Below are positions 1 through 41,111 of a DNA stretch of 41,111 nucleotides, in pieces. Source of the stretch: a virus (Duplodnaviria > Heunggongvirae > Uroviricota > Caudoviricetes). The notes beneath the pieces are model-generated. The model did not search any database and was not told the DNA's origin. It was given only the letters and a program-made list of their open reading frames with translations. The position numbers and the translations under genes were made by a program. How positions within the stretch are numbered: the first letter of the stretch is position 1; every line of letters begins with the position of its first letter. The stretch lies in the IMG/VR virus record IMGVR_UViG_2724679059_000002, positions 1 through 41,111 of that record, one strand, 5' to 3'.

Positions 1-516
1 ATGAAATTTAAAAAATGTCTTCTGCCTGTGGCAATGTTAGCGTCATTCACTCTGGCAGGATGCCAGTCAAATGCTGACGATCATGCCGCCGATGTTTATC
101 AAACCGATCAACTGAATACCAAACAAGAAACTAAAACCGTTAATATTATTTCCATTCTTCCCGCAAAAGTTGCCGTAGACAACTCCCAAAATAAACGGAA
201 CGCACAAGCCTTCGGCGCGCTTATTGGCGCAGTCGCTGGCGGTGTTATCGGCCACAACGTCGGTTCTGGCAGCAATTCCGGAACGACGGCAGGGGCAGTT
301 GGCGGCGGAGCTGTAGGCGCGGCAGTGGGTTCTATGGTGAATGATAAAACCTTAGTGGAAGGTGTTTCTTTAACATATAAGGAAGGCACCAAAGTGTATA
401 CCTCTACCCAGGTGGGTAAAGAGTGCCAGTTTACGACAGGTTTAGCCGTTGTTATTACCACAACGTATAACGAAACGCGTATTCAGCCAAATACTAAATG
501 TCCTGAAAAGAGCTAA
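1..516 (+). CDS. Lipoprotein with glycine-zipper domain (YcfJ / Rick_17kDa_Anti-like)
   Basis: Signal peptide with lipobox LAGC; Gly/Ala-rich zipper GALIGAVAGGVIGHNVG resembling YcfJ/SlyB family. Lies outside the phage lysis cassette and is followed by a second signal-peptide gene. Confidence 0.6.
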   Translation: MKFKKCLLPVAMLASFTLAGCQSNADDHAADVYQTDQLNTKQETKTVNIISILPAKVAVDNSQNKRNAQAFGALIGAVAGGVIGHNVGSGSNSGTTAGAVGGGAVGAAVGSMVNDKTLVEGVSLTYKEGTKVYTSTQVGKECQFTTGLAVVITTTYNETRIQPNTKCPEKS

Positions 517-522
517 TAATCA

Positions 523-1070
523 GGAGGAGTCATGAAGAAAGTTTTTCTTTGCGCCATCTTGGCCTCCTTAAGCTATCCGGCTATCGCCTCATCATGCAGG
601 ATCAACTCTCTGCTGTAGCAGAAGCTGAACAGCAAGGTAAAAATGAAGAGCAAAGGCAGCATGACGAATGGGTCGCGGAGCGCAACAGGGAAATCCAGCA
701 AGAGAAGCAACGTCGCGCAAATGCCCAGGCCGCCGCTAACAAAAGAGCGGCAACGGCAGCGGCAAATAAGAAAGCTCGTCAGGATAAACTGGACGCCGAA
801 GCCTCTGCGGACAAAAAACGCGATCAAAGTTATGAAGATGAGCTACGCAGCTTAGAGATTCAGAAACAAAAACTGGCGCTGGCAAAAGAAGAAGCCCGCG
901 TTAAGCGCGAAAACGAATTTATCGATCAGGAACTGAAGCACAAAGCTGCGCAAACCGATGTGGTGCAATCTGAAGCTGACGCCAACAGAAATATGACTGA
1001 AGGCGGTCGCGATCTGATGAAAAGCGTGGGCAAAGCAGAAGAGAACAAATCGGAAAGCTGGTTTAATTAA
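523..1070 (+). pseudogene. Secreted coiled-coil protein, apparent frameshift between signal peptide and body
   Basis: ATG at 523 with strong RBS (aggagg) encodes signal peptide MKKVFLCAILASLSYPAIA, then stops after 28 codons; the long Lys/Glu/Ala/Gln-rich ORF continues in another frame (track ORF 549..1070). Confidence 0.4.
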
Positions 1071-1100
1071 TCGATGTTAGTAACTTCAAGCCCATGATTC

Positions 1101-1135
1101 TTGAAGATAAAAAACCCTCTGTAGTAACAGAGGGT
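1101..1135. terminator. Bidirectional intrinsic terminator
   Basis: aaaaaccctctg-tagtaa-cagagggtttt: 7-bp GC-rich stem flanked by A-tract and T-tract; separates host-like genes from the phage lysis cassette. Confidence 0.6.
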
Positions 1136-1287
1136 TTTGTTCATTCATAGTGCAGGGTCAAATCATTCCCACTCAATTATTTACGGAAACCATAACCAAT
1201 TGAGTGATAACACTTTTCCAAATCTCAATTTTCCTCGTACCGTTTTATATACCGTCACAGGAAATCAGTACCATGAAAAATGCCATA

Positions 1288-1770
1288 CTATCTGGTCAGG
1301 GTGTCGTACTGTTTTTCACAGACTCTTCCGGCTTCGGCTGCCCGGTCAGCATACTCTGCCAGTTGTCTGTTTCTCTCGAGAGATTTGCTGAGCACGTCGG
1401 CAAGCAAAACTCCGGTGTCTGCGGCTGACGTCCCAGCGCCGACAATGGCGTTATACTGCCTGAGCTGCTCACGGATGGCAAAGAGTTGTTGCTGCAACCG
1501 GCCAGCGCGAGCGGCGGCATCAAGAGCATCATTGCGCGCCTGGTCGATCCTCTGCTGAGCTTCACGTTCATTGGTCACTTTCTCCTGTTCGTAGTACTGA
1601 CGAACTTTGTCTTCTTCGTCTTTGCGGTCTTCTTCCGCCTGCGCATACCCGGCATCGTACTGGCGGCTGCCGTGTATATTCCAAGCAACCACTCCGACGA
1701 TGAACAGAGCAGCAAGCATCAACACGATAAGCATCTGTTTCCAGTATGCTTTTACGAATACCCAGATCAT
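1288..1770 (-). CDS. Rz-like i-spanin
   Basis: N-terminal TM segment then charged coiled-coil periplasmic region; last gene of the lysis cassette after the endolysin; contains an embedded lipoprotein ORF. Confidence 0.65.
1296..1532 (-). CDS. Rz1-like o-spanin (lipoprotein) embedded in Rz in the +1 frame
   Basis: Track ORF 1296..1571 contains [13 protein letters not shown] lipobox and a Pro/Ser-rich body; start assigned to internal ATG at 1532. Confidence 0.55.
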   Translation of the reverse strand: MMLLMPPLALAGCSNNSLPSVSSSGSITPLSALGRQPQTPEFCLPTCSANLSRETDNWQSMLTGQPKPEESVKNSTTP

Positions 1771-2396
1771 ACAGCCAGCACCTTACTGGCAGTGACGTAC
1801 CGCGCGCGCCGGTCGTCGATGCCATTCCTGCCACCATTGATAATCAGAGTTACACGTGCAATATCGCCGGTATACTTCATGCAACCTTTGCTGGAGAAGA
1901 ACCACGCCGCGCTACGAGCAGCGTATTCGTCCTGCGCCAACAGTTCAGGATTCTCCAGCAGGTCAACTTTCAGACCGTTTCCACAGTCACGATAGTTATT
2001 CAAACCGGTAATCTGGATAAGCCCGCGCCCACGGTAATTCCAGCCATCACCATGGGCATTGTTCCCCATGCGTTTGCTGTACACCAGATTTGCGATCGCG
2101 CGCTGGCGCTCGAGTGGCAATGGTGGTTCACCAGCACGGCGACCAAGTGCATTAGCCTGCCCCTGAGTGAGACGCCCAGCCCGAACGAAGTTAGCCAATC
2201 CGGTTACGCTGTAGTTGAAATTTTCCTGCAACCGGGTGAAGCCTCCAGACTCATGCCCGACCTGAGCAATAAACATTGCCTGATCTTCTGGTTTGCTGAT
2301 ACCAAACTCTTTCATCGCAGAAGTTATATGCGAGAACCAGCGAGCGGCCAGCGCCTCGCTAATACCAGCAGCTCGCTGGAATTGTTTAATCTCCAT
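1767..2396 (-). CDS. Endolysin, glycoside hydrolase family 19 (chitinase-like lysozyme)
   Basis: Motif [15 protein letters not shown] typical of GH19; sits between holin-like genes and Rz. Confidence 0.8.
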
Positions 2397-2694
2397 ATTT
2401 AGACCTCGTTATTTTGAAAATCTGAACGACGTTACCGCGAGTTTTAAGAACCGCAGCAAGCATGACAGCGTTGATAATGACCTCAGATAAATCCACAGCC
2501 ATTGGCGTGCGTAACCAGATTGCATAAACGACACGAACTGGAATACTCGCAGCAGCAACAATCAGGAAATAAGCAATCCACCCACCCCATCTTCGATGTT
2601 GAGATCCGTTACGCTGGAAAGTGACAACGCGAATTGCTATGCCAGTACAAATAACCGCATTGGTGATAAGTAAAAAAAGCTCATGCGTTACCAT
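2386..2694 (-). CDS. Holin/antiholin-like small membrane protein
   Basis: 102 aa with 2-3 predicted TM helices, immediately upstream of the endolysin with overlapping start/stop. Confidence 0.5.
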
Positions 2695-3097
2695 CGTCTT
2701 TTCTCCCCGGCATTAATTCGCGTGGATTATCGGAACGGTGATAGAGCCAGATACCAATACGCACAGCGACAATTGCTGACACGAATGCGCCAGCAGAGAA
2801 AACAATCCCTTTCTCAAAAGAGTCCTGTGTGATGGTAGGGATCAGGCTGGCTATGCCAATAAGAATTGATGCTGCTGGTTTGTAAAAGAGAAGGCCGCAA
2901 ATAAAGCTGAGCACTGACAGAAGAACACGACGACGGATTGGATACTCGATAGCAGAGGTAACAAAAATCACAGCTCCGGCAAGTGAGCCCAAAGCAACTT
3001 CAGGTGGAGTCCCACCAATAACCGCAGCAAGAGAACCAACAGTAAGATACTGATTTACATGATCATTGGTTATTTGAAATGACATATCAACCACCAT
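2681..3097 (-). CDS. Holin-like multi-TM membrane protein
   Basis: 138 aa, several hydrophobic helices; first gene of the lysis cassette downstream of the tail fibre. Confidence 0.5.
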   Translation of the reverse strand: MVVDMSFQITNDHVNQYLTVGSLAAVIGGTPPEVALGSLAGAVIFVTSAIEYPIRRRVLLSVLSFICGLLFYKPAASILIGIASLIPTITQDSFEKGIVFSAGAFVSAIVAVRIGIWLYHRSDNPRELMPGRKDDGNA

Positions 3098-3236
3098 TTA
3101 ACATTCATCAAATCTCCAGTTTCTGGTAGAACACCATCAAAACCAAACCATATATGAATTATTATGTTATAAGTAAACAACAAAATCATCATTTGTGTTT
3201 TTTAGATTGCGATTTTTAGTCGCAATCTAAAAACAA

Positions 3237-5231
3237 CTAATTAACTAATGAAGGGAATGTCGTATTAATTACAAGAACTGTTCCTGACGGATAGCTCTGA
3301 ATTGTAACTTTACCGTTTGAAAGTATATTAATGAGGGCAACCGATGAATCAGTACCTGATGGAATATAAGAAATATCATTCTTTGGTCTAAACCCTTCTG
3401 GCAATACCATAATAACTGTGCCAACAGATGTATTTCCACCTGTTAAAACAGCAGATAAAGTAACAACGCCCTCGGCTGATTTCTGATATGTTCCACTTCT
3501 TGCCTCACCTACAGACCAACCATTTTGCAATATGCCACTCATATCATACTGATTACCTCGCCATGTACTCCATGTATTCTCACTAATCCTTCCAATCCTC
3601 ATTAAGCAAACGCGAGCATTATCTGAAGAATAACCATAATTTTTTTGTACTACTATTCCGTCAACAAATCTATCAACCTGAATAACACCATCAAGAGGCC
3701 AAGAAGCATCATCAGGGTTTGTTCTCCACCATGAAGTCCCCATGTGAAAAGTATTTGGCGGATATGAGCTATTGATGAATTGTATGGAAGAACCATTGTT
3801 AGAAAAAAGGTTGCTACTCCCATTTATAACAGCACACGGTCCATAAATATATTCAAATAATAATTTATGTATCTGTGCGCTAAATGTTGAGTTTGGGTGT
3901 ATTCCCCTTCCATCGCCATAAGGGTCATCAAGCCAGTTACCAGCAGATCCTCTCGAATCCTGCCACATACCGTAAGTATCAAAAAACATACACTTATATT
4001 GTTTTGCTTTGGCTCTAAGTACGGCTGTCAGCTGCTCATACCATTTTTCATCACGTCCGTTTGGTGTGTCTGATGTTGAATTTGGAGACATGATAATAAT
4101 TGATTGCTGGGCAACTGATTTATTATTTCGTAACTTTGAAAGACCTCTATCTAAAGCATCTTTTACTTGATCCAATGTATAACCATAATATGGATCGTTA
4201 ATTCCCCATCGTAAAACAATCAAATCAGCAGCAGAAAAAACAGACCATTCATGATCAATATACCAATTACCCCATTCGTATAGAGTTTTACCTGAATGGC
4301 CTAATGATGTATTTTTTACATCAATAATTCCATACCTCTTTGCATAAAAATCAGCAATAGTTGCTGGTGGCCATAATTCAGAGTTAACACCAACAATCGT
4401 GGAGTCACCAGACCACAAAATATATGTTTTCTGTGATTTATCCACGCCATCTGCTTTTATCATCTTGCTAATAACATAATTAAGATATTGGTCACCAGTT
4501 ACAAAACGGGAACGAGGGTCAGAATACGTTGTTAGTTGAACACCTTCTGTATTAAATACACGCCCCCTGCGTTGCTCAATTTCAACACCATATTCATTTA
4601 ACAATGAAGATACAATTTCATCATCTTTCATCGTAATTACAGTTTGACCGGCTATAGATAAGTTTATGGCTTGCTGTATATTATTCCCTACAGCTCCAGT
4701 TCTTGTAATATCTGGACGCAAAGTACTATCACCACCTTCTATATACCCTTCAAGATAACTTAAAGTTACTGCATCCTGAGGGCTTTCTGGATCTTTAAGA
4801 TTTCTAATCCTGTTATTTAAAGCGTCGTACCAGTTTGCAATACTTGATGGTTTGCAAAGTGCAAGACGAAACAAGCTACGACATTGTTGAATCAGCATCG
4901 TTAGCTTATCAAACGCATCCTCATGCACCTCTGCAAAGAATTTACCCTGATTACGCAGATCTGTTTCCTGAGTAACCGGGAGCTCTCGTGATATAGAGAT
5001 CTGATAACCGTTGGCCAATGCCTTCGACAGTATTATATTACCGCCTCTATAGCCTCCCGCACCAGTGACTGCGTAATCAGTATCAAGAGCCAGCACAGTG
5101 ATATTCTCGTCAAGGTCAATCACCTGCACCACCAGATCAGATTTCTGGAAAATCCTAAAGGTATAAGGGAACGTAGTTGTAACACCGTTACCTGTATATT
5201 CGTTGTGGTCAACTTCGGTTGAGACCGTCAT
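3237..5231 (-). CDS. Tail fibre/tailspike: T7-like N-terminal adaptor domain fused to SGNH/GDSL esterase-like C-terminal domain
   Basis: N-terminus MTVSTEVDHNEYTGNGVTTTFPYTF...TDYAVT aligns by eye with T7 gp17 N-terminus; C-terminal region has WSGDST (GDS motif) and a distal DxxH-like motif (GRGIHP); C-terminal DNA looks AT-rich. Confidence 0.7.
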   Translation of the reverse strand: MTVSTEVDHNEYTGNGVTTTFPYTFRIFQKSDLVVQVIDLDENITVLALDTDYAVTGAGGYRGGNIILSKALANGYQISISRELPVTQETDLRNQGKFFAEVHEDAFDKLTMLIQQCRSLFRLALCKPSSIANWYDALNNRIRNLKDPESPQDAVTLSYLEGYIEGGDSTLRPDITRTGAVGNNIQQAINLSIAGQTVITMKDDEIVSSLLNEYGVEIEQRRGRVFNTEGVQLTTYSDPRSRFVTGDQYLNYVISKMIKADGVDKSQKTYILWSGDSTIVGVNSELWPPATIADFYAKRYGIIDVKNTSLGHSGKTLYEWGNWYIDHEWSVFSAADLIVLRWGINDPYYGYTLDQVKDALDRGLSKLRNNKSVAQQSIIIMSPNSTSDTPNGRDEKWYEQLTAVLRAKAKQYKCMFFDTYGMWQDSRGSAGNWLDDPYGDGRGIHPNSTFSAQIHKLLFEYIYGPCAVINGSSNLFSNNGSSIQFINSSYPPNTFHMGTSWWRTNPDDASWPLDGVIQVDRFVDGIVVQKNYGYSSDNARVCLMRIGRISENTWSTWRGNQYDMSGILQNGWSVGEARSGTYQKSAEGVVTLSAVLTGGNTSVGTVIMVLPEGFRPKNDISYIPSGTDSSVALINILSNGKVTIQSYPSGTVLVINTTFPSLVN

Positions 5232-5335
5232 GTTAAATCTCCAGATAGTCGCAGCACCCGTTGCGCCGCATATCCGGTTATTCTATTACCTTAAAAACCA
5301 TATATGGATAGATAACCCATAAATACGAACAGATA

Positions 5336-5350
5336 TTACCTTTCAGGTGA
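5336..5350. promoter_or_regulatory. Operator-like palindrome TTACC-N5-GGTGA upstream of antirepressor-like gene
   Basis: Member of the recurrent TTACC-N5-GGTAA family; flanking sequence resembles region 24338-24410. Confidence 0.45.
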
Positions 5351-5387
5351 TTCGCAAAACGTGCTGGATAGCAAACAAATTATTTGC

Positions 5388-5407
5388 TACTGTATATTTA
5401 TACAGTT
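5388..5407. promoter_or_regulatory. LexA (SOS) box
   Basis: TACTGTATATTTATACAGTT is a near-perfect match to the CTGT-N8-ACAG LexA consensus, 20 bp upstream of the ATG at 5427. Confidence 0.7.
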
Positions 5408-5426
5408 ATTGCATGGAGAAGATAAG

Positions 5427-5684
5427 ATGCAGCAGTATCACTATCCACTGGAAGAGGGATTTACCGAAAGGATTCACACGCCGGGAGGCGTCAGGTCACT
5501 GGTGGAGGGATCGCACTTGATGAAATTACTCCGGGATCTCGATAAGGATGGATTTAATGTCGATGGCCCACTTGCCGAACTGACTGCACTGATTAACTAC
5601 GTCACCAGCTCACAGATGTCTATGCAGGATCTGCAAACACATCTCGACTATTGTGCCGAACAATTACGAAAACAAACCAGATAA
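5427..5684 (+). CDS. Small antirepressor-like protein (paralog of the C-terminal domain of the Bro-N protein at 6000..6710)
   Basis: RBS ggagaag 5 nt before ATG; 85 aa; aligns by eye with residues ~170-235 of the downstream Bro-N protein (motifs PxGV, LxxLLxxLxxDG, DxxGxxAELT, DxQTH); preceded by a LexA box. Confidence 0.55.
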   Translation: MQQYHYPLEEGFTERIHTPGGVRSLVEGSHLMKLLRDLDKDGFNVDGPLAELTALINYVTSSQMSMQDLQTHLDYCAEQLRKQTR

Positions 5685-5715
5685 GGTTTGTAATTACCAA
5701 GTAGAGTGCTTATAT

Positions 5716-5730
5716 TTACCTCTGCGGTAA
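5716..5730. promoter_or_regulatory. Operator-like palindrome TTACC-N5-GGTAA
   Basis: TTACCTCTGCGGTAA between the small antirepressor-like gene and the Bro-N gene. Confidence 0.4.
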
Positions 5731-5999
5731 ATTTACATCGCACTCCTCTTGTGCCATAGTAATCGGGCACTGGCAAAATCCAGTGCCGGGATTGGCGTCC
5801 CGATTTACTAAGTGGCGCATACCACGCCAGACGTGGTTTTTTTATGCGTTAAGCACAGCTATATCCGAATTATGGTGGGCTGGGCAGGGGTCCGAAAGGA
5901 CGCCGGTACCACTTAGGCCGGTACGCCAACCTTGTCCAGTTCACCACCAGTAATTGGCGTTGCGGTGGTGATTAAAATCACTAAGTGGAGATAACCACC

Positions 6000-6710
6000 A
6001 TGGCTAATGCTCAAACTGCCATCTTCAAATTTGAATCTGTTAACCCTATCCGTTCCATCATTATCGATGGCCAACCATGGTTTGTAGCCCAAGACGTTTG
6101 TAGTGCGCTGCGTATCCAAAACGTCACCCAAGCACTTGAAAAACTGGATGATGATGAAAGGTCTATGTTCAACATAGGGCATGAACATCGTGCAATTTTT
6201 GACAGCCGAGTAAAAGAGATCAACATCATCTCCGAGTCAGGCCTCTACACACTGATCCTCCGCTGCCGCGACGCAGTGACACCAGGCACTATCCCCTACC
6301 GCTTTCGTAAATGGGTTACAGGTGAGGTTCTTCCTCTGATCCGCCGCACTGGAAGTTACATTAAAAACTCGCTCCCGCAGGAAGAACGCATAAAGATGGT
6401 TGCCGACCAGGTAGCCAACGCCACGGCGTCAGCAGTAATGCAGGCAATGAAGATAGAGAACAAAACCTACAGCGCCCCACTGAAGCCCGGATACCGCAGC
6501 CTGATTCATTCTCCGTCTGGTGTTCTCGGCCTGACGGAGAACTCACTGCTGATGAATCTGCTGAACCAGTTACAGGAAGACGGGCACGACGTATCTGGCG
6601 CGGCGGCGGAGCTGACCACCATGTTCTGCTACATCGTTGGTGTGAGCAAATGCCTGCGTGATATCCAGACTCACGCGGAGTATATCAACGACAAAGCAGG
6701 GTTCTTCTGA
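6000..6710 (+). CDS. Bro-N domain protein (phage antirepressor-like) with C-terminal domain
   Basis: N-terminus FKFESVNPIRSIIIDGQPWFVAQDVCSAL matches the Bro-N pattern; RBS ggag upstream; C-terminal domain paralogous to 5427..5684. Confidence 0.65.
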   Translation: MANAQTAIFKFESVNPIRSIIIDGQPWFVAQDVCSALRIQNVTQALEKLDDDERSMFNIGHEHRAIFDSRVKEINIISESGLYTLILRCRDAVTPGTIPYRFRKWVTGEVLPLIRRTGSYIKNSLPQEERIKMVADQVANATASAVMQAMKIENKTYSAPLKPGYRSLIHSPSGVLGLTENSLLMNLLNQLQEDGHDVSGAAAELTTMFCYIVGVSKCLRDIQTHAEYINDKAGFF

Positions 6711-6775
6711 CGGGCGGCGGCACAGGGATGTGCCTTTAAATAATTCTGTACAGATTGCAGGTGAATAGCGTACTA

Positions 6776-6790
6776 TTACCTCAAGGGTAA
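6776..6790. promoter_or_regulatory. Operator-like palindrome TTACC-N5-GGTAA
   Basis: TTACCTCAAGGGTAA upstream of the small ORF / YafO-like pair. Confidence 0.4.
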
Positions 6791-6850
6791 ACGGATTGGT
6801 TTCATTTTTATTAATCCGTGTAATGAACTTATGAGATATGAGGTAATGTC

Positions 6851-7030
6851 ATGCGAAACGAAAAATTGCAGATGCGTAGAGCGCAAGCTGCCGCAAGACG
6901 TTCTTTCAATGGAAGCGTAGAGTACGTAAAAGTTACTATGACAAAAGATCACGCAAGTCGCGTATCCAGCGCTTTCTTTGATTCTCGTAACAATAAGGAA
7001 AATTATGAGTTTGTCTGCGTCGCAGAATGA
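6851..7030 (+). CDS. Small basic protein, candidate antitoxin-like partner (below the 60-aa track threshold)
   Basis: ATG at 6851 with SD tgagg 7 nt upstream; 59 codons; overlaps the start of the YafO-like gene by 26 nt in a different frame; Arg-rich N-terminus followed by a VKVTMTKDHASRVSSAF segment that could be a ribbon-helix-helix strand-helix. Confidence 0.3.
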   Translation: MRNEKLQMRRAQAAARRSFNGSVEYVKVTMTKDHASRVSSAFFDSRNNKENYEFVCVAE

Positions 7031-7550
7031 TAAAAATCAAATTGTCAGATATAAGGGTCGAGTATTGCATACGCAAAATTTCTCGGCCCTTTGTGCATCT
7101 GATCTTGAGCTGAAGAAAGTATCTGATGCATTTACCCAGTATTGGAAAACGGGATACCATCCATCTCTTGGTAAAGATGCCGCATTTGCTCGTCCGACAG
7201 AAATGCTTAAACTAAATGTCAGGCATACTCATGTCGATAACCAAGACTATATTCCAGAAGATAGTGATAAAAAACACACTGGTAAAAAATCATCCTGGGA
7301 TGCATGGAAAAATATAGCGTCTGTACAAGTAAAATGCATACCAACAAGTGATTGCTTTTTAGTTTATTCGGTAAATCACAATCGTGATGCGCTGGTTATG
7401 TTTTTTGTTGACGCAGATGCTCACAACATAACTGAGCAAGAAGAGTTTAAAGAGGCAGCAATCACTATCAGTTATCAATTCTTTGAGAAAACAAAAACAA
7501 AACCAATGCCTTTAGAAGAAGATCTTTTTTCTGATAAATGGAAGGAATAG
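7005..7550 (+). CDS. YafO-family toxin-like protein (ribosome-dependent mRNA interferase family)
   Basis: Aligns by eye with E. coli YafO: GKDAAFARPTEMLKLNVRHTHV vs GRDALYDDSFTWPLIKFERVAHIHL, and CFLVYSVN...ALVMFFVDADAHN vs AHLVYCQG...AWLLIAILKPEPHK; RBS aagga 5 nt before ATG; AT-rich. Confidence 0.55.
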   Translation: MSLSASQNDKNQIVRYKGRVLHTQNFSALCASDLELKKVSDAFTQYWKTGYHPSLGKDAAFARPTEMLKLNVRHTHVDNQDYIPEDSDKKHTGKKSSWDAWKNIASVQVKCIPTSDCFLVYSVNHNRDALVMFFVDADAHNITEQEEFKEAAITISYQFFEKTKTKPMPLEEDLFSDKWKE

Positions 7551-7570
7551 CCCGCACTGCGGGCTTTTTT
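7550..7570 (+). terminator. Intrinsic terminator after YafO-like gene
   Basis: gcccgc-act-gcgggc hairpin followed by tttttt. Confidence 0.55.
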
Positions 7571-7641
7571 GTGGACGAAACAAAAGTCAGTGCTACACTC
7601 ATTGACGCCACATTGAGGTGGCTTATAGATGGAAATTTCAA

Positions 7642-7803
7642 ATGAAAAAAGCATTTGCTGCACTGTTCGTTTTGTTGTCTCTGGTAGCTTCAACTCAGGC
7701 CTTTGCCGGTCGTTGTCAGCACGACAGCGATACTGCCGCTGACGGCTCCCGCTGCGGTGGGCGTTCTGCGGATTCCCGCCCGGGCGGCGGTGGCATTCGT
7801 TAA
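7642..7803 (+). CDS. Small secreted Cys-containing peptide
   Basis: 53 aa; signal peptide MKKAFAALFVLLSLVASTQAFA; Gly/Arg/Asp-rich mature part with 2 Cys; weak RBS. Confidence 0.35.
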   Translation: MKKAFAALFVLLSLVASTQAFAGRCQHDSDTAADGSRCGGRSADSRPGGGGIR

Positions 7804-7825
7804 AAACAAGGCCGCGAAAGCGGCC
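7801..7825 (-). terminator. Intrinsic terminator of the leftward structural operon
   Basis: ggccgc-gaaa-gcggcc hairpin followed on the - strand by a U-rich tract. Confidence 0.5.
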
Positions 7826-7834
7826 TGTGACATG

Positions 7835-8131
7835 TCACGTCCCTTTTCTGAATGATAGCCATTCGAAAAATGATGACATTCCACCGCAGACAATAACAAA
7901 GATGATCCCACCAAAGAAGAGAAGGCCAGCCTGCCACCACTCCCACCGCCATACATCCACAGCGCCAACCATACCAACAATCGCTCCAACAAATGGAATA
8001 TAGCTCACGATGAAAGCAATGGGGGCTGCAATTATCCAGTGCAATCCCCACCATGATTCAAGCCCAGCCATAATTGCTGCCAACTGAAAAAGACCAACGA
8101 CGATATAAACAATGAATCCTATCGCTTGCAT
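7835..8131 (-). CDS. Small integral membrane protein (Trp-rich, 3 predicted TM)
   Basis: 98 aa, strongly hydrophobic; last gene of the ejection-protein operon before the terminator. Confidence 0.5.
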   Translation of the reverse strand: MQAIGFIVYIVVGLFQLAAIMAGLESWWGLHWIIAAPIAFIVSYIPFVGAIVGMVGAVDVWRWEWWQAGLLFFGGIIFVIVCGGMSSFFEWLSFRKGT

Positions 8132-8326
8132 GTAGTCACCTATTTACCCAGTAAAAATCAGAGGCCTCCCCTCAATAAGGCTTGCAACAAGAACTATTCC
8201 CTGCACAACAAAGATGAACCAGCAAATAGCTTGAGTCTGAGGGTTAAGAAAATATTTGTAGCGGTCAATAAATAACAACCCACCAGAAATTATCACACTC
8301 AAAATAATTAAAAACAAAACACTTCC

Positions 8327-10801
8327 TTATTGCGGAGTGACATCCTGAGGTCGCCACCAGTATGTCTGATTAAACTCTTTCTTCGAACGTTGCTCCATTT
8401 TACGCAAATAGCCTGGTGAAAAATACTCCTGCATCTGGTTAAAGATCATATGATCGAGAGCCGCCTTTAAGTACCAGAGATTCGCACCTGGCATCAAACC
8501 TTTCCCCAGCTTCACCAGATCACCACCAGTCTGCTCATTCTTCCCCTCCACAGCATTTAACGGTATGCCCTGAGCAATCTTCACTACGTCATCAACCAGA
8601 CCAGCTACCGGGCCAAGCATCGACGCCAGCGCGCCGCTTCCGTACCTAGTGTGATCTGACAATAAAAAGTCACCGTAAAGGCCAAGACCACCACCTTTCA
8701 GTAGAGCACCAAGCCAGAATTTTGCGGCATCTTCTCCTGTCATATCTCGAGGATTACGACCAGACGCAAGGTCGTTAAGTTGCTGCGACAAAGCGCCAAG
8801 AATGGTCGTACTGGCAATAAACGTCGCAATATATGCCGCACGCCCACCAGCAGACGGCATCCCCATAGCGCGTGACCAGTGGCGCATAACCACCGAGATA
8901 GGGAACGATTTAAACAGGAAAACACTTCTCGTTAATTCACCTTTCCATGTTCCACGCTGAATACCAGAACCGGTTATCAGTTGCTCACGTGCTCCCGGTG
9001 TAATAACAGCCATATCAACTTCTTCAGTTACGGCACCGAGCAGTTTACGCATTGCCTCAAATTTCACGCGTTCAGGCTCACCAAGATGTTTAACTGCTGA
9101 ATCAGGGATACGCATAATGCTTTCCGGTGTCAGCATCGTATTATTACCGTTCCCCCAGTCCTCCTGTTGCGCCAGCTTCCATACGCTCCAGTCTGTGTCA
9201 GTAATCCCTTTGCTTTTCAGGATACGAAAATCAGAGTCATCGAGGCTACGAAGGTCTGGTGTCCGTGACACTACTTCCCCCATGCTTCCCATCATGGTTA
9301 CGCCATAGGCGCGCTTGTGCGCATCTGACCATGCTGTAAGCCCACTGGCACGCATTACAGCCGTTGCCGCCCAACGAGACACTGACGGCCCCATATTATC
9401 CATCGCCCAGCGGTTAACGCTGCCAAGTAGAGATTCCATCGCCAGACCAGCGCGGCGCGCCCGCGCAAGTTCTGTACGGTTCGTTGGGTCCATAGCTTCA
9501 AGCTGGTTGCGGAATAACTGGTTCATTGGAAGGTTGGTCACCTTCGCAGACAGATACATGGTTCCAAGATCAGAGAACGATGATAGCAACGCGGATCCGA
9601 GTCTGCTGGCAACCAGCCAGTTGCGGATATTGTCAGACCATCGCGCGATGTGCGGATTCGCTACAGGCTGTGTCTTTCCGGAAATAAAGTTGTACAGATT
9701 CTCTGTGTTGTTCGCCAGCCGCTCGACTTTACCGGTTTTACTCGGGTTAGCTGTTGCCGTTTCTGCCTTCACCTGATCAAGAAGAGAGCGGAAAACATGA
9801 TCGGGGTTTGGGCCATATGTTTCCACCAGTGCAATATCTTTACTGATACCTTCCAGGTGACCGACCATGATTTCCCATAGAGAGCGATCGCCATAAAGTT
9901 GCTGATATTGCAGATAGGAATCTGCATCTTTGAAATGTATCTGTCGTGATGCATTACCACGGTTAGCACGTGCGCCGGAAATTCGCATTCCGGTATCAGT
10001 AAGCTTATTCAGCCCACCAGTAGCGATCGTGTTATAAGCCTCTCCAAGAAATGCAGACAACTCGGCATCATTCATCAGTTGTCCATCGGCTCGGATATAA
10101 TATTTGCGATCCAGCTTACCTATAACATCGCTAACCCACTTATCCTTTGATACCGCCCCAACCTTTTCCATAGAATGATGTTGAGGGATCCCCCAGTTTT
10201 CGAGATAGCCAATGTCCCCACCAGCATCATTAAACCGGCGGCGCAGTAGATCTGTCACTTCTCTCCACGCCTTAGCACCTTTTCTTGCTTTAGCATTGCC
10301 AGTATTTTGCCCTCGCATTTCATATACCAGGTCACGTACGCCCGCCTCATCTTCAAACAGACCAAAAAAGCGAGGATCAACTGCTTCGAATGCCTCCTGC
10401 AATTGACTCAATGCATAATCACGAGTGGCTTTTGTTCTGGACTCAACAGAGAGGAAATTCGATTTACCGTCTGCATTAAAAGCAATAGTACGGTTAAGAG
10501 CGCCAAGTTTCCCATCAGCCCCTTGATAGCTATTGATAAATTTATCCAATCTCTGACGTGCGGCTATAGTGAGGGCCACACGACGTTTCTTTAATGCCGC
10601 TTCTCGCTGTAATTCTTCAGATGCCAATTGTGCTGCACGATATAGCCGCTCTGATTCGGAAAGTTGTCTCCACGACATCGGGTCATCACGAGCAATGGAG
10701 CGCATATTTCGATAAATGCGGTCTTCAATGTTCTGTATTTCTCGCGCCGTTAACGTGCGCTGCGCCGCCTGCTGGACCGCTTGTATACATTCCTGTCTCA
10801 T
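8327..10801 (-). CDS. Internal virion / ejection protein (large, gp16-like by position)
   Basis: 824 aa; third of three consecutive large proteins downstream of the nozzle gene, matching T7 internal-core gene order. Confidence 0.5.
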   Translation of the reverse strand: MRQECIQAVQQAAQRTLTAREIQNIEDRIYRNMRSIARDDPMSWRQLSESERLYRAAQLASEELQREAALKKRRVALTIAARQRLDKFINSYQGADGKLGALNRTIAFNADGKSNFLSVESRTKATRDYALSQLQEAFEAVDPRFFGLFEDEAGVRDLVYEMRGQNTGNAKARKGAKAWREVTDLLRRRFNDAGGDIGYLENWGIPQHHSMEKVGAVSKDKWVSDVIGKLDRKYYIRADGQLMNDAELSAFLGEAYNTIATGGLNKLTDTGMRISGARANRGNASRQIHFKDADSYLQYQQLYGDRSLWEIMVGHLEGISKDIALVETYGPNPDHVFRSLLDQVKAETATANPSKTGKVERLANNTENLYNFISGKTQPVANPHIARWSDNIRNWLVASRLGSALLSSFSDLGTMYLSAKVTNLPMNQLFRNQLEAMDPTNRTELARARRAGLAMESLLGSVNRWAMDNMGPSVSRWAATAVMRASGLTAWSDAHKRAYGVTMMGSMGEVVSRTPDLRSLDDSDFRILKSKGITDTDWSVWKLAQQEDWGNGNNTMLTPESIMRIPDSAVKHLGEPERVKFEAMRKLLGAVTEEVDMAVITPGAREQLITGSGIQRGTWKGELTRSVFLFKSFPISVVMRHWSRAMGMPSAGGRAAYIATFIASTTILGALSQQLNDLASGRNPRDMTGEDAAKFWLGALLKGGGLGLYGDFLLSDHTRYGSGALASMLGPVAGLVDDVVKIAQGIPLNAVEGKNEQTGGDLVKLGKGLMPGANLWYLKAALDHMIFNQMQEYFSPGYLRKMEQRSKKEFNQTYWWRPQDVTPQ

Positions 10802-10806
10802 TTAAT

Positions 10807-12609
10807 TTAACCTCTCAAGAAACACGCCACAGCGACATCAAACAGGCTGGAATCCTGTATTGCCTGCTCACTTTCCCTGTTCGCTTCATCCAGTACTTCA
10901 CGCGCACTGCGCGATTGTGGATTACCATCATCATCCAGCACGGTGATTATCATGTCCGGAGATTCAAGCAGCGAGTCTTCAGCTATACGCAGATCAATAT
11001 CTCCTGCCGGATCTGCCATCATTTTTTGTTCTGTCTGTTGCAATATCTTACCGGGCTCAAAAGGAGCTACTTCGTCTGGCGTCCTGACCTCTGCTGTTTT
11101 ATAGAATGAAACAGCCTGAGCATTAAGTTCACTTTCTGCCTGCTGTCGTCGTGCCAGTTCTGCTCGAGCTTCAAAAAACTGACCTCCAGGCTCGTGCGGC
11201 GCCAACGCGTTACGAGAAAATTCCAGGCGTTCTTGTGCCTGCCGGATTCGTTGGTCAATATCGCGAAGTCTGGCCTGTTTATCTGATCGAGCACGAGATA
11301 AAGCCTTACCGCTACCGGTTGGCTCTTCTGCAAGAATTTGTGCGCGCTGTTCAGTGAGATTTTCAATAATTCGTTGGCTATTAGCGATTTCAGACTGGTA
11401 AACCTGTCTATCGCCACGCGACAAAAGCTGCGCGGCCTGTTCTTCAAGCAACCGATTTTCTATAGCGCGCGCCGTTACTCCATCATCTACAGATGACAGA
11501 GCCTCATTAACTGCCTGAGATAGCAGACTCTTGCGCCCAGGAATTTCACTGAAAGATGCAGACTCAACAATGCTGGCAACGTCTACAGGTCTCCCCTGGC
11601 TAACATCAGACATGGCTTTTCGCAGAGCCTGAATGTGCGAATTACGCGAAAGCACGTTGATCGGAACGCCGGGAGCAATATCAATTTCAGCATGATGAGC
11701 GGCATTCGCCGCCAGTGCAGCATCAATATCAACTGGTGAAAAATTTGGTGCGCTTGTAGACTCGCCGCGAGAGTTAATAAATCTGCCGACACCACCAAAC
11801 GCCACCCCAAGAACAGCATCAATAGCAATTGCCTGTCGATCCAACACATCATACTGGTTAGCCATTTCGCTATAGCCACCATCACGAAGCGTTTTTGCAG
11901 TAAGCCCACGCTGTGCCATACCGAACGCAATATTTGTACCTGCGGCATAGGCAATATCTGGCGTTGCACGTACTGCTGTTGCTGCGGCGCGTCGCACTGA
12001 ACTCTCACCCGTCCGCGCAAGCTGAGCCGCCACACCTTCCGCCAGCGCACCACCAGCACGTAACCCGAGGCTCATAGGGATCAGTGTTCCGGCACCAGCA
12101 GTAATACCCTGCACTAATCCCGCTTCCTGCGCCGTCCTGAAATCAACACCCTGTGCTGTCAACCGTTCAAACTCAGAAAAACCCTGTAGCGAAGTTACCG
12201 CCGCTGCACCTCCGACAGGACCACCGAGCGTTGTACCAACAACAGCCTGCCCGCCCATATCGAACAACCCATAAAGAACCTGCCCGGCGGTTCCGGTTGT
12301 CGCGGCATCAGGCGTCAGCCGCTTAACCTGCTGCTCTGCTAGTTTTCTCTGCTCGGCAATGTATGAAACTGAAGTATCATTGAGCGAGGTGTTTTCGTTA
12401 ATAAACTGAGCAATCGGGGATACGATTTTATCCATCCCTGCCCATAGCAACTGATCTGGCTTTGCCACCAGCCCGGAGTACAAACCAGACAATGCCGCTC
12501 CTACAGCATTGTCGAAAAAACCAACATCGCTGTTAAAGCCCGCTGGATTTGATGCTGCTTCGTCAAGTTGCTGATTCTGATTTACTGGATTAAGGCCAAA
12601 GTAACTCAT
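10807..12609 (-). CDS. Internal virion / ejection protein
   Basis: 600 aa, Gly/Ala-rich central region; synteny within the structural operon. Confidence 0.5.
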   Translation of the reverse strand: MSYFGLNPVNQNQQLDEAASNPAGFNSDVGFFDNAVGAALSGLYSGLVAKPDQLLWAGMDKIVSPIAQFINENTSLNDTSVSYIAEQRKLAEQQVKRLTPDAATTGTAGQVLYGLFDMGGQAVVGTTLGGPVGGAAAVTSLQGFSEFERLTAQGVDFRTAQEAGLVQGITAGAGTLIPMSLGLRAGGALAEGVAAQLARTGESSVRRAAATAVRATPDIAYAAGTNIAFGMAQRGLTAKTLRDGGYSEMANQYDVLDRQAIAIDAVLGVAFGGVGRFINSRGESTSAPNFSPVDIDAALAANAAHHAEIDIAPGVPINVLSRNSHIQALRKAMSDVSQGRPVDVASIVESASFSEIPGRKSLLSQAVNEALSSVDDGVTARAIENRLLEEQAAQLLSRGDRQVYQSEIANSQRIIENLTEQRAQILAEEPTGSGKALSRARSDKQARLRDIDQRIRQAQERLEFSRNALAPHEPGGQFFEARAELARRQQAESELNAQAVSFYKTAEVRTPDEVAPFEPGKILQQTEQKMMADPAGDIDLRIAEDSLLESPDMIITVLDDDGNPQSRSAREVLDEANRESEQAIQDSSLFDVAVACFLRG

Positions 12610-15194
12610 TGCGGAATATCTCCGGAGAATCTCTGACGCTTCTGTGTCAGATCAAGAACAACAGGAGAACCATCATCTTTCAGCAGATAACCAGTACCAA
12701 GTTTCACCAGGTACTGACTATCGCCGTAACTTTGCAAACCATACTGACCAGGCGGTGTTTTTATCCCGGTGCCGACCACTTGTTCATTCCAAGCCTGATC
12801 AACCTGCTTATCGAATTGCTCTGCAGACATTCCCCACGGCAAAAGGACATTCCCCATTCCGTTATAGTCATGCACGCCACCTGTAGCTACGTTAACAGCC
12901 TGCTTCCAGATATCAGTGTCAATTTCGCCTGATATCACGCCTTTTTTCGCCATCACACCAGCGTAATAGTCCTTTGCGATCTCGTATGCCATTGATGCCC
13001 CCTGAGCATCACCAGCAAATGCATCCTTCACCATGTCAGAAAACTCAAGGCGAAGATCAGCATCTTTAGGCATCGGAATACCTTTCGCATCATCAGTACC
13101 TTTACGAGCCGCCGCGCCAGTAAGAATTGTCTGCGCAGCGGTTTCAGGAGACACGGAAACATCCGGATTAAACCAGTTTTTTTCTGCCAAAATACCACCT
13201 GGCTTATCCATCAGTATCCCGGCAACGGCAGCAGATGGAGCGTTGGCACTGATCTGCTGTAGTGCTGACATATACACCTGCCCACCACCAGTGCTCTGCC
13301 TGATGGTATCGAGATATGCTGCCTGTTGGGAAACGGGCGCATCACGAAAGAAAACACCGATCTGATTGGCCTCGTCTTTGGAAAAGAACGTCAGTGGAGT
13401 GCCATATGACTTAGCAAGGTCACTGACCTGAGCAGCACGCAAGGCAACGCTCTGTCCAAAGTTATCCTTATTGCTCATGTCGATAGGCTTTGCCTGTCCG
13501 GCGGCAAGAGAGAACTGTACAGGATCAGCCTGTCGCTGCTTTATCACCTGACTTGCAGCCGACACAACGTTGTCATAAAGAGCGGCTCGTGCCGCATAAC
13601 CCTCCCCTGTCTCACCAGTATCCGGGCGTAATTGCTCAACATATGCTGTAATGCTGCTTGTCGGCATGTTGCGGAAAGAGCCTATATACTGTCCGGCGAT
13701 TTGCGTATTTCTGAACTCGGTATATCGCAGGTTTCCTTCTCTGACTCCATAAGCTGCAATAAAATCAGCCTCACCAGGTGGGTTAGGAAATTCAACGCCA
13801 CGCATATACGCAGCTGTCGCATCGCGAACCTGGCTGTCAATCATCGTTTTATATTCAGCCTGCTGCTGCCGACGCAGTTGATCCGCCTGTCGCATAAAAC
13901 TTGCCTGCGCCTCAGGAGATGCCGCATCGAATGCTGCATTACCGGTATAGCGTTTGGTGTTGGTTGGAATTGTTGATAAACCAAGTGCTGCACTGACACC
14001 AGCAGTTAACTGCTGATCACTGTATGGCTGGCTACCGTTCTCATGATGGATAATGGCTGCACAAAGCGCCTTCAGGGTATCAGGATTAGATGCATCGAGA
14101 GGCTCATCAGCAGAAACGCCAAGTTGTTCGCACACTGCTTTGATATACGACATAGTGTCATTTTTATCAGCAGGCGGTGCCCAGCGATTAATTATCTCGC
14201 TGACGGTATCAATACCCTGCCTCTGATACGACATCAGGTTCCGCCCTAATGCACGAATCCCGTGTTCAGGTGTTTCGAATTTAGCAAATCGACCATCATC
14301 ACCGGTCTGGCCTACCCACGGATTAGTTTTGCTGTATTCGAGATTTCCTGGGTTATTGTTGCGTATGCCACGGGCACGCTCGGAAGAGTCACTATCTGCT
14401 ACAGCACGGCGAGCTCCAGCAGCAGTATCACTTAACTCGCCATTACTTTGGATGAATGCGGTCGCATTGTTTGCCGACCACTGGGACAATGCAGCATCAG
14501 CAACCTTCTCTTTAAACTCGATTTTCTTGGCCTGGATTTGCTCGTTGCTCCAGCCATGTGCAACACCGTACTCCTCAATTTGCTGGAAAGTTTGCTTGTT
14601 AGCCAATACGTATGCGGCGTTGTCGCCATACAATGCTGCGGCATTTTTACCATTGTTCAGCAGTGTCGCCTGAAACTGGCCTTCTTCGTAGGCATTAATT
14701 TGCCCTATCTCGTGTCGCCCGGCCTGCGTAGTGAACTGAATGCGCTGCTGCTGCGCCTGCTGCATGAAAGCATTACGAGCCTGTTCATCCGGCAGCGACA
14801 TAGCCAGTTGTTCGACCTGAGCATCAAACTGCTGCGTATACTCATGGCCTTTTCCAATAGCATTTTTCCCTTTCAGGTTAAGCAATCCTGTTTCAGGATT
14901 ATTCAGCAGATCGCTGCTTATCTGACTGAGGTTAAGAGATGCCTCCTGAGCCAGAGCGATATTGGCACGCTGTTTTGCCTGACCAAAAACATCAATTGCC
15001 TCTGTCCCTGCCCGAACAAAAGCATCACCAATACCTGGCTGAGAAAACGTCTGCAAGCCTGCTGACTGAACCCCACGGCTCTGAACCTGACGGCCGGATA
15101 CTGTTGGTACGACTGGCATTATAATCCTCCGGGTAATCTGGTTCCTGCTGCTGCCCCGATTGGCGCAGGAGTGCTTTGAGTAAACGGACTCCAC
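12606..15194 (-). CDS. Internal virion / ejection protein (gp15-like by position)
   Basis: 862 aa; synteny; start overlaps the upstream 181-aa gene. Confidence 0.5.
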   Translation of the reverse strand: MESVYSKHSCANRGSSRNQITRRIIMPVVPTVSGRQVQSRGVQSAGLQTFSQPGIGDAFVRAGTEAIDVFGQAKQRANIALAQEASLNLSQISSDLLNNPETGLLNLKGKNAIGKGHEYTQQFDAQVEQLAMSLPDEQARNAFMQQAQQQRIQFTTQAGRHEIGQINAYEEGQFQATLLNNGKNAAALYGDNAAYVLANKQTFQQIEEYGVAHGWSNEQIQAKKIEFKEKVADAALSQWSANNATAFIQSNGELSDTAAGARRAVADSDSSERARGIRNNNPGNLEYSKTNPWVGQTGDDGRFAKFETPEHGIRALGRNLMSYQRQGIDTVSEIINRWAPPADKNDTMSYIKAVCEQLGVSADEPLDASNPDTLKALCAAIIHHENGSQPYSDQQLTAGVSAALGLSTIPTNTKRYTGNAAFDAASPEAQASFMRQADQLRRQQQAEYKTMIDSQVRDATAAYMRGVEFPNPPGEADFIAAYGVREGNLRYTEFRNTQIAGQYIGSFRNMPTSSITAYVEQLRPDTGETGEGYAARAALYDNVVSAASQVIKQRQADPVQFSLAAGQAKPIDMSNKDNFGQSVALRAAQVSDLAKSYGTPLTFFSKDEANQIGVFFRDAPVSQQAAYLDTIRQSTGGGQVYMSALQQISANAPSAAVAGILMDKPGGILAEKNWFNPDVSVSPETAAQTILTGAAARKGTDDAKGIPMPKDADLRLEFSDMVKDAFAGDAQGASMAYEIAKDYYAGVMAKKGVISGEIDTDIWKQAVNVATGGVHDYNGMGNVLLPWGMSAEQFDKQVDQAWNEQVVGTGIKTPPGQYGLQSYGDSQYLVKLGTGYLLKDDGSPVVLDLTQKRQRFSGDIPQ

Positions 15195-15664
15195 GTCCCA
15201 CCAAACATCTGGTACGCACCGTATGCCTTCAGAGGCGCAGTGAGCAATGTTGTTGCTGCTCCCACATTCCCCTGTTTACGGGCTGAACTGGCTTCTACTT
15301 TATAGTTGGCAGCCTGAACCTGATAACCGTAAGCCTCGCGTTGCGCGTTATTCACCGTCGTCAGCGAATCAAGAGCGCCAAACTGAGCAGTGTCACCAAA
15401 TATATCCAGCGCGTTACCTGTAGATAAATCAGCGCCGGTCGCCCCCATTGTCGCCGCCTGTGTACCAAGCCGCTGTCGGGTCTCTCTGCGCCGTTGCTCA
15501 GCTTCAGCGTTACCCCTGTTTATTGCATCATTTGCCTGAGCTGTGGCTATATCTGCGTTAGCTTCTGCAACCTTCGAGGCATACTTTCCCTGTTGGTACT
15601 GGGTGTATGCCTGAATGCCACTCATGGCGAGCATTGCGCCACCAGCAATAACCGGATCGCACAT
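15119..15664 (-). CDS. Internal virion protein B-like
   Basis: 181 aa, Ala/Gly/Gln-rich; position equivalent to T7 gp14. Confidence 0.45.
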   Translation of the reverse strand: MCDPVIAGGAMLAMSGIQAYTQYQQGKYASKVAEANADIATAQANDAINRGNAEAEQRRRETRQRLGTQAATMGATGADLSTGNALDIFGDTAQFGALDSLTTVNNAQREAYGYQVQAANYKVEASSARKQGNVGAATTLLTAPLKAYGAYQMFGGTWSPFTQSTPAPIGAAAGTRLPGGL

Positions 15665-16128
15665 TATTTTCTCTCCATGTGAAATCTGTGGAAATTAAGA
15701 CCAAGAGCACCATAAGGCGCGGCTTCTTCAAGCCTGAATCCAAGCCAGTGCAGCCATGCTTTGGCAACATGGTTTCGCTCGTCGACGTAGTTTTCCAGGC
15801 GCGGATAAACTGCCAGCATCTGCTGCAATACAGGTCGGCAGTGGCGAAGAAATGTCTTCTGATATTTTTCAATACGGCTGGTCCCGACCAGCCATGGCGT
15901 ACCATTGCCACCGATCATTGACGCCGGAGATACGCCAAACATGGTTACCAGTTCTCCGTTCGCAAATCCTGACCAGGCCATAGTCGCAGTACGCAGACCA
16001 ACACGCAGCGCATCTTCGGTAGTCATCAGTGATACCGCATACAGTTCGTCAATATCAGCCTGACGAACATCCGGCAAAATCATCTGAAGATGCTCTTCGG
16101 TTGCGGGAATAATTTGAACATCGATCAT
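15664..16128 (-). CDS. Internal virion protein A-like
   Basis: 154 aa immediately after the nozzle gene; position equivalent to T7 gp13. Confidence 0.4.
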   Translation of the reverse strand: MIDVQIIPATEEHLQMILPDVRQADIDELYAVSLMTTEDALRVGLRTATMAWSGFANGELVTMFGVSPASMIGGNGTPWLVGTSRIEKYQKTFLRHCRPVLQQMLAVYPRLENYVDERNHVAKAWLHWLGFRLEEAAPYGALGLNFHRFHMERK

Positions 16129-18599
16129 CAGAATCCCCCAACAGTAAGGCGAGGAATAACGGCAAGAACAGACAGCGGCAACGGATCAAGCTGACGGATT
16201 TTTACACGTCCGTTTTTGCCCCAGTTACTGTCCAGTTTCACTTCTACTTTTCCGGTAGCGTCATCAACAGGATCATCGTAGAACTCGAATTCACGCTGTG
16301 GATATTCGTACCATTTACCGCCGTGGGTAGTCGCCCAGATGCCGCGACTGGCATTCACAACCAGAGTAACGGAGGGGATCACCTGTTTTTTGTCCAGCAG
16401 CGTTTCCTGTCCGTTAATGTTGATATCCAGTGTTTCGAATTCAGCAGTTATTGGCAGGCCGATGTGCACAACAGCCCCCGGTGATTCCAGCGTGACGGCA
16501 CCTCCGGAAACCACTTTTTGTGGTTCCACGTTCGCATCAGAGAGGATGTTTACGGTCTGGCCTTCAAGATGAGACAGGCCTCCAAATGTCCGGCGCGCCA
16601 TCTGCCAGTTCGTGGTGGCCACATTCCTGAGGGATGGCGGGACGTTCCTGTTAGCACGAACCACTACAGCGGTATTGCTGGTTACAGAAATAATGTCGCA
16701 ACGTAATTCTTTTGACACTTCATCGCCAGTATCAGGAACAGTTCCGGTATAAGGGAACTGTAGTTGCGCGCCGACATCACTACTGGTGAAGTACGCACCA
16801 CCAGAAACACTGATTGTATATTCCGCACGGTAATCCCATTCACCAGAACCACCACTGATGGTCATCGTTCTGTCAGACGTATTTCTTCCATCATAGCTAA
16901 GGCCAGAATCAACAAAGAAAGCATCTTCATCGCTGGTAAATAAACGGCTGGACAGCCGCTCGATGTATCTCACTGTTTGCCCGTTAACGGTTCGGTTAAC
17001 GACGAAATACACCGCATCTTCATTGCCTTCGCTGATACTGCATGTGCTTTCATATTTTCCGGTACTGGATTGTGGTGCCCATGCAAAAACCTGCTGATCA
17101 CGCAAATAGGTCATCACCAGTAATTTACCGTCATCACGAATGCAGAAGGCGCTGGAGTAAGGGACAATAGAGAAGCACCAGTCAACAATGCTGTGCTTCT
17201 GAAAAAGATGATTGGCAAGGATGGTCAGGTCGTTCCCCTGATAGCCGTCAACATCGAATGAGTAGGCCAGATCACGGACAACACTGCCTTTCTCCTGGAC
17301 GAACAGAGCAATATTCGCCACGGCAATTGGTGGGACATTGCTCGAGCCATTTGATCCCTGAGAGCTGAATGCAAATGATGATGGGGTTAACACTTTGTTC
17401 TGATCGCCGGTGATGACGTACTCACCTCCGGAAGTCAGTGCCACCAGCGAACCGACATCAATCAGGTGGCGGATCTCATTAACCTGACGCCCGGCATAGG
17501 TGTAGATAATTCTGTCGTCATCCTGCGTAGGATTGCTTTTGCCAAAATCCTTATAATCCCCGGTACGGCTGGCCCAGATAGTCTGAGGGAACGCAGTCGA
17601 TGCGGCGAAGTAAAGACGTTGTTTATAATAAACAACAGTGCCAGGATAACCATTAACACTGTTCCAGGCATATTTAGCCCATTTATAGCTGGCATTATCC
17701 TCGCCAACTACCTGCGAAGGGATATAGGAAATCACCTCGGCAGTTGCAGTAGTTCCATTTGCAGCAGTGATACGGGCAATGCCAAAACCACTGTGCAGAT
17801 ATTCCCACTCAATGCCAGTATCATCATCACCGGATCCGCCCCAGCCATCCCATGATGTGCCTTCTGTATGCGAAGGGCGCAAAGTACCTGTTTTGCCTGC
17901 TGTAACGGCGCGATAGTAGTTACTGTCTGCACGGCGAATATCGCCAATCGACGTACTCTTACTGGTTTCCCATACCGGCACTGAATCCACTGCAGGCTGT
18001 TCCAGATAGAACAATTTTCCTACCTGCTCCGCGCCAAAAATAGAGGCGCTTGCCGTTAACGTAATTGTCCCGGTGCTGGCGCTGGCATAAACCGTCACTG
18101 ACTCGTCAATATTGATATCTTCAAATGGCCCGTTCTTCGTTACCACATCAACCAGTTGCCAGTTGTCATGAGCATATCGGCGCAACTCTTTCGGCGGGTA
18201 TGCCGGGTGAACCAGCGTAAGCACGTCGGCGCTTTGCGTGAATTTAATTCGGAACAGATCGGCTTCAGTATATGGCGTGGCAATTTCATAAATAACATTG
18301 CTGCTGTTCAGCACCAACGCACCATCTTTGATAACGCGCATGTACAGGTGTCCGAACTCCAGAGCATAGGTCTGAACCGTCGAGAACTGGAACGGGATCA
18401 GACGGCATTTACGATTTGGGTATTTGGCGGCACCGACAAAACGCGTACCAGGTCGATTCTCAACGCCGCCATACTGCCGCACGATAAAGTTATCGCACTT
18501 GCGCAATGCCACCTGGTACTTCGCCATGTCAATACGCCCGTACAACGACGGTCCAATCTCACCACCGGCAAAGCTGGGCTGGATCCAACTGATAGCCAT
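16128..18599 (-). CDS. Tail tubular protein B / nozzle-like
   Basis: 823 aa directly downstream of the gp11-like adaptor with overlapping stop/start; size and position match podovirus nozzle; no clear sequence similarity to T7 gp12 by eye. Confidence 0.5.
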   Translation of the reverse strand: MAISWIQPSFAGGEIGPSLYGRIDMAKYQVALRKCDNFIVRQYGGVENRPGTRFVGAAKYPNRKCRLIPFQFSTVQTYALEFGHLYMRVIKDGALVLNSSNVIYEIATPYTEADLFRIKFTQSADVLTLVHPAYPPKELRRYAHDNWQLVDVVTKNGPFEDINIDESVTVYASASTGTITLTASASIFGAEQVGKLFYLEQPAVDSVPVWETSKSTSIGDIRRADSNYYRAVTAGKTGTLRPSHTEGTSWDGWGGSGDDDTGIEWEYLHSGFGIARITAANGTTATAEVISYIPSQVVGEDNASYKWAKYAWNSVNGYPGTVVYYKQRLYFAASTAFPQTIWASRTGDYKDFGKSNPTQDDDRIIYTYAGRQVNEIRHLIDVGSLVALTSGGEYVITGDQNKVLTPSSFAFSSQGSNGSSNVPPIAVANIALFVQEKGSVVRDLAYSFDVDGYQGNDLTILANHLFQKHSIVDWCFSIVPYSSAFCIRDDGKLLVMTYLRDQQVFAWAPQSSTGKYESTCSISEGNEDAVYFVVNRTVNGQTVRYIERLSSRLFTSDEDAFFVDSGLSYDGRNTSDRTMTISGGSGEWDYRAEYTISVSGGAYFTSSDVGAQLQFPYTGTVPDTGDEVSKELRCDIISVTSNTAVVVRANRNVPPSLRNVATTNWQMARRTFGGLSHLEGQTVNILSDANVEPQKVVSGGAVTLESPGAVVHIGLPITAEFETLDININGQETLLDKKQVIPSVTLVVNASRGIWATTHGGKWYEYPQREFEFYDDPVDDATGKVEVKLDSNWGKNGRVKIRQLDPLPLSVLAVIPRLTVGGF

Positions 18600-19207
18600 C
18601 AGGACAACCTCGCAATGGTAAACTCATCAACCGGTGGCTGTGGTTCCTGTGATTCATTCTGGCTATGCGAGCCAGCACTAAGAATCACGCGATTGTACAT
18701 ATTGAGGGCAAACGTACCGAGGTCTGCATTCCCAGTCAGCGCCATGTTAATAGCTGCCGCAAGACGCCAGGCCAGCGCCTCCATAAAAATGGCATCAAAC
18801 ATGTTCACATCTGTAACGCGAGAGACATACTTGAGCCATGCCTGCGGCTGGTCTGTGTAGATCAATTTTCCTGTTCCGTTGGTGTCTGCACCAACTTCGT
18901 ACTGAACGCGCATTGCTGCTGTTGGATTACGTACACCAGGAAGCATAATTTCAGTAATGCGCAGACAATCGGACGGGTACTGGTAAGCATATTCCCAGTC
19001 AGGCGGTGGATTGCTCGTATCTGCAAGCGCCACGCGTTTGGTAGCAAAGTTCCAGTCAAAATCAGAAAGCACAGCATCACGACAGGCCTCAAAGTGCAGC
19101 GAACATTCCCCCGCTTCCTTGCTGGCTTCCGTCAGGCTGTTAATGCTGCGGCTGTTGCCAATATTGGACAGCGCACGATTACAGATCTCTACTACAGAGG
19201 CCATCAC
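18599..19207 (-). CDS. Tail tubular protein A / gatekeeper adaptor (T7 gp11-like)
   Basis: 202 aa; N-terminal pattern ICNRALSNIG...SINSL...DWNF resembles T7 gp11 (VNDILASIGEPPVSTL...GWTFN). Confidence 0.5.
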   Translation of the reverse strand: MMASVVEICNRALSNIGNSRSINSLTEASKEAGECSLHFEACRDAVLSDFDWNFATKRVALADTSNPPPDWEYAYQYPSDCLRITEIMLPGVRNPTAAMRVQYEVGADTNGTGKLIYTDQPQAWLKYVSRVTDVNMFDAIFMEALAWRLAAAINMALTGNADLGTFALNMYNRVILSAGSHSQNESQEPQPPVDEFTIARLS

Positions 19208-19533
19208 TCACCTCCGTTACCGTACAGAGTTTCAGCCGCTGATTTTTCTACATCCCCGGAAACAGGAGCGATCGCCATATCAGTGATCTGCAGATCGGCG
19301 CTGCGATTAACGCCATCGTTAGTTTCTCTGGCAGACAGGCCTCGAATAACAGCCTTTGCAGTTATCATCACTTCTGTTCCGACGCCCTGAGGTTGCGCCT
19401 TCAGCTTATTCAATGTGTCGTTATTAAGAGTGATGCACAGCCCCCACGGGTATTCATCGCGAGTTCTGGTTTCTCCGCTCTCATCCTGGTAGCTGTCAGT
19501 GCCGGTTTTGAGGTTTACGAGTTCCATATACAC
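19204..19533 (-). CDS. Hypothetical head/tail joining protein
   Basis: 109-aa ORF in the structural operon, coupled to neighbours. Confidence 0.4.
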   Translation of the reverse strand: MYMELVNLKTGTDSYQDESGETRTRDEYPWGLCITLNNDTLNKLKAQPQGVGTEVMITAKAVIRGLSARETNDGVNRSADLQITDMAIAPVSGDVEKSAAETLYGNGGE

Positions 19534-19577
19534 TCCTGCAATAAAGGGGCCGAAGCCCCTTGTCGGATTCGCGAGGC

Positions 19578-19922
19578 TTACACGCCCAGTTCTTTACGCT
19601 TATCTGCGATCTTCTCGCGGAGCGTTTCGGCTTTAGCGTTATGGTGTGGCTTCTCGTTAAAGAGCAATTCGTACTCTTCACGGAGCTTATCCAGTTCACC
19701 ATCATCTGACACATCGTTGATGATTTTGGTGCTGGTTGCTGCCATAGACACCTTTCCTGCTACCTTTGCTTTTGCCTGTCTGGCTGCATCGTTAACAGGT
19801 TCCAGTGCGCTACCAGGCTCACCTTCGTATTCGATTTCTGCCCCCTCCGGCCACAGTGTGTTATGGATATGAGAGAGGCGCAGAACGCGGTATCTTGGTT
19901 TCTCACCTGACATCGATATCAC
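19578..19922 (-). CDS. Hypothetical structural-module protein
   Basis: 114-aa ORF in operon context. Confidence 0.4.
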   Translation of the reverse strand: MISMSGEKPRYRVLRLSHIHNTLWPEGAEIEYEGEPGSALEPVNDAARQAKAKVAGKVSMAATSTKIINDVSDDGELDKLREEYELLFNEKPHHNAKAETLREKIADKRKELGV

Positions 19923-19923
19923 C

Positions 19924-20361
19924 TTAACCAGTTACTTTTGAGCGGATCGGGTACGGCGTATTGGCATCAACATCCAGACTGATACCCGCAGTGAATTTGC
20001 CGGCCGTTAGTGGGCCAGTTGCGACGGAGTAGTTAACACGCAGATATCGCTGAACACCGGCTGGCACCTTTGCAGAAACAACTCGCTTACCTGCTGTCAG
20101 GGTGGCCTTTGCCAACGCACCACTATCATAAATAGTGGTCCAAGAGCTGTTATTCTCACTCGTCTGCAACTGGATGTTTACAGTTGCCTCACCACTTGCC
20201 GTGGCGGCTTCGTTAACCAGCACCCAAAACTCAAGCGGGTAACCCACACCGATATCGCGACGGTTTCCATCAATTGGACCGAGATCGATTACGTCAGTAG
20301 AAGCCGCGGTATTCGTAACCGCCTGAGCTTCGGAGAACATCAACAGTTTGTCGGTGATCAT
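19924..20361 (-). CDS. Hypothetical protein, possible capsid decoration/minor capsid protein
   Basis: 145 aa directly downstream of the major capsid gene; Thr/Ala/Val-rich, beta-rich-looking. Confidence 0.4.
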   Translation of the reverse strand: MITDKLLMFSEAQAVTNTAASTDVIDLGPIDGNRRDIGVGYPLEFWVLVNEAATASGEATVNIQLQTSENNSSWTTIYDSGALAKATLTAGKRVVSAKVPAGVQRYLRVNYSVATGPLTAGKFTAGISLDVDANTPYPIRSKVTG

Positions 20362-20412
20362 CTTCTTTCTCCATTAGTGGGTCTGTTACGACCCACAGGT
20401 TAATAACAGGCG

Positions 20413-21405
20413 TTACACCACGCGGGCTTCTGTTTCCAGAAGCGCATCAGTTTCACGGATTGGTACACCACGGAATGAAGTCCACCACTCGCCTTCTGTC
20501 TCTTTTACGCTGATCGCCAGAGATGTTTTCTCCAGAGATTGCAGATCAAGAGCCTGGCCTACAGTGCGGTTCATGTAGAACACCGGGCGACCCATGCCAC
20601 GATTTGGAATGCGATGCAGTGCTTTAACCATCAACTTCGCAATATTTGCGGCAGAGGAAGGTTCTGAAAGATTTCTGACATCGATGTTTGCAATGCGAAC
20701 AACATAACGCCAGTCACGCAGAGCAAGTCCGTTGTCCCATTTGTAATGGGTACGGTAGCCTTCGTACTTGCCGCCATTCGCATCTTCCAGTGTCACCTGG
20801 CCTTTATCTTCCATCTGGATGCCAGCCTTCTGCCCTTTCGGGAAGATGCCATGCACGGTGTTTTCGCCCCACACCACTAACCAGATTGAGGTGTTATCTG
20901 TACCCGTGCCACCAGCATCAATGATGTTCTGAGCATTACCCGCAGACAGGCTGGAATAGCGGGAGGACAGTCCCATAAACTGCTGAGGGTTAACGCTGGA
21001 ATCACCATAAAACAGTGTCTGCGCCATCTGCTGATTCATCGCTTCAATAAATGCGCGGTCTTCAGACAGGCGGAATTCGGCGGTATTACCGTTCAGATCA
21101 GCCAGTGACTTATCGACTTCAGCATAGGTTTCCAGCATGCCAACGGAATCGGTGACCTGCACTGTGGTTGATTTGCTTGGCTGTACACCATAGTTCAGCA
21201 AACGCCAGGTAGCTGAAGGTAAACCAGAACGAATGGTGGTTCGGTGTCCGGTAGGAAGGTTCCCTTCGACAAAAGGCATATCCTGAAGGATCGGGTTAGT
21301 TTGACCGAGAAGCTCGATAATCTTATCGACTTTCCCGTTTGGATCGACGCGCTTACCCCAGTCAGCCAGCGTTAGCGCAGTTAAGCCTTTAACAGCCATT
21401 GTCAT
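20413..21405 (-). CDS. Major capsid protein
   Basis: 330 aa directly after the scaffold gene; size and position match the podovirus portal-scaffold-capsid order. Confidence 0.6.
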   Translation of the reverse strand: MTMAVKGLTALTLADWGKRVDPNGKVDKIIELLGQTNPILQDMPFVEGNLPTGHRTTIRSGLPSATWRLLNYGVQPSKSTTVQVTDSVGMLETYAEVDKSLADLNGNTAEFRLSEDRAFIEAMNQQMAQTLFYGDSSVNPQQFMGLSSRYSSLSAGNAQNIIDAGGTGTDNTSIWLVVWGENTVHGIFPKGQKAGIQMEDKGQVTLEDANGGKYEGYRTHYKWDNGLALRDWRYVVRIANIDVRNLSEPSSAANIAKLMVKALHRIPNRGMGRPVFYMNRTVGQALDLQSLEKTSLAISVKETEGEWWTSFRGVPIRETDALLETEARVV

Positions 21406-21413
21406 TTCCTCTC

Positions 21414-22115
21414 TTATTTGCCATAGAGCACTTCGGCCGCACTACGCTGGCCTTCATTACCACCGGTGACCATGCCATCTTCAGACATCGCCTTTCCGAT
21501 TTTCACGAACGTTTTGACCAGATCAGGGTGATTACCCAGCCCGGTGGTGTTCAGATATTCTTTGAGTTCAGGTGTCCCGAACTGGTCAAGCGCACGCTGT
21601 GCGGCGCTAAGGTTAGAAATCAACTTGTCGCCACCGATTTCTTTGTCAGCTTTTACATCAGCAGCCCACTGCTCGGTTGTTTTCTGCCAGGCTTCTGCCT
21701 GGCGCTGCTGCACACCTGCCAGAATCTTCGGATAAGCATCAACCAGCTTTTGCGCTTGCTCGTTGGTCAGGTTAAGTTCTCGCGCCACCGGCTCGAATTC
21801 CTTCAACGCTTCTGTATCCAGCTCTACGCCTTCGGCAGCCTGAAACTCGTACTTCTCAGGCGCACCCTCTGGTTTATCGCCGTCCTTTTTTTCATCCTGC
21901 TTATCGTTTTCAGGCTTTTTGTCATCAGCAGGTTTATCGCCATCAGCAACAGGTTGTGGCTTATCACCTTCCGATTGTGATGGATCACCAACTGGAGCAG
22001 GGTTATCACCTGCAGGCGCTGACGGTTCTGACGCAGCCGGAGCTGCTCCACCATCGACTGGTTGCTCATTGCAAAGACGGCGATACAGCAAACGCTCAAA
22101 TAAATTCATGATCAC
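21414..22115 (-). CDS. Scaffolding protein
   Basis: 233 aa, highly acidic and helical (DKPADDKKPENDKQDEKKDGDKPEG), between portal and capsid genes. Confidence 0.55.
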   Translation of the reverse strand: MIMNLFERLLYRRLCNEQPVDGGAAPAASEPSAPAGDNPAPVGDPSQSEGDKPQPVADGDKPADDKKPENDKQDEKKDGDKPEGAPEKYEFQAAEGVELDTEALKEFEPVARELNLTNEQAQKLVDAYPKILAGVQQRQAEAWQKTTEQWAADVKADKEIGGDKLISNLSAAQRALDQFGTPELKEYLNTTGLGNHPDLVKTFVKIGKAMSEDGMVTGGNEGQRSAAEVLYGK

Positions 22116-22408
22116 TCCTGTTCACTGGCCTCTTTGGCCATCTTCAAATACTGTTCAGGGCAATGCGCCATAACGCGCTGAAACAGTTCCAGCGCCAGAT
22201 TGCGTTGCCCCTCATTAAATGCCATTGCCATAGCGTCCATCGGTGAGATAGCGGAAAACACACGGCCTTTCTCCAGCACCGACCAGACAACGCGACGCCC
22301 CTGTTCACTGCTCATGACAAAGCGAATGTCATCAATTTCACGCTGTGCCATGTCACGTTGCTTACGGGCGTTTTCTTCTTTCAGTTGATCATCTTCGTAA
22401 TCTGTCAT
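22112..22408 (-). CDS. Hypothetical small protein between portal and scaffold
   Basis: 98-aa ORF with coupled stop/start to neighbours. Confidence 0.4.
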   Translation of the reverse strand: MTDYEDDQLKEENARKQRDMAQREIDDIRFVMSSEQGRRVVWSVLEKGRVFSAISPMDAMAMAFNEGQRNLALELFQRVMAHCPEQYLKMAKEASEQE

Positions 22409-23043
22409 TGTGATTGCCCACCCTGACCACTAACTGCATTCGCCATAGCTGACAAAACACTCGGATCCGAAGTTTTAGCTTCGCTTAGCGTCTTGGCGCC
22501 CTGTGCCGCCGCCATTCCCATCGCCATCATTTGTTGCTGCTGTTGCTGCTGTGCCCGTTGCTGGCGAGCCTGCTCAACCTGTTCCTGCGGAACAATGACG
22601 GTTGGAGACACTCCGGACATATCAGCGAATGCATCGATCGCCTGATCAACGTTGAGTTTGTCGAGAGCTTCTGGTTTCGCTTGCGCAAGTTGACCAATGA
22701 AGTTGACCGTAGACGCCAGACTGGACAGGCCGATAGACTTCTGCGCCTGAGCCATGACGGAAATGTATTCGACCTTCAGGGGCATACCTTCCATCGCGTC
22801 AGGCGGTGGCGGCAGCATGTTTTTACGCACCATCATCGAGAAAGCGCGGTCAATGAGAGGATTAAGACATTCGTCGTTCAGACGCTCCAGAACCGGCCCC
22901 AACATCAGAAGTTTTTCTTCTTTCATTTCGATCACCGCTTCAACAGGCATCGAGCGGGTATTGATGTTCTGCAACATCATGAACAGATCGACAAAGTAGG
23001 CGCTGTTAATGATTTGACGAGTGTCCTGAATGTCTGCCACCAA
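22405..23043 (-). CDS. Portal (head-tail connector) protein, C-terminal part after apparent frameshift
   Basis: C-terminus QQRAQQQQQQQMMAMGMAAAQGA resembles the T7 gp8 C-terminus; this frame stays open upstream past 23043, so the gene appears interrupted by a 1-nt frame change near 23070-23110. Confidence 0.55.
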   Translation of the reverse strand: MVADIQDTRQIINSAYFVDLFMMLQNINTRSMPVEAVIEMKEEKLLMLGPVLERLNDECLNPLIDRAFSMMVRKNMLPPPPDAMEGMPLKVEYISVMAQAQKSIGLSSLASTVNFIGQLAQAKPEALDKLNVDQAIDAFADMSGVSPTVIVPQEQVEQARQQRAQQQQQQQMMAMGMAAAQGAKTLSEAKTSDPSVLSAMANAVSGQGGQSQ

Positions 23044-24083
23044 ATCTGCTGTACTGGGGTTAACCAGATAAGCAGGCCTGAAGCCATCCTGACCAGTATC
23101 TGATCGATATACGTGATGTCGCCAGGAAGAAGGGAGGCGCGCTGATTCTTGAGGGAAGTCGGAGCAACCATCGGCGGATTGGTGGCTTTATCAATCAACT
23201 GCGACTTGCGCTTCTGGAGAAGCTGCAATGCCTTAACAGGTCCAAGCGCCAGCATACCAGGGCATGATGATCCATAAACATCTTCGCCGTTAACTTCCCA
23301 GCGCGGAGCCATAATTGGAAACTCATCGAATCCGGACTCACGCAACAACTTGTCGTTATCGCCACCAACCTCGTAATAAACCGATTTGAATGGCTTGTTC
23401 TTGCTATCCAGCTTCGATGTATCGCGGTCAATGTTCGGGTAAACCGAATGCATCACTTCAATCCACTTCTCGTAGGTGCCGCTTTCCCACATGCTTTTTA
23501 CGGATTCGCTGACGTTATTTAGCCCGAACTCCTGAACAAGCTGACGAACAGTCATAGAGAACTTGCGAAAACAGGTGTCCACACTGCCACGAGGTGAGTT
23601 AGCCAGGTAGTAACTGCCTATCGGGAATGGCATTGTGCGAATGATGTCCTCGTCATCCTCCAGCACTGCCATTGCACCAGTGCTGTATGTGCCGAGGCTT
23701 CCGTATAACTGCGGCAGCGACTGGTAGAGATTCGACTTATTGAACATATCGTTCATGCGGTTCTGCACCGCCTCAAGCCACAACTTAACAGGGCCATAAT
23801 CCATCATTTCAGGATCTGGCGTAGCCAGGCGAAACCACGGACGCGCGGGGCTTGTGATGCCTGACATCATGCCGCTGGCGAGAGTGCGCGCCGCCATAGT
23901 CCCGGTCGAATCAATAATGCGTGTATTGCGCCGATCGTTACGGTTGACCTCAGAAGTCAGAAAGCGGGAACCACGCGGGTTGATGTAATCACTCAACTCG
24001 CGCCAGTGCGGCTCGAACGACTGACGCTCGCTTTCAAGTTGTGCGAACTGTTTGTTCAATCGCTCTTTGGTTGTTTCCGCCAT
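22977..24083 (-). CDS. Portal (head-tail connector) protein, N-terminal part
   Basis: 368-aa ORF with RBS ggag; immediately follows terminase (across the tRNA/moron insert); joined with 22405..23043 gives ~560 aa, typical T7-type portal size. Confidence 0.6.
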   Translation of the reverse strand: MAETTKERLNKQFAQLESERQSFEPHWRELSDYINPRGSRFLTSEVNRNDRRNTRIIDSTGTMAARTLASGMMSGITSPARPWFRLATPDPEMMDYGPVKLWLEAVQNRMNDMFNKSNLYQSLPQLYGSLGTYSTGAMAVLEDDEDIIRTMPFPIGSYYLANSPRGSVDTCFRKFSMTVRQLVQEFGLNNVSESVKSMWESGTYEKWIEVMHSVYPNIDRDTSKLDSKNKPFKSVYYEVGGDNDKLLRESGFDEFPIMAPRWEVNGEDVYGSSCPGMLALGPVKALQLLQKRKSQLIDKATNPPMVAPTSLKNQRASLLPGDITYIDQILVRMASGLLIWLTPVQQIWWQTFRTLVKSLTAPTLSICS

Positions 24084-24097
24084 TTCAATGACTCCGG

Positions 24098-24304
24098 TTA
24101 CTGACCAAGTAGCGTTTTACCGCTGGTATTAGCGGTTGATGTGTCGCCCTGAGAACCGGTAAGCAGCGTAGAACTACGACCAGCAGCAGCGCGACGGCGA
24201 CGAGTTTCTTCGTCGCGGGCATCAACAACGGCGGCATCCTGCTCCTGTGGTGCTGCCTGAACTTCTGGTGTTGCAGGCACTGACGGTGAGCTACCCATGC
24301 ACAT
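24098..24304 (-). CDS. Small hypothetical protein upstream of portal
   Basis: 68 aa, RBS ggag, stop overlaps the portal start region. Confidence 0.35.
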   Translation of the reverse strand: MCMGSSPSVPATPEVQAAPQEQDAAVVDARDEETRRRRAAAGRSSTLLTGSQGDTSTANTSGKTLLGQ

Positions 24305-24372
24305 ATCAATGACTCCGTACGCAATTAAATTATTACCAATTTAACCATATATGATTTATTTATCGTAGATAG

Positions 24373-24409
24373 TTGACATTTAACGCACAAATTATTACCT
24401 TTCAGGTAA
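24373..24409 (+). promoter_or_regulatory. Candidate promoter (TTGACA -35) with overlapping operator TTACC-TTTCA-GGTAA, directed toward the tRNA and moron
   Basis: Perfect TTGACA at 24373-24378; operator at 24395-24409; same architecture as the promoter at 36105-36147 and sequence similarity to 5285-5350. Confidence 0.4.
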
Positions 24410-24731
24410 CCAAAGAGTTCATTCCGGTTACTAACCTGACTGGCTTGTCGTTAAATTGAACAGGTGGAGTGAGCTTTTATTTTGAGCAGTACGGCGTATG
24501 GCACATGCTACGATAGCGGTCTGGATACGTTTAAGGGGCACCCTCCCTTGCTCGGGCAAACGAACCAGGTAGCCGGAATGTGCAAGTCGAGCGGTTTTAT
24601 TCCGCGCACGGGGATTCACCATCCCGGCGATTCGGTGTGACGCCTCGGAAGAGACGAGGGTACAACGATGAGAGCATTTATGGAGCCGCGACAAAGTGTG
24701 GCGCCTTAACAGGCTAAGTGCTCTCAGCGTT

Positions 24732-24808
24732 GTGGCATTAGCTCAGTTGGACAGAGCAACCGCCTTCTAAGCGGTTGGTCGCAGGTTCGAATCCTGCATG
24801 CCACGCCA
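24732..24808 (+). tRNA. tRNA-Arg (anticodon UCU), phage-encoded
   Basis: Full cloverleaf: acceptor GUGGCAU/AUGCCAC, D-arm gctc-agttggaca-gagc, anticodon stem accgc/gcggt with loop cuUCUaa, T-arm gcagg-ttcgaat-cctgc, discriminator G and encoded CCA; close to E. coli argU in the arms. Confidence 0.9.
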
Positions 24809-24851
24809 GAATCACGCCTAAGGACCGTGATGCCAGAAGTTCCAGGCGCTT

Positions 24852-24893
24852 GGCGGTGATAGTTTCCCTTGAAGGACTATCACCGCCCTTTTT
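24852..24893 (+). terminator. Intrinsic terminator after the tRNA
   Basis: 12-bp stem ggcggtgatagt / actatcaccgcc followed by cttttt. Confidence 0.7.
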
Positions 24894-24923
24894 ACAGCAG
24901 GACGCCATTGCGATGACTTCATG

Positions 24924-24939
24924 CTGTAAACCCGTACAG
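24924..24939. promoter_or_regulatory. Weak LexA-box-like motif
   Basis: CTGT-aaacccgt-ACAG fits CTGT-N8-ACAG but the spacer is not AT-rich. Confidence 0.25.
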
Positions 24940-24971
24940 CCACGGAAGGCATAACTCATTGCTTCCAGTTC

Positions 24972-24994
24972 GCCCGGTTCGCCGGGCATTTTTT
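24972..24994 (+). terminator. Hairpin plus U-tract 12 nt upstream of the moron start (terminator or attenuator)
   Basis: gcccgg-ttcg-ccgggc followed by attttttaagg, then RBS aggtga and ATG at 25006. Confidence 0.45.
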
Positions 24995-25005
24995 AAGGTG
25001 AGATC

Positions 25006-25425
25006 ATGAAGACAATTGATATGTTGGCTAAGTATCTAAATGAATGGCCATTAAAATATTCTCGTATCGTTCAGGCTGAAGACTGCATTTTTTATGGCGT
25101 TTTTGCTGGTAATGAAATGCATTACGAAGTAATTCAGAGTGAGGGACTGGCCGGGTTAACTCTTAGCGAAGACCATGGTACTAGCGTTACGTTCCATGAC
25201 TGGATAACAGCACAACGTTCTGAAATGGAAAAAGGCGATGTTTTTGATATTTCTCGCGCTGTTTACGCTAAAGCAAAAAGTGATAATGATTACATGAGCG
25301 AACACTTATACAACATGAAGTTACAATGCCTGCATGCGGCGCTTATTCAGAATGGGCACTTCGATAAAACAAGTGCCATCAATATTGCGGAAGCCATCAA
25401 CGCTGGATTTAATGCCATTAAGTAA
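25006..25425 (+). CDS. Moron gene of unknown function (AT-rich, opposite strand to the flanking late genes)
   Basis: 139-aa ORF with RBS aggtga; between terminase and portal on the opposite strand; flanked by terminators on both sides; no recognisable domain by eye. Confidence 0.6.
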   Translation: MKTIDMLAKYLNEWPLKYSRIVQAEDCIFYGVFAGNEMHYEVIQSEGLAGLTLSEDHGTSVTFHDWITAQRSEMEKGDVFDISRAVYAKAKSDNDYMSEHLYNMKLQCLHAALIQNGHFDKTSAINIAEAINAGFNAIK

Positions 25426-25445
25426 CACCGTGACATGTCACAAAC

Positions 25446-25475
25446 AGCCAGCCGATGAGCTGGCTTTGTTTTATC
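25446..25475 (+). terminator. Intrinsic terminator after moron gene
   Basis: cagccagc-cgatga-gctggct hairpin followed by ttgtttta. Confidence 0.45.
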
Positions 25476-25515
25476 CTCATCAGAGGATATCAACGACATT
25501 ATCCCCACCAGCGGA

Positions 25516-26991
25516 TTAAGCATATGGATCGTAATCTGTGATGGCCTTGCCTTGCTGGTTCTGCTGCCCGGGAATTCGCAGACGCTTCGACACAGGGAAC
25601 GCAAACGTCAGCAGTAGCGCATCGCCTTTACCAGGAGAACGCCCAAGCCGCTCCTTGATATCTTCCTTCGGTTCGATAACGATTTTACCGTCCACTCGAA
25701 CTTTGTACTCTGCCGCAGACAGGTCGTCCGCTGTTTCCTGGTCATCCAGCATGCCGCCCAGCCTCAGCCATGTCTTGCATGAGTTGAACATCTCCCCACG
25801 CTTGTTGAGCATCTGCGGGTCAGTAGACGCGCCACCGAACGGAACAAGTTGCCATGTACGACCCCAGCCATCACCGATTGACTTCAGACCAGTTCCGTAA
25901 CCGAAGTCGATGAACACTGCGTCAGCCTGGTACCGGTCTTCAAAGTCAGCGATACGCTTCGCCATAATCAGATCGTCAGTGGTCTTGTTGCCAGTCCACA
26001 GCACCTTACTGTGCAGCCCCTGCCGCAGGTATATCACAGCGTCATCAACGCCGGAGTATGCCGGGTCAACGCCGATTATCACCGGAGCATGTGCAACCTG
26101 CGCAGCGGTTACCACCCGTTTCATTGCCTCGTCAGTAAGGCCGGTAGGGATAAACTGCAATTCAGATGCATCCGGGAATATGCCGCGCACACGGATTTTA
26201 ACGAAGTCGCTGTCTTCCCCGTAGTCATCAACCCATTTCTGCAACTGCTGTTTGTTAGTGCCTTCCACCGTCCGGCTGTCAATCTGCGCAGTTTTCCAGC
26301 GGTGTTTATATTTGCGGAAACATTCGCGAAAACGCCCGGTGTTACGTGTAGGGTTTCCGAACGCCACCCAGATAATCTCAGTGTCTTCGTCCGTAAGCGC
26401 ACCCTCAGCAACTTCCCACACCAGATCCGCAATGTTCGACGCTTCATCGAATACCACGATGATGCGTTTGCGCTCGTTGTGTAGTCCGGCGAATGCCTCA
26501 GTGTTGTGCTCAGACCAGGGTATTGCGTCAGCCCGCCACCGCTTGTCGTGCCCAGGGTCATTGCTGTACATCGCGGTAGCGGTACAGGTAAACCAGTCTT
26601 TCGTGATAGCAAGGTTCGACCACTTGATAATTTCCGGCCAGGTCTTCGTTCGTAGCTGGTTGTCGGTGTTGGCGGTCACCACGACCTTACAATCCTCGCA
26701 AGTGGACATGCCCCAGTTGATCAGCATTGAGATGAATGCGGATTTACCAATACCGTGACCAGAAGCGCGTGCCAACATAAGCGGCTGATAGCGCGTCTCT
26801 GGATTCTGCAGGTGATCACGTATCTCTCGGAACGCATCAGCCTGCCACTGACGTGGGCCGGTAGCATGTGCCAGTTCAGTCCCCTCTTCCCCCCACGGGA
26901 ACGCATAGAGGGCATAGCCAAGCGGATCGTGAGTGAACCCTGCAATATCCTCGATTAACTGCTCTTCAGGAGATAACGCTGTATCTGTCAC
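25516..26991 (-). CDS. Terminase large subunit
   Basis: 491 aa; Walker A-like GHGIGKS; acidic nuclease-type motifs in the C-terminal half; positioned between terS and portal. Confidence 0.8.
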   Translation of the reverse strand: MTDTALSPEEQLIEDIAGFTHDPLGYALYAFPWGEEGTELAHATGPRQWQADAFREIRDHLQNPETRYQPLMLARASGHGIGKSAFISMLINWGMSTCEDCKVVVTANTDNQLRTKTWPEIIKWSNLAITKDWFTCTATAMYSNDPGHDKRWRADAIPWSEHNTEAFAGLHNERKRIIVVFDEASNIADLVWEVAEGALTDEDTEIIWVAFGNPTRNTGRFRECFRKYKHRWKTAQIDSRTVEGTNKQQLQKWVDDYGEDSDFVKIRVRGIFPDASELQFIPTGLTDEAMKRVVTAAQVAHAPVIIGVDPAYSGVDDAVIYLRQGLHSKVLWTGNKTTDDLIMAKRIADFEDRYQADAVFIDFGYGTGLKSIGDGWGRTWQLVPFGGASTDPQMLNKRGEMFNSCKTWLRLGGMLDDQETADDLSAAEYKVRVDGKIVIEPKEDIKERLGRSPGKGDALLLTFAFPVSKRLRIPGQQNQQGKAITDYDPYA

Positions 26992-27584
26992 TGATTACCA
27001 TCCTGACGTTCTTTGAGTCGCTTCCTGGCTGCTGCTATGCGATCAGCAATTGTCACATTCACATTAACATCCAGGCGTTCTTTGAATGCGTTGACGTCGA
27101 CGTGCTTACCAATCAGTTCGAGGTTCTTCACCTTGTCAGGCCATTTAATTTTTTTGAGGATTGTCTCTATCGAATCCTCGTTCATGTTCATGATGGTCGA
27201 TGACAGATCAAAGCCGCTAAGCGTAGTGCGCCAGATTTTCGGCCACTCGCGGATTGGCTTAAGGCTCCCATCGTCGTTGAGGATGTCGATCACGTCCATC
27301 TGGTCGATCTCCACCAGGCGCATGAGAACGTAATCAGCACTGACGCGCATTCGTTTGTTGCGCTCCTCCATCAACTCGGCAATCCGTTTCTGAATGCGTT
27401 CATCGCGCATCATGACACTGGCTTTAACTGCCGCTGTATTTGGGGAGAATCCTGCGTTAATCGCAGCCTGAGTCTGATTTTCAGGCGTTTTGATGTATGA
27501 CTGGCAATAAGCCTCCTGCATTGCTGTTAGTGGCTTAAATTGCGTTGATTTGCGTTTATAGGTTTTAGGTTCAGCAGGCATCAT
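26988..27584 (-). CDS. Terminase small subunit (P27-family-like)
   Basis: Immediately upstream of and overlapping terL; start assigned to internal ATG-ATG at 27584 (track ORF begins at a TTG at 27662). Confidence 0.6.
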   Translation of the reverse strand: MMPAEPKTYKRKSTQFKPLTAMQEAYCQSYIKTPENQTQAAINAGFSPNTAAVKASVMMRDERIQKRIAELMEERNKRMRVSADYVLMRLVEIDQMDVIDILNDDGSLKPIREWPKIWRTTLSGFDLSSTIMNMNEDSIETILKKIKWPDKVKNLELIGKHVDVNAFKERLDVNVNVTIADRIAAARKRLKERQDGNQ

Positions 27585-27658
27585 AACCACCGTGGTAATA
27601 GTTACCGTTGTGGTAATAGTACCATGCAAAATAAAGCCGCCATAGTTGGCGGCAGTAT

Positions 27659-27871
27659 TCAAAGTCCATCAAATTCATCGTAAAAACTCTCGTCAAGATA
27701 CCCTTTCCATTTACCGCGAATGAAAATTACATCCTCGCCGCAAGGGTGCTGACTGTCGATAACTATATCCCTCCTGGCGCAACCATACTTATGCATGAGA
27801 AATTTAACCTCTTTCGGAAAATTAGCTGAGTTATCTCTCATATCTTCAAGGTCGTAGCGTATTTTTGGCAT
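27659..27871 (-). CDS. Hypothetical small protein upstream of terS
   Basis: Start set to ATG at 27871 (MPKIRYD...) with RBS gaaggtg; the palindrome GTGACATGTCAC lies immediately upstream. Confidence 0.4.
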   Translation of the reverse strand: MPKIRYDLEDMRDNSANFPKEVKFLMHKYGCARRDIVIDSQHPCGEDVIFIRGKWKGYLDESFYDEFDGL

Positions 27872-27888
27872 AACACCTTCGTGACATG

Positions 27889-28230
27889 TCACACTATTAA
27901 TTTCGTTTCATGCCAGCCTTTGGTCACCCAGCATTGCGAGTCACCATTACACGGGCATGAATTAACTGGAACTCTCTCGCCGCACTTACCGCAACGTTTT
28001 CTGCTGATCGATTTTATACGCCCGCGCACCCGGGCATCATCCTGGCGGATCAGCAGCGCGATGTACTCGGCCATTTCATAGGGATCTCGACCAGGGCGCC
28101 GGGCGGCGCAGTTACGCTCCAGCATTTCAATTTCCTGAGCATCAAGCACAATCTCCAGCTTACGCACACCAGATGCAGCTTGTCTGGCTCTCTGAGCGGC
28201 TTTGCGCTCTGCTGCTGATTTAGCCATCAA
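27889..28230 (-). CDS. Hypothetical protein with C-terminal Cys cluster (possible zinc-binding regulator)
   Basis: 113 aa; C-terminus CGKCGERVPVNSCPCNGDSQC; basic, helical N-terminus. Confidence 0.4.
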   Translation of the reverse strand: MMAKSAAERKAAQRARQAASGVRKLEIVLDAQEIEMLERNCAARRPGRDPYEMAEYIALLIRQDDARVRGRIKSISRKRCGKCGERVPVNSCPCNGDSQCWVTKGWHETKLIV

Positions 28231-28370
28231 TATTTACCTTTATCGCGTATACCTTTACCGGTTTATCGCCGAAGTGGGGATGTGTGATTGTCTTTGCTTC
28301 GTGCATTTGTCGCACTTTCGGCACCATCCAGATAGGCACATCCGTCCGCAATTAACACATATAGGCCACA

Positions 28371-28652
28371 TCATTTTTCCTCTTTTGGTTTATGAATCTG
28401 AATGGTCATGCCACTTTGAGTGGTGACTACAATGACAGAACCAGGCTGAAGGCTGTTAAGATTGAATGCTTCGTAAAACGAATCCAATGCCAGTGCTTTT
28501 TTATTCTTTCGGTTCCACCAACGCCATCCCTTGCTACAGGCTACACTGACAATCCACTGTCCACTCCTGTAAGCCATATAAAACCAGATGAGCAAAACCT
28601 GAAGGAATGCTATCCAGTCAATAATCGTATATTTCGCGAAGGAGTCCATCAC
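28371..28652 (-). CDS. Small membrane protein
   Basis: 93 aa, N-terminal hydrophobic helix (IIDWIAFLQVLLIWFYMAY). Confidence 0.4.
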   Translation of the reverse strand: MMDSFAKYTIIDWIAFLQVLLIWFYMAYRSGQWIVSVACSKGWRWWNRKNKKALALDSFYEAFNLNSLQPGSVIVVTTQSGMTIQIHKPKEEK

Positions 28653-29863
28653 TTCACCTCCTGCGGCGGTTCTGGTAGTGGCATCCAGTGGGTTACACCG
28701 CCAATTGGTTCATCGTCGTCGTACTCCAATGCGGCTATATAGAACCCGTCACGACGAGAATAAGAAATCCCGGACATTACAATGCCATCCGAAACAACAA
28801 TAATGTCACCCGTTTCTTCCGGCATTCGCTCACTACAGCTTATCCAACCATCCGGAGTTACCGGAGTTGGTCCATCGAATTCGGGCATGTCAGGACCTTT
28901 TCTGATAGCTTTAGCCAGCTCCAGCGGGTCATCGTAAAGCCAGTCGCCAGTTTGTGGGTGATTTGCTTCTGCAAGCTGCGCAGCCCATTCAAGACCATCT
29001 TTTTGACCTTGGAGATAATCAAGCGGCAACTCTTCATGATTACTTACAGGTTGGCTACCCTGAAGCATGGCAGCGTGGCAGGCATACTCAACGCCCTTAA
29101 CTGCATCTGCGCAGTAGTTATAGCGATTGCATTCCACTAATTTCCGTTTGAGTTTTTCAATTGCCTGCGCGACATCAGCCTGTATTACAGGAACTGGCGG
29201 AACGGCTGTTTGCTCTCGAACGTCATTAGTCGCTATCGGTTCTGCTGCCAACTGACTGGCATATTTGTTAATGGTAACGATAAGCTCTTGCTCAGCCTCA
29301 TCCAGACAATCACCGATACCTCGCCTGTCACCGTCAAAATCATCGAAATCGGCACGAATCTTGGCAACCTTCAGGATTGCGGACAACACCTCACTAGGAA
29401 TTACCGGATAGTTGGTTGACGTTTCCGCGATTTCCCGAAAATTATTGGTTGACGAATTCTTATTTTCCCGAAAGTTTCCGGACTGAAGCATGGCGGCGCG
29501 GCAGGCGTTCCAGCCTCTTACCTCTGCAATAGCGGCAACCGCATCAACCGCGTACATGCTAAGAGGATTAGGCATTGGTTTTTCTTCCGGTACTACTTGC
29601 GCTGGAGGGGCGGCGTAAATACCCTCTATCACTAAATGTTTGCGCTCAAAATCATCTGGCTCTCGATGATATACGTAACTCCAGTCACCAAGGTTATCAT
29701 TGCGCCTGCAACGGAAACCTATCGGCTCGACTTCCAGCGCTGCCAGAGCAATTCGTGCCAGTTCTTCCGCTTCTTCTGCTGGCAGTACAACGTTGCTACC
29801 AGGTCCGTATGTTTCGCGCCACTGCTTGATTGTCAGCAGTCGCTCTTTGGTTATAGTGGTCAT
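28649..29863 (-). CDS. DUF551-domain phage protein with internally repeated N-terminal region
   Basis: C-terminus DGWISCSERMPEE...THWMPLPEPP fits the DUF551 pattern; internal repeat NACRAAMLQSG / YACHAAMLQGS also visible at DNA level (~410 bp apart). Confidence 0.55.
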   Translation of the reverse strand: MTTITKERLLTIKQWRETYGPGSNVVLPAEEAEELARIALAALEVEPIGFRCRRNDNLGDWSYVYHREPDDFERKHLVIEGIYAAPPAQVVPEEKPMPNPLSMYAVDAVAAIAEVRGWNACRAAMLQSGNFRENKNSSTNNFREIAETSTNYPVIPSEVLSAILKVAKIRADFDDFDGDRRGIGDCLDEAEQELIVTINKYASQLAAEPIATNDVREQTAVPPVPVIQADVAQAIEKLKRKLVECNRYNYCADAVKGVEYACHAAMLQGSQPVSNHEELPLDYLQGQKDGLEWAAQLAEANHPQTGDWLYDDPLELAKAIRKGPDMPEFDGPTPVTPDGWISCSERMPEETGDIIVVSDGIVMSGISYSRRDGFYIAALEYDDDEPIGGVTHWMPLPEPPQEVK

Positions 29864-30069
29864 TTGTTAATCCTCAAAACTTTATGCCCGGGCGCAAAAG
29901 CACGCGTTTTGTCTTTGCTTATTCGCCAGCCATCCTTGCGCGCCTCTTTTGCACAGCCAGCCCATGACGTACCTATATACTCACCGAAGTCTGGCGACTT
30001 ATATTTGCCATCTGTACACTGGAGGCAATCACAATAGAGATGCATGGTGTAACTTGCAGCGATAGCCAT
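29860..30069 (-). CDS. Small Cys-rich protein
   Basis: Start set to ATG at 30069 with RBS aaggagag; contains CDCLQC...C motif. Confidence 0.4.
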   Translation of the reverse strand: MAIAASYTMHLYCDCLQCTDGKYKSPDFGEYIGTSWAGCAKEARKDGWRISKDKTRAFAPGHKVLRINK

Positions 30070-30429
30070 ATCACTCTCCTTTAGTGCGCAAGTGGTTTTT
30101 CCAGCGGTTTTGCGCCGCGCTGGGCTTTTGCAAAACCACAATCCATCATCCCGTAATATTTCATCAACCCCATCCGTCGGTTGCTGAGTCTCACCCACTG
30201 CCAGACGCCAGGAGCGTTTCTACGAACTAACAGAATCTTTGCTTTACGGTTTTTCATCGCTTTGCTCTCCTGCGTCTCTTTGCTGCTCGTCGTGCCGCTG
30301 CAATACCGGTATGGCGGCGCTTTGGTGCCGGGATGATGTTGTCAGCCATCAGGACATGTGGCTTTGCAATTAGCGCAGAAGCCCAAAAACGAGTCGGGTA
30401 CGGTAACAAGCCGATACATGCCACACGCA

Positions 30430-31101
30430 TTACTCACCTCCTTTGATGCGAATGCCAGGGGCGCGTGGCACATTAACTTCCACGATGCGCACAGTTGGTT
30501 TGTACATCTCAATCGCAGTCAGCCAGTCAGCGCCAGTCATGCGCTTTTCTGCATCGCCATTAGTCCACTTAACCGGTACACCAATAGCCTTCATCGCGAT
30601 TTCTATTTCCCCGGCAATGGCGCTTTTTCCGCAACCAGTAAAACCAGATACAACGACCAGAACTTCACCTTTGGCTGGTTTTATTTCCCGCGCTTCCAGT
30701 TCTGCTATGCGCTTACTTCCATCCGAGATAACACCTTCGTAATACTCACGCTGCTCGTTGAGTTTTGATTTTGCTTCCTCAAGCTCAACTCTCAGCTTCC
30801 CTACCGTTAGCGCAATATCCTCGTTCTCCTGGTCACGGCGTTTGATGTATTGCTGGTTTCTTTCCCGTTCATCCAGCAACGCCTGCACTACTTCAGGGTT
30901 GAAAGCTGCGATATAACGCGCGTTATTCTCTGCGTTTTCCTGTCCATCAAAGCCGGTCCATTTGATAACGTCTTCACATCGTTTATCACCGGGTGTATGC
31001 ACCGCATATGTACCAGTACCCGACGAAATAAATGCGACCCATTCGCCTTGTGTTGCCTGTTTTGCTATCTCACGCAGTGCCTGATAGTTAAATTCACTCA
31101 C
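30430..31101 (-). CDS. Ead/Ea22-like protein with C-terminal P-loop-like motif
   Basis: N-terminus ALREIAKQATQGEWVA...ENNARYIAAFNPEVVQALLDE resembles the Ead/Ea22 family; C-terminus has VVVSGFTGCGKSAIA (GxxGxGKS). Confidence 0.5.
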   Translation of the reverse strand: MSEFNYQALREIAKQATQGEWVAFISSGTGTYAVHTPGDKRCEDVIKWTGFDGQENAENNARYIAAFNPEVVQALLDERERNQQYIKRRDQENEDIALTVGKLRVELEEAKSKLNEQREYYEGVISDGSKRIAELEAREIKPAKGEVLVVVSGFTGCGKSAIAGEIEIAMKAIGVPVKWTNGDAEKRMTGADWLTAIEMYKPTVRIVEVNVPRAPGIRIKGGE

Positions 31102-31147
31102 TGGTTGCCTCCTGTTAAATTTTCTGTGATATCAGCGTTTACGACGA

Positions 31148-32155
31148 TCATTCACATACACCGGCATAAACACTGCTGCACACCGTCTTATCGTTCGTGC
31201 TCGCCAGTAGGTCAAATTGAGCGCCACCTCGGGTTGTCATTGCCCAGTCGCGATAGGTTTCGATTCCGTAGCTGTCTACGGTAACTACATCTATGCGACG
31301 TTCTGCCCGGCGTGGGTCATGAGTTGACGGGAAAAACGTTGAGTTGCCGCGGCGAGAGCAGGCTGCAACTAATCGTTCCCACTCTGCCACTCTGGCGATT
31401 TCCTCTGGCCAGCGCTGAAAAATTTCCGCCAGTTCAGATTTTCTGGCATGAATGCATGGCATACACCCAACGCGTCTGCATCCTTGTTGGTAGAGTGGGT
31501 TTGGTTTAATCCCGTGACGCCTGGCAATAGCGAAAACATCCTCATGTAGCCAGTTGAGAATCGGACGATAGACATGCAATCCTGGGGTATTGTCCGCATC
31601 CTCCTCCCACACTTGCAGGCGTGCCCTCGATGGCGATTCCTGAGCACGCACACCCTGCCAGGAGATAACTTCGTCATATTCATCAAGCGCAGGTTGCACC
31701 ACCTGAGTGCGCACTGGTTCGTGTTTCAGTTCGAATGTACAGAACCGCGCTTTAGTGCTCGGGAAACGACCTTTCCACATGCACAGGTCAAGAAATGGAT
31801 TTCCGGTTGGGTGGAGGATTTCCAGCGCACGAGCAACACGTTCCGCTGCTTCATCAGGAGTCATTCCGCACTCTGCAACAAGAGATACTGGCCATTTTTC
31901 AGCAATGAATTTGCGCTTACCTTCTATCTGGCGAGTGAAGTCGGCTTTTACGCGGCGAATTGGTCCCAGCTTTTGTTCCAGATAGTCAAGGTACTCCATC
32001 GTTTGTGGGTGTTCGTGCCCCGTGTCAGCAAACACGCGCTCATGCTGTATATCGTTTTCTATGGCATACAAACATTGCGCCAGTGAGTCTTTCCCGCCAG
32101 ACATGGAAACCAAATTAAAAGTGTTTTCTGCTCGGCAGCGCTGAACGATGCTCAC
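31148..32155 (-). CDS. PAPS-reductase-like PP-loop ATP pyrophosphatase family protein
   Basis: PP-loop SGGKDS near the N-terminus; C-terminal Cys cluster GCRRVGCMPC. Confidence 0.6.
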   Translation of the reverse strand: MSIVQRCRAENTFNLVSMSGGKDSLAQCLYAIENDIQHERVFADTGHEHPQTMEYLDYLEQKLGPIRRVKADFTRQIEGKRKFIAEKWPVSLVAECGMTPDEAAERVARALEILHPTGNPFLDLCMWKGRFPSTKARFCTFELKHEPVRTQVVQPALDEYDEVISWQGVRAQESPSRARLQVWEEDADNTPGLHVYRPILNWLHEDVFAIARRHGIKPNPLYQQGCRRVGCMPCIHARKSELAEIFQRWPEEIARVAEWERLVAACSRRGNSTFFPSTHDPRRAERRIDVVTVDSYGIETYRDWAMTTRGGAQFDLLASTNDKTVCSSVYAGVCE

Positions 32156-32607
32156 TGGTTGCCTCCTTTGCGAAGCTGGGCGGCTAACTCATCACATATG
32201 TGCGTCAAAGAGCAAAGTTTGATTGATGGATGTTCGCGCATCATCTCAACCCCCTGCGCCCGTACTTCATCCAGGAAAGCATCGGTGGCTGGGGTGTCTG
32301 ATTGCAGAGACTTTGCTCGATAGTCATTCCACCATCTTGCATACATGGGATTAACTTGCACTCCATCTTTTACGCAATATGCCTGCCCTCCACGGTTGAT
32401 AACCTTGATTTCGTCCATATCGCCAGACTTCAGCCCCGCATTCTCCGCTGCCAGCGCATTAGCACGCACCAGTTGCACTTCCAGTTGCGTTGCCAAATCG
32501 CTGATCAGCTTTGCCACACTGCGCATATCAACGGCACCACATTCTGCTTTCAGTTCCGAAGCCATCTCATGCCCGGCGGCAACTAACCCTTTGATATTAC
32601 TTTCCAT
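32152..32607 (-). CDS. Hypothetical protein
   Basis: 151-aa ORF translationally coupled to the PAPS-reductase-like gene. Confidence 0.4.
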   Translation of the reverse strand: MESNIKGLVAAGHEMASELKAECGAVDMRSVAKLISDLATQLEVQLVRANALAAENAGLKSGDMDEIKVINRGGQAYCVKDGVQVNPMYARWWNDYRAKSLQSDTPATDAFLDEVRAQGVEMMREHPSIKLCSLTHICDELAAQLRKGGNQ

Positions 32608-32668
32608 CTTTACCCTCGCTTATCCACATAACTTATTGATTACATTGATAACTAAAAAGATCGTCGAT

Positions 32669-33013
32669 TCAGAACTCTTCGATGTTCCAGCCACCACCTG
32701 CTTTCTTTGGCTTAACCGTTACCCCGATGATTCGGAACGGATACTGATCTGCGGCGACTTTGGTTTTCACCCTAGCGTCATCGGTCCAGAAACCTTTCAC
32801 TTCGTGCAGTTCCATCTCGCCGGTGGCGAGCATCACAGCAAAATCGGGCGTATAGAACGTGTTGTCAGCTAACCGCAGCTTGAGACCCTCGAATCGATAC
32901 CAGGCGATTTCCCCTGCACGTTTACGCTGCTCAAGGTGCTGGCAATACGCAGATTCTGTTTTGTTCATCTGACCTGTTTTGAGTCGACCAAGAGCCTGTA
33001 TCTGTTTTCTCAT
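32669..33013 (-). CDS. DUF1064-family phage protein
   Basis: 114 aa with FYTPDF and HEVKG motifs characteristic of DUF1064; nin-like position after replication gene P. Confidence 0.5.
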   Translation of the reverse strand: MRKQIQALGRLKTGQMNKTESAYCQHLEQRKRAGEIAWYRFEGLKLRLADNTFYTPDFAVMLATGEMELHEVKGFWTDDARVKTKVAADQYPFRIIGVTVKPKKAGGGWNIEEF

Positions 33014-33016
33014 GAT

Positions 33017-33093
33017 TTACCCCTGAGGTAATTAAAAACCACATAAGACACGAAATCAATAGATTTTAGTATATTTTATTACCCGACAGGTAA
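33017..33093 (-). promoter_or_regulatory. Candidate internal promoter flanked by two operator-like palindromes
   Basis: On the - strand TTGATT-17 bp-TTTAAT, with TTACC-CCTGA-GGTAA (33017-33031) overlapping the RBS of the DUF1064 gene and TTACC-CGACA-GGTAA (33079-33093) upstream. Confidence 0.35.
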
Positions 33094-33130
33094 TCATTTA
33101 GGAGTAAAAAAATGCGCTATCGCGCTGGTA

Positions 33131-33907
33131 TTACTTGATAAATCCTGCCGCCTTTCCCCGCCTGTATTCCTCCATCAGCCACTGTGCCGGTGTTATTCCA
33201 CCCAGGGTGGCGGCGTTAGGCATGCACCCGAAACTTCGCCCTGGTGGATGGTAAACGTCTCTCCCTGTGTCCGGAGGTGTACTCATGGGTTCTGGCTTTG
33301 CCTGTATGCTGATCACCGGATCGGGTATCTGCTGTCCGGAAGCCACCTTTTTCGCCCAATCATCGAGCAACCTGCGCGCGTGTTTCTCAACCTCAATCTC
33401 GCTAAGCTGGCGCTGATACATTGCACGGCGGGTATCACATACTACCCAGTACATAACCGGATGTCGCCACGGGAATCTTTCGGGACCACCAGGATATAAA
33501 CTTTTTTCCTTGCTGTACCGGTGAAACTCCGCCATCACATCGTCAATGGTGACGCCAAGAACCATCTTGCTGTCTTTACACCACTTGATGAATTGCCCTG
33601 GCGACGGCCAGAACGGAGACTCACTGGCGCGGGCGTGGCGCATACCAGCGTTAACCTGTTCCATTGTAGTGATCCCATTCTCCAGAAACGCAAGCATCCA
33701 TTGCTTACGGAATTCATTAAGTTTGTTCTGCTCCCTTATGGTCGAAACGCTTGCAGGAAATGCAGCCTGTAACTGGACAAATAGTTCATTGAAAATTCTA
33801 GCGACCTGCTCCTTTTTGCCATTGCTGTCACGCCGCTCTTCATGCACAGCAACACCATGCTCACGTAAGCGATCGTACTCATTGAGAAGTTCTGGAGTTG
33901 ATTTCAT
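33131..33907 (-). CDS. P: Replication protein P-like (DnaB helicase loader)
   Basis: FPASVSTIREQNKLNEFRKQWMLAFLENGITTMEQVNAGMRHAR aligns closely with lambda P (FPASLANRDQNEVNEIRRQWVLAFRENGITTMEQVNAGMRVAR). Confidence 0.85.
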   Translation of the reverse strand: MKSTPELLNEYDRLREHGVAVHEERRDSNGKKEQVARIFNELFVQLQAAFPASVSTIREQNKLNEFRKQWMLAFLENGITTMEQVNAGMRHARASESPFWPSPGQFIKWCKDSKMVLGVTIDDVMAEFHRYSKEKSLYPGGPERFPWRHPVMYWVVCDTRRAMYQRQLSEIEVEKHARRLLDDWAKKVASGQQIPDPVISIQAKPEPMSTPPDTGRDVYHPPGRSFGCMPNAATLGGITPAQWLMEEYRRGKAAGFIK

Positions 33908-34721
33908 CCCACACCCCTTCTATCCAGTCAGTGTTATTCCAGTCAAGCTCATCGCTTTTCCCGACGTTTTTTGATTTTCCCCTGATATGATTTACGTGCC
34001 TGGCGAATTTTTGTTCCCACTGAACCTGCGTGAACACTTTGCCCTCAGCCATCCAGTAATCCCGGAATGCAGCAAGTTCAGCAGGTGTAAATTCCGGTTC
34101 CGGCAGGGCCGTTCCCCACAGCGCAGCACGCCGTCGAAAATCCGGCGACGGATGCCAGCCATCGGTCATCGGAAATTTCCCAATAGGTTCACTCAGGCCA
34201 TCCAGAAATGCAGGTTCTGCCACCTGCAACGGCGTACCGTTCGCTTCACTGGTCGGATCACTCTCGCGCGCGTGTGCTATGTGTGGGGTTTTATATATAT
34301 CTTCCTCTTCCTCTGGTAACTCCTTTTGTAACGCTGTTGGCGTTACTTTTTGCGTTACTCGTTTTCGATGCTCTGCCACTCTTCTATTCGTAAGTGCACG
34401 TTTTTTCGATGATTCTCCATTGTGTCGCTCAAAGTTTGGAAGAATTAGTTTGCCGTCATGATAAGCAAGCCATCCGACGCTAATGAGGGCGTCAGCAAAT
34501 CCTGTAATAAAAGCGAGTCTATCAAGTACTCCTTTTGTAACGCTGCCAGCGTTACCGTCTATTGTTTGCTGGTCAGCCCATGCCCATATACGAACCAGCT
34601 TTCCAAGAACAGCATCTGGATCAATACCCAGAATTTCTGCTATCTGAAAAATTTCAGGTTTATCAGGAGTGATAACTTCAACCTTAATCCAGCTGCTTGC
34701 CATAGGTTTCCCCTCTTGCAC
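33879..34721 (-). CDS. Replication initiator, lambda O-like by position
   Basis: Immediately upstream of and overlapping P; acidic linker EEEEDIY; contains iteron-like repeats. Confidence 0.55.
   Translation of the reverse strand: MQEGKPMASSWIKVEVITPDKPEIFQIAEILGIDPDAVLGKLVRIWAWADQQTIDGNAGSVTKGVLDRLAFITGFADALISVGWLAYHDGKLILPNFERHNGESSKKRALTNRRVAEHRKRVTQKVTPTALQKELPEEEEDIYKTPHIAHARESDPTSEANGTPLQVAEPAFLDGLSEPIGKFPMTDGWHPSPDFRRRAALWGTALPEPEFTPAELAAFRDYWMAEGKVFTQVQWEQKFARHVNHIRGKSKNVGKSDELDWNNTDWIEGVWDEINSRTSQ
34320..34555. repeat. Candidate replication-origin iterons inside the O-like gene
   Basis: Two 27-bp copies ctccttttgtaacgctgNNNgcgttac at 34320-34346 and 34529-34555, each with internal dyad GTAACGCTG/CAGCGTTAC, plus an extra GCGTTAC at ~34351. 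Confidence 0.45.
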
Positions 34722-34896
34722 TCTTTAGTGCACAAGCAAATTCATTACGATGGCGGTTGGCGCTATTCATTGCACATTCAACACATGTTCCGTTCAGAAC
34801 ATACCTTTCAGAGAGATGGCCGTGACGGCACCGCTTTCCTGTGAAATAGCGATTTAACCCGGCTTTTGCGGCCTCCATTCTGGTTACTATCTTCAA
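34684..34896 (-). CDS. Small Cys-rich (zinc-ribbon-like) protein between cro-like and O-like genes
   Basis: 70 aa, CRHGH...CVEC; occupies the position of cII in the lambda gene order but has no obvious similarity to it. Confidence 0.4.
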   Translation of the reverse strand: MKIVTRMEAAKAGLNRYFTGKRCRHGHLSERYVLNGTCVECAMNSANRHRNEFACALKSARGETYGKQLD

Positions 34897-34974
34897 TTTT
34901 TCCGCCTCTTTTTGTTATTGATATTGGATATTTTGCACAATTGGAAAATTTGATCAACCAGATTTGGTTTTTTA

Positions 34975-34989
34975 TTACCTTTGAGGTAC
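34975..34989. promoter_or_regulatory. Operator-like palindrome TTACC-TTTGA-GGTAC
   Basis: Member of the repeat family, just downstream (in transcription direction) of the hairpin at 35004-35023. Confidence 0.35.
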
Positions 34990-34995
34990 GAATAG

Positions 34996-35023
34996 ATATG
35001 AAAAGACCGCCGGGTGGCGGTCT
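34996..35023 (-). terminator. tR1-like terminator downstream of cro-like gene
   Basis: Perfect 8-bp stem agaccgcc-gggt-ggcggtct followed on the - strand by a U-rich tract (uuuucauaucuauu). Confidence 0.45.
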
Positions 35024-35044
35024 ACAGAGGGTTGTAGCTGGATA

Positions 35045-35275
35045 TCATGAGTAGAAGAAGTATGCCAGTTCTGCTTTTGAGCGCAGCCATTGTCTTGTTT
35101 TACAGGCTTTAAAAAGCCCATTCATCAATACTTTACCTGGCATTTTGCGCTTACCTGTTAAGTGAGTCTGGATATAGTGACTCGTCGTTCCGGCTTCCTG
35201 TGCGAAGGCTTCACGCTCATCCGGAGTAAGTGCAAGCCAGTGCTTTTTGAAATCGAAATGTCCGTTATCGCTCAT
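35045..35275 (-). CDS. Cro/CII-like HTH regulator (first gene of the operon divergent from the repressor)
   Basis: 76 aa; HTH-like segment AFAQEAGTTSHYIQTHLTGKR; divergent from the CI-like gene across an operator-containing region. Confidence 0.5.
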   Translation of the reverse strand: MSDNGHFDFKKHWLALTPDEREAFAQEAGTTSHYIQTHLTGKRKMPGKVLMNGLFKACKTRQWLRSKAELAYFFYS

Positions 35276-35311
35276 AGCTATTGCCTGATATTTATTTCAG
35301 ATAATAAATAT

Positions 35312-35374
35312 TCACCCATAAGGTAACAAAAATCAAGGATAGTTACCTATGAGGTGCATTTACCTGTTGGGTAA
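35312..35374. promoter_or_regulatory. Immunity-region operators: three TTACC-N5-GGTAA-type sites between cro-like and repressor genes
   Basis: Sites at 35312-35326 (TCACC-CATAA-GGTAA), 35343-35357 (TTACC-TATGA-GGTGC) and 35360-35374 (TTACC-TGTTG-GGTAA), centre spacing 31 and 17 bp; half-sites resemble lambda operator half-sites (TCACC / GGTA). Confidence 0.6.
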
Positions 35375-35429
35375 TATTGCTTTAAATTGAATCATCTACT
35401 GATTCATATATGAGGCGATTTTCCAGAAA

Positions 35430-36014
35430 ATGAAAAGTATCCAGGACGTCCGCAGGCAAAATCTCAACGACTTGATCGACCGTGAATTCAATGGTGTTCA
35501 GACGCGGATGGCAGAAAAACTTGGAACTCAGGCAAATCTGGTAAACCGCTGGGCTCTTGGCAAGAAGGTTATCGGCGACCAGGTTGCGCGAAAAATTGAA
35601 GCTGCCGCCAATAAACCCCGTAACTGGCTTGATATCGATCGCTCGCTTTCTCAGGAGGGGTTTCAGCCTGTCGGCCCAAGCGACATTGGTCAGCTGGCGG
35701 CTCACAACCTGGAACGCTGGATGAGCGAAAGCCGCGACCTTTCAACGCAGGGAAAACTACACCGCGCATCCGGCGTCGCCCAGGTGACAATCAGCCGCCT
35801 GTTAAACAATGAAGTCAGCGTTTCCATTTCCACCCTGGAGAATGTTGCATCCGCATTCGGGCGTCACGGCTATGAATTACTGATTCACCCGCACGACCCT
35901 GCGACTATCAACTATGACCGCTCGCGCTACGCATTGTTACCCGAAACAGAGAAGGCAAAGATCGAAAGTTACATTGAATTTGTCATCAGCCAGAACGAAA
36001 GAAGCAAACAATAA
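35430..36014 (+). CDS. CI-like prophage repressor with two HTH regions and no S24 peptidase domain
   Basis: HTH at QTRMAEKLGTQANLVNRWALGK and a second HTH-like segment ASGVAQVTISRLLNNE; no Ser-Lys autocleavage motifs; divergent from the cro-like gene. Confidence 0.6.
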   Translation: MKSIQDVRRQNLNDLIDREFNGVQTRMAEKLGTQANLVNRWALGKKVIGDQVARKIEAAANKPRNWLDIDRSLSQEGFQPVGPSDIGQLAAHNLERWMSESRDLSTQGKLHRASGVAQVTISRLLNNEVSVSISTLENVASAFGRHGYELLIHPHDPATINYDRSRYALLPETEKAKIESYIEFVISQNERSKQ

Positions 36015-36070
36015 AACTATAGTTTTCAGTAAGTAAGCCGCCTCATGGCGCTTTTTTATTGCCAACAAGA

Positions 36071-36147
36071 TTACCTTATGGGTAATTTTTTTAACTCATA
36101 TCTATTGACATCAAACCAAATACGCATAATTATTACCTCAACGGTAA
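36071..36147 (+). promoter_or_regulatory. PL-like early promoter with flanking operators
   Basis: Operator TTACC-TTATG-GGTAA (36071-36085), TTGACA (36105-36110), 17-bp spacer, AATTAT (36128-36133), operator TTACC-TCAAC-GGTAA (36133-36147). Confidence 0.5.
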
Positions 36148-36166
36148 CAGACCGAGGTAACAAGTT

Positions 36167-36319
36167 ATGCAGTGGAAAATCATCAACGGTTGGTACTGCG
36201 TTACTGCATGCGGATTCATGAGCTGGAAATTCCGCACCTTACAGGAAGGCATTAAGTGGGCTTTCGTCAGCAAAGAAGCTCGCGATGTGGCCAACGATAA
36301 CGAGATATGGGAGGGCTGA
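36167..36319 (+). CDS. Small ORF, first gene of the early-left operon (below track threshold)
   Basis: ATG at 36167 preceded by gagg; 50 codons (MQWKIINGWYCVTACGF...). Confidence 0.3.
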   Translation: MQWKIINGWYCVTACGFMSWKFRTLQEGIKWAFVSKEARDVANDNEIWEG

Positions 36320-36321
36320 TA

Positions 36322-36621
36322 ATGAACGTTAATCAGCAGAAAAATCTTCAAAAAATCATGCTGGCATTCGACAAGGACTACCGCCTGTCAGAACAGCTAT
36401 ATGACCGACAAGTTGAACTGATTGAGAGCATCCGACTTCATCAACTGTCCTCAACTTTCGACGTTGTAACAGGCAAAGGCGTTCGTCAGGAAGTACTGGA
36501 GGCTGCTAAAGACAGCCCTGAGTTCGAAGAACTGATGGATGCCTATCGGCGAGAGGCAATGGCAATTATCGCCCGCTGGGATCTGGCAGATCAGCTTGAT
36601 GGACAGAGGGACGCGGCATGA
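36322..36621 (+). CDS. Hypothetical early protein upstream of exonuclease
   Basis: Start at ATG 36322 with strong SD ggaggg; 99 aa, acidic and helical; stop overlaps the exonuclease start. Confidence 0.45.
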   Translation: MNVNQQKNLQKIMLAFDKDYRLSEQLYDRQVELIESIRLHQLSSTFDVVTGKGVRQEVLEAAKDSPEFEELMDAYRREAMAIIARWDLADQLDGQRDAA

Positions 36622-37439
36622 AACCGGGAATTTATTTCGACATCAGCAACGAAGACTACCACGCCGGTGACGGCGTGAGTAAGTCGCAACTGGACATGGT
36701 TGCCAAGAATCCGGCGCTTCTCAAATGGGTTCAGGCAGCACCAGAAGACGAAGAGAAAAAGTCTGCACTAGATATGGGAACTGCATTGCACTGTCTGCTT
36801 CTGGAACCTGGAGAATTCGACAAACGCTTCATTGTTTCACCAAAGTTCGATCGTCGGACGAAACAAGGTAAAGCTGACGAAGAAGCATTTCTTCGTGATG
36901 TAGCGGATATGGGGATTTCGGTACTTGATGCAGAGCAGTGGCGAAAACTGGAGCTGATGCGTGATAGCGCAATGGCTCACCCAGCGGCACGCTGGATGTT
37001 GGAAGCACCTGGTTACTGCGAAGCATCAATGTACTGGAACGATGAAGATACGGGTGAGTTGTGCCGAATTCGTCCAGACAAATGGCTGAACGAGCACAAC
37101 GTGATCGTCGACGTGAAAAAGGTTGCAGATATGGACCGTTTTGCACGCCACATCGAGGAATTCCGCTACCACGTGCAGGACGCAATGTACCGCGAAGGCG
37201 CAACGAGGGTTACTGGTCAACCGCATGGTTTTTTCTTTCTTGCCGTGAGCGAAAGCATTGATTGTGGTCGGTATCCGGTACGCGTGTTCGAGTTGGATGC
37301 GCCGGATGTCGATGCCGGGCACGCTCTGTTCCGCCGGGATCTGAATACCTATCACGAATGCCGCATAAATGATGAATGGGGCGGCGTGGAAATTATTAAA
37401 CGCCCTGACTGGGCACGTAAACAGGATATGTATGTATGA
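36618..37439 (+). CDS. Phage recombination exonuclease, PD-(D/E)XK superfamily
   Basis: 273 aa with IRPDKW...VIVDVKK pattern; translationally coupled to the downstream RecT-like gene. Confidence 0.55.
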   Translation: MKPGIYFDISNEDYHAGDGVSKSQLDMVAKNPALLKWVQAAPEDEEKKSALDMGTALHCLLLEPGEFDKRFIVSPKFDRRTKQGKADEEAFLRDVADMGISVLDAEQWRKLELMRDSAMAHPAARWMLEAPGYCEASMYWNDEDTGELCRIRPDKWLNEHNVIVDVKKVADMDRFARHIEEFRYHVQDAMYREGATRVTGQPHGFFFLAVSESIDCGRYPVRVFELDAPDVDAGHALFRRDLNTYHECRINDEWGGVEIIKRPDWARKQDMYV

Positions 37440-38317
37440 GCAATGATATCGCAATCACATCACAACCAGGCGCAACTGTAGGCACTGCTGCGGCAATCTT
37501 CAGCCCCGAGGGCATGAATCAACTGGTGCGTTTCGCGGAGTTGATGTCACAAAGCAAAGCGACTGTACCGAAACATCTTGAAGGCAAACCTGCCGATTGC
37601 CTGGCGGTGACTATGCAGGCGGCACAGTGGGGAATGAACCCTTTCGCCGTGGCGCAGAAAACGCATGTGGTAAACGGAACGTTAGGCTACGAAGCACAGT
37701 TGGTAAACGCGGTCGTATCCTCTTCCAGCCTGCTGGCGACACGCCTGAATTATCGCTGGAGCGGTGACTGGTCGAATGTTAATGGCAAAACAGATAAATC
37801 ACCGAATCTGACGGTAACTGTGTCAGCAGTTCTTAAAGGTGAAACAGAACCCCGTGAGCTTACCATCAGTATGGCGCAAGCCGGAGTGCGTAACTCTCCA
37901 TTGTGGGAACAGGATCCGCGCCAGCAGCTTGCCTATCTTTGCACGAAACGATGGGCTCGCCTGCACGCTCCTGATGTGCTTCTCGGTGTTTACACCCCTG
38001 ACGAATTACAGGAAACGGCACCGCGCGTTGAGCGAGACATTACTCCGCAAACAACTACTGCTGCGGGAATGAACAGTCTGATCAACGCTAAACCAGTGAA
38101 AAAGCCTGATGAGCAAACTCGTAAAGCGGATAGCCGTGATCCAGAAGAAATGCTGATGGCCTTTACCAGCGCAGCGATGAATTACAGCACTGTCTCCGAA
38201 CTGGATAAGGCTTACAAATACATTGCACAAAAACTTTCAGATGATGACGAACTGCTGGCAAAAGCCACCGACGTTTACAGCGTTCGTCGGGAAGAATTAA
38301 ACGAAACATCTATGTAA
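37436..38317 (+). CDS. recT: RecT-family single-strand annealing protein
   Basis: Central region ADCLAVTMQAAQWGMNPFA...GYEAQL resembles RecT; paired with the upstream exonuclease. Confidence 0.6.
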   Translation: MSNDIAITSQPGATVGTAAAIFSPEGMNQLVRFAELMSQSKATVPKHLEGKPADCLAVTMQAAQWGMNPFAVAQKTHVVNGTLGYEAQLVNAVVSSSSLLATRLNYRWSGDWSNVNGKTDKSPNLTVTVSAVLKGETEPRELTISMAQAGVRNSPLWEQDPRQQLAYLCTKRWARLHAPDVLLGVYTPDELQETAPRVERDITPQTTTAAGMNSLINAKPVKKPDEQTRKADSRDPEEMLMAFTSAAMNYSTVSELDKAYKYIAQKLSDDDELLAKATDVYSVRREELNETSM

Positions 38318-38366
38318 CCACCACCGCGGCGCCACACGCGCCGCACTGCAACCAAGAGAGGTATTT

Positions 38367-38615
38367 ATGAAAGGTGCATTAGGTAAGAAGGAACTCCTGG
38401 CGGTGGTGCCACTGTCATGGAGCACTATCGACCGTATGGAGCGCGCAGGGGAATTTCCTAAACGCTGGTATATCACTGACAAACGCTGCGCATGGAACCG
38501 TGATGAAGTTGAGCGTTGGCTTGATGAACGTCAGGCAGCAAGCCCGGCAGAGTTCCAGGGTAAAAAACCTCCTGTTCAGCAACGTGTATATCGTCCTGTG
38601 AGCAACGCTGCATGA
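38367..38615 (+). CDS. AlpA-family DNA-binding protein / excisionase
   Basis: LSWSTIDRMERAGEFPKRWYITDKRCAWNRDEVERWL matches the AlpA/Xis HTH pattern; near the integrase. Confidence 0.75.
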   Translation: MKGALGKKELLAVVPLSWSTIDRMERAGEFPKRWYITDKRCAWNRDEVERWLDERQAASPAEFQGKKPPVQQRVYRPVSNAA

Positions 38616-38757
38616 GTGCGCTGCTAAGGCACTGGAGCAAATGGTCAGGATGGTACTTATTCCTGGCCTCTGTTTCAGCATGGCTTTATCTGCTGGCATT
38701 AATTTTCAGAGAGGGTTGGATTAAGTGAGAAAGTTAAGCCGACTTGAAAAATATCAC

Positions 38758-39024
38758 ATGAACAAGGTTTCAATGCGCAGCCCTTCAAAGGTTGTTGCCG
38801 TTAATCCTGCGGCGATAGAGATCGAAAAACGCGCGATTGAAAGAGAGAAAAAAGGGCAGTTCCGCATTGCCGCCCACCTTTGGCTTCAGTGTATGGATGT
38901 TGCTTCTGGTGATGTTGAGCGTGCAAGGATCGCGGTTCGCAGGGACCAATGTATCACAAAAGGTAACGGCCTTCGCCGTGGCGACTATAGCGGCATAGGA
39001 TGTTGTGGGGTGGTTTATGACTAA
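38758..39024 (+). CDS. Small hypothetical protein (possibly ANR-family-like regulator)
   Basis: Start set to ATG 38758 (MNKVSMRSPSKV...); small, conserved Trp/Cys/Arg spacing; frequently seen next to AlpA and int in P4-like modules. Confidence 0.35.
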   Translation: MNKVSMRSPSKVVAVNPAAIEIEKRAIEREKKGQFRIAAHLWLQCMDVASGDVERARIAVRRDQCITKGNGLRRGDYSGIGCCGVVYD

Positions 39025-39667
39025 GAAATACACACTAATCTATGCAGATCCACCCTGGGTATACCGGGACAAAGCCGCAGATGGTAATCGCGGTGCCGGT
39101 TTTAAATATCCGGTTATGAGTGTGCTGGATATCTGCCGCCTTCCTGTGTGGGATTTGGCCGATGAAAACTGTCTGTTGGCCATGTGGTGGGTGCCTACAC
39201 AACCACTCGAAGCACTAAAAGTTGTTGAAGCCTGGGGATTCCGTCTGATGACCATGAAGGGCTTCACGTGGATAAAATGTGGTAGTCGACAACCAGATAA
39301 ACTGGTTATGGGTATGGGACACATGACTCGCGCCAATAGTGAAGATTGCCTGTTTGCAGTAAAGGGAAAATTACCTACGCGCATTAATGCAGGGATCGTT
39401 CAGTCATTTACCGCACCGCGGCTTGAGCATTCAAGAAAACCAGATGTCGTTCGTGAAAAACTTGTGCAATTGTTAGGCGATGTTTCTCGCATTGAACTGT
39501 TCGCCCGCCAGACGTCTCATGGCTTCGATGTTTGGGGTAATCAGTGCGAAGACCCGGCAGTGCAACTACACCCTGGATACGCGTTGGATATTGCCGGATT
39601 AACAAATGCATTCAGCAATGCTCCGCTGTCACCAACAGACAACCAGGGGCGGGAGCGTGCAGCATGA
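39017..39667 (+). CDS. MT-A70 family N6-adenine DNA methyltransferase
   Basis: Catalytic motif DPPW (YADPPWVYRD); ~216 aa. Confidence 0.8.
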   Translation: MTKKYTLIYADPPWVYRDKAADGNRGAGFKYPVMSVLDICRLPVWDLADENCLLAMWWVPTQPLEALKVVEAWGFRLMTMKGFTWIKCGSRQPDKLVMGMGHMTRANSEDCLFAVKGKLPTRINAGIVQSFTAPRLEHSRKPDVVREKLVQLLGDVSRIELFARQTSHGFDVWGNQCEDPAVQLHPGYALDIAGLTNAFSNAPLSPTDNQGRERAA

Positions 39668-39858
39668 ACAGGGCATCACCAGCAGATTTAAGGAAATGCC
39701 TTGAAACTGCAAACATGCTTGCACACAGCGGGATCAGGTTTGTTCCAATTCCCGCTGTCACTGATGCTGAATTTGCAACACTGTCAGCAATATTCGAAAA
39801 CAAAATTGAATCACTGGCAGCAGAAGCAGAGATGGAAGAAAATCAGCAGAACTATTAA
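39664..39858 (+). CDS. Small hypothetical protein
   Basis: ATG overlaps the methyltransferase stop (ATGA); 64 aa, acidic C-terminus. Confidence 0.4.
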   Translation: MNRASPADLRKCLETANMLAHSGIRFVPIPAVTDAEFATLSAIFENKIESLAAEAEMEENQQNY

Positions 39859-39861
39859 ACG

Positions 39862-40104
39862 TTATTCCCCCGCCATCCACTTCTCAAACTTCGACGGGGA
39901 GAACGGAATCAGATCCGTATGCTCCCCGTTAATCCAGGAATCAATCATATCGGCCCACTGCTGCAACATGTAGGCGCGCTGTCTGGCGTATTCCGCTTTG
40001 TTATATACGGCGCGCACACCTTTCTGCTCATGTGCCAGAGCCTTTTCAATCCAGTCTGAAGGATAACCAGCCTCATGCAACAACGTACTGGCTGTACGGC
40101 GCAT
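39862..40104 (-). CDS. Integrase C-terminal catalytic fragment (separated from the main ORF by a frameshift)
   Basis: Contains HDMRRTASTLLHEAGY and ...RAVYNKAEY, i.e. the His-x-x-Arg and catalytic Tyr region; in-frame stop immediately upstream. Confidence 0.6.
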   Translation of the reverse strand: MRRTASTLLHEAGYPSDWIEKALAHEQKGVRAVYNKAEYARQRAYMLQQWADMIDSWINGEHTDLIPFSPSKFEKWMAGE

Positions 40105-41111
40105 ATCGTGTACGGTGAAGCCTCAATATGCTCACCATCTTCATTTATTATTTTCACCGTTCTGTCGATCAGAGAGTTCAGCGCGGCATTAGATAATGGC
40201 TTCCGGAAATTGTAACGACCAGGAACCAGATATTCACTTCCACCAGCGCACATCTGCAACCCAACCAATATATCCTGTGCCTGTTTAGGCAGGTAAATAA
40301 CGTGCGCCCGGCTTCCCTTCATGCGGTCTGAAGGAATTGTCCATGTCCATTTTTTAAAATCTATTTCATCCCACGTTGCATTGGTGAATTCGCCTTTACG
40401 AACCATAGTGATAAGCACCAGCTTTAAAGCCATTTTCATAGTGCCCATAGCACCAATGGCATCCAGCGTGCGGAAGAACAGGCCAATTTCTTCTGGTGTC
40501 AGTGTTCGCTCTCGTGGTTTAAATATGGCGATAGACGAAGGTTTAATGTCAGCCGCAGGATTAAACAAACCATGACCACGGTCATTGGCGTGACGGTATA
40601 CGCTGCTGATGATCTCCCTGGCCTGTACTGCTGTTGCCCGACCACCGCGTTCGACAATCCGGTCACACAAATCACGAACCATCGATGTGGTAATTTCAGC
40701 CATCATTTTGTTGCCAAGAACCGGAAGTATGTCACGGTCGATCACCGCCTGCTTCATTGCGCGGGTACTGTCAGCCAGGATAACGTGTTTCATATAACTG
40801 TCGGTATGTACCGCAAACGTCTCGGCACCACGAATCTTTTTGATACCGTCACGTTTAGCCGCAGCCGGTGACTGGCCTGCTTTAAGCAGCTTCTTTGCAG
40901 CAATCAGTTCTTCCCGCGCTTCTGCCAGGCTGATACCGTCACGCCCATACTGCCCGATTACCAGTGTTTCGCGGCGACCGTTGATACGGTAGTCATAGCG
41001 AAACGAGACCGTGCCTGACGTAAGCACAGCTACATACAGCCCGTCACGATCGGAGACCTTGTACAGTTTGTCCTGCGGCTTGAGGTTTTTTAATTTTGTA
41101 TCGGTAAGCAC
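39945..41111 (-). CDS. P4-type tyrosine integrase, main ORF; N-terminus at or just beyond the window edge, C-terminus out of frame
   Basis: N-terminal arm-binding domain LTDTKLKNLKPQDKLYKVSDRDGLYV; ORF reaches the right window edge; the frame changes near 40100-40130 before the catalytic motifs. Confidence 0.8.
   Translation of the reverse strand: MLTDTKLKNLKPQDKLYKVSDRDGLYVAVLTSGTVSFRYDYRINGRRETLVIGQYGRDGISLAEAREELIAAKKLLKAGQSPAAAKRDGIKKIRGAETFAVHTDSYMKHVILADSTRAMKQAVIDRDILPVLGNKMMAEITTSMVRDLCDRIVERGGRATAVQAREIISSVYRHANDRGHGLFNPAADIKPSSIAIFKPRERTLTPEEIGLFFRTLDAIGAMGTMKMALKLVLITMVRKGEFTNATWDEIDFKKWTWTIPSDRMKGSRAHVIYLPKQAQDILVGLQMCAGGSEYLVPGRYNFRKPLSNAALNSLIDRTVKIINEDGEHIEASPYTICAVQPVRCCMRLVILQTGLKRLWHMSRKVCAPYITKRNTPDSAPTCCSSGPI

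Follow-up and report, generated by a model that had tools for sequence, protein, structure and literature searches.

The genus Uetakevirus holds the Salmonella phage epsilon15, its type member, whose virion has been described in cryo-EM studies (references cited in PMC4819975), and Escherichia phage phiV10 (Uetakevirus phiV10; NC_007804). The tail and internal proteins of epsilon15 were reported to be related to those of T7 in 2016 (PMC4819975). HEMP4, TL-2011b, phiv142-3, vB_EcoP_ZX5 and the O157 typing phages 9 and 10 are close kin of phiV10; ZX5 is a short-tailed phage with guaA as its integration site, and experiments have verified both its repressor and its antirepressor (PMC9782041). The identity of epsilon15 is lower, with 37% coverage at 82% identity and a repressor that is 42% identical (ZX5 paper, PMC9782041).

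Our analysis of a 41,111-nucleotide stretch of viral DNA (the window) indicates that it is almost certainly a nearly complete phiV10/epsilon15-type prophage (genus Uetakevirus), located at the 3´ end of E. coli guaA beside yfgH and yfgI (Table 1). This type is an already described, ordinary E. coli kind, temperate and short-tailed, and its tail is anciently related to that of T7. New in this copy are three private single-base deletions, in the portal gene, the integrase gene and host yfgI.

The minus-strand podovirus head-tail module at 16128-24083, which extends from portal to nozzle, aligned with phiV10 over all 7,956 bases at 98.3% DNA identity, and 17 records covered at least 80% of this query in a DNA search. 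Gene by gene, the whole window is collinear with phiV10, one E. coli prophage and epsilon15. Similarity to phiV10 begins at 1161, and the att core at this junction (one exact match, 0.00 expected) is identical to the attP/attB published for phiV10, epsilon15 and ZX5 at the 3´ end of guaA (PMC9782041). In the closest genome the order is yfgH-yfgI, prophage, guaA. The type is common in E. coli, as 503 of 5,426 complete genomes carry its portal segment; the sequence-only reading had called temperate phages with T7-type virions comparatively uncommon, which does not hold for this species.

Table 1 Features of the window, ordered by position
Feature	Position	Strand	Evidence or remark
Host flank yfgH + yfgI	1-1070	+	Pfam glycine zipper, DUF5384; PGAP names in closest genome
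yfgH, lipoprotein	1-516	+
yfgI	about 532-1070	+	1-nt private deletion at about 595 breaks gene
att core ATTGAGTGGGAATGATT	1161-1177	-	prophage/host junction on lysis-gene side; guaA 3´ end reproduced
Lysis cassette	1288-3097	-	Pfam DUF2514, Glyco_hydro_19, Phage_holin_3_7, Phage_holin_8; collinear with phiV10 p27-p30
Rz-like spanin	1288-1770	-
GH19 endolysin	1767-2396	-
Holin	2386-2694	-
Holin-like membrane protein	2681-3097	-
Tailspike or tail fibre, 664 aa	3237-5231	-	residues 1-165 conserved particle-binding N-terminus; 275-448 SGNH/GDSL esterase domain
Bro-N antirepressor-like protein	5985-6710	+	Pfam Bro-N 71 bits
824-aa internal virion protein, epsilon15 gp17 counterpart (putative role)	8327-10801	-	phrog_684 virion structural protein; collinear with phiV10 p20
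600-aa internal virion protein, epsilon15 gp16 counterpart (putative role)	10807-12609	-	phrog_1145; synteny with phiV10 p19
837-aa internal virion protein, epsilon15 gp15 counterpart	12606-15119	-	lytic-transglycosylase or lysozyme domain, residues about 249-398
181-aa internal virion protein, T7 gp14 family	15119-15664	-	Pfam T7_gp14 30.8 bits (cut-off 27 bits); phrog_418 internal virion protein
154-aa internal virion protein, T7 gp13 / IVP-A position	15664-16128	-	phrog_308 internal virion protein; synteny; PMC4819975
823-aa tail nozzle (tubular tail protein B), T7 gp12 counterpart	16128-18599	-	PDB Carin-1 'Tail Nozzle' 8ck1_A E=1e-216
Head-to-tail adaptor (tubular tail protein A), about 201-202 aa	18599-19207	-	T7 gp11 fold, AlphaFold2 model + Foldseek
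Capsid staple protein, epsilon15 gp10 family	19204-19533	-	Pfam Gp10-like 173 bits
Bbp16-family capsid cement protein	19924-20361	-	Pfam Bbp16 166 bits
Major capsid protein, epsilon15 gp7 / BPP-1 family, HK97 fold	20413-21405	-	Pfam GP7 495 bits
Head maturation protease	21414-22115	-	phrog_458 protease E=3.5e-111; PGAP 'peptidase' in relative
Portal gene (T7 gp8 Pfam family)	22405-24083	-	Pfam Head-tail_con: 410.7 bits (N-terminal part), 182.6 bits (C-terminal part)
tRNA-Arg, anticodon TCT, phage-borne	24732-24808	+	ARAGORN; annotated in related prophages and phages too
Terminase large subunit	25516-26991	-	phrog_2 TerL; Pfam Terminase_2 for the subunit pair
Terminase small subunit	26988-27662	-
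Accessory region, lambda nin-like	27889-33013	-	Pfam matches
Lambda P homologue	33131-33907	-	Pfam Phage_lambda_P 187.7 bits
DnaT-domain initiator	33879-34721	-	Pfam DnaT 67 bits
Immunity region	35045-36014	both	Pfam HTH_3; repeats
cro-like gene	35045-35275	-
Three operator palindromes TTACC-N5-GGTAA (predicted)	35312, 35343, 35360		between cro-like and repressor genes
HTH repressor gene	35430-36014	+	faces cro-like gene
PDDEXK exonuclease	36618-37439	+	Pfam DUF3799
RecT	37436-38317	+	Pfam RecT 110.8 bits
AlpA-family regulator or excisionase	38367-38615	+	Pfam Phage_AlpA 24.2 bits (cut-off 21)
P4-type tyrosine integrase	39862-41111	-	Pfam Arm-DNA-bind_3, Phage_int_M, truncated Phage_integrase match

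Virion genes

The virion make-up proposed below is drawn from homology to solved relatives. The head would be built unlike that of T7, from an epsilon15 gp7-type capsid protein, a gp10 staple, a Bbp16-like cement protein, a maturation protease and a non-T7 terminase pair. The capsid protein matched NCBIfam MCP_gp7_epsi_15 (411 bits) and PDB entries 3j4u (E=4e-128), 8cjz (E=5e-87) and 3j40, gp7 (E=3e-85). The head-tail module also contains, on the minus strand, a gene for a Bbp19-like protein and, between the cement and staple genes, one encoding a 111-aa protein. The terminase is termed 'PacB-like' in the phiV10 annotation and is not of the T7 type. Capsid protein, staple and cement proteins, protease and terminase belong to other lineages, and the head genes are not T7-like.

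The short tail would consist of a portal of the T7 gp8 family, an adaptor with the gp11 fold and a nozzle related to gp12, onto which six tailspikes may dock via their conserved N-terminal domain. The AlphaFold2 model of the adaptor (pLDDT 84.5) matched, in Foldseek, the Carin-1 connector (E=2.7e-16) and T7 gp11 (7box_M, E=5.2e-6, TM about 0.6), which bears out the gp11-like adaptor proposed earlier. The possibility that the prophage instead belongs with the short-tailed P22-like phages, which are the other temperate podovirus type common among enterobacteria, is extremely unlikely. The temperate, short-tailed relatives, the tailspike and the Bro/Ant-type antirepressor would suit such a phage, and P22 gp10 is a very distant tubular-tail-B relative (PMC4819975), but Pfam, PHROGs and PDB gave no match to the P22 portal, gp4, gp10, gp26 or coat families, and the adaptor fold search returned gp11-type adaptors, namely those of T7, KP32, P-SCSP1u and PhiM1.

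The nozzle gene is the largest in 16128-24083 and was unnamed in the sequence-only reading. Its family profile aligned with the Autographiviridae gp12 profile (hhalign probability 97.5%, E=6.3e-12) across residues 319-551, the central domain, versus T7 gp12 348-578. By contrast, pairwise BLASTP against T7 gp8, gp11, gp12 and gp17 gave no match, so the T7 link is ancient and not a recent module capture. These data support the portal, adaptor, nozzle and at least one internal protein as distant homologues of T7 gp8, gp11, gp12 and gp14, with gene order shared; the relationship holds at a deep level only. The short-tailed virion expected earlier therefore stands, but to call it a T7-like module was an overstatement.

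The three large ejection proteins and tail fibre of the sequence-only reading exist, but they are encoded outside 16128-24083, at 8327-15119 and 3237-5231. The counterpart of the 181-aa protein in a relative carries the PGAP name 'virion core protein, T7 gp14 family'. The 837-aa protein matched PDB 9vvp Gp29 (E=6.7e-38), 7q47 endolysin (E=2.7e-17) and the PHROG 'tail injection transglycosylase'. A 'tape measure' PHROG match (phrog_2276) spans only the lytic-transglycosylase domain of this protein; the window contains no tape-measure, tail-tube or sheath gene. The 824-aa protein had no match in Pfam or PDB. The roles of the 600-aa and 824-aa proteins are putative, based on synteny and a published HMM study in which epsilon15 gp16 was proposed as an IVP-C candidate and gp17 as a homologue of T7 gp16 / IVP-D (PMC4819975). 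The head would pack the gp13-like, gp14-family, 837-aa (murein-degrading domain), 600-aa and 824-aa proteins, which are expected to be ejected and to bridge the cell envelope.

The tailspike gene has a GC content of about 37%, and only its first ~460 nt are similar to phiV10. Its product matched PHROG tail-fibre families over residues 1-162 and the Carin-1 tail fibre in the PDB over residues 1-165 (E=4e-27), as well as Pfam Lipase_GDSL_2 (56.2 bits); the Phage_T7_tail score of 20.3 bits lies under the 25.2 cut-off.

These findings bear on the proposal that the locus is an unusual, recent mosaic of an Autographiviridae virion module, lambdoid regulation and a P4-type integrase. From portal through adaptor, nozzle, gp13-like protein, gp14-family protein and large internal proteins to fibre, the genes follow the order of T7 genes 8 to 17; profile searches matched Autographiviridae gp12 and the T7 gp8 and gp14 families, the adaptor has the gp11 fold, and stretches of the early region share 90-95% identity with Stx and other lambdoid phages. 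However, neither the capsid nor the decoration proteins, the protease and the terminase are of the T7 type, the BLASTP result points to an ancient link, the epsilon15-T7 relation was already in print, and a named genus with many members has this entire combination as its fixed genome plan. Each half of the window is 96-98% identical in DNA to HEMP4, phiV10, TL-2011b and ZX5. A recent mosaic is thus highly improbable, and the arrangement, rather than being notable, is the standard Uetakevirus plan.

Lysogeny and the early region

The TTACC-N5-GGTAA palindrome occurs in nine exact copies in the window versus 0.01 expected, and the epsilon15 RefSeq record gives it as the binding site of the repressor. 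Outside the immunity region, copies lie close to terS, upstream of the portal operon, close to the tailspike and antirepressor genes, and within the nin-like region. These predicted 15-bp operators would be positioned at the divergent repressor/cro promoters and at several other promoters. The HTH repressor would maintain lysogeny and the Bro-type antirepressor would counteract it; the ZX5 homologue of the Bro-N protein showed antirepressor activity in experiments (PMC9782041).

Lambdoid regulation, as proposed earlier, is borne out in part. The lambda P homologue, RecT, genes of the Ea22/DUF551/DUF1064 kind and a repressor facing a cro-like gene are all present; however, homologues of N, Q and O were not detected and copies of the operator palindrome are spread across the genome, so 'lambdoid' is a loose label for this prophage. 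The RecET-like module was correctly recognized, as RecT plus an exonuclease. Likewise, by Pfam, integrase and AlpA both belong to the P4/CP4-57 kind, and insertion and excision would be carried out by this integrase with the AlpA-type excisionase. As also noted earlier, the window encodes no phage RNA polymerase; the host polymerase would transcribe the phage genes. The nin-like region, which is shared with phiV10 in part only, includes genes for an epsilon15 gp49-like regulator, DUF4752, DUF551, Ea22, a PAPS-reductase-like protein and DUF1064.

Private single-base deletions

In the alignment with phiV10, the portal gene lacks 1 nt at about 23098, and this deletion divides it into two ORFs (22977-24083 and 22405-23043). 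Hence, where a portal C-terminus had been reported, a portal is indeed present, but the whole gene is there, split by the deletion. The integrase gene begins at the last base of the window, and its translations lack the HxxR, H and Y catalytic motifs in frame because of a frameshift at about 40121, which also showed in tblastn. A third frame change, at about 595 in yfgI, was detected by tblastn. All three frame-breaking deletions are private, and one is in a chromosomal gene.

Read literally, the sequence has a broken portal and integrase, and this copy may fail to form particles or to excise. The deletions are, however, most likely errors of the source assembly. That the same kind of prophage is here truly defective, a locked-in element with real deletions and neither excision nor virion assembly, is a possible but unlikely reading. 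In its favor are the two phage frameshifts, with the loss of the integrase motifs, and the finding that the portal deletion occurs in none of the 503 genomes carrying the portal segment and the integrase deletion in none of 319, as recent private mutations would look. Against it, the third deletion affects host yfgI, which is intact at this site in 5,329 other matching genomes (deletion in 0/5,329). Moreover, every isolated indel is a deletion, most of them lie in runs of 2-3 identical bases, non-coding DNA is affected too, and there is no further decay, as the portal halves, in different frames, are each 100% identical in protein to an intact relative (tblastn). Assembly error fits this pattern better than selection-free decay.

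Comparison with known phages

T7, an Escherichia phage of the Autographiviridae, resembles the prophage in the order and sizes of the portal, adaptor, nozzle, gp13-/gp14-like, large internal protein and fibre genes. T7 is, however, obligately lytic and has an RNA polymerase, while the prophage is temperate and lacks one. The prophage also differs in its capsid family, staple and cement proteins and terminase, and has a protease in place of the T7 gp9 scaffold. Its muralytic domain belongs to the first of the large internal proteins, the epsilon15 gp15 counterpart; the T7 record assigns an endolysin domain to gp16 instead.

Lambda and lambdoid phages share the three-site operator region flanked by opposed repressor and cro-like genes, the early-left recombination genes, the lambda P homologue, the Ea22/DUF551/DUF1064-kind genes and the stretches similar to Stx phages. 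Unlike lambda, the prophage has a DnaT-domain initiator instead of O, no detected N or Q homologue, podovirus structural genes and a genome-wide spread of its operator palindrome.

The closest solved structures for the tail and capsid proteins are those of the Cobetia marina phage Carin-1 (PDB 8CJZ, 8CK0, 8CK1), with matches to the portal (E=5e-177), nozzle, capsid protein, tail-fibre N-terminus and connector/adaptor (E=4e-26 by sequence; 32% identity in the fold alignment). Carin-1 differs in its marine host and receptor-binding domains.

The epsilon15 genome is collinear, with homologues here of the gp4 portal, gp7 capsid protein, gp10 staple, gp11, gp12, gp13-17 and the gp20 N-terminus; integrase, AlpA-like gp33, RecT and the repressor sites are also in common. 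The serotype-conversion genes and tailspike differ, and the BPP-1 capsid (E=4e-128) is a higher-scoring match to the capsid protein here than epsilon15 gp7 is (E=3e-85).

The likeness to phiV10 includes whole-genome gene order, att core, guaA insertion site, repressor family, operator palindrome, integrase, AlpA and tRNA-Arg. By contrast, the tailspike C-terminus here is a low-GC module with an SGNH esterase, the oac O-acetyltransferase gene is absent, a YafO-family toxin gene is present within 6721-8324, the DnaT-like gene and part of the nin-like region have been exchanged, exonuclease and RecT are separate genes rather than the fusion annotated in phiV10, and the portal and integrase frameshifts are private. 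Because these modules differ, the prophage does not share the host range and some accessory functions of phiV10.

Genome identity and insertion site

When 50,697 phage records were searched by megablast with the interval 16128-24083, which holds the head-tail genes, Escherichia phage phiV10 matched over the full length with 98.3% identity; O157 typing phages 9 and 10, phiv142-3, ZX5, TL-2011b, HEMP4 and PAS61 also matched over the full length. Identity to Enterobacter phage Tyrion was 82% and to Salmonella phages ~77%. Each half of the window was 96-98% identical over 73-82% of its length to HEMP4, phiV10, TL-2011b and ZX5, the uncovered stretches being swapped accessory modules, and a blastn comparison with phiV10 traced a single collinear path broken only by these modules. 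The gene order of the genus Uetakevirus, of which phiV10 and epsilon15 are named species in database records, is kept (terS-terL-portal-protease-capsid-staple-adaptor-nozzle-internal proteins-tailspike-lysis-int-early genes), and the capsid trait of the genus, an epsilon15 gp7-type capsid protein with a gp10 staple protein, is present.

The sequence ATTGAGTGGGAATGATT, published as the attachment core of phiV10, epsilon15 and ZX5 (PMC9782041), occurs once, as an exact copy at the prophage/host junction, and phiV10 similarity starts exactly at this core. The host genes yfgH and yfgI lie to its left, and in the closest complete genome, an E. coli carrier of the prophage, the order is yfgH-yfgI, prophage, guaA, with guaA on the far side, in line with the insertion of Uetakevirus prophages through this core at the guaA 3' end. 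Thus, the window spans host DNA, the lysis-side junction and the prophage as far as the integrase gene, whose start codon coincides exactly with the window end; the second copy of the core falls beyond the window.

NCBIfam gave a name to the capsid protein alone, by the equivalog MCP_gp7_epsi_15 (411 bits against a cut-off of 75). Solved relatives found by PDB sequence search were the portal, nozzle, connector and capsid of Carin-1 and the capsids of BPP-1 and epsilon15. The capsid protein has a higher score against that of Bordetella phage BPP-1 (3j4u, E=4e-128) than against epsilon15 gp7 (3j40, E=3e-85), and the cement protein (Bbp16-type) is encoded together with a staple protein of the epsilon15 gp10 type. 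The sequence-only reading had assigned three large ejection proteins and a tail-fibre N-terminus to this interval while leaving its largest gene, the nozzle, unnamed. The ejection protein genes (837, 600 and 824 aa) and the tail-fibre gene do exist, but all lie outside the interval; the 823-aa gene within it should be annotated as the nozzle, not as an ejection protein.

Features of the window, with the head-tail genes from nozzle to portal lying within 16128-24083
Feature	Position (nt)	Strand	Evidence or remark
yfgI (host)	about 532-1070	plus	
att core	1161-1177	minus	exact copy
Tailspike / tail fibre, 664 aa	3237-5231	minus	
Small ORF, candidate antitoxin	6851-7030		upstream of YafO-family gene
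YafO-family type II toxin gene	6978-7550	plus	YafO homology from 7005
Large internal protein genes (837, 600, 824 aa)	8327-15119		
Nozzle, 823 aa	16128-18599	minus	
Adaptor, 202 aa	18599-19207	minus	
gp10 staple protein	within 19204-21405	minus	Pfam Gp10-like, 173 bits
Bbp16-family cement protein	within 19204-21405	minus	
111-aa protein	within 16128-24083	minus	
Major capsid protein	within 16128-24083	minus	Pfam GP7, 495 bits; NCBIfam MCP_gp7_epsi_15
Protease	within 16128-24083	minus	
Bbp19-like protein	within 16128-24083	minus	
Portal	22405-24083	minus	Pfam Head-tail_con (PF12236, T7 gp8 family)
tRNA-Arg (anticodon TCT)	24732-24808	plus	
PAPS-reductase-domain protein	31148-32155	minus	nin-like region; Pfam, 129 bits
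cro-like gene, 76 aa	35045-35275	minus	faces repressor gene
HTH repressor, 194 aa	35430-36014	plus	Pfam
PDDEXK exonuclease (273 aa) and adjoining RecT (293 aa)	36618-38317	plus	early region; Pfam
Lambda P homologue	early region		Pfam PF06992, 187.7 bits
DnaT-domain initiator	early region		Pfam
AlpA-family protein	early region		PF05930, 24.2 bits (cut-off 21)
PerC and MT-A70 methyltransferase	early region		Pfam
Ea22, DUF551, DUF1064	early region		Pfam
Integrase	39862-41111	minus	Arm-DNA-bind_3, typical of P4-type enzymes (PF13356, 72 bits); PF22022; PF00589
TTACC-N5-GGTAA, exact copies	5716, 6776, 24395, 27602, 33017, 33079, 35360, 36071, 36133		
TTACC-N5-GGTAA, one mismatch	5336, 27584, 34975, 35312		

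Relation of the tail machine to T7

Direct similarity to T7 was rejected, as BLASTP found nothing significant in four pairs: adaptor and gp11 (best E=26), nozzle and gp12 (best E=1.8), portal and gp8 (best E=0.052) and fibre and gp17 (best E=0.48). Deeper methods did reach T7 families. The two halves of the portal scored 410.7 and 182.6 bits on the Pfam model of T7 gp8 (PF12236), and the 181-aa internal protein exceeded the T7_gp14 threshold (PF24072, 30.8 bits against a cut-off of 27). The adaptor was modelled with AlphaFold2 (pLDDT 84.5), and in Foldseek the model matched the Carin-1 connector (E=2.7e-16), the adaptors of LME-1, PhiM1 and P-SCSP1u, tail tubular protein A of KP32, and four entries of T7 gp11 (7box, 7ey7, 6r21 and 8e4g; E=5e-6 to 1.6e-4, TM ~0.55-0.60). 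The adaptor sequence profile gave no match to T7 gp11 alone in hhalign; the link to gp11 rests on the predicted fold, which bears out the gp11-like adaptor that had been proposed.

The AlphaFold2 model of the nozzle was unusable (pLDDT 39.4; shallow alignment of 17 sequences, 82-90% identical), and its link to T7 gp12 was obtained by profile-profile comparison only. In hhalign, a nozzle-family profile built from 30 members matched T7 gp12 alone with E=3e-4 and an eight-member Autographiviridae gp12 profile with a probability of 97.5% and E=6.3e-12 over 216 columns. The match is confined to the central domain (residues 319-551 against T7 348-578), which is also where HMM matching between epsilon15 and T7 was reported by Hardies et al. 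(PMC4819975). Searches of PDB sequences by hmmsearch with a shallow (A3) and a diverse (A5) nozzle profile hit nothing beyond the Carin-1 nozzle, LME-1 orf18 and a cyanophage tailspike domain, and did not reach T7 gp12.

In epsilon15, gp13, gp14 and gp17 have been assigned as the internal virion proteins IVP-A, IVP-B and IVP-D, with gp15 and gp16 as candidates for IVP-C (PMC4819975). The 837-aa protein of the window contains a lysozyme or transglycosylase domain, as would be expected of an ejected wall-degrading protein. A match to phrog_2276 spans this transglycosylase domain alone, and its reading as a tape measure was rejected. The 600-aa and 824-aa proteins had no match in Pfam or the PDB, and the putative gp15-like and gp16-like roles of the large internal proteins are assigned by synteny and the epsilon15 study (PMC4819975). 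The tailspike N-terminus aligned to positions 10-149 of the 157 in the fibre model PF03906, but its 20.3 bits (E=4.6e-4) fell short of the 25.2-bit cut-off, and invariant columns of a three-way fibre alignment cluster in the first ~165 residues.

T7 genes 8 and 11-17 parallel the gene order and sizes seen in the window. The T7 head is unlike the one encoded here: T7 has the gp9 scaffold where the window has a protease, its capsid protein is gp10, and the capsid protein family, staple and cement proteins, protease and terminase pair of the window belong to other lineages. No phage RNA polymerase domain was found among all ORFs of at least 300 aa, each of which was given another function, in agreement with the earlier statement that such a polymerase is absent. 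The Autographiviridae traits, namely a single-subunit RNA polymerase, pairwise T7 similarity, and a gp10 capsid with a gp9 scaffold and no protease, were not found. Those of a T7-type tail machine were: a gp8-family portal, a gp11-fold adaptor, a gp12-related nozzle and a gp14-family internal protein. Given the deep matches and the shared gene order, but a head of other lineages, the T7 machine has ancient relatives here in the portal, the tail and some of the internal proteins, and the whole virion is epsilon15-type. The T7-like virion put forward in the sequence-only reading therefore holds for the portal, adaptor, nozzle and gp14-family protein by deep methods, and fails for pairwise similarity and for the head.

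A short-tailed particle has been observed by EM for the relative ZX5 (PMC9782041), and the epsilon15 virion is described in cryo-EM papers, cited in PMC4819975. Particles are known for these relatives only, by analogy with which the genes read here would specify a short tail.

Single-base deletions and early control

Comparison with the closest prophage revealed isolated single-base deletions in the window. In the host gene yfgI, a deletion at ~595 (TT to T) causes a frameshift near the gene start. In the portal gene, a deletion at ~23098 relative to phiV10 (TT reduced to T in the coding strand) results in two frames; the protein stretches they encode, residues 1-329 and 330-559, both match an intact relative with 100% identity. 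In the integrase gene, a deletion at ~40121 (CCC to CC) shifts the frame after residue ~331, so that the catalytic domain is cut and its motifs (HxxR, H and the catalytic Y) fall out of frame. These deletions were shared by 0 of 5,329 matching genomes for yfgI, 0 of 503 matching E. coli genomes for the portal and 0 of 319 matching genomes for the integrase. Additional isolated deletions lie in non-coding DNA at ~7641, ~24989 and ~36050. Real inactivation is an unlikely origin for these changes, as one of them falls in the chromosomal gene yfgI, every isolated indel is a deletion, most are in short runs of one base and no further decay has followed; for the same reasons, the deletions are probably errors of assembly. 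Such errors, which the sequence probably carries, would create false pseudogenes of the portal, integrase and yfgI. The "portal C-terminus" reported earlier arose because the missing T splits the frame of a portal gene that is otherwise whole.

Several lambdoid traits were found in the early region, where the repressor gene faces the cro-like gene across multiple operators and lambda P is encoded. The 76-aa cro-like gene, for which Pfam gave no match, is assigned from its position and its identity to relatives. The N, Q and O families were not found by Pfam in the ORFs scanned, a search that very divergent analogues may escape, and the initiator has a DnaT domain in place of O. Hence the lambdoid regulation that had been proposed stands for the repressor/cro-like pair and the lambda P homologue, and not for N, Q and O. 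The proposed P4-like integrase/AlpA pair was confirmed by the Arm-DNA-bind_3 and tyrosine recombinase domains of the integrase, with an AlpA-family HTH protein nearby, and the phiV10 record annotates its integrase as cd00801 INT_P4. The RecET-like module was likewise recovered, as RecT beside a PDDEXK exonuclease. The two are encoded by distinct genes that overlap by 4 bases. Two genes are annotated in epsilon15 as well, whereas the phiV10 record has a single RecE-RecT fusion.

The 15-bp palindrome TTACC-N5-GGTAA is present in nine exact copies against 0.01 expected, and the total rises to 43, where 11 would be expected, once as many as two mismatches are allowed. The exact copies are intergenic or promoter-proximal. 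Three sites of the motif lie between the repressor and cro-like genes (35312, 35343 and 35360), one pair, 62 bp apart, is downstream of the repressor gene, and a second pair, also 62 bp apart, is between P and DUF1064; other copies occur close to terS and in the surroundings of the antirepressor gene, as well as upstream of the portal operon. In phiV10 there are eight exact copies, at places matching those in the window, and in epsilon15 there are 11, most of them marked in the RefSeq record as repressor binding sites. Because of this annotation the motif is already known, and its reading as a new regulatory motif was rejected. The distribution shows that operators are not limited to the immunity region and that control is spread more widely than in lambda.

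Swapped modules and comparison with epsilon15 and phiV10

The tailspike combines a conserved N-terminal anchor (residues 1-165) with an SGNH/GDSL esterase domain (residues 275-448), and its gene has a GC content of ~37% compared to ~50% elsewhere. In its place phiV10 has an O157 fibre. phiV10 also carries the O-acetyltransferase gene oac, absent from the window, whose product acetylates the host O-antigen and acts in superinfection immunity (phiV10 record). The same tailspike is found in a few other E. coli prophages, e.g. OkiPb01711 (99.8% protein identity). Its domain content raises the tentative, rather doubtful idea that the tailspike might strip O-acetyl groups from the O-antigen for access, reversing the exclusion chemistry of a sibling phage. 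If true, the two phages would make a natural pair in which to study exclusion by acetylation, and how it is evaded, inside one phage genus. As host range is set by the tailspike, this swapped, esterase-bearing protein is the only part that could repay more work.

Other accessory genes were observed. The YafO-family gene sits in a 1.6-kb insert, missing from phiV10, between the antirepressor gene and the gene for the 824-aa internal protein; it is common in related E. coli prophages and had no PADLOC match, and the small ORF upstream could encode its antitoxin. The tRNA-Arg gene, found in relatives too, has the terminase genes on one side and the portal gene on the other, and is oriented against the structural genes. 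The PAPS-reductase-domain protein is followed by a 151-aa ORF, and the segment that contains it has no match in phiV10. PADLOC returned only generic PAPS-reductase (SspD/DndC/BrxP-like, partial) and methyltransferase matches for the accessory genes, among which it recognised no complete defence or DNA-modification system.

A 61-base portal probe matched 503 of 5,426 complete E. coli genomes (~9%), close homologues of the adaptor and nozzle are found in prophages of Klebsiella, Enterobacter, Dickeya, Cronobacter, Yersinia, Morganella and Proteus, and the nozzle family forms 18,269 clusters at 50% identity in a library of 1.84 billion proteins. This type of temperate phage is not rare, and the probe and cluster counts contradict its description as comparatively uncommon.

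The sequence-only reading is largely right in its facts, with coordinates and labels that need correcting, and the mosaic it describes is not novel; it rediscovers the known genome plan of epsilon15 and phiV10. Because that plan has already been described, the result carries little weight as a discovery, and its practical value is in correct annotation. The architecture, that of a temperate podovirus whose tail has an ancient relationship to that of T7 and which also carries a repressor/cro switch, lambda P, RecT and a P4-type integrase, is already known for epsilon15 and phiV10 from earlier genome papers and database records, and the comparison with T7 dates from 2016 (PMC4819975).

Follow-up and report, generated by a model that had tools for sequence, protein, structure and literature searches.

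Are the portal and integrase genes of this prophage broken because the element is decaying, or because bases were lost when it was sequenced? The question arises from a stretch of 41,111 nt (the window), for which the original prediction had offered a decaying prophage or homopolymer sequencing errors as alternatives, based on single-base frame changes in the portal gene, the integrase gene and a host-like gene. We compared the window and the host DNA that adjoins it with intact homologs and near-identical genomes.

Identity of the element and its attachment site

The window is identical to contig LNZV01000034.1 of the draft assembly GCA_001611715.1 across all overlapping loci that were compared. 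It carries a phiV10/epsilon15-like (Uetakevirus) prophage at the canonical site, the 3′ end of guaA. The left boundary is marked by the following feature:

1161 to 1177, no strand assigned: att core, 17 bp, AATCATTCCCACTCAAT, at the prophage/host junction

The other copy of the core lies 191 nt past the end of the window, which is also the start of the integrase gene, at the 3′ end of guaA. Both copies are intact. The published 17-bp Uetakevirus core is attgagtgggaatgatt (PMC9782041), and both this core and the integration at the guaA 3′ end were found here. Strain no107 (NZ_CP075374.1) has an empty site at guaA. This type of prophage is common, being present in 544 of 5,426 complete E. coli genomes (~10%).

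Nucleotide similarity and gene tables that are collinear with those of phiV10 and its relatives support the assignment. The nucleotide identity to phiV10, vB_EcoP_ZX5 and epsilon15, which are members of the genus Uetakevirus with prophages at guaA, is 98.5–99.2% in the portal region and 98.5–98.7% in the integrase region. The gene order is also shared, running from lysis through tailspike, core proteins, capsid, portal, terminase and early genes to the integrase. Mosaicism relative to these phages is seen in the accessory modules, with an SGNH/GDSL hydrolase as the tailspike and a different early region. The portal and integrase genes of the window, as deposited, each lack one base, unlike those of the three phages.

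Single bases are missing from the portal, integrase and yfgI genes

The three interrupted genes and two of the deletion sites are:

532 to 1070, plus strand: host gene yfgI (DUF5384), start ATG at 532; repairs to 179 aa
22405 to 24083, minus strand: portal gene (Pfam PF12236, Head-tail_con), in two frames, from profile matches; repairs to 559 aa
23097 to 23098, no strand assigned: 1-nt deletion in the portal gene, AA to A on the plus strand, without a slippery sequence
39862 to 41111, minus strand: tyrosine integrase gene (Pfam PF00589 plus arm-binding domain), from profile matches; repairs to an intact 416 aa
40120 to 40124, no strand assigned: 1-nt deletion in the integrase gene, CCC to CC, with an adjacent G to C at 40124, from alignment to homologs

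A frame switch of the portal gene near 23070–23110, with both frames open, had been predicted, and alignment with intact homologs placed it at a 1-nt deletion at 23097/98. As deposited, no single frame covers the full length of Head-tail_con. An ORF of 368 aa (22977 to 24083, minus strand) matches positions 2–321 of the 489 profile positions, and a second one of 212 aa (22405 to 23043, minus strand) matches positions 342–488. Both frames are open at the junction, the C-terminal one as far as 23188 and the N-terminal one down to 22977. Intact homologs have one gene of 1680 nt encoding 559 aa. The missing base is one A (CCAGTAATCTG has become CCAGTATCTG), and its re-insertion yields a 559-aa protein that is identical to one found on at least 1000 contigs.

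The same approach confirmed that the catalytic region of the integrase is out of frame, with a stop before the motif GFTVHDMRR, and traced this to the loss of one C of the CCC at 40120–22. The first frame (39945 to 41111, minus strand, 388 aa) contains Arm-DNA-bind_3, Phage_int_M and positions 3–123 of the 172 positions of Phage_integrase. The part containing HDMRR, with the HxxR and Tyr residues (39862 to 40104, minus strand), is in a different frame from the N-terminal domains, and a TGA at 40123–40125 directly precedes GFTVHDMRR. Intact homologs have 1251 nt and 416 aa. When repaired, the window's own allele is identical to an intact protein on the contig of one other isolate, while the consensus integrase, present on at least 1000 contigs, additionally differs from it at Gln333. 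The adjacent G to C at 40124 changes Gln to Glu. We considered it as a local miscall and rejected this, as the Glu allele is in frame in another isolate (Logan ERR10017399), the integrase DNA of which is otherwise one synonymous base from that of the window; it is a natural allele.

The third case, a signal peptide separated from the body of a host-like protein, is yfgI. One T (TT to T) is missing at 594/595, just past the signal peptide (...AIA|SS), and adding one base restores a 179-aa YfgI identical to a protein on at least 1000 contigs. Exact protein look-up found the 158-aa YfgI fragment on one contig only, and a second, independent assembly of the isolate was not found. This third case already hinted at a cause that is not specific to the phage.

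Each of the three genes is one base short of every homolog compared. To find out how widespread the junctions are, we used 80-nt queries across each of the three sites against E. coli records at a threshold of at least 99% identity. No match was obtained in 506 records for the portal junction, in 543 for the integrase junction and in 5,331 for the yfgI junction, and none of the three deletions is present in any of the 5,426 complete E. coli genomes.

These results also bear on whether the frame changes could be programmed ribosomal frameshifts, natural recoding sites or gene boundaries. The frames that are both open across the portal junction would fit such a reading, but every homolog examined has one base more at the site and is a single unbroken ORF, so that the frame change is not conserved. 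A slippery heptamer is present at none of the sites, and no other genome searched has the junctions. Because the homologs are intact, natural recoding and gene boundaries are refuted, and we consider this explanation hardly credible.

Further deletions in the prophage

The prophage was screened for private indels against 5 to 14 comparators, scored per alignment. In addition to the portal and integrase sites (23097 and 40120–22), two non-coding ones were found:

7640 to 7641, no strand assigned: private 1-nt deletion, CAC to CA, non-coding, absent from 8 comparators
36049 to 36050, no strand assigned: private 1-nt deletion, GG to G, non-coding, from alignment to comparators

The first precedes by 2 nt the ATG of a small ORF with a signal peptide. 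The second affects the 3′ arm of a hairpin that is rich in GC and has a T-run behind it (GCCGCC-TCAT-GGC[G]GC-TTTTTT); it lies downstream of a repressor-like HTH gene (35430 to 36014). No private 1-nt insertion was seen in the prophage against the same 5 to 14 comparators. The three predicted frame changes are all present, each within the predicted interval, but they are not the only ones: the sites at 7640 and 36050 have to be added, as well as three more just outside the window.

Several other differences proved to be natural. Further frameshifts at 12606–15664 and 8327–12609, suspected from the gene lengths of UTAK-1, were discarded, as the same-module relatives OkiPb01711, A357 and L024 match in gene lengths. 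A 2-nt difference at 1157 is shared with strain no107, and a 6-nt difference at 34314 is an in-frame change of a repeat unit.

The adjoining host DNA has lost single bases at a similar rate

For comparison, we aligned the host flanks, taken from the same contig as the prophage, with the near-identical strain no107. The left flank (10,584 nt) has no substitution and one deletion, that in yfgI. The right flank (8,366 nt) has no substitution and three one-base deletions, one in the guaB–xseA spacer (A6 to A5) and two in xseA; on the contig, these three correspond to positions 15483, 15830 and 15982 of locus L015. The host flanks thus contain four one-base deletions and no substitution in 18,950 nt, compared with four one-base deletions in 39,934 nt of prophage. 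Taken together, there are eight deletions and no insertion, about one per 7.4 kb, in the ~59 kb of one contig that the count covers. With four of the eight in host DNA, a uniform rate in host and prophage was not rejected (P=0.24).

Both coding and non-coding DNA are affected. Three of the eight deletions are in non-coding DNA, which represents roughly a tenth of the total; this is the direction to be expected if purifying selection had acted on real mutations, although the number of sites is small.

Other genomes served as controls. In the 17.4-kb structural block, the source has two private 1-nt indels and the relatives L024, L026, L027 and L028 have none. In guaA–guaB–xseA, the source has three, and five other genomes have none, including one with 118 private substitutions.

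Assembly errors versus decay of the prophage

The one-base losses recur, unaccompanied by other changes, in the neighbouring host DNA, which points to errors in the draft assembly and not to prophage decay. The indels occur without substitutions, in one direction and independently of function, and the comparators have none. We conclude that the frame breaks are very probably deletion-type assembly errors and not mutations of the organism. Base-calling or consensus errors in the low-accuracy draft GCA_001611715.1 (LNZV01000034.1) would have dropped single bases. The argument is a statistical one, by which the cause of the deletions is very probably technical.

If the deletions were real, the prophage would be freshly inactivated, the integrase lesion preventing excision and the portal lesion preventing packaging, and yfgI and xseA would be independent new pseudogenes. 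The frameshifts are, after all, present in the deposited sequence. Defective prophages of the Uetakevirus type exist, relatives are annotated with IS-disrupted and frameshifted genes, and the record of phiv142-3 has two integrase-like proteins under the match; the slight over-representation of non-coding sites would also fit. As in cryptic or defective E. coli prophages, e.g. decayed lambdoid remnants, the deposited sequence has breaks in genes of excision as well as of packaging.

However, the window differs from such remnants in that the att cores are intact and adjoining host genes are hit by the same lesions. Large deletions, IS insertions, nonsense mutations and an excess of amino-acid changes were not found in the prophage, for which the coverage by close relatives is thin at ~28.3–32.4 kb. 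The genes are broken without other decay: the repaired proteins exactly match recorded ones, and the other gene lengths equal those of the relatives, with the same thin coverage at ~28.3–32.4 kb. The lesions are not concentrated in the prophage, and the three frameshifts of the window were found in no other genome searched. The decisive comparison is that of the host flanks, where four deletions and no substitution separate 19 kb from a near-identical genome. Assuming that 10–20% of natural differences are indels, a rough figure, the probability of four deletions with no substitution would be about 1e-4 to 2e-3. Real deletions would represent an unusual burst of −1 frameshifts without substitutions, and we regard them as unlikely. 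Decay, as originally suggested, is not supported: the host flanks, with four one-base deletions in 18,950 nt, have at least as high a rate as the prophage, with four in 39,934 nt, and the prophage is otherwise complete.

A related possibility is that the deletions are real and genome-wide, in a mutator or mutagenised lineage biased to −1 frameshifts. Their uniform distribution over host and phage DNA and their single direction would be expected for such a lineage. Known E. coli mutators, with defects in mismatch repair or proofreading, also have elevated substitutions, and their indels cluster in long runs; here, the 19 kb have no substitution, and two of the eight deletions lie outside any run. 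One would also expect essential genes to be hit by chance all over the genome. This explanation appears very improbable, more so than recent inactivation of the prophage.

Apart from the probable assembly errors, the prophage is ordinary and apparently complete. The frame breaks in portal, integrase and yfgI contain no new biology, and their main value is a caution: on the window alone, pipelines searching for intact integrase and portal genes would score the prophage as defective, while the host flanks reveal that the one-base losses belong to the assembly. Alignment of host flanks to a near-identical complete genome offers a cheap and general test of assembly error versus real prophage decay.

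Annotation and sequence context of the deletions

The annotation of the source contig lacks gene calls for xseA, portal and integrase. The truncated products of the portal and integrase genes gave no exact match on look-up, consistent with their annotation as pseudogenes.

The bases lost from the three genes of the window come from runs of only 2–3 nt, and all eight deletions are in runs of 1–3 nt with the exception of the A6. Of the predicted homopolymer sequencing errors, the sequencing error is supported by the host-flank deletions with no substitutions, but the sites are not typical long homopolymers. One single deletion in a long homopolymer is not the textbook pattern of flow-based sequencing and counts against error.

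GATC is present within 10 nt of three of the eight sites (background 8.3%; P=0.023, post hoc), and CCWGG is near none of them. Errors at methylation sites, of the nanopore type, were set aside, as the GATC signal is too weak to interpret.

Indel-rich draft assemblies, flow-based or from uncorrected long reads and with frameshifted 'pseudogenes', share with the contig that only one-base indels occur, in one direction, at about one per 7 kb and irrespective of function or coding status. The window differs from them in that most sites are in runs of 1–3 nt and not in long homopolymers. In the literature searched, neighbouring accessions are documented, but nothing was found on LNZV or its platform. 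LNZT, the WGS accession two before LNZV (Brazil), was sequenced with Ion Torrent PGM and assembled with SPAdes; on this circumstantial ground, Ion Torrent is possibly also the platform of LNZV.

An integrated phiV10-type prophage

The window starts with host DNA, followed by a prophage:

1-1160, host genes yfgH and yfgI
~1178 to window end, prophage of the phiV10/epsilon15 type, genus Uetakevirus

In the portal region, the prophage shares 98.5-99.2% identity with phages ZX5, HEMP4, phiv142-3 and phiV10; its integrase region matches TL-2011b, ZX5 and phiV10 at 98.5-98.7% identity. Related prophages are present in 544 of the 5,426 complete E. coli genomes. The integrase start codon is the exact window end. 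A 17-bp core, AATCATTCCCACTCAAT, occurs at 1161-1177, with a second copy at the guaA 3′ end, 191 nt past the window end. For phiV10, epsilon15 and ZX5, this sequence has been published as the attP/attB core (PMC9782041). At the empty site of E. coli strain no107 (NZ_CP075374.1), guaA adjoins yfgI. The underlying element is an ordinary, well-known prophage, and the frame breaks are very probably an artefact within it.

Three genes interrupted by one-base losses

The frame disruptions that the original prediction had reported for the portal, integrase and yfgI genes were confirmed, and the comparison with intact homologs that it proposed placed each break as a one-base loss. The affected phage reading frames are:

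22977..24083 (-), portal ORF, Pfam Head-tail_con positions 2-321
22405..23043 (-), portal ORF, Pfam Head-tail_con positions 342-488
39945..41111 (-), integrase ORF of 388 aa, arm-binding and central domains plus the first 123 of 172 catalytic-domain profile positions

Portal homologs are encoded by a single 1680-nt gene, and one A is missing from the window at 23097/98, where both reading frames are open. Putting one base back yields a 559-aa portal protein that is letter-for-letter identical to a protein on at least 1000 contigs. Programmed frameshifting has a negligible probability and was excluded, because the ORFs are uninterrupted in all homologs and there is no slippery site.

The yfgI gene lacks one T at 594/95, immediately 3′ of the signal peptide, and restoring it gives a 179-aa YfgI that is likewise identical in every letter to a protein on at least 1000 contigs. 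The 158-aa YfgI fragment has a single record, KYZ92005.1, from contig LNZV01000034.1 (283,670 bp; assembly GCA_001611715.1), and the window equals this contig at every overlap with the fetched loci.

Integrase homologs have a 1251-nt gene. One C of a CCC run is missing at 40120-22, and the part starting with GFTVHDMRR lies in a different frame, right behind a TGA. Restoring one base leads to an intact integrase with the window's own allele, Glu333, which is recorded once (Logan ERR10017399); the consensus form, Gln333, is found on at least 1000 contigs. At the DNA level, only two differences separate the ERR10017399 integrase from that of the window: the base that the window lacks and a single synonymous change. 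This intact 416-aa Glu333 protein is on one contig only, from a different host strain. A local miscall beside the deletion (G to C at 40124) was considered and rejected: since the same allele is found intact in ERR10017399, the change from CAG to GAG (Gln333 to Glu) is a genuine rare natural allele.

None of the three junctions has a match of at least 99% identity in 506 (portal), 543 (integrase) and 5,331 (yfgI) E. coli records, and all three are absent from the complete E. coli genomes.

One-base deletions in host and prophage DNA

Host DNA on either side of the window (9.4 kb left, 8.6 kb right) was available from the same assembly and was compared with no107, the complete genome closest to the host backbone. 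Over 10,584 nt of the left flank the yfgI deletion is the sole difference, and over 8,366 nt of the right flank there are no substitutions and three one-base deletions, corroborated against four other genomes. Together with two non-coding private deletions inside the prophage, i.e. present in the source only, the further sites are (L015 is the source-contig locus that extends beyond the window end):

7640, 2 nt 5′ of a start codon
36050, 3′ arm of a terminator-like hairpin
L015 15483, A6 to A5 in the guaB-xseA spacer
L015 15830 and 15982, both in xseA, 152 nt between them

The right-flank deletions, 3.4-3.9 kb past the window end, are packed within 500 nt, and xseA has no gene call in the source contig. 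Their clustering suggests a locally poor assembly stretch.

In total, eight one-base deletions and no one-base insertions were found in 58,884 nt (about one per 7.4 kb); the tally covers ~59 kb of one contig, and eight may be an undercount at ~28.3-32.4 kb, where close-relative coverage is thin and extra deletions could therefore escape notice. Four are in host and four in prophage DNA, a split that fits a uniform rate (P=0.24). For comparison, a 17.4-kb structural-module alignment with four relatives (~99.7-99.9% identical) showed private one-base indels in the source only (2); one relative has an in-frame 9-nt insertion. Across guaA-guaB-xseA the source has three private one-base indels and five other genomes have none, even though one of these carries 118 private substitutions.

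Natural divergence consists chiefly of substitutions, and selection removes frameshifts from conserved genes. Judged from sequence comparison, the frame breaks are very probably consensus errors in the draft assembly, because the 19-kb backbone has four one-base deletions and no substitutions, and because the changes are always deletions, are absent from other genomes and affect phage genes, host genes and spacers at the same rate. The proposed decaying prophage is not supported, as host DNA has the same lesions at the same rate and the repaired proteins match known ones; a real, recent prophage inactivation accompanied by independent host pseudogenes is improbable, and a frameshift-biased mutator lineage is even less likely. 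Of the alternative proposal, homopolymer sequencing errors, the errors are supported, but long homopolymers are not, since the majority of the deletions fall in runs of 1-3 nt.

LNZT, the WGS accession two before LNZV, is a Brazilian Serratia with Ion Torrent PGM sequencing and a SPAdes assembly, and LNZU is a Brazilian E. coli. The neighbouring LNZT gives only a hint that Ion Torrent may also have been used for LNZV. GATC lies within 10 nt of three of the eight deletions (window 594 and 23097, L015 15982) versus 8.3% of positions, a post hoc result (P=0.023) that was not relied on; CCWGG is near none of the eight.

Other variation in the window and in related prophages

Just 3′ of tRNA-Arg(TCT) (24732-24808), a hairpin at 24852-24888 has 12-nt stems, GGCGGTGATAGT and ACTATCACCGCC. 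The relatives closest in the structural module (L024, L026-L029) have its 12-nt loop as the reverse complement (one mismatch), and five complete genomes (L007-L011) have it in the window orientation, suggesting a small natural polymorphism in which the loop is flipped. A swapped receptor-recognition module occupies the tailspike position: the gene there (3237-5231, minus strand) encodes a 664-aa SGNH/GDSL hydrolase, has a GC content of ~37% versus ~50% elsewhere and is shared by a subset of the relatives only.

At 34314, a DnaT-like replication gene differs from relatives by a 6-nt in-frame repeat unit (TCCTCT), and L026 carries an extra 9 nt of in-frame repeat near window position 24283. Unlike the one-base deletions, these length differences are natural polymorphisms. 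Annotated lesions include a frameshifted DUF1064 gene in the prophage of L009 (NZ_CM163381.1), an IS3 element within the capsid cement gene in that of L011 (NZ_CM165897.1) and DUF551 fragments in several related prophages; genuine decay therefore occurs elsewhere among prophages of the phiV10/epsilon15 type.

Follow-up and report, generated by a model that had tools for sequence, protein, structure and literature searches.

Between the large terminase gene (terL) and the portal gene of the prophage studied here lies a short unit on the plus strand, with a tRNA gene and a small open reading frame (ORF), and the genes on both sides of it run on the minus strand. The original prediction held that terL and portal are normally adjacent, and that they had been split here by an insertion carrying an AT-rich moron, of the sort that brings lysogenic-conversion or defence genes. 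The locus thus raises the question of what this unit is, when it would be expressed, and which of its parts forms its functional core. In the following, the window is the whole stretch of DNA that was analysed, 41,111 nucleotides in length, and the features discussed are collected in Table 1.

A variable slot of phiV10/epsilon15-like prophages

The window is a prophage of the genus Uetakevirus (phiV10/epsilon15-like podovirus). Its 1.2-kb region around the unit is 94–99% identical to the corresponding region of the phiV10-like phages HEMP4 and PAS61, and equally to prophages found in 114 complete E. coli genomes. The unit is situated between terL and a gp3-like gene, and in Uetakevirus the terminase and portal genes are always apart, with the gp3-like gene also intervening. 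Identical slot architecture is present in phiV10, epsilon15, SPN1S, PAT1, and Tyrion; the separation is therefore a trait of the family and not of this genome, and the unit is no one-off insertion. The tRNA and its cargo occupy an ordinary variable slot of these prophages. In order, the slot contains the promoter with its operator, a pseudoknotted RNA, tRNA-Arg(UCU), two terminators, a swappable ORF, and a last terminator; the RNA is near-constant, the tRNA optional, and the ORF variable.

Table 1. Features of the plus-strand slot unit and of the genes around it (positions in the window)
Feature	Position	Strand	Remarks
Portal gene	22405–24083	−	
gp3-like 68-aa gene	24098–24304	−	phrog_831; flanking gene, upstream of portal
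Direct repeat AAATTATTACC, upstream copy	24327–24337	+	repeat search; second copy at 24389–24399
Candidate promoter	24373–24401	+	−35 TTGACA at 24373–24378, 17-nt spacer, weak −10 TACCTT at 24396–24401; read from sequence
Operator palindrome TTACCTTTCAGGTAA	24395–24409		TTACC-N5-GGTAA; overlaps −10 and start region
Conserved pseudoknotted RNA core (E)	24488–24671	+	covariance model match, 148.5 bits
Helix P1	24492–96/24508–12	+	3 of 5 pairs form in the window copy
Pseudoknot PK1	24501–06/24578–83	+	
Helix P2	24516–23/24566–73	+	
Helix P5	24611–14/24622–25	+	
Pseudoknot PK2	24617–20/24634–37	+	
Helix P6	24643–47/24655–59	+	
Closing hairpin P7 (CAACGATGAGAGCA ... TGCTCTCAGCGTTG)	24663–24732	+	predicted in the minimum free energy (MFE) fold
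tRNA-Arg(UCU), encoded CCA	24732–24808	+	ARAGORN; Rfam RF00005, 73.3 bits against a threshold of 29
Intrinsic terminator 1	hairpin 24852–24887, to 24895	+	14-bp stem, then CTTTTT
LexA-like core CTGTAAACCCGTACAG	24924–24939		CTGT-N8-ACAG; non-AT spacer AAACCCGT
Intrinsic terminator 2	hairpin 24972–24987, to 24994	+	GCCCGGTTCGCCGGGC, then ATTTTTT; abuts the ribosome-binding site (RBS)
Cargo ORF, 139 aa	25006–25425	+	phrog_4846; RBS AAGGTGAG at 24995–25002
Terminator 3	hairpin 25446–25465, to 25472	+	terminator scan; closes the unit before the convergent terL
Large terminase gene terL	25516–26991	−	flanking gene, convergent with the slot unit
terS	26988–27662	−	

The tRNA and the cargo

The tRNA is as it had been described, a cloverleaf with the anticodon TCT and a 3′ CCA. 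Its suggested role in reading rare AGA codons is plausible, with AGA accounting for 7.0 per 1000 codons across the ORFs of the window; usage of this codon in E. coli is approximately 2 per 1000. The tRNA-Arg may supplement the decoding of AGA by the phage. Both AGA and AGG are absent from the 139-aa ORF.

The description of this ORF as AT-rich, free of recognizable domains, and preceded by a good RBS was borne out. Its GC content is 40% against 48.9% for the window, searches of Pfam, PADLOC, and PDB profiles returned no match for it, and its sole match was to phrog_4846. The 103 homologs of the protein carry only “hypothetical” names and, where the organism is named, come from Enterobacteriaceae. 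Its AlphaFold model is poor (pLDDT 59.8), the only confident part being a C-terminal two-helix hairpin; the C-terminal approximately 50 amino acids recur behind a different N-terminal domain in another family, which occupies the same slot in other prophages. That related prophages would carry different cargo also proved correct, since at least 10 unrelated ORF families occupy the cargo position among 33 Uetakevirus loci, including gp49/66 (PF13876), the 139-aa family, and a coiled-coil protein of 263–306 aa. In the aligned sequences the leader, terminator 2, the RBS, and the ATG are conserved while the ORF differs.

A candidate promoter with the prophage operator

The predicted TTGACA promoter with an operator stands in part. 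Both the TTGACA and the operator are in place, but the −10 element is poor, and in a sigma-70 consensus scan of 24050–25600 no site passed, the candidate promoter included. Of 24 unique tRNA-bearing contexts, 19 retain the TTGACA and 23 have the operator ahead of the RNA. The palindrome itself occurs at 13 sites in the window, where 0.73 would be expected; two of these (35312 and 35360) are located between the cro-like and repressor genes, and those at 36071 and 36133, in the PL region, flank a TTGACA promoter right after the repressor gene. From this distribution of sites we infer that the slot unit belongs to the regulon of the prophage repressor, being probably switched off in lysogens and switched on soon after derepression. 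Because its promoter bears the prophage operator, the unit is probably repressed in lysogens and not a constitutive moron; it would remain silent there and fire upon derepression or infection.

Multiple terminators had been predicted and are present as three plus-strand hairpins, two between the leader and the ORF and one after the ORF (the terminator scan gave 4 sites against 1.2 expected). The phiV10 record annotates a terminator at the place matching terminator 3; terminator 2 keeps the same offset across phiV10-type loci and has an equivalent hairpin in other Uetakevirus loci with any cargo. The only candidate promoter for the ORF is 630 nt upstream, before the RNA and the tRNA, and in the window two terminators and no promoter were found between the RNA and the ORF. 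As for the weak LexA-like box of the original prediction, the core, a small palindrome, is there, but its spacer is not AT-rich and it is confined to one layout: it is kept in 18 of the 24 unique tRNA-bearing contexts, all of them with the phiV10-type arrangement of promoter and operator, whereas the contexts of SPN1S type and the remaining divergent ones in that comparison lack it. This core is more likely just a small hairpin.

A conserved structured RNA in the leader

The leader of approximately 320 nt had been described as structured. Covariation supports this, although the thermodynamic signal alone is weak (MFE z-score of −1.63). What had been overlooked is that the leader holds a conserved structured RNA family, which on comparative grounds appears to be the functional core of the unit. 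The RNA model was built by hand and consists of six helices, two of which are pseudoknots. In 64 representatives of less than 90% identity these helices are 97.1% paired, with compensatory changes in 13 of the 30 pairs (141 cells); none of 500 shuffles reached the observed value on any of five measures, and pairing in slid controls did not exceed 44%. Covariation was also counted on a set of 25 sequences. Two helices proposed by RNAalifold (14–16/120–122 and 31–33/108–110) were without covariation and were replaced by P1, in which the window copy has two mismatches. The closing hairpin P7 and the tRNA share one base, the last of the hairpin and the first of the tRNA; P7 shows compensatory variants at two loci (L009 and L020) and different, large inserts at others. 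Together the core and P7 measure approximately 245 nt. Long invariant single-stranded and pseudoknot segments are a further characteristic of the family.

The G-U pairs assign the RNA to the plus strand. The block has also been annotated as protein-coding on the minus strand in a few records, such as mEp460_037, and the corresponding 87-aa ORF of the window (24431–24694, minus strand) has a weak PHROG match (E = 0.0014). Nothing is annotated there in most records, however, and the lengths of the copies (162–190 nt) differ in the variable hairpins by non-multiples of three. These length differences, the compensatory pairs, and the strand-specific G-U signal led us to reject a minus-strand gene, which is extremely improbable.

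Distribution of the RNA family

A BLAST search with 24440–24731 found matches of 70–83% identity in unannotated DNA of unrelated phages. These include the lambdoid phages mEp460, cdtI, 2H10, Ayreon, and BUCT708 as well as Stx2c and Stx2a phages, and also P1, P7, D6, SJ46, hundreds of P1-like plasmids, and other Uetakeviruses. More than 260 loci with 181 unique sequences came from pattern scans of genome, viral, and metagenome collections, and BLAST detected the RNA core in 1840 of 5426 complete E. coli genomes (34%), at 1918 chromosomal and 554 plasmid places that almost always have no annotated feature. All confirmed genome matches are from Enterobacterales except one short contig binned as Bacillota, while 4 of the 27 genome matches to an 18-mer (Dysgonamonadaceae, Oscillospiraceae, Bacteroides, and Azonexus) had no model match and were set aside as chance. 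By the covariance model there is one copy per phage. No match to the leader was found in Rfam 15 at the gathering thresholds or even at E < 10, the tRNA being the only match within 24250–25550. Text searches of the literature for the invariant RNA strings returned nothing, and searches on P1 ban/trnI and on N-less Stx or SfV phages turned up nothing relevant. This is an abundant structured RNA family that is absent from Rfam and almost always unannotated in genome records, and no cargo comes near it in conservation or spread.

Only a remnant of the RNA (34 bits) is retained in epsilon15, and the RNA is thus dispensable for at least one viable phage. It was not found in the CPS-53 prophage of E. 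coli K-12, which has yfdP/Q/R, so that no K-12 transcript data apply.

Three recurrent genomic settings

The RNA recurs in a lambdoid PL-type position, before ban in P1-like phages, and in the Uetakevirus slot, and in all of these it is co-oriented with a transcription unit under the master repressor. In the lambdoid phages the repressor gene and its terminator come first, followed by a PL-type promoter that bears an operator, by the RNA 40–120 nt further on, and by the early-left operon; this layout recurs with at least four unrelated types of repressor and operator, and no N is annotated downstream of PL in the RNA-bearing lambdoid phages, Stx2a and Stx2c phages included. Phage mEp460 follows this order with the RNA approximately 40 nt from a PL-like promoter that was read by eye, as no site passed the promoter scan, and it has two hairpin-plus-T-run elements before the first gene. 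In BUCT708 the promoter (1791–1819) has its own operator, the RNA lies at 1940–2101, and a strong terminator (2224–2240, GCCCGGGCGCCCCGGGC followed by T7) stands between it and the first ORF at 2410, a stretch in which no second promoter or operator was found. The locus L090 has TTGACA-18-TACATT at 7706–7735 and the RNA at 7787, and in Ayreon the annotation of the depositors places a terminator and then a promoter before the position of the RNA, with a further terminator inside the operon. The P1 copy, in the ban operon under C1 control, is flanked by trnI (tRNA-Ile2) and ban and lies 2.4 kb from Pban.

A tRNA is a frequent neighbor of the RNA, tRNA-Arg being downstream at 25 of 112 loci and tRNA-Ile2 upstream at 18, and tRNA-like remnants follow the RNA in lambdoid copies. 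At the other 69 loci there is no tRNA, and L281 is an example of the Uetakevirus slot without tRNA-Arg. Strong terminators are found 130–310 nt downstream of the RNA in many lineages, terminators of differing sequence share an offset of about +131 nt in different lineages, and no canonical terminator was found downstream of it in L090 or P1. A strict scan of the downstream regions showed no enrichment (38 same-strand against 34 opposite-strand matches), and a scan based on RNAfold was noisy; on the matter of terminators, only the individual architectures are informative.

Comparison with known systems

The closest parallels are the putL and putR RNAs of HK022 and the putL-like RNA of HK639, of which put is known to act alone on RNA polymerase (PMC9378689). 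Like them, the RNA is a structured element just past a repressor-controlled early promoter, in the early-operon leader of lambdoid phages without N and upstream of early-operon terminators. The RNA family, HK022 putL, and the putL-like RNA of HK639 have an identical first helix, ACGGCG...CAUGCGUCG, including a G-U pair. RNAs of the put type promote terminator read-through in cis in dependence on the zinc-binding domain of the β′ subunit of RNA polymerase, and the rpoC change Y75N blocks put. Detectable homology to put is limited to this 5-bp helix: the covariance model, run with filters off, gave no match in HK022 or HK639, and a motif search of HK022 produced chance strings only. The likeness of GGCGAUUCGGUGUGAC to the upper stem II of put seems superficial, since its GGUG pairs with the loop of P5 (PK2). 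Whereas put is approximately 70 nt long with two stems, the present RNA is about 170–245 nt with six or seven helices and two pseudoknots; unlike the HK022 elements it is single-copy per phage, with no putR-like partner found, and its range extends to the P1 ban operon and to a structural-gene slot of podoviruses.

As with lambda N/nut, the RNA is placed between PL and the early-left genes and is modular with respect to immunity type, but no N-like protein is annotated downstream of it. The UGCUCU of P7 was considered as a boxA and rejected, because it covaries with its partner and is a helix strand, not a conserved single-stranded box. The small stable RNAs known as species 1 and 2 of T4 are co-encoded with a phage tRNA cluster. 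The RNA is comparable to them in being a non-coding RNA co-transcribed with phage tRNA genes, the difference being that it is kept without a tRNA in most contexts.

Possible role of the RNA

The best explanation overall, held tentatively and at not very far below an even chance, is that the locus is a repressor-controlled Uetakevirus slot with a cis-acting antiterminator RNA, a tRNA, and a swappable ORF. The candidate operator-bearing promoter would drive the RNA of approximately 245 nt fused directly to tRNA-Arg(UCU), and the RNA would act in cis, on the same polymerase that had transcribed it, by put-like processive antitermination or by protection from Rho; transcription could thereby reach the downstream genes across a long untranslated region and the terminators. 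In both BUCT708 and mEp460 the sole operator-bearing early-left promoter is upstream of the RNA, so that polymerase has to travel through the RNA and the terminators. Such a layout looks like that of an antitermination-dependent operon, with the RNA as the only conserved candidate effector. This layout and the first helix matching putL are our grounds for favoring a put-like cis-acting effect on elongation, against intrinsic terminators or Rho, an effect that is quite possible though somewhat short of even. A similar suggestion exists for the N-less phage LLS, which has early-left genes of the yfdP/Q/R type as does mEp460 and “may have a put-like mechanism” (PMC12315714). Several observations speak against antitermination: the RNA of P1 is mid-operon and not promoter-adjacent, fully processive read-through in the Uetakevirus slot would run antisense into terL, and terminators are neither universal nor statistically enriched, to which the lack of detectable homology to put beyond one short helix, the mismatches in helix P1 of the window copy, and the loss in epsilon15 may be added. 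A strong terminator approximately 130–310 nt past the RNA would fit a discrete non-coding RNA gene equally well.

The main rival is accordingly a stable trans-acting RNA processed together with the tRNA. Here the RNA itself would be the product, made early after derepression, released by RNase P or ended by a terminator, and perhaps acting on a host or phage factor as a decoy, a sponge, or a component of a ribonucleoprotein, with the cargo ORFs as passengers expressed through terminator leakage. Partner-binding RNAs typically have long invariant segments, both single-stranded and pseudoknotted, such as those of this family, and the frequent tRNA neighbors and remnants, the strong downstream terminators of many lineages, and the mid-operon position in P1 all agree with it. 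The necessity of passing the RNA and the terminators in BUCT708 and mEp460 weighs against it, as does the recurrence of the promoter-proximal leader position across at least four immunity types, and we regard it as unlikely, though not far-fetched. It is improbable that the RNA is instead a cis-regulatory sensor of the riboswitch kind, or an element that governs processing or stability of the tRNA and the downstream mRNA, through entry of RNase III, E, or P or through protection of the 5′ end. Such a role would suit the presence of an elaborate conserved fold in the leader, the RNase III processing site annotated in the same slot of the epsilon15 record, and the contact of P7 with the 5′ end of the tRNA; neither a terminator nor an RBS lies across the core in the manner of an expression platform, however, the nearest terminator being at least 130 nt away and beyond P7, and the RNA persists at the many loci without a tRNA, L281 among them.

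There remains the moron of the original prediction, in which the tRNA and a conversion or defence gene would have their own promoter and be expressed from the prophage, the leader being a mere 5′ untranslated region. The ORF does resemble the cargo of phage morons (lambda bor/lom, HK97-type) in being variable among relatives, low in GC, followed by a terminator, and inserted between conserved structural genes, and the alternatives found in relatives include a membrane or coiled-coil protein of the exclusion-system kind. Unlike a moron, it has no promoter of its own, as judged from the lack of any sigma-70-like site in 24050–25600, and lies behind two terminators, and the nearest promoter carries the prophage operator. 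An early repressor-controlled unit fits this arrangement better than a moron expressed in the lysogen; with PADLOC negative and with a leader whose conservation and spread far exceed those of the cargo, we judge the moron reading to have a small probability, and the claim of lysogenic-conversion or defence cargo was not upheld.

Significance

A broader claim can be built on the cis-acting reading, namely that the RNA (approximately 170–245 nt) represents a new protein-independent class of antiterminator that modifies RNA polymerase, replaces N/nut in many lambdoid phages including Stx2a and Stx2c phages, and was taken up as well by P1-like phage-plasmids, where it precedes ban, and by podoviruses like epsilon15, so as to drive transcription across untranslated RNA genes and terminators; this we consider doubtful. 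How early transcription escapes termination in N-less lambdoid phages has been left open, and the RNA is a testable candidate for it. If the claim is true, only one other family of processive antiterminators made of RNA alone would be known from E. coli phages, with possible consequences for early gene expression in some Stx2 phages and hence for their induction and toxin output. Should the mechanism be another one, the RNA is still a novel and abundant structured RNA, occurring in roughly a third of complete E. coli genomes, in many Enterobacterales prophages, in P1-like plasmids, and in Stx phages.

Leader RNA variants and possible traces of tRNA genes

The leader RNA is found in altered forms among the relatives. 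The alternative-P6 subclass, comprising eight loci, retains the 5' two-thirds of the RNA and still lies between cI and the early-left operon, with P6 (loop GAAGAGA) swapped for the hairpin CAGA-CGATA-TCTG and GGUGUGAC reduced to GGUGAC. In epsilon15 the RNA is down to a remnant and the slot carries no tRNA; the annotation of this record places repressor, IHF, and RNase III sites within the slot. An IMG/VR contig (L053) possesses two copies of the RNA, spaced 640 nt and also located between cI and the early-left operon, that enclose a 166-aa ORF in the opposite orientation, and this arrangement looks like a duplication made by cargo insertion. The record of HK639 is annotated with a putL-like RNA in addition to the M3-like RNA of its right operon.

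Coordinates of RNA elements, operator palindromes, and an insertion in the window and its relatives
Feature	Locus	Position	Strand	Score or remark
Leader RNA, two copies	L053, IMG/VR contig	3988-4156; 4795-4961	minus	118 and 145 bits
Leader RNA, alternative P6	L040, L041, L064, L065, L073, L080, L090, L275
Leader RNA remnant	L004, epsilon15	2547-2660		34 bits
isrK, then directly C4 antisense RNA	window	5767-5951	+	Rfam, 68 and 66 bits respectively
tRNA-like pieces after or inside P7	L005, Stx2a_1447	~2690-2800
	L008, SPN1S	~2110-2230
	L001, mEp460	3242-3270
M3-like RNA	L158, HK639	9911-9970		right operon, after cII; record annotation
IS3-family insertion	L159, E. coli N25 prophage	14311-16061
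TTACC-N5-GGTAA	window	5336, 5716, 6776, 24395, 27584, 27602, 33017, 33079, 34975, 35312, 35360, 36071, 36133

The pieces associated with P7 in Stx2a_1447, SPN1S, and mEp460 resemble T-arms and D-arms, e.g., GTCCG-TTCGATT-CGGAC and GCGC-AGGCTGAT-GCGC. ARAGORN called no tRNA for them. They are possibly the remains of decayed tRNA genes, in which case they would hint that the fusion of leader RNA and tRNA is ancestral. A query spanning the tRNA-Arg gene of the window (24732-24808) also matched 64 Synechococcus phage records at 80-90% identity, presumably due to this gene alone.

Interruptions in structural gene sequences

Compared with phiV10 and E. coli N25, the portal gene of the window, encoded on the minus strand, lacks 1 base at ~23099 (GATT to GAT) and is thereby broken into ORFs 22977-24083 and 22405-23043; this is the mark of either a defective prophage or a sequencing error. 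In the near-identical prophage of strain N25, the IS3-family insertion interrupts the Bbp16-family capsid cement gene.

Dispersed operator palindromes

The palindrome TTACC-N5-GGTAA occurs 13 times in the window against 0.73 expected, and the copies are spread over the prophage. Two of them (27584-27616) sit at the beginning of terS as annotated (ORF 26988-27662), within its initial ~25 codons, which translate into an odd TITTTVTITTVV stretch; the real start is probably MMPAEPK further downstream, with a repressor-controlled promoter region just ahead of it. Another two, at 5336 and 5716, stand close upstream of the isrK-C4 pair, which looks like an immI module (antirepressor control) of the P1/P7 type in a podovirus prophage. 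The excess of scattered palindromes suggests that this prophage has a dispersed repressor regulon like that of P1 C1, and not control at OL and OR only.

Follow-up and report, generated by a model that had tools for sequence, protein, structure and literature searches.

A conserved structured non-coding RNA of approximately 245 nt was recognised, by comparison with homologous sequences, at positions 24488-24733 on the plus strand of the window, the whole 41,111-nucleotide stretch of phage DNA analysed here. The element represents a mobile family that is common to unrelated phage types. The most informative of its locations is at PL, in the leader of lambdoid phages without N. By analogy with the put RNA of phage HK022, to which it is unrelated, the element may be an RNA-only processive antiterminator; this is the explanation we favour, tentatively, as a serious possibility that falls short of being probable.

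Organization of the element and its flanks

The initial annotation regarded positions 24411-24731 as a possible structured non-coding RNA or leader. A structured RNA is supported by strong covariation in two samples of homologues and by the lack of a coding signature, but its extent had to be revised: the conserved unit starts at about position 24488, and the first approximately 80 nt of the region are the leader of one clade. This leader (24410-24487, plus strand like all the features described below) connects the promoter with the element. It is kept only within the Uetakevirus-type copies, is absent in L124 and L141, and was left out of the family model.

The candidate promoter is located at positions 24373-24409. 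It comprises the -35 sequence TTGACA (24373-24378) and the palindrome TTACCTTTCAGGTAA (24395-24409), which covers the -10 region and is probably a repressor operator. Both are kept upstream of the element in all phiV10/epsilon15-like relatives compared (approximately 30), in line with the candidate promoter of the initial annotation. In the epsilon15 record, sites for repressor and IHF are annotated at the corresponding position. The consensus promoter scan gave no call at 24373-24409. Another promoter-like sequence, TTGAAC (24456-24461) and TATTTT (24478-24483) with a spacing of 16 nt, precedes the P1 hairpin; it is found only in the clade of the window and was dropped as a family feature.

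The 5′ domain of the element, approximately 175 nt long, consists of the helices P1 to P5, an H-type pseudoknot and the J2/3 strand, and it is followed by P6. The P1 hairpin (24492-24512) is formed by CGGCGUAU and AUGCUACG and carries the invariant loop GGCAC. The window copy of this hairpin contains two mismatches, 24494:24510 and 24495:24509, which are marked in the cmsearch alignment. P2 (24520-24569) has a variable apical region and a closing helix in which 24520-24524 pairs with 24565-24569. The J2/3 strand, GGUAGCCGGAAUGUGCAAG, is 19 nt long (24568-24586). The short P3 hairpin (24591-24605) differs in sequence among the copies. In the P4 hairpin, 24611-24614 pairs with 24622-24625; its loop UUCACCA provides one strand of the H-type pseudoknot (PK2), which joins CACC (24617-24620) to GGUG (24634-24637). 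The P5 hairpin (24643-24659) is CCUCG-GAAGAGA-CGAGG, a hairpin that the initial annotation had already pointed out. P6 (24662-24733) is a near-perfect helix of 15 bp between ACAACGAUGAGAGCA (24662-24676) and UGCUCUCAGCGUUGU (24719-24733) with a variable apex, and the long-range complement gagagc/gctctc seen earlier turns out to be its core. The third structure proposed before, the hairpin ggcg-attcggtgtga-cgcc, is not kept: CACC replaces CGCC in most homologues, and the GGUG at 24634-24637 pairs with the P4 loop. A mini-ORF of nine codons in the P6 apex (AUG 24680) was discarded as well, being out of frame in L126 and missing from other apex types.

The tRNA expected at the end of the region is a tRNA-Arg(TCT) at positions 24732-24808, detected by ARAGORN and by the Rfam tRNA model (73.3 bits). 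It starts within the last two pairs of P6. As the 3′ end of P6 reaches into the first two tRNA bases and the relatives have a cloverleaf at this place, it is plausible that the element would be processed together with the tRNA. The tRNA is followed by two intrinsic terminators. T1 (24852-24895) has the sequence GGCGGUGAUAG...CUAUCACCGCC CUUUUUACA and a folding energy of -22.3 kcal/mol. T2 (24972-24993), GCCCGGUUCGCCGGGC AUUUUUU, ends 13 nt upstream of the next ORF, a cargo gene of 139 aa (25006-25425) that matches phrog_4846 (E 2e-89) and has no Pfam family. The promoter scan found no promoter-like site between T1 and this ORF. The order in the window is promoter, element, tRNA, T1, T2 and the ORF, the ribosome-binding site of which directly abuts T2.

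Comparative evidence for a structured, non-coding RNA

Folding of the single sequence gave z = -1.9 on either strand, which is not significant, and the case for structure is therefore made entirely by the comparison of homologues. Sample A1 comprised 52 sequences, which were collected by a search with the J2/3 block. In this sample 96.2% of the cells are paired, against 30-51% when the partners are slid; 12 pairs are changed on both sides (109 cells), and none of the 500 shuffles equals the observed score. The independent sample A2 gave 96.5% paired cells and 152 cells with changes on both sides. The covariation among homologues, which the initial annotation had named as a check, is strong.

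The pair 24496:24508 of the P1 hairpin is G-C or A-U with no exception, and the group B copies show C-G and U-A compensations at two more pairs of this hairpin. The P2 pair 24522:24567 is U-A in 16 of the 52 sequences and C-G in 36 of 52, and its neighbour 24523:24566 is G-C or A-U. A P3 hairpin is present in every copy with unrelated sequences, some of which have C(UUCG)G tetraloops. P4 is changed on both sides at three of its four pairs. The pseudoknot pair 24617:24637 is C-G in 64/83 and A-U in 19/83 with no exceptions, so that 100% of the cells are paired. Changes on both sides are also seen at three of the five pairs of P5 (CCUGG/CCAGG, GCCGG/CCGGC and CCCGG/CCGGG). P6 was found in 113 of 146 copies with many compensatory variants, and its strands give -19.6 kcal/mol in the native pairs versus -16.5 kcal/mol when they are swapped.

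The J2/3 strand is invariant in 52/52 sequences of A1, the sample collected with that same block; slight variation is seen in the copies collected with a different block. GUGC of J2/3 may pair with GCAC of the P1-hairpin loop (PK1). Both strands are invariant, hence this pairing gives no covariation signal. In an alternative fold proposed by RNAalifold, the 5′ strand pairs with J2/3 and the P1 hairpin is excluded. This fold was rejected, since its pairs 6-8:110-112 are broken in group B and the P1 hairpin gains the two compensatory pairs there. The 3′ strand of P6 contains a boxA-like string, UGCUCUC or UGCUCUUU. A boxA reading of it was also abandoned, because these nucleotides are paired and their changes are matched by changes in the opposite strand; the string looks structural rather than like a NusB/NusE site.

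The earlier view that 24411-24731 lacks a convincing ORF was confirmed. The 87-aa ORF on the minus strand and the 52-aa ORF on the plus strand have no Pfam or PHROG match, and no frame of either strand is open throughout the 52 homologues; the minus-strand coding signature that was to speak against an RNA was thus found on neither strand. The spacer lengths between the invariant blocks are spread evenly over the three residues modulo 3. Hypothetical proteins are annotated across the element in some records (mEp460_037, Tyrion gp54 and WP_001702255), and the strand and frame of the annotated ORFs vary between the records. Judged by these features of its sequence, the element is non-coding.

A search of the whole window against Rfam 15 at the gathering thresholds returned only tRNA, isrK and C4, all outside the element; the sole overlap of the tRNA match with it consists of the first two tRNA bases at the end of P6. 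With E<=10 and positions 24200-25100 searched, nothing was obtained within 24461-24731. The covariance-model search suggested in the initial annotation has thus assigned the element to no family, and it is undescribed in Rfam 15. No published description was found, also with the exact 19-mer, in the literature searched, which includes few subscription journals.

Distribution and genomic settings

The 5′ domain is present in 1829 of 5426 complete E. coli genomes (about a third), with a median of one copy per genome, and at 547 plasmid places. Its carriers include phage P1, Stx2a- and Stx2c-converting phages, the UPEC strain UTI89, epsilon15-like phages and a virulent phage. Each phage record contains one copy, as does the window. 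The element travels as a self-contained, moron-like cassette, and its orientation always agrees with that of local transcription. RefSeq annotation was sampled in 12 E. coli records: 11 have no feature under the match and one has only a hypothetical protein.

Downstream of the element there is usually a tRNA or a cloverleaf of tRNA shape, and two conserved terminators come next. In the window and in the relatives the tRNA or cloverleaf directly abuts the RNA. A tRNA-Arg is located 3′ of the element in 30 of 131 contexts, and a tRNA(CAT) lies within 60 nt upstream in 21/131; a real tRNA is missing in 80/131. The relatives without a real tRNA have, at the same position, a cloverleaf bracketed by GUUGUGGUG...CACCACAAC. 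Its D-like and T-like hairpins covary, and ACCA is often encoded. T1, with the frame GGCGGU..ACCGCC CUUUUUACA, follows the element in Tyrion, KpST512phi13.3, mEp460, L085, L092 and L104, and T2 is conserved in the relatives. The two terminators accompany the element across unrelated phages, with compensatory changes in their stems. They are located 120-200 nt beyond the core, past the complete tRNA or cloverleaf, and share no sequence with the core. Terminator-like sites number 1.14 on average in the 700 nt downstream of the element versus 0.57 per 700 nt in the remainder of these loci (approximately 2-fold), and 35 of 137 copies have no such site within 700 nt.

In the phiV10/epsilon15-like phages, the element lies between the operator-bearing promoter and the tRNA-Arg. 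In the N-less lambdoid phages (mEp460, cdtI, Stx2a/Stx2c phages and the UTI89 prophage) it is placed directly downstream of PL. The cI gene of mEp460 has its own terminator, and the operators and the promoter are found at L001 2398-2445. The element begins approximately 50 nt downstream of this promoter, and two strong terminators separate it from the first early-left gene. The next gene directly follows cro, which leaves no room for a second copy. The layout of mEp460 is repeated in cdtI, Stx2a_1447, UTI89, 07-4299, mEp390 and the Stenotrophomonas phage BUCT708. None of the carriers examined, mEp460 among them, has an annotated N gene.

In phage P1, the element is located between the tRNA-Ile gene and ban, which encodes a DnaB-type helicase, approximately 100 nt before ban. 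This copy contains the 5′ domain without P6 and starts 14 nt after the CCA end of the tRNA-Ile; no terminator-like site was called within 700 nt downstream. The SopranoGao copy follows the lysis genes and closes an operon; the record ends not far beyond it, with little further downstream. The genes downstream of the element are unrelated between the contexts.

The block of cloverleaf, T1 and T2 was also examined for what precedes it. The element was found upstream in 59 of 104 contexts and a conserved 62-nt leader RNA of the SfV type in 30/104, with both present in one; in 14/104 neither leader RNA is located within 1.3 kb. In L222, the promoter directly abuts the cloverleaf.

Proposed antitermination function and its alternatives

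If the element is an antiterminator, the RNA would be transcribed from the repressor-controlled early promoter, fold during its synthesis and bind the transcribing RNA polymerase, either alone or with host elongation factors. The polymerase would become resistant to termination and pass the intrinsic terminators T1 and T2, and the genes beyond them would be expressed. RNase P, by cutting at the cloverleaf or tRNA, would release the 3′ end of the RNA, which would not necessarily end the effect. The element would in this way do the job of HK022 put or of lambda N/nut. The analysis shows the fold, the absence of coding, the broad occurrence and genomic positions of the element and the conservation of the terminators; transcription, processing, polymerase binding and antitermination are what we infer for it. 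Taken in full, the proposal would make the element the first large RNA-only processive antiterminator (a pseudoknotted core of approximately 175 nt), without kinship to put. It would load onto E. coli RNA polymerase and be freed from its transcript by RNase P, and it would explain early read-through in N-less lambdoid prophages, the Stx2a/Stx2c phages included, in P1-type plasmid prophages and in epsilon15-like phages. In this complete form the claim is slightly more doubtful than antitermination as such.

The early genes of lambdoid phages lie behind terminators (PMC9378689). The position of the element at PL of the N-less lambdoids is the slot of lambda nutL/N and of HK022 putL, which argues for antitermination. 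The same is suggested by the order of promoter, element, tRNA, T1, T2 and ORF in the window with no promoter-like site in between. The fact that T1 and T2 travel with the element and have compensatory stems implies that the terminators belong to the module, and the SfV-type leader, an alternative in the same slot that almost never occurs together with the element, points in the same direction. The tRNA between the element and the terminators is no obstacle, since put, which needs no phage protein, acts without a tether to the polymerase (PMC9378689).

Like put, the element is a phage RNA located just 3′ of PL in N-less lambdoids, ahead of terminators (mEp460, cdtI, Stx2a_1447 and the UTI89 prophage). 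The put RNA binds the β′ zinc-binding domain of RNA polymerase and suppresses pausing and termination with no protein factors; such a mode of action is hypothetical for the element. The two RNAs differ in architecture: put has approximately 70 nt and two stem-loops, whereas the core of the element spans 175 nt, contains a pseudoknot and five helices and is followed by P6. Furthermore, put is paired on PL and PR (putL and putR) and the element is single-copy and fused to a tRNA or cloverleaf, and its carriers also include phage P1, epsilon15-like phages and a virulent phage. Homology to put was rejected, as alignment and folds gave only the 9-mer CATGCGTCG in common, and a search of the HK022 PL/PR region with the covariance model R1 of the element returned nothing at E<=1. 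The 62-nt PL leader of the SfV type shares with the element the slot upstream of cloverleaf, T1, T2 and the yfdP-type early-left genes and almost never occurs with it; the two sequences are unrelated, and the SfV-type RNA is far shorter. This leader was likewise dismissed as a put homologue, having only the 9-mer YCAGGAUGA in common with put and different stems. The element and lambda nutL/N have the same slot, which follows OL/PL and precedes terminators and the early-left genes; a long helix in the leader and the boxA-like string in P6 are further resemblances. The element differs in that the carriers examined have no annotated N gene, its boxA-like string is base-paired and covaries, and boxB is absent.

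Several observations count against antitermination. The element is present in a single copy where HK022 has both putL and putR, it shows no match to put, and its core is 175 nt long versus approximately 70 nt. The copy of phage P1 has neither P6 nor a terminator-like site called within 700 nt, and that of SopranoGao has little downstream of it. The enrichment of terminators is only about 2-fold, with 35 of the 137 copies lacking a site, and the 14 of 104 contexts without either leader RNA show that read-through of T1 and T2 cannot always depend on the element. Lastly, the conserved tRNA or cloverleaf on the 3′ side fits a released stable RNA equally well.

Such a stable RNA, acting in trans and cut out by the tRNA-processing machinery, is the main rival explanation, and we consider it somewhat less likely than antitermination. 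RNase P would cut at the downstream tRNA or cloverleaf, upstream processing in phage P1 would be that of a tRNA 3′ end, and P6 would protect the 3′ end of the product, which would bind a host or phage factor, for example an RNA chaperone, a nuclease involved in defence or an enzyme related to ribosomes or tRNA. In this case T1 and T2 would merely end the gene. RNAs with 3′ ends defined by RNase P beside tRNA-like structures are known from MALAT1-mascRNA in animals and from the maturation of the P1/P7 C4 RNA; the C4 RNA of phage P1 is matured by RNase P. These systems resemble the element in that a structured RNA is followed by a tRNA or cloverleaf, RNase P would make the 3′ end and the end helix could protect it. 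Their sequence and biology are unrelated, and RNase P cleavage of the element is putative. Phage T4 makes stable RNAs of unknown function along with its tRNAs. These non-coding RNAs (species 1 and 2) are encoded within the tRNA cluster and are co-transcribed and co-processed with phage tRNAs, as the element may be; they come from a phage of another type and size, homology to the element is not expected, and they are not known to be linked to leaders or terminators. In favour of this explanation, tRNA-type structures always flank the element, the end of P6 coincides with the 5′ end of the tRNA, and the invariant 19-nt single strand could serve as a binding or pairing surface. The self-contained moron-like cassette, the operon-end copy of SopranoGao and the phage P1 copy, a 5′ domain alone 14 nt past a tRNA CCA end with no terminator called within 700 nt, also fit it. 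Against it stands the arrangement in the N-less lambdoids, where the cassette and two strong terminators lie between PL and the entire early-left operon; a plain terminated gene at PL would block this operon, int and xis included in the SfV-type phages. In addition, the next ORF of the window begins 13 nt past T2, and the promoter scan detected none of its own for it.

Three further explanations are less probable. In a sensing leader of the riboswitch or attenuator type, the 5′ domain would recognise a ligand (small molecule, tRNA or protein) and so decide whether transcription stops at T1 and T2. The large, pseudoknotted and highly conserved core with invariant unpaired nucleotides is aptamer-like and lies in a leader upstream of terminators, and the alternative RNAalifold pairing could be taken for a switch. 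Part of this pairing (columns 6-8 with 110-112) is, however, broken in group B, where the P1 hairpin is supported, and no alternative pairing overlaps the adjacent terminator: the terminators lie at least 120 nt past the core, after the tRNA. The phage P1 core has no terminator-like site called within 700 nt, the downstream genes are unrelated, with no common ligand logic apparent, and we consider this explanation improbable. Equally hard to favour is a leader with no effect on polymerase at intrinsic terminators, the sole use of which would be to the linked tRNA or operon RNA, for example by blocking Rho loading or RNase attack on an untranslated transcript or by aiding tRNA maturation. It would agree with the tight linkage to tRNAs or tRNA-like structures, with the location of the element in untranslated stretches of early transcripts and with the near-perfect 15 bp of P6; an RNase III site is annotated in the corresponding region of the epsilon15 record. 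However, 80 of the 131 contexts have no real tRNA, the sequence invariance and the pseudoknot far exceed the needs of a passive barrier, and the conserved terminators are left unexplained. Finally, it is most improbable that the conserved unit is not an RNA but encodes a small protein or acts as DNA, for example as an operator, as a site of recombination or as a signal for single-strand initiation. The hypothetical proteins annotated across the element and its proximity to the helicase gene ban in phage P1 might suggest this, but the frames are not open across the homologues, the indels are not multiples of three, Pfam and PHROG give no match, and the annotated ORFs differ in strand and frame by record. 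Moreover, the compensatory changes pass through G-U pairs that are valid on the plus strand only, some P3 hairpins have UUCG tetraloops, and the orientation is always that of local transcription.

The element, which has no Rfam family, is widespread and is carried by phage P1, the Stx2a/Stx2c phages and UTI89, and spurious ORFs across it should no longer be called in annotation. If it is a stable trans-acting RNA, it would be a widespread phage RNA with an unusual, tRNA-dependent design of maturation. If it is an antiterminator, it would provide a second, structurally unrelated route by which RNA alone reprogrammes bacterial RNA polymerase and a possible control point in the induction of Shiga-toxin phages, and the way in which N-less lambdoids other than HK022 pass their early terminators would become directly testable. 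Such phages have been noted, and their early mechanism, only guessed at, was still open in 2025 (PMC12315714). The example named in that work is related through its Q protein to 2H10, and 2H10 carries the element.

Structure and covariation of the element

The conserved structured non-coding RNA, which the initial annotation had proposed as an RNA or leader at about 24411–24731 ahead of the phage tRNA, occupies positions 24488–24733 (+) of the window. It consists of a 5′ domain of about 175 nt and the helix P6. The domain begins with the P1 hairpin (24492–24512), which carries the invariant loop GGCAC, and the P2 helix (24520–24524 with 24565–24569), which is formed around a variable apex. These are followed by the strand GGUAGCCGGAAUGUGCAAG (24568–24586), invariant in the first sample, the P3 hairpin (24591–24605), which varies freely in sequence and has a UUCG tetraloop in some copies, and P4 (24611–24625) with the loop UUCACCA. 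The pseudoknot PK2 is formed by CACC (24617–24620) and GGUG (24634–24637). Of the three pairings initially suggested, two are part of this structure: the cctcg/cgagg hairpin is the helix P5 (24643–24659), and the gagagc/gctctc complement is the core of the 15-bp helix P6 (24662–24676 with 24719–24733), which surrounds a variable apex. The third, a ggcg/cgcc hairpin, was discarded. Most homologues have CACC at that place, and the GGUG pairs instead with the P4 loop.

The structure was assessed in two independently gathered alignments. The MAFFT alignment A1 contains 52 sequences below 97.5% identity, and 26 pairs of P1, P2, P4, PK2 and P5 were counted. The cells were paired in 96.2% of cases, versus 30–51% with slid partners. 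Two-sided changes were found at 12 pairs (109 cells), and the observed values were reached by none of 500 shuffles. The alignment A2, comprising 43 distinct sequences that were retrieved through another block and aligned to the model, gave 96.5% pairing and 152 cells with a two-sided change; its divergent copies (group B) supply two further compensatory P1 pairs. The proposed structured RNA is thus supported by covariation among homologues. Of 146 copies, 113 possess P6. The helix occurs in several versions whose sequence differences are compensated, and its native strands bind more strongly than swapped ones. Folded singly, the window sequence gave z = −1.9 on both strands, which is not significant. 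The covariance model R1 scored the window copy with 137.5 bits (E 1e-38), and no second match was obtained in the window.

RNAalifold suggested a pairing between the 5′ strand and the invariant GGUAGCCGGAAUGUGCAAG. Since this rival pairing is partly broken in group B, the P1 hairpin was kept. It is possible that GCAC of the P1 loop pairs with GUGC of GGUAGCCGGAAUGUGCAAG; neither side varies. In group B (IMG/VR loci L161, L163, L165, L171, L172, L175, L177, L185, L187, L189, L204 and L208), AGCGGCC and (G/A)ACAACCGG replace AGCGGUC and GGUAGCCGG. A first-strand G-to-A change is matched by a second-strand C-to-U change in L171 and L204, which hints at a putative extra CGG:CCG helix.

Several copies deviate from this anatomy. 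The window P1 contains two adjacent mismatches, 24494:24510 and 24495:24509 (G.A and C.U), the remaining copy being intact; the closest relatives, loci L011 and L050, have GCGCCG at this site and pair fully. In epsilon15 (L004 1817–1922) the copy of the 5′ domain is shortened and scores 45 bits with R1. No tRNA is found at this copy in the epsilon15 record, and an RNase III site annotated on the opposite strand (locus 1723–1822) barely overlaps its start. An alternative 3′ module, AUCAGCCAUUCACGCUAAGCAUC...GUGCUUAGCGGGACUGGAAGAGUUACCACUUGGAGACGGUCC, follows P5 in loci L010, L036, L037, L065, L075, L098, L131 and L133, in some of which a P6-like 3′ strand lies 230–260 nt further on.

The stretch had been described as lacking a credible ORF, and this was borne out. 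The 87-aa minus-strand and 52-aa plus-strand ORFs matched no Pfam or PHROG family, no open frame is kept on either strand across the 52 homologues, and the spacing between invariant blocks is spread evenly over the three residues mod 3. Hypothetical proteins are annotated over the element in JQ182728 (mEp460_037, mEp460_036), KX231829 (gp54) and WP_001702255 (P1-like plasmids), in strands and frames that differ from record to record. Such calls are probably spurious, and it is most improbable that the element is a protein gene or a DNA site.

The tRNA, the cloverleaf and the terminators

The window is an E. coli prophage of the phiV10/epsilon15-like type (Uetakevirus). Over 711 bases around the element it shares 98% identity with phiV10, TL-2011b and their relatives. 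The element region forms a small rightward unit flanked by leftward gene sets, one of which contains the gp3-like and portal genes and the other the large terminase gene. Upstream of the element, the phages of the window's clade have a conserved TTGACA together with a palindrome that resembles an operator. Downstream, ARAGORN and Rfam identify tRNA-Arg(TCT) at 24732–24808, the first two bases of which are overlapped by the end of P6.

Among 131 non-redundant contexts, a tRNA-Arg follows the element in 30, and a tRNA(CAT) precedes it by ≤60 nt in 21 (P1 type). Most of the remaining copies have a stem in which GUUGUGGUG, at the P6 end, is paired with CACCACAAC 60–200 nt downstream. This stem encloses a D-like hairpin (GCGCA-GGCUGA-UGCGC) and a T-like hairpin (GCCGG-AGAUCAGCA-CCGGC), both with compensatory variants, as well as a variable arm, and it is often followed on its 3′ side by an encoded ACCA. 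The structure is a tRNA-shaped cloverleaf. It is seen in copies devoid of a real tRNA (mEp460, L001 2739–2870; L008, L016, L058, L146 and others); in the window the tRNA-Arg takes its place, as does, in L098, an almost genuine tRNA whose acceptor stem has 9 bp.

Two intrinsic terminators follow in the window, T1 at 24852–24895 (GGCGGU...ACCGCC CUUUUUACA) and T2 at 24972–24993 (GCCCGG..CCGGGC AUUUUUU). They are kept across unrelated phages (L001 2885–3020 in mEp460), and T1 shows compensatory mid-stem changes within a constant frame. SfV and some prophages contain the cloverleaf–T1–T2 block without the element. An ORF of 139 aa (25006–25425, +; phrog_4846, function unknown) starts 13 nt after T2. 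Its ribosome-binding site lies directly after T2, it has no Pfam match, and no promoter-like site was found between it and the terminators. The cargo genes at this place differ in relatives, e.g. DUF2829 and Gp49-family proteins.

Distribution and genomic position

Copies were collected from annotated records, two IMG/VR scans with different conserved blocks, GTDB species genomes and an IMG/VR scan for the downstream terminator. Unannotated DNA of unrelated phages is about 83% identical to window 24491–24735. The lambdoid carriers are cdtI, mEp460, 2H10, Ayreon and Stx2c- and Stx2a-converting phages. P1, P7, D6, SJ46 and hundreds of P1-like plasmids show similarity over 24491–24653, and a core of about 110 nt is also found in Klebsiella, Enterobacter, Salmonella and Stenotrophomonas phages. 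The GTDB scan returned 24 loci, 22 with titles of enterobacterial genera and two with titles of Bacillota-type metagenome bins. Among 5426 complete E. coli genomes, 1829 carry the 5′ domain, which was located 1908 times on chromosomes and 547 times on plasmids; in 11 of 12 sampled E. coli records nothing is annotated under the element, and in the remaining one there is only a hypothetical protein.

In mEp460, cI has its own terminator at the gene end. Positions L001 2398–2445 contain operator-like TTGC..GCAA repeats and a promoter, the element starts about 50 nt downstream of this promoter, and the first early-left gene comes after T1 and T2. This slot is filled by nutL/N in lambda and by putL in HK022. 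The order repressor, element, yfdP-yfdQ-yfdR-type genes recurs in cdtI, Stx2a_1447, the UTI89 prophage and strain 07-4299, and no N gene is annotated in these records or in that of mEp460. The Stx2c record, which carries no gene annotation, contains the element and T1. In mEp390 and Stenotrophomonas phage BUCT708 the element directly follows a repressor gene on the same strand. The P1 copy is situated in the tRNA-tciABC-trnI-ban stretch, separated from the preceding trnI by 14 nt and from the following ban by about 100 nt; it lacks P6, and within 700 nt no terminator-like site was called. In the virulent phage SopranoGao the element is located after the lysis genes.

Possible function of the element

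We tentatively favour the element as a candidate RNA-only processive antiterminator, since it heads early operons behind terminators in N-less phages, the conserved terminators move together with it, and the window shares the promoter–element–terminators–ORF logic. Furthermore, no mechanism is known for N-less lambdoid phages according to the literature (PMC12315714). The put RNAs of HK022, to which the element has no similarity, act independently of a tether (PMC9378689), so that the intervening tRNA would be no obstacle to antitermination. In SfV, where the cloverleaf, T1, T2 and early-left genes are the same, PL is followed by another conserved leader RNA, of 62 nt. When 104 distinct regions preceding T1 were compared, 59 contained the element, 30 the SfV-type leader, one both and 14 neither (within 1.3 kb). 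Because the two RNAs alternate in the same slot, the antiterminator reading gains weight. The 14 contexts with neither leader, in one of which the promoter adjoins the cloverleaf, weigh against it, as does a terminator enrichment downstream of the element that is only two-fold; further weak points are the dissimilarity to put, the single copy of the element and the poor fit of the P1 and SopranoGao contexts.

The main rival, to which we give a somewhat lower probability, is a stable RNA that tRNA-processing enzymes would excise and that would function in trans. For the linkage to the tRNA or cloverleaf and for the P1 copy, this explanation is as good as antitermination or better, but it leaves the expression of the early-left operon in N-less lambdoid phages unexplained. 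A sensing leader and a passive protective leader are both improbable. No Rfam family or annotation was found for the element (a search of Rfam 15 gave no match even at E ≤ 10), nor any paper with the 19-mer GGUAGCCGGAAUGUGCAAG or describing such an RNA in the literature searched, outside which most subscription journals lie. The element belongs with phage leader/antiterminator RNAs or with tRNA-linked stable RNAs, and its sequence and fold are unrelated to any known example.

The SfV-type leader (AACGAACAGGCAGGACGCCCACGAAGUAGCCGCCUGGGGCAUAUGAAGUCCAGGAUGAUUCGUU, about 62 nt) lies just after PL at L209 5528–5606 (−) in SfV and at 30 IMG/VR loci, and shows at least one compensatory stem change. 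It has only the 9-mer YCAGGAUGA in common with HK022 put. Elsewhere in the window, at 5767–5951 (+), isrK (Rfam, 68.3 bits) is directly followed by the C4 antisense RNA (66 bits). This pair is a P1/P7-type c4 immunity arrangement inside a phiV10/epsilon15-like prophage.

Follow-up and report, generated by a model that had tools for sequence, protein, structure and literature searches.

The window analysed here, a 41,111-nt stretch of DNA from a tailed phage (IMG/VR record IMGVR_UViG_2724679059_000002), carries side by side three minus-strand ORFs, the middle of which encodes a PP-loop protein resembling PAPS reductases. This raises the question of what such a protein does for a phage, and of whether its neighbours take part. 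The original prediction, made from the letters of the DNA, saw in the three ORFs a translationally coupled cluster, possibly a modification or anti-restriction module complementing the MT-A70 methyltransferase of the same phage. The ORFs, of 151, 335 and 223 aa, are as described (Table 1), and the middle one proved to be a self-contained single-gene cassette.

The 335-aa protein and its family

The assignment of the 335-aa protein to the PAPS-reductase-fold PP-loop enzymes was borne out. The profile search did not lead to an unrelated family: Pfam PF01507 (PAPS_reduct) covers residues 15-236 with an E-value of 2.5e-37 (129 bits for a gathering threshold of 22.5). Among solved structures, those of PAPS and APS reductases, with the Rossmann-like alpha/beta fold, come nearest, and PHROG profiles 15238 (E 2.7e-111) and 424 (E 5e-84) match as well. 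Orf83/84 of phage 186 (NP_052288) is 82% identical over 333 aa, and annotated E. coli prophage proteins are 98% identical; the exact sequence of the window protein is not on record and the 98%-identical P0001 stood in for it. The gene is under strong purifying selection (dN/dS 0.03-0.04). We concluded that the ORF is intact, is maintained by selection and belongs to the phage Orf83/84 clade, which is that of the 186/P2-like phages. Phage 186 Orf83/84 and the P2-like prophage orthologs, annotated 'phosphoadenosine phosphosulfate reductase family protein', agree with the window protein in their PP-loop, their cysteines and their length.

Lambda NinC is a distant paralog of this clade, all of these proteins being PAPS-reductase-fold adenine-nucleotide alpha-hydrolases. 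Its gene directly follows those for replication, in the nin region, and the protein shares the SGG of the PP-loop together with C139, C231, C234, C326 and C334, but the identity is of 25% and limited to the N-terminal 200 residues; NinC has 290 aa, another C-terminal half, and is also uncharacterised. No characterised function for 186 Orf83/84 or NinC came out of searches of the literature, and the 186 record describes the gene as 'not essential' and of unknown function. At 50% identity (E <= 1e-30) the Orf83/84-type family amounts to 619 clusters. Among its 150 best representatives a single, weak methyltransferase fusion was seen (P0395, E 2.7e-4), the others being stand-alone proteins. The family is old and widespread in phages, uncharacterised, and made of ATP-using enzymes that probably carry iron-sulfur clusters.

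The PP-loop and the cysteines that had been noticed in the protein (the GCMPC pair and the C-terminal one) are indeed present, and their conservation was counted among 119 family representatives clustered at 50% identity. Each position of SGGKDS is kept in 88-94% of them. Cysteines 231 and 234 are conserved in 100% and 97%, respectively, and Cys139, found in every representative, is also invariant in an alignment that includes lambda NinC. These three residues are putative ligands of an iron-sulfur cluster. At the C-terminus C334 (97%) and E335 (90%) are more conserved than C326 (82%). The AlphaFold2 (AF2) model gives this dyad a pLDDT below 50, which fits a flexible tail, and the last 66 residues are without a confident model. 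A sulfonucleotide-binding motif, WxGxRxxES..R, is conserved across the family representatives too.

Table 1. Position of the PAPS-like gene, its repeats, its neighbours and the motifs of their products
Feature	Position	Strand	Remark
PAPS-reductase-fold PP-loop protein, 335 aa, phage 186 Orf83/84 type	31148..32155	-	GTG start
SGGKDS PP-loop, residues 19-24, ATP pyrophosphatase signature	32084..32101	-	read from sequence
Cys139 (F-C-T...L-K motif), proposed third Fe-S ligand	31739..31741	-	100% of 119 representatives
C231-M-P-C234 (GCxPC), putative counterpart of the APS-reductase Fe-S CxxC	31454..31465	-	aligned to GCEPC of P. aeruginosa APS reductase 2goy
C-terminal cysteine dyad C326...C334-E335-stop (...CSSVYAGVCE)	31154..31180	-	conserved in representatives
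Mobile cassette extent	31069..32191	-	98.7% nucleotide identity to contig L011
Upstream 17-nt direct repeat, AGGAGGCAACCAGTGAG	32151..32167	-	Shine-Dalgarno, GTG start and stop codon of the 151-aa gene
Downstream copy of the 17-nt repeat	31097..31113	-	at Ea22 start; spacing of 1054 nt, the cassette length
151-aa Eae-like mosaic protein	32152..32607	-	PHROG 492; neighbour, not partner
Ead/Ea22-like protein, 223 aa	30430..31101	-	N-terminal Ea22 domain, long coiled coil, C-terminal module of ~70 aa with Walker-A- and Walker-B-like motifs; neighbour, not partner
Walker-A-type GFTGCGKS, residues 153-160 of the Ea22-like protein	30622..30645	-	read from sequence

A single-gene cassette between unrelated neighbours

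The PAPS-like gene is framed by two exact copies of a 17-nt repeat, for 0.01 expected by chance. The same pair, with the same spacing, was found in phage contig L011, which is 98.7% identical to the window over the cassette only and otherwise unrelated to it. The ribosome-binding site of the copy present in P2-like prophages (locus L009), which is 98% identical, is the 17-nt repeat with one mismatch, and phiV10 has a single repeat, at the eae/p47 junction. Of 80 close relatives of the gene, about 66 adjoin the replicase A of P2/186, and not one is accompanied by the Eae-like or Ea22 neighbours seen in the window. The 186 and P2-like copies directly precede the gene of the rolling-circle replicase A or occupy the gpA-gpQ hotspot, whereas the copy of the window, a phiV10-like podophage, lies between Eae-like and Ea22-like genes. 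Thus, the gene is a cassette of its own, which entered the early replication-proximal operon of a phiV10-like phage at a 17-bp linker made of a ribosome-binding site and a start codon, and it has no functional tie to the two genes that flank it.

The neighbours themselves are unrelated mosaic genes. The 151-aa protein, rightly described as unknown, has no Pfam match and belongs to a PHROG of unknown function; over the N-terminal 60 aa it differs very little from the eae-like p46 of phiV10, and it has the same ...RKGGNQ end. The Ead/Ea22-like nature of the 223-aa protein was confirmed (PF13935 Ead_Ea22, residues 2-136, E 8.8e-43, 146.6 bits for a gathering threshold of 27); it is 75% identical to phiV10 p48, with an identical C-terminal half. 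Its GxxGxGKS motif is real but not unusual as had been thought, since 490 protein clusters have the C-terminal module; most are Ea22-like proteins from Enterobacteriaceae, and some are 'ATP-binding protein' for NCBI. Burkholderia and Ralstonia phage proteins have homologous modules (36-47% identity) in which the sequence G-x-x-G-x-G-K-S-A does not vary, and an hhhhE stretch, VRIVE, with an invariant E208, is a candidate Walker B. All Pfam NTPase matches to the module are below cut-off. The best, APS_kinase (16 bits versus 21.1, E 0.012), is confined to the Walker-A region and was treated as due to chance, and the PDB profile matches likewise cover only the Walker-A strand-loop-helix. In the AF2 model the helix formed by residues 69-138 has a pLDDT above 90, that of the C-terminal module being 33-64.

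Translational coupling of all three genes, as proposed, applies to one junction only: the stop codon of the 151-aa gene and the GTG of the PAPS-like gene overlap as GTGA, but a 46-nt spacer separates the latter gene from Ea22, which has its own Shine-Dalgarno sequence and whose stop codon overlaps the next ATG by 1 nt. The cassette strand also bears the Cro-like, O-like, P and DUF1064 genes of the early operon, and a consensus scan listed neither promoter-like nor terminator-like sites for that strand inside the cluster. The suggestion that the cluster complements the MT-A70 gene found no basis in physical linkage. A physical link between the two was rejected: MT-A70 (39005-39667, plus strand) belongs to the divergent early operon, at a distance of ~7 kb. 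An adenine methylase gene is present in close relatives devoid of most of the 30430-32607 region, PAPS-like gene included, for example in TL-2011b, which covers only 15% of that region.

Could the three genes form a minimal phosphorothioation-like system, on the formula 'PAPS-reductase domain plus P-loop NTPase'? In known phosphorothioate systems a protein with a PAPS-reductase domain does go together with a P-loop NTPase (PMC12914056), the Walker-A motif of Ea22 is invariant in distant homologs, and the three genes adjoin within a single operon. The pairing has not been conserved, however, none of the 80 relatives having these neighbours. The 99%-identical copy of L011 precedes an Ea22-like protein without P-loop module, and phiV10 has the Eae-like gene and the module (98.8% identical) but no PAPS-like gene. 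In addition, the module is just ~70 aa long, is not confidently folded by AF2 and resembles NTPases only around Walker-A. This interpretation is hardly credible, and the comparison of contexts (80 relatives, phiV10 and L011) led us to reject the three-gene module. The result is mostly a clarification: the apparent module in the window is an accident of mosaic gene order.

Enzymatic character and alternative roles

Phage homologs of the 335-aa protein are usually annotated 'cysH', which would make it an assimilatory PAPS/APS reductase, that is, an auxiliary metabolic gene boosting sulfate assimilation by the host during infection. The PF01507 domain and the nearest structures agree with this, as do the conserved sulfonucleotide-binding motif, a cysteine set like that of the Fe-S APS reductases and a cysteine on the C-terminal tail. 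True CysH enzymes, though, have their catalytic cysteine in an ECGLH motif and a degenerate PP-loop, and APS reductases have a CC pair besides the C-terminal ECGLH. The 335-aa protein has a single Cys139, ends in ...YAGVCE, without ECGLH, and keeps the ATP-type SGGKDS where the aligned P. aeruginosa APS reductase (PDB 2goy) has SGAEDV. Its scores are far below the cut-offs of the NCBIfam CysH model (PRK02090, 64.8 bits versus 154), of TIGR02057 (42.4 versus 254) and of APS_reductase (52 versus 235), and the genes around it are for replication, recombination and methylation, not for metabolism. Both the motifs and the cut-offs thus argue against 'cysH', and a reductase of sulfate assimilation is very improbable.

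Among defence proteins, the best PADLOC match was SspD (2.8e-24), followed by BrxP (1e-13) and DndC (4e-8). All are partial: the best stretch covers model positions 70-202 of 277 for SspD, 212-335 of 779 for BrxP and only ~80 residues for DndC, whose equivalog TIGR03183 was scored at 22.1 bits versus 290.4. What the window protein shares with these three is the ATP pyrophosphatase signature of the PP-loop and, as its cysteines suggest, a likely three-cysteine Fe-S site plus dyad; DndC has been described as a PP-loop ATPase in which three cysteines carry a 4Fe-4S cluster and which also has a cysteine dyad (PMC10853773). It differs from them in that its gene belongs to a phage and not to a defence island, and in having no ATPase or targeting subunit nearby. 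No DndD (ABC ATPase) or DndE was seen in the scanned genes beside the cassette, in phage 186 or in the P2-like locus L009, and no partner gene for an SspC/BrxC ATPase or an SspB/DUF4007 targeting domain near the PAPS-like gene.

The partial matches to SspD, BrxP and DndC models could also speak for a prophage-borne function protecting the lysogen by defence or superinfection exclusion, for instance as a modification component marking the DNA of host or prophage. In P2-like prophages of E. coli, the 98%-identical copies have gpA (with ParM and StbB after it) on one side and the portal gene on the other, a site which is the P2 defence hotspot of Rousset et al. (PMC9122126). Yet in the window, in 186 and in most relatives the gene is inside the early lytic operon; that of 186 is translationally coupled to replicase A, the consensus scan lists for the gene no promoter-like site of its own on the cassette strand within the cluster, no effector or restriction partner is present, and one of the hotspot copies is a pseudogene. 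On balance we hold a lysogen-protecting role to be improbable. Slightly less so, while still unlikely, is a regulatory or replication-linked role, either as a factor tuning the initiation of replication or as a co-activator of the IbrA kind. IbrA is a PAPS-reductase-like co-activator of prophage eib genes, acting with the ParB-like IbrB, and is presumably homologous to the window protein. The conserved spot directly upstream of replicase A in P2/186-like phages, with the coupling noted in the 186 record, would suit this, and so would replication-proximal positions in lambda (NinC), phiE125 and the window, ParB-like neighbours in phiE125 and Riah-like phages, and the annotation of the E. coli phage phi458 homolog as a transcriptional regulator. 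In contrast, no DNA-binding domain was detected in the 335-aa protein, the gene is dispensable for growth of 186, and conservation of the catalytic motifs argues for an enzyme.

Neighbourhoods in other phages provide a further indication. Of 8 hand-picked annotated phages belonging to other genera, 7 encode a DNA methyltransferase at most three genes from the family member, and the two genes overlap or abut in phiE125, Rivra and Dolphis. Across an unbiased set of 80 diverse IMG/VR loci, DNA methyltransferases were still the commonest neighbour family (18 of 295 neighbour ORFs), but with adjacency in about one locus out of five, so that the argument from adjacency had to be downgraded; no methyltransferase adjoins the gene in the window or in the P2/186 subclade. 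The sole relative with an experimental counter-defence phenotype is a Vibrio podophage protein, p0018, in which a PAPS-reductase domain is fused to Dam and which has anti-Dnd activity (Piel et al., bioRxiv 10.1101/2021.05.05.442762); in that assay the effect of the PAPS domain was not separated from that of a co-transferred gene. It has in common with the window protein a phage PAPS-reductase domain, there linked to a DNA methyltransferase, but is a fusion of 479 aa and presumably distant, whereas the window gene is solitary, with MT-A70 7 kb away. PAPS reductases have also been found in Aca-regulated anti-defence operons (PMC13551039). A modification or counter-defence role, as in the original prediction, is therefore the best available reading in view of the methyltransferase neighbours and of the Vibrio case, though not as the property of a three-gene module.

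Proposed mechanism and its significance

The mechanism that we propose, and to which we give about an even chance, is that the 335-aa protein is a solitary ATP-dependent sulfurtransferase of the DndC/SspD type, acting early in counter-defence on phage nucleic acid. The SGGKDS PP-loop would bind ATP and adenylate the substrate with release of pyrophosphate. C139, C231 and C234 would hold an Fe-S cluster, like in APS reductase, DndC and TtuA, while the C326/C334 pair of the flexible tail would take up sulfur, presumably from the host IscS, and hand it on; overall the protein would behave as the DndC/SspD enzymes do. It would be made early in lytic growth and its target could be the replicating phage DNA, or else nucleotides or RNA. 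The most plausible benefit would be that the phage escapes restriction by the host or immunity based on phosphorothioates.

In every known phosphorothioate system a P-loop ATPase is required as a partner, and so is a subunit that targets DNA (PMC12914056); neither travels with the PAPS-like gene. It is conceivable, but doubtful, that the solitary enzyme suffices, with sulfur of the host IscS type or with hijacked Dnd/Ssp subunits of the host, to put a sulfur mark (phosphorothioate or thiolated base) on replicating phage DNA or on nucleotide/tRNA pools and so to evade modification-dependent immunity. If this is true, the NinC/Orf84 genes of lambda, 186 and P2-like phages would be a widespread one-gene counter-defence family. 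To conclude, lambda NinC and 186 Orf83/84 have been present in textbook phages for decades without a function; should their substrate become known, many annotations of phage genes would have to be revised, and an enzymatic route to counter-defence or modification, a simple one, might emerge.

The early operon and its three ORFs

The window represents an E. coli podophage, temperate, nearly complete and phiV10/epsilon15-like (Uetakevirus-type), and phages HEMP4, TL-2011b and ZX5 match its positions 20000-41111 at 97-98% identity. As listed in the table, the three ORFs lie on the minus strand within a long early operon starting at a Cro-like gene; all three, with their motifs, are present as originally predicted. 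A consensus scan of the minus strand from 33100 to 30250 listed no promoter-like or terminator-like site, so that the simplest reading of the three ORFs is that they are early lytic genes. Their proposed translational coupling held for one junction: the stop codon of the 151-aa ORF overlaps the start codon, a GTG, of the PP-loop gene (GTGA), whereas 46 nt separate the PP-loop gene from the Ea22-like ORF, which has a Shine-Dalgarno sequence of its own in this spacer. The Ea22 stop and the next ATG overlap by one base.

Features of the early operon, the cassette and other regions of the window
Feature	Position	Strand	Remarks
Cro-like gene	35275-35045	-	start of early operon
DnaT-domain O-like gene	34721-33879	-	early operon
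lambda-P homolog	33907-33131	-	early operon
DUF1064 gene	33013-32669	-	early operon, followed by the three ORFs
151-aa protein (Eae-like)	32607-32152	-	PHROG 492 (function unknown); no Pfam match
335-aa PP-loop protein	32155-31148	-	PF01507, E 2.5e-37
SGGKDS	residues 19-24 of 335-aa protein		read from sequence
GCMPC	residues 230-234 of 335-aa protein		read from sequence
...CSSVYAGVCE	C-terminus of 335-aa protein		read from sequence
223-aa protein	31101-30430	-	Ead/Ea22 family, E 8.8e-43
GFTGCGKS	residues 153-160 of 223-aa protein		read from sequence
Ea22 C-terminal module	30472-30669		residues about 145-210; roughly 70 aa
17-nt perfect direct repeat	32151-32167 and 31097-31113		AGGAGGCAACCAGTGAG; bounds cassette
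Small terminase subunit	27662-26988	-	after small mosaic genes downstream of the three ORFs
404-aa mosaic protein	28649-29863	-	PHROG segments 60, 14306, 5117; C-terminal DUF551 domain
tRNA-Arg	24732-24808	+	anticodon TCT
Bro-N domain protein	5985-6710	+	beside tail fibre region
YafO-toxin-like ORF	6978-7550	+	beside tail fibre region; E 1.2e-5, just at Pfam cut-off
664-aa protein	3237-5231	-	T7-tail-fibre-like N-terminus; GDSL esterase domain

A few other features were recorded. The gene for the 664-aa GDSL protein has a low GC content (0.37-0.38 versus about 0.50 elsewhere) and probably specifies a horizontally acquired, receptor-modifying tail fibre; the Bro-N and YafO-toxin-like ORFs are possible moron or toxin genes. 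The tRNA-Arg gene lies within the structural-gene region, where the surrounding genes are on the opposite strand.

A cassette bounded by short repeats

The original prediction joined the three genes into one modification or anti-restriction module complementing the MT-A70 methyltransferase. Such a role is plausible; the module is not borne out, since sequence comparison indicates that the PP-loop gene moves alone. Among its 80 closest IMG/VR relatives (>70% identity), none has the Eae-like or Ea22 neighbours and about 66 are directly followed by the P2/186 replicase A gene. An otherwise unrelated phage contig of IMG/VR, L011, is 98.7% identical to the window in nucleotide sequence only over 31069-32191, and the copies of P2-like prophages are 97.5% identical to the window gene over a stretch reaching from its stop codon to a point 15 nt before the start. 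In the window the cassette (1054 bp) is bounded by two copies, 1054 nt apart, of a 17-nt perfect repeat, for which 0.01 matches would be expected by chance. The same pair is present in L011, and phiV10, which is without the PP-loop gene, has a single copy exactly at the eae-like/p47 junction. The repeat consists of a Shine-Dalgarno sequence and a GTG start codon, and the ribosome-binding site that the gene has in P2-like prophages differs from it by one mismatch. The repeat resembles a linker through which modules are exchanged, and insertion of the gene by recombination at this linker would be the simplest account. Short patches of the 404-aa DUF551 protein recur downstream of the cassette in L011, L012 and L013.

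Both neighbours are mosaic genes of an ordinary kind. In its first 60 residues and its ...RKGGNQ end, the 151-aa protein agrees with the eae-like p46 of phiV10. With phiV10 p48 the Ea22-like protein has 75% identity and an identical C-terminal half, which means that phiV10 carries the 'P-loop' module but not the PP-loop gene; the Ea22-like protein after the 99%-identical gene of L011 is without the module. Linkage of the module to the PP-loop gene is not supported. The module is conserved and was also noted at loci L091, L092, L093 and L094. An invariant GxxGxGKSA and a VRIVE strand of the hhhhE type mark it in 490 protein clusters, and in enterobacterial prophages it is joined to Ea22 coiled coils. 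Versions with 36-47% identity are attached to other, unrelated N-terminal parts in gp37 of Burkholderia phage BcepC6B and in jumbo phages of Ralstonia and Burkholderia. Solved NTPases match it only around the Walker-A motif, and every match of the window's module to a Pfam NTPase family was below cut-off. The best (30433-30681) was APS_kinase (E 0.012, 16 bits versus a cut-off of 21.1); this sub-threshold, Walker-A-confined resemblance, tempting as it is beside a PAPS-reductase-like gene, is most likely due to chance. Structure prediction was of low confidence. The length of the module falls short of a standard NTPase, and it may be a minimal P-loop unit.

The PP-loop family and its proposed chemistry

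The enzyme class originally assigned to the 335-aa protein is confirmed by its PF01507 match and SGGKDS motif. Phage 186 Orf83/84 is 82% identical to it over the full length; the record of that gene reads 'unknown function; not essential' and notes translational coupling with replicase A. P2-like phage genes are 84% identical, and P0001, a protein cluster with 241 members annotated in E. coli, 98%. Lambda NinC, annotated as a PAPS reductase and placed directly after O, P, ren and NinB, is a distant paralog (25% identity over the N-terminal 200 residues). When 1.84 billion representatives were searched with a profile, 619 clusters (50% identity) came up at E <= 1e-30, nearly all of them stand-alone proteins of 300-380 aa. 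The dN/dS of the gene against three relatives, 0.03-0.04, indicates strong purifying selection. In the Pseudomonas prophages L099 (6003-6545) and L100 (1027-1569), a DUF4406 protein directly follows a 47%-identical homolog, and about 2 kb upstream there is a ParB-type HTH protein.

The protein is not a CysH equivalog (NCBIfam models: 65 bits versus a cut-off of 154, and 42 versus 254). True CysH enzymes carry a C-terminal ECGLH motif, where the 335-aa protein has ...GVCE; aligned APS reductase has SGAEDV in place of the canonical ATP-type SGGKDS. Neither is it DndC (22 bits versus 290), and SspD and BrxP models match only in part. Every known phosphorothioate system has a P-loop ATPase and a DNA-targeting subunit as obligatory partners (PMC12914056); neither travels with the PP-loop gene.

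Among 119 diverse family representatives, conservation is 88-94% for SGGKDS, 100% for both Cys139 and Cys231, 97% for both Cys234 and Cys334, 90% for Glu335 and 82% for Cys326. The Fe-S CxxC of APS reductase aligns with GCMPC, and the layout is that given for DndC, described as a PP-loop ATPase whose 4Fe-4S cluster sits on three cysteines and which also has a cysteine dyad (PMC10853773). From these likenesses we propose a three-step mechanism: the substrate would be adenylated in an ATP-dependent manner, C139, C231 and C234 would hold an Fe-S cluster, and the C-terminal cysteines, on a tail disordered in AF2, would relay sulfur. Position and neighbours point to a nucleic acid as the substrate.

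Possible roles

Genes near family members are mostly for replication and recombination, with DNA methyltransferases the commonest annotated neighbours. A methyltransferase is found within three genes in seven of eight annotated phages of other genera, overlapping or abutting the PAPS-like gene in phiE125, Rivra and Dolphis. Across 80 diverse IMG/VR loci, taken as an unbiased set, DNA methylases make up 18 of the 295 nearest ORFs (>=100 aa), i.e. at roughly one locus in five, by a rough estimate well above chance and far from universal. The adjacency is absent in the P2/186 subclade and in the window, where the supposed tie to MT-A70, about 7 kb away, proved wrong. A Vibrio podophage PAPS-Dam fusion, transferred with one other gene, gives resistance to the host Dnd system (bioRxiv 10.1101/2021.05.05.442762), and a recent study notes PAPS reductases in anti-defence operons under Aca control (PMC13551039). 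On these grounds, counter-defence through nucleic-acid modification is the leading reading, with moderate to low confidence.

The gene may instead serve a defence that benefits the lysogen. PAPS-like copies 97.5-98% identical (L003 9001-9957, from E. coli GDSC2BY4G, and L009 8001-9008) sit in two E. coli P2-like prophages between gpA and the partition genes ParM and StbB on one side and the portal gene on the other, i.e. in the P2 defence hotspot described by Rousset et al. (PMC9122126). The GDSC2BY4G copy is an annotated pseudogene with an internal stop, and among 5426 complete E. coli genomes only one has a near-identical DNA copy. The position adjoining replicase A, the ParB-like neighbours and a possible parallel in IbrA would suit a role in regulation or one linked to replication. 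A true role in sulfur metabolism is unlikely. The gene belongs to a known, widespread and uncharacterised phage gene family; it is from this family as a whole, not from this locus, that the modest interest of the finding comes.

Follow-up and report, generated by a model that had tools for sequence, protein, structure and literature searches.

The nin region of phage lambda is reached by N antitermination from PR and not from a separate repressor-controlled promoter. Other phages employ a lysogeny repressor with many scattered sites, examples being the C1 operators of P1 and the conserved inverted repeats of phiC31. Mycobacteriophages L5 and Bxb1 have dispersed repressor sites as well, the stoperators (PMC1934351). 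The repressor Rep of SPC32H binds palindromic DNA sites as a tetramer, in which each DNA-binding pair is built from subunits of different dimers, and it is disassembled by the antirepressor Ant, itself a tetramer (PMC9638917). A 2023 structural paper puts the C-terminal domain of Rep in the DNA-looping 'TetDloop' tetramerisation class and remarks of the structural mechanism by which Rep represses that it 'has not been extensively characterized' (PMC9986798).

The DNA analysed here (the window, the whole stretch of 41,111 nucleotides) is a phiV10/epsilon15-like (Uetakevirus) E. coli prophage, and the region under study is 96-97% identical to phiv142-3, TL-2011b and phiV10. For this genus, dispersed repressor sites are prior knowledge at the annotation level. 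The epsilon15 RefSeq record (NC_004775.2) marks as 'protein_bind: repressor' the positions 12-27 (ahead of the small terminase gene), 2931-2947 and 19895-19911, three OL sites and 35906-35922, the last of which corresponds to the position called operator A below. Records of the phiV10 type annotate terminators only, without operator sites, and the ZX5 paper predicted four promoters and only speculated about PL. The motif is not described in the literature that we searched on the operators of phiV10, epsilon15, Uetakevirus and SPC32H, a search that had the primary epsilon15 and SPC32H papers outside its range. Added here are the second site, the paired geometry that encloses a putative promoter and is common to PL, and the genus-wide conservation of the arrangement.

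Our analysis indicates that the interval between gene P and the DUF1064 gene probably serves this Uetakevirus prophage as a secondary early promoter module, controlled by an SPC32H-type repressor, Rep. This reading is based on the excess of the operator motif in the window, the identity of its sites to those of OR and OL, the presence of Rep, Ant and a LexA box, the geometry shared with PL, conservation, promoter ranking and the epsilon15 annotation.

Layout of the gap between gene P and the DUF1064 gene

The gap (33130-33014, - strand) is the entire interval that separates a lambda-P-family replication gene from the DUF1064 gene. Its parts, and the genes on either side, were read directly from the sequence and are as follows.

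33131-33907, - strand: replication protein P-like gene (Pfam PF06992 Phage_lambda_P, E 1.7e-55), which closes the upstream unit (cro-like, gp42-like, DnaT-like, P)
33125-33106, - strand: terminator-like element GCGC/GATA/GCGC, A, T7 (hairpin 33125-33114, T7 33112-33106)
33093-33079, both strands: operator A (promoter-distal), TTACCTGTCGGGTAA, an exact TTACC-N5-GGTAA
33078-33071, - strand: A/T tract TAAAATAT, directly 3' of operator A, at about -54 to -47
33059-33054, - strand: -35-like hexamer TTGATT, inside CTATTGA
33036-33031, - strand: -10-like hexamer TTTAAT, 17 nt 3' of the -35
33031-33017, both strands: operator B (promoter-proximal), TTACCTCAGGGGTAA, an exact TTACC-N5-GGTAA
33013-32669, - strand: DUF1064 gene (Pfam PF06356), first gene of the downstream unit

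The P-like gene ends in a TAA stop codon (33133-33131, - strand), and the genes 3' of the gap are DUF1064, Eae-like, PAPS-reductase-domain (PAPS_reduct), Ead/Ea22, DUF551, DUF4752 and a small regulator. Operator A extends to a 17-bp palindrome, ATTACC-N5-GGTAAT. The two operators are 62 bp apart, centre to centre, and the DNA between them is 79% A+T. The last T of TTTAAT is also the first T of operator B, and operator B contains the Shine-Dalgarno sequence AGGGG (33024-33020), which lies 6 nt 5' of the DUF1064 ATG at 33013. The original prediction had placed a TTGATT-17 bp-TTTAAT promoter on the - strand of an interval between gene P and the next gene, bracketed by two TTACC-N5-GGTAA sites, one of them overlapping the ribosome-binding region of the DUF1064 gene. 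Direct reading bore out the hexamers (33059-33031), both sites (33093-33079 and 33031-33017) and the overlap with AGGGG, and the Pfam matches confirmed the identities of the two flanking genes.

Upstream of operator A there is also a hairpin followed by a T-run, which did not figure in that prediction. The stem of this element (GCGC-GATA-GCGC-A-T7) has only four pairs and falls under the minimum of five in our terminator scan, so the scan did not list it. The region folds with -9.3 kcal/mol (z -3.1), the GCGC stems and the T7 are invariant in the eight reference phages described below, whose loops have only the last A in common, and the phiV10 record marks the equivalent position (35038-35057) as a rho-independent terminator. 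The presence of a conserved terminator-like element directly upstream strengthens the claim that the downstream genes are expressed independently of the main early promoter. That independence depends, in turn, on how efficient a terminator with a 4-bp stem is, and a large share of the downstream expression could come from read-through from PR. On the downstream side, the terminator scan found no - strand terminator-like hairpin with at least 6 stem pairs between 33000 and 27653, so a transcript from the candidate promoter, which we call P33, would span about 5.4 kb of nin-like genes.

The operator motif, its presumed repressor and the PL twin

We counted the motif TTACC-N5-GGTAA in the window and found 13 copies with at most one mismatch, 9 of them exact, where shuffled sequence averaged 0.73 and reached 4 at most. 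This excess is far beyond chance. An unbiased count of all 5-mer inverted repeats gave the same motif, TTACC with a 5-nt gap, as by far the top palindrome in the window and in two relatives. The sites are dispersed over PL, PR, P33, the positions ahead of terS, ahead of a tRNA and ahead of the isrK/C4/Bro-N unit, and the ant-tailspike gap; they are found in either orientation and also within the divergent OR region. The palindrome of operators A and B is identical to that of the OR and OL sites of the same genome, which are arranged around the repressor gene as follows.

35312-35326 (1 mismatch), 35343-35357 (2 mismatches) and 35360-35374 (exact), both strands: the three operators of the OR region, between the cro-like and rep genes
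35430-36014, + strand: repressor (Rep) gene, whose product presumably binds operators A and B, with a full-length match to SPC32H Rep (PDB 5D50, E 4.5e-42)
36071-36147, + strand: PL-like module (OL), in which operators at 36071 and 36133 flank TTGACA-17-AATTAT

The OR operators overlap a PR-like TTGTTA-17-TATTAT. The PL-like promoter lies just 3' of the repressor gene and is directed away from it, and its module proved to be a twin of the P33 module. All spacings are equal in the two, running from an operator through 19 nt ending in ATCTATTGA to the -35, and from there through 17 nt to the -10 and second operator, so that the operator centres of the PL-like module are also 62 bp apart. The two modules share 24 of the 47 bases between their sites, a level reached by 82 of 20,000 shuffles.

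Two further elements of the window point to the input of this circuit.

5390-5405, + strand: LexA box CTGTATATTTATACAG, near-consensus, found with a LexA-box pattern
5427-5684, + strand: gene for an 85-aa Ant antirepressor homologue, 89% identical to SPC32H Ant, with the LexA box upstream

The LexA box and Ant are presumed to form the induction input that would release Rep from all its operators. Rep itself is about 43% identical to Salmonella proteins. Its N-terminal NLVNRW is invariant across seven phages, the other six Reps being 43-98% identical to that of the window, and this invariance fits the use of one set of half-sites by all eight of the reference genomes that we examined.

These eight are reference Uetakeviruses from E. 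coli, Salmonella, Enterobacter and Klebsiella, and their P33 regions were aligned. All of them use TTACC/GGTAA half-sites, with 8-11 exact copies each, and all eight have the operator pair 62 bp apart, with no indels between operators A and B. No variation was seen in the two half-site pairs, in CTATTGA or in the AAT of the -10, and almost none in TAAAATAT. The genes on either side do vary, with P or a DnaT-like gene upstream and DUF1064 or a RuvC-like resolvase downstream. The distance from operator B to the ATG is constant whichever gene follows, except for a 2-nt insertion in two Klebsiella phages. The PL modules of the reference phages have fixed geometry as well, with centres 62 or 63 bp apart and CTATTGA invariant.

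The arrangement recurs far beyond these genomes. In IMG/VR, a scan for two sites separated by 44-50 nt returned at least 119 contigs with a site pair, mostly of about 40 kb, many of which have two pairs about 3 kb apart, like the window. Oriented pairs were gathered by the motif itself with 74-80 nt allowed and, among the matches listed, measured 77 nt in 192 of 217 cases, 78 nt in 24 and 76 nt in one. Among these listed matches there were 69 unique variants, in which the -10 positions T, A, A and T are invariant and TAAAATAT nearly invariant. Collection of the 69 required TTGA, and the preceding CTA, left free, was invariant among them too. The N5 of operator B was confined in all listed variants to purine-rich, Shine-Dalgarno-like sequences, a restriction in keeping with a site that serves both as operator and for ribosome binding. 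The module was found in 530 of 5,426 complete E. coli genomes.

To what extent P33 resembles a sigma-70 promoter was judged in two ways. A strict promoter scan of the window, which requires A at position 2 of the -10, did not list TTGATT-17-TTTAAT. By an approximate sigma-70 weight matrix, self-written with base frequencies approximated from published compilations, P33 ranks 13th of 82,160 positions; the same approximate matrix places the PR-like site 3rd, the PL-like site 6th and two operator-overlapped + strand sites 2nd (5688-5716) and 7th (24373-24401). Operators overlap 6 of the 13 best promoter-like sites compared with 1.6% of positions (hypergeometric p 2e-8), and at three of these six (5716, 33017 and 36133) the final T of the -10 doubles as the opening T of the operator.

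The -35 TTGATT matches the consensus (TTGACA) at 4 of 6 positions and is followed by a 17-nt spacer. An A at -11 is near-universal in sigma-70 -10 elements. In the 17-nt register P33 has T at -7, but T instead of A at -11 in all 69 unique variants among the matches listed. The 18-nt register gives TTAATT in the window and other E. coli-type variants, and the better TAAATT in 39 of the 69 relatives listed. Given its -10 sequence, P33 may be weak in the lineage of the window. In the 17-nt register the predicted start is near 33024, which would put operator B at -7 to +8 and operator A at -69 to -55, with its centre at about -62. The predicted leader is only about 11 nt long and begins at the Shine-Dalgarno sequence. 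The TAAAATAT tract may act like an UP element, and the PL module has a T-run at the matching position. Other assignments were considered by eye and rejected: with TAAAAT after operator A read as a -10, the alignments contain no conserved -35 at a spacing of 16-18 nt, a + strand (antisense) promoter between the operators likewise lacks a -35, and neither an extended -10 from the conserved TGG nor a sigma-54 reading of TGG...GC matches the required spacings.

We propose the following mechanism. The short putative intrinsic terminator would end the PR-driven cro/replication transcript just past gene P, and about 70 bp on, the sigma-70-type P33 would restart transcription to serve the DUF1064/Eae-like/PAPS-reductase/Ead-like block as far as the terminator ahead of the terminase genes. 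In the lysogen, Rep would occupy operators A and B and keep the unit silent. Since 62 bp corresponds to about 5.9 helical turns, both operators would lie on one face of the DNA, and a single Rep tetramer with two DNA-binding pairs could bridge them and enclose the promoter; both the phasing and the 79% A+T content fit bridging by one tetramer. It is also conceivable that one tetramer clamps each promoter, P33 and PL, in a 62-bp loop. Occupancy of operator B would by itself suffice to block open-complex formation and to halt polymerases that escape the terminator. Upon DNA damage, LexA cleavage would allow Ant synthesis, Ant would take Rep off the DNA and P33 would fire together with PR and PL. 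In this scheme we infer Rep binding at operators A and B, tetramer bridging, promoter activity and terminator efficiency from the sequence. The original prediction of repressor-gated downstream expression that is independent of the main early promoter gains support from the identity of the sites with OR and OL, the PL geometry, the epsilon15 annotation and the putative upstream terminator.

Variation at operator A and alternative readings

To describe variation among close relatives we used the best 80 IMG/VR loci chosen by Rep identity alone, 98-100% to the Rep of the window. A 161-nt module is present in 73 of these 80 loci, in 59 different versions. The differences cluster at the N5 of operator A, in the roughly 10 nt from the T-run to operator A, at two N5 positions of operator B and at 2-3 positions 5' of CTATTGA. 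In 78 haplotypes, the central five positions of operator A have nucleotide diversities of 0.08, 0.54, 0.53, 0.67 and 0.51, with 3-4 alleles per site, and the half-sites have 0-0.03 (Rep at least 98% identical). For comparison, in the flanking genes the third codon positions have a mean of 0.042-0.046, and the mean over all intergenic columns is 0.038. Among near-identical prophages, the N5 of operator A and its 5' flank are about 10 times more diverse than synonymous sites, and a 20-nt block diverges about 10-19 times faster per site than the 1.1-kb flanks. Distinct haplotypes of the block are mostly one base from their nearest neighbour. The promoter-distal operator of PL (36071-36085) and its 5' flank show the same hypervariable pattern at 36064-36080.

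Invariant arms around a free N5 are the signature of a protein-DNA site, here a putative one, that is read through its arms. Relaxed constraint alone should not surpass the synonymous rate. Possible, though doubtful, is that the bases of operator A and of 36071-36085 that would not be contacted are under diversifying selection or, alternatively, form a mutation hot spot caused by bound repressor or by the palindrome. Central operator bases tune the affinity of the 434 and P22 repressors, and by analogy such selection might, for example, tune the affinity for Rep and thus the induction threshold or leakiness. Very short-patch recombination is a third candidate cause. Two other sources of variation were considered and rejected. 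Gene conversion among operator copies is not borne out by the alleles, only 2 of about 25 operator A alleles matching the N5 of another operator in the window. Import of the block from the Salmonella and Klebsiella lineages was assessed with their own N5 of operator A, which among the matches listed is almost always AAAAA or AAAAG; neither of the two ever occurs in the E. coli set.

The conservation data also bear on what the paired sites do. The strongest alternative, which we consider unlikely, is that the sites form a Rep-bound roadblock or insulator that backs up terminators, that there is no working promoter, that the -35/-10 is a decayed copy of PL and that the downstream genes are expressed by read-through in lytic growth. 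Rep sites, including the following two sets on the - strand, would then, in the lysogen, arrest RNA polymerase leaking from PR.

35023-35004, - strand: hairpin after the cro-like gene, followed by an operator at 34989-34975
27653-27636, - strand: hairpin ahead of the small terminase gene, followed by adjacent operators at 27616-27584 (27584/27602)

Together with the P33 gap, the order of terminator and then operator is thus seen three times on the - strand, which such a role would explain, and at the terminase-proximal pair nothing promoter-like lies between the two sites or follows them. (In the phiV10-type records the small terminase gene is probably given a start too far upstream.) The missing A at -11 of P33 and the terminator stem of only 4 bp also agree with a backup function. 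A decayed copy, however, would not be expected to keep CTATTGA and the AAT of the -10 invariant and the 19- and 17-nt spacings fixed across four host genera, nor to rank as high as P33 still does by the approximate promoter matrix, and one site would be enough for a roadblock, with no need for a phased pair around a -35 and -10. The roadblock and promoter roles are compatible with each other.

Very unlikely, in our judgement, is that another regulator is the main user of the sites, for example the cro-like protein of 76 aa (35045-35275) or the late 'transcriptional regulator' (27889-28230), and that the sites serve lytic timing and not silencing in the lysogen. Cro and CI do share operators in lambda-type switches, but sharing by a Cro-like protein would add to control by Rep and not replace it. 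NLVNRW, the DNA-binding segment of Rep, is invariant even in Reps that are 43-45% identical, which matches the invariance of the half-sites, and the annotation of epsilon15 attributes the sites to the repressor.

We give almost no credence to an RNA-level element, in which the 15-nt palindromes of the read-through transcript would act as hairpins for antitermination or operator B would mask the DUF1064 Shine-Dalgarno sequence. In its favour, a 5-bp stem with a 5-nt loop has the size of lambda boxB, operator B does contain the Shine-Dalgarno sequence and the sites lie just 3' of a terminator-like element. On the other side, the arms are invariant, compensatory substitutions are absent and variation is greatest in the loops, whereas an RNA hairpin recognised by a protein should show the reverse pattern. 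The motif is moreover present in either orientation, the divergent OR included, and the predicted hairpins are weak (operator A -5.6 kcal/mol; operator B -4.2 kcal/mol with z -0.18, which does not improve on shuffles). A boxB-type hairpin was rejected on both its weak folding and its conservation pattern.

Comparison with known systems

The preferred reading, a Rep-controlled secondary early promoter, has its nearest counterpart in epsilon15. There, as in the window, an ATTACC-N5-GGTAAT site follows a replication gene and precedes the next gene. The annotated site 35906-35922 is the orthologue of operator A, ATTACCAAAAGGGTAAT; it is preceded by GCGC-N4-GCGC-T7 and followed by TTGAAA-17-TTAAAT and a second, unannotated site at 35969. 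The record differs from our description in marking only the upstream site and neither the second site nor the promoter, and the flanking genes are a DnaT-like gene and a RuvC-like resolvase in epsilon15, compared with P and DUF1064 in the window. The likeness to SPC32H (PDB 5D50/5D4Z) lies in the parts of the circuit, Rep, Ant and the LexA box, all of which are present in the window.

With PL/OL and PR/OR of lambda the locus shares a helix-turn-helix repressor and palindromic operators that overlap the -10/+1 or the -35 of sigma-70 early promoters, as well as a tripartite OR between divergent repressor and cro-like genes. The operators of lambda are adjacent, 23-24 bp apart, whereas the 62-bp pair of the window encloses its candidate promoter. 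Induction differs too, through an antirepressor in the Rep system and through RecA-stimulated self-cleavage in lambda (PMC9638917). The rightward early region of the window is cut into terminator-bounded units, and the P33 unit appears to restart at its own Rep-held promoter, unlike the one early promoter with antitermination of lambda. The sites also give a map of where Rep would be released on induction, namely PL, PR, P33 and the sites ahead of the terminase genes, the tRNA and the isrK/C4/Bro-N unit.

In having one lysogeny repressor that would directly gate several transcription units, here through 13 sites, the window resembles P1, phiC31 and L5-type phages. The operators of P1 and the stoperators are asymmetric, and stoperators are biased to one orientation, lie in transcribed regions and act on elongation. 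The sites of the window, in contrast, are perfect palindromes, nearly all in intergenic gaps, and most of them overlap promoter-like elements. LacI O1-O3, GalR and pLS20 Rco provide the closest likeness for the pair itself, a tetrameric repressor with two separated DNA-binding units and in-phase operators around a promoter, although looping by Rep at the 62-bp pair is a proposal. The conserved, phased 62-bp operator pair offers a natural test bed for a poorly characterised tetrameric repressor of the SPC32H type, and the P33 module, set beside these systems, is an ordinary component of a phage regulatory circuit whose type is already known.

Variable operator centres at P33 and PL

P33, the minus-strand promoter-like module between the P-like gene and the DUF1064 gene, and PL, the PL-like module just downstream of the repressor gene, each carry a hypervariable block at the promoter-distal operator (TTACC-N5-GGTAA, the predicted site of the repressor, Rep).

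33084-33103, hypervariable block of P33
36064-36080, hypervariable block of PL

Each block consists of the central 5 nt of that operator and the ~10 nt up to the preceding terminator. Across prophages whose Rep shares at least 98% identity, the blocks show a diversity of up to 0.67, with 3-4 alleles per site; the value for third codon positions is ~0.045. None of these prophages shows a change in the half-sites of these operators.

Terminators followed by operators

The layout at 34975-35023 on the minus strand matches that of P33, with the terminator first and the operator second. Two adjacent operators also follow a terminator near the small terminase gene.

35023-35004, minus strand, terminator hairpin after the cro-like gene
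34989-34975, minus strand, one-mismatch operator GTACCTCAAAGGTAA downstream of this hairpin
After this operator, minus strand, weak TTGATC-17/18-AAATAT, followed by a 70-aa ORF
27653-27636, minus strand, strong terminator hairpin preceding the operator pair
27616-27584, minus strand, two operators, 18 bp apart, between the hairpin and an ATGATG start (region 27580-27662)

In phiV10-type records the small terminase gene is a 224-aa ORF with a TTG start, which spans the terminator and both operators. Its Pfam match starts only at residue 45, so the true start probably lies further downstream than annotated. Between the terminator and the gene for a 113-aa regulator lie ~190-230 nt with a small ORF (27663-27888, minus strand); nothing equivalent is present in the phiV10 record, which closes with the end of the regulator gene.

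Operators at antirepressor and possible accessory genes

Further operators are found at the following sites.

5336-5350, one-mismatch operator between the divergently oriented tailspike-like gene and ant
5427-5684, homologue of ant, the antirepressor gene
5688-5716, plus strand, strong promoter-like site TTGTAA-17-TATATT, overlapping the operator at 5716-5730
5767-5843, plus strand, isrK (Rfam match), after that operator
5868-5951, plus strand, C4 antisense RNA (Rfam match)
5985-6710, plus strand, Bro-N-domain gene, next after C4
6776-6790, plus strand, exact operator preceding an ORF region (within 6776-7550)
24395-24409, plus strand, operator 16 nt after TTGACA (region 24373-24808)
24732-24808, plus strand, tRNA-Arg(UCU) gene, downstream of this operator

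A LexA box close to the consensus precedes the ant homologue, at 5390-5405, and thus the SOS-Ant-Rep induction route of the SPC32H type appears intact in the window. The ORF region at 6978-7550 (plus strand) gave a weak Pfam match to the YafO toxin (E 1.2e-5, just above the cut-off); here Rep may control an accessory gene of toxin-like type. The unit at 5688-6710 resembles the P1/Gifsy-type antirepressor module controlled by antisense RNA, here apparently placed under Rep control. The TTGACA-N16-operator arrangement ahead of the tRNA gene is the same as that at the annotated repressor site of epsilon15 (2931-2947).

Follow-up and report, generated by a model that had tools for sequence, protein, structure and literature searches.

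The initiator gene and its neighbourhood

The window, by which we mean the whole stretch of 41,111 nucleotides that was analysed (IMG/VR virus record IMGVR_UViG_2724679059_000002, Caudoviricetes), carries on its minus strand a gene for a replication initiator, the end of which overlaps the start of a helicase loader gene. The genes and protein domains considered here are the following.

34703 to 33879, minus strand: initiator gene, 274 aa
34359..34703, minus strand: initiator N-terminal domain, codons 1-115, putative origin-binding domain
33969..34175, minus strand: DnaT-like C-terminal domain of the initiator, codons 177-245; PF17948 (DnaT DNA-binding domain), E 1.1e-18
33131..33907, minus strand: lambda P-like helicase loader gene; PF06992, E 1.7e-55; phrog_109, 'P-like helicase loader'

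The initiator most likely starts at the ATG at 34703 and not at the GTG at 34721, its homologues beginning at the former position (MASSW or MAGDW), and it belongs to phrog_2509, a family described as 'replication initiation protein' (E 1e-126). Upstream of it lie a Cro/cII-like gene and a divergent HTH repressor. The closest phage is Escherichia phage TL-2011b, with 99.9% identity across the initiator gene; the related Enterobacter phage BUCT554 and phage epsilon15 are both classified as Uetakevirus. The start of the initiator gene is overlapped by the end of a 70-aa open reading frame (34684-34896, minus strand; phrog_1081, unknown function), which has a Cys/His pattern (C-x-H-x-H ... C-x2-C) and may encode a small zinc-binding protein of the replication operon.

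The C-terminal domain of the initiator, besides its DnaT match, also matches PDB entry 6aep (primosomal protein 1, E 1.1e-20). Residues 1-115 gave no Pfam family, in the window protein or in 15 homologues, the best match being Phage_rep_org_N at E 0.024 in one of the 15, and no solved relative of this domain was found. Its AlphaFold model (pLDDT 78) predicts the succession helix-helix-helix-helix-hairpin-long basic helix, and the fold matches of this predicted model were weak and mostly to winged-helix structures. Homology of the N-terminal domain to lambda O, to DUF1376/YdaU and to plasmid Rep families was considered, and none was found. The initial annotation had called the gene O-like, a description that holds for its position and its partner gene and fails for the protein itself, whose N-terminal domain has no Pfam match, that of lambda O included, and whose C-terminal domain is DnaT-like.

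Two unequal clusters of a 7-bp half-site inside the initiator gene

The repeats had been described at first as two near-identical 27-bp iteron-like copies about 210 bp apart, within the replication initiator gene. The pattern CTCCTTTTGTAACGCTG-NNN-GCGTTAC has exactly two matches, at 34320-34346 and 34529-34555 on the plus strand, separated by 209 bp and both inside the minus-strand initiator gene, in agreement with that description. When up to 3 mismatches were permitted, the 27-nt pattern had 0 matches in 100 dinucleotide-preserving shuffles. A repeat search extended each copy to 28 nt at 89% identity, the only differing bases being the three in the central spacer, and both copies contain the dyad GTAACGC-N5-GCGTTAC.

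An extra GCGTTAC half-site nearby, also part of the initial description, is present at 34352-34358, and a fourth half-site (GGTAAC, 34315-34320) had been overlooked. With this fourth half-site, the left cluster becomes symmetric around position 34337 (GTAAC-N7-GTAAC-N9-GTTAC-N7-GTTAC) and reads, in gene orientation, GTAAC-gcaaaaa-GTAACgc-caaca-gcGTTAC-aaaagga-GTTAC. The window contains 13 occurrences of GTAACGC, where 4.3 ± 1.9 would be expected, and 34328-34555 alone accounts for five of them. As judged from the sequence, the actual unit is not a 27-bp iteron, as first proposed, but the 7-bp half-site GTAACGC with an invariant TAACG core, set in an 11-12 bp register and gathered in two clusters:

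34315..34358: proximal iteron array (site B), with half-sites at 34316-34320 (GTAAC), 34328-34334 (GTAACGC), 34340-34346 (GCGTTAC) and 34352-34358 (GCGTTAC)
34537..34555: distal dyad (site A), GTAACGCTGCCAGCGTTAC, encoding the initiator loop G50-N-A-G-S-V-T56

The two copies had been treated as equivalents and turn out to be unequal. The proximal array, which includes the first copy, has two direct and two inverted half-sites beside a probable unwinding element and corresponds to codons 116-130, after the N-terminal domain (1-115) and before the DnaT domain (177-245), that is, to the linker between the domains. The distal dyad, which is the core of the second copy, is in contrast a single dyad in the coding sequence of the N-terminal domain, 209 bp upstream of the proximal array.

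The repetition does not extend to the protein, since the reading frame differs between the copies: counted from the ATG, the copy at 34529-34555 begins at offset 148 (frame 1) and encodes GNAGSVTKG, and that at 34320-34346 begins at offset 357 (frame 0) and encodes VTPTALQKE, with no peptide in common. The peptide-repeat reading was rejected on these grounds. Consistently with the original proposal, the repetition is a matter of the DNA and not of a duplicated peptide with synonymous variation, given both this difference in frame and the invariance of the repeats amid neighbouring third positions that vary.

A conserved purine tract and an AT stretch adjoin the proximal array

The initial annotation had suggested a search for further half-sites and for an adjacent AT-rich stretch, and both were found. 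The elements that follow the proximal array, in the direction of the gene, are these.

34301..34314, minus strand (coding strand): polypurine tract, (GAGGAA)2, directly after the last half-site
34289..34300: AT-only stretch, TTTTATATATAT, 12 bp; with the polypurine tract, it forms the candidate DNA unwinding element
34261..34288: alternating CG/TG-rich stretch, CTCTCGCGCGCGTGTGCTATGTGTGGGG, flanking the AT stretch

In about 60 of 67 loci, the array passes into a purine-only tract through a conserved junction, half-site-C(C)(A/T)A(G/A)AGAAGAG; the conservation of the purine tract is confounded with coding, since a charged Glu/Lys/Arg linker also requires purine-rich DNA. The GAGGAA unit is present twice in the window and 3-5 times in other homologues. 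These units encode a poly-Glu linker, and their number ranges from 2 to 5 among sequences with 91-100% identity in the N-terminal domain (the window and loci L085-L136), a variation that looks like slippage in the purine tract adjoining the repeats. Within 33131-34900, which covers the two replication genes, the 30-mer from 34290 is the least stable duplex (dG -32.7 kcal/mol); across the whole window the AT-only stretch, only 12 bp long, lies at about the 96th percentile of instability and is not the minimum.

The adjoining segment 34261-34288 alternates purines and pyrimidines (CGCGCGCGTGTG...TGTGTG), and a stretch of the GCGCGCG type follows the AT stretch at the equivalent place in epsilon15, BUCT554 and Pseudomonas loci. 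This segment could be Z-DNA-prone, or could merely reflect a coding constraint of the DnaT-type module. On the other side of the tract, many homologues have spacers rich in A, as read on the coding strand, between their half-sites, a composition that could give rise to phased bending.

Sites of this kind might serve as operators, which the initiator or another phage regulator would bind and loop so as to limit expression of the replication operon at the level of transcription or translation. In iteron plasmids, Rep dimers autoregulate on inverted repeats, and an operator function here would resemble that situation. The inverted-repeat cores do fit binding by a dimer, there are two separate clusters, 209 bp apart, and both lie in a transcribed early operon, downstream of the repressor and Cro-like genes. 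However, neither cluster is at a promoter, no promoter-like site being present in the gene at the cluster positions, and the constant polypurine/AT junction at the domain linker would be left without a role, whereas initiator sites beside an easily melted stretch are the standard layout of an origin (PMC7466680). Operators in place of an origin are in our judgement unlikely, while operator and origin functions could coexist.

At the AT stretch, moreover, the N-terminal and C-terminal modules of the gene are joined in mosaic fashion. Homology to BUCT554 and to a Klebsiella phage extends only from 34300 upward, and that to an Actinobacillus phage covers only 33980-34298, where it is fused to a different N-terminal domain with repeats of its own. 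In this Actinobacillus phage (vB_Apl-pPE4), the different N-terminal domain carries CCTAAGGATAAG twice and CAGATAA twice. Such a joint, falling exactly at the AT stretch, and the fusion of the N-terminal domain to many different C-terminal domains are what one would see if the conserved stretch were mainly a recombination linker, a short segment common to phages that have otherwise diverged and maintained for the exchange of modules, with no role in initiation. A linker of this sort leaves unexplained the distal dyad, the 11-12 bp register and the joint changes of half-sites in both clusters described below, and recombination at an origin would be expected simply because the origin is conserved; we hold a linker function alone to be highly improbable.

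The two clusters are conserved at the DNA level in distant homologues

A profile of the N-terminal domain matched 9,450 cluster representatives, 6,643 of them at E <= 1e-10, and in nearly all of the matches listed the domain was N-terminal, in proteins of about 140-380 aa. A protein query with the N-terminal 129 residues gave 67 matches, none longer than 226 aa, and the wider sample was drawn from related loci and from the search of representatives. The sample comprised 80 species-level loci and 80 viral contigs, and the species came from Enterobacteria, Pseudomonas, Burkholderiales, Xanthomonadales, Planctomycetota and Verrucomicrobiota, including Akkermansia.

In 81 species-level loci, GTAACG/CGTTAC was found 139 times at nucleotides 120-240 of the gene and 215 times at nucleotides 300-420; elsewhere, within 1.5 kb on either side, there were 0-3 occurrences per strand per 60-nt bin, with 5 and 3 just upstream of the start. 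In the alignment with BUCT554 and the Klebsiella phage, both repeats are invariant except for the dyad spacer, and the flanking codons differ at nearly every third position.

Codon choice under the distal dyad is close to fixed among the 81 species. Asn51 is encoded by AAC and Ser54 by AGC in 100% of them, although six codons are possible for the serine, and Val55 (GTT, 92%), Lys57 (AAA, 92%) and Ala52 (GCT, 87%) are nearly as uniform; Gly50 is GGT in 92%, against 4% for the same codon at the invariant Gly34 and 7% at the invariant Gly96. Read across these species, the near-fixed codons are a sign of selection at the DNA level. Insertions in the distal loop are of 12 nt, and each adds one half-site (GNA-NS-NAASVT). 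The dyad is missing in L043 and L047 and is thus dispensable in some loci; the loops of these two are unrelated (GDEMKFT and GESLLIT), and it is therefore probably the DNA that drives the conservation of G-N-A-x-S-V-T elsewhere.

The equivalent of the proximal array was found in 70 of the 81 species-level homologues, with 1-3 forward and 1-4 reverse half-sites. The offset from forward to reverse half-sites is constant at 14 nt (67 of 67 loci), half-sites in direct orientation are 11 or 12 nt apart, and the occurrence of half-sites in two reading frames across loci (91 versus 25) is a further sign of selection on the DNA. Examined for helical phasing, the distance between the clusters gave a resultant length of 0.46-0.54 for periods of 10-12 bp, a value that, in sequences related to one another, speaks neither for nor against phasing.

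Dyads could also act as hairpins in single-stranded DNA or in mRNA, be it as a priming or primosome-assembly signal that unwinding would expose, such as a site recognised by PriA, as an element of mRNA stability or translation, or as an antisense terminator. The predicted single-strand hairpins have energies of -7.4 to -8.8 kcal/mol (z about -4), changes in the arms are compensatory across lineages, the first copy is terminator-like on the plus strand (34328-34346, then TTTTT), and the C-terminal domain is DnaT-like. Against this, in 43 of 70 loci the array is asymmetric, its forward half-sites not being equal in number to its reverse ones, and many direct copies therefore lack a pairing partner. 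The mismatches within the dyads are G.G, C.C and C.A, at outer and inner positions, with T.G only twice, so that there is no wobble signature, and the N-terminal domain is also found, together with its sites, next to unrelated C-terminal domains. An antisense terminator, in particular, was not supported: the T run follows the first copy only, the stem has 4 GC pairs out of 8, and the spacer varies in homologues. An Rfam search of 33000-36200 returned no match at E <= 1. A role as hairpins appears, on balance, quite unlikely.

Half-sites change jointly in both clusters, and residue 109 tracks their class

Where a lineage has a different half-site, copies of it are found in both clusters and scarcely anywhere else in the 2-3 kb locus, a co-variation that is partly confounded by shared ancestry among related sequences. 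Expressed as copies in the first ~500 nt of the gene over copies in the locus, the counts were as follows.

GTTGCGC: 8/8 (L033)
GTCACG: 9/10 (L077; also used in L082 and L083)
GTGACG: 7/7 (L078)
GTAGACG: 5/5 (L080)
GTCCGC: 8/9 (epsilon15; also used in phiPSA1)

Epsilon15 has its proximal array and junction (GCGGACCAGAGAAGAG...GATATTAAACCCC) in the same layout as the window, and its distal cluster at codons 18-35, versus codons 50-56 in the lineage of the window. This distal cluster of epsilon15 (L167:1554-1606), like that of phiPSA1, holds 4-5 copies of GTCCGC/GCGGAC at a spacing of 11 nt; in these two phages it seems to have arisen or moved independently.

The class of half-site was accompanied by the identity of residue 109 of the initiator, which is V with GTAAC, M with GTTGC, Q with GTCAC and GTAGAC, N with GTGAC and K with GTCCGC. 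M109 goes with GTTGC in L033 and also in L069 and L076, whose sequences differ substantially from that of L033. Given the relatedness of the sequences, this association of residue 109 with the half-site is suggestive only; as a lead, residue 109, in the basic helix 97-114, may help to read the variable positions of the half-site. Residue 105 also tracks the half-site class, less closely than residue 109, and residues 105 and 109 (34377-34391, minus strand) are candidate specificity determinants within this helix.

Comparison with known replication origins

In iteron plasmids of the pPS10, F, R6K and RK2 type, one Rep specificity acts on direct and inverted repeats beside an unwinding element, and sites and Rep protein evolve together. 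The locus studied here is similar in having direct and inverted repeats beside a candidate unwinding element, and in the apparent co-evolution of sites and protein. It differs from these plasmids in that the initiator has no Pfam match to any plasmid Rep family, in that the repeats lie inside coding sequence, and in that the half-sites are much shorter than the plasmid iterons of 17-22 bp.

In lambda, the origin lies in the middle of O and is made up of iterons and an AT-rich tract, P being encoded downstream, and in Stx phages, some origins of which have six iterons, extra iterons lengthen the O protein (PMC7466680). The present locus shares with lambda the position in the middle of the initiator gene, at a domain junction, the dyad-symmetric repeats (for which binding is putative here) beside an AT-rich stretch, the P-type loader immediately downstream and the transcription of the region from the early operon; as in Stx phages, additional repeats lengthen the protein, here through the 12-nt insertions in the distal loop. 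Unlike in lambda, however, the N-terminal domain has no Pfam match, including to the families of lambda O (Phage_rep_O / HTH_36), and the C-terminal domain is DnaT-like. The lambda repeats are four tandem iterons of ~19 bp, whereas those of the window are 7-bp half-sites, direct and inverted, with a register of 11-12 bp; another cluster lies ~200 bp away, in the coding sequence of the putative DNA-binding domain; and a polypurine tract separates the repeats from the AT stretch.

A further parallel is the domesticated lambda O/P-like pair DopC/DopE, in which the protein in the O position has a DnaT domain at its C terminus and the next one is P-like (PMC5509034). DopC has an N-terminal domain of the lambda O type (HTH_36), whereas that of the window protein is of another family, and no iterons were found in the DopC gene by Brezellec et al. 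2017 (PMC5509034), in contrast with the prominent iteron-like arrays of the window gene.

The Rac prophage has been reported to carry an active origin, oriJ (PMC3945230). The ydaU-ydaV region of Rac in E. coli K-12 resembles the window in its gene order (repressor, cro-like gene, initiator, loader) and in having repeats in the middle of the initiator gene, ydaU, namely four AGATGTTCAA and an inverted TGTTTGAACA, followed by an AT-rich stretch. In MG1655 (L166:4470-4660), the repeats of the AGATGTTCAA type are spaced by 33, 33 and 12, and two ATCCCCCCC also follow; these mid-gene repeats may be the sequence of oriJ. The repeats of the two systems differ, as do the proteins: K-12 YdaU, a DUF1376 protein, shows no detectable similarity to the window initiator (BLASTP E 0.27), and DUF1376 matches YdaU and not the window protein. 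A Rac-like prophage, that of E. coli 442/2, has a gene labelled 'ydaU' that is a member of the family of the window initiator, with 66% identity over 138 residues and 70% over the N-terminal domain (tblastn).

A probable bipartite origin of replication

The context of the repeats is origin-like: the array falls at a domain linker, the purine-tract junction and the AT stretch come after it, and the gene of the P-like loader is next. From these comparisons of sequence we consider it probable, with a good measure of confidence, that the repeats are initiator-binding sites (iterons) of a bipartite phage origin located inside the initiator gene and working in the manner of lambda ori. Since the layout is kept in related initiator genes of several bacterial phyla, it would represent a so far undescribed type of phage origin. 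Our literature search found no report of binding, unwinding or origin activity for this initiator family, and no description of such an origin under DnaT-type phage initiators with iterons, under the origins of TL-2011b, phiV10 or epsilon15, or under the motif itself.

In the mechanism that we propose for this bipartite origin, dimers or oligomers of the N-terminal domain would bind both clusters and bend or loop the intervening DNA, and the resulting strain would open the adjoining AT/polypurine stretch. The DnaT-like domain would then hold the single strand and recruit the lambda P-like loader, product of the next gene, with host DnaB, while transcription of the early operon would pass through the origin, as it does in lambda.

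A broader proposal, to which we give somewhat less than even chances, is that these genes form a very widespread and undescribed class of origin and initiator. The origin would be bipartite, with one cluster in the sequence encoding the initiator's own DNA-binding domain, so that the G-N-A-x-S-V-T motif would be largely a by-product of the DNA site, and specificity would have been re-set several times (GTAAC, GTCAC, GTTGC, GTGAC, GTAGAC, GTCCGC) by matched changes in both clusters and at residue 109.

Significance

An origin inside the initiator gene is a textbook concept and, as such, an ordinary kind of element. If confirmed, the one proposed here would assign an origin to the Uetakevirus-like phages (TL-2011b, epsilon15 and their relatives) and to thousands of prophages in Enterobacteria, Pseudomonas, Xanthomonas, Ralstonia, Planctomycetota and Akkermansia, whose initiators are annotated just as 'primosomal protein I' or 'hypothetical'. 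It would also account for the recombination of initiator modules exactly at this point and thus for a feature of phage mosaicism. The locus would be a case of dual coding, in which a putative site fixes the choice of codons, and apparently the sequence of a loop, in the very protein that probably binds that site. The lineage-specific half-sites, together with a candidate specificity residue, offer a testable route to mutually orthogonal replicons, and if the proposal of a widespread class with re-set specificities were true, these phages would hold a natural, readable recognition code for such replicons.
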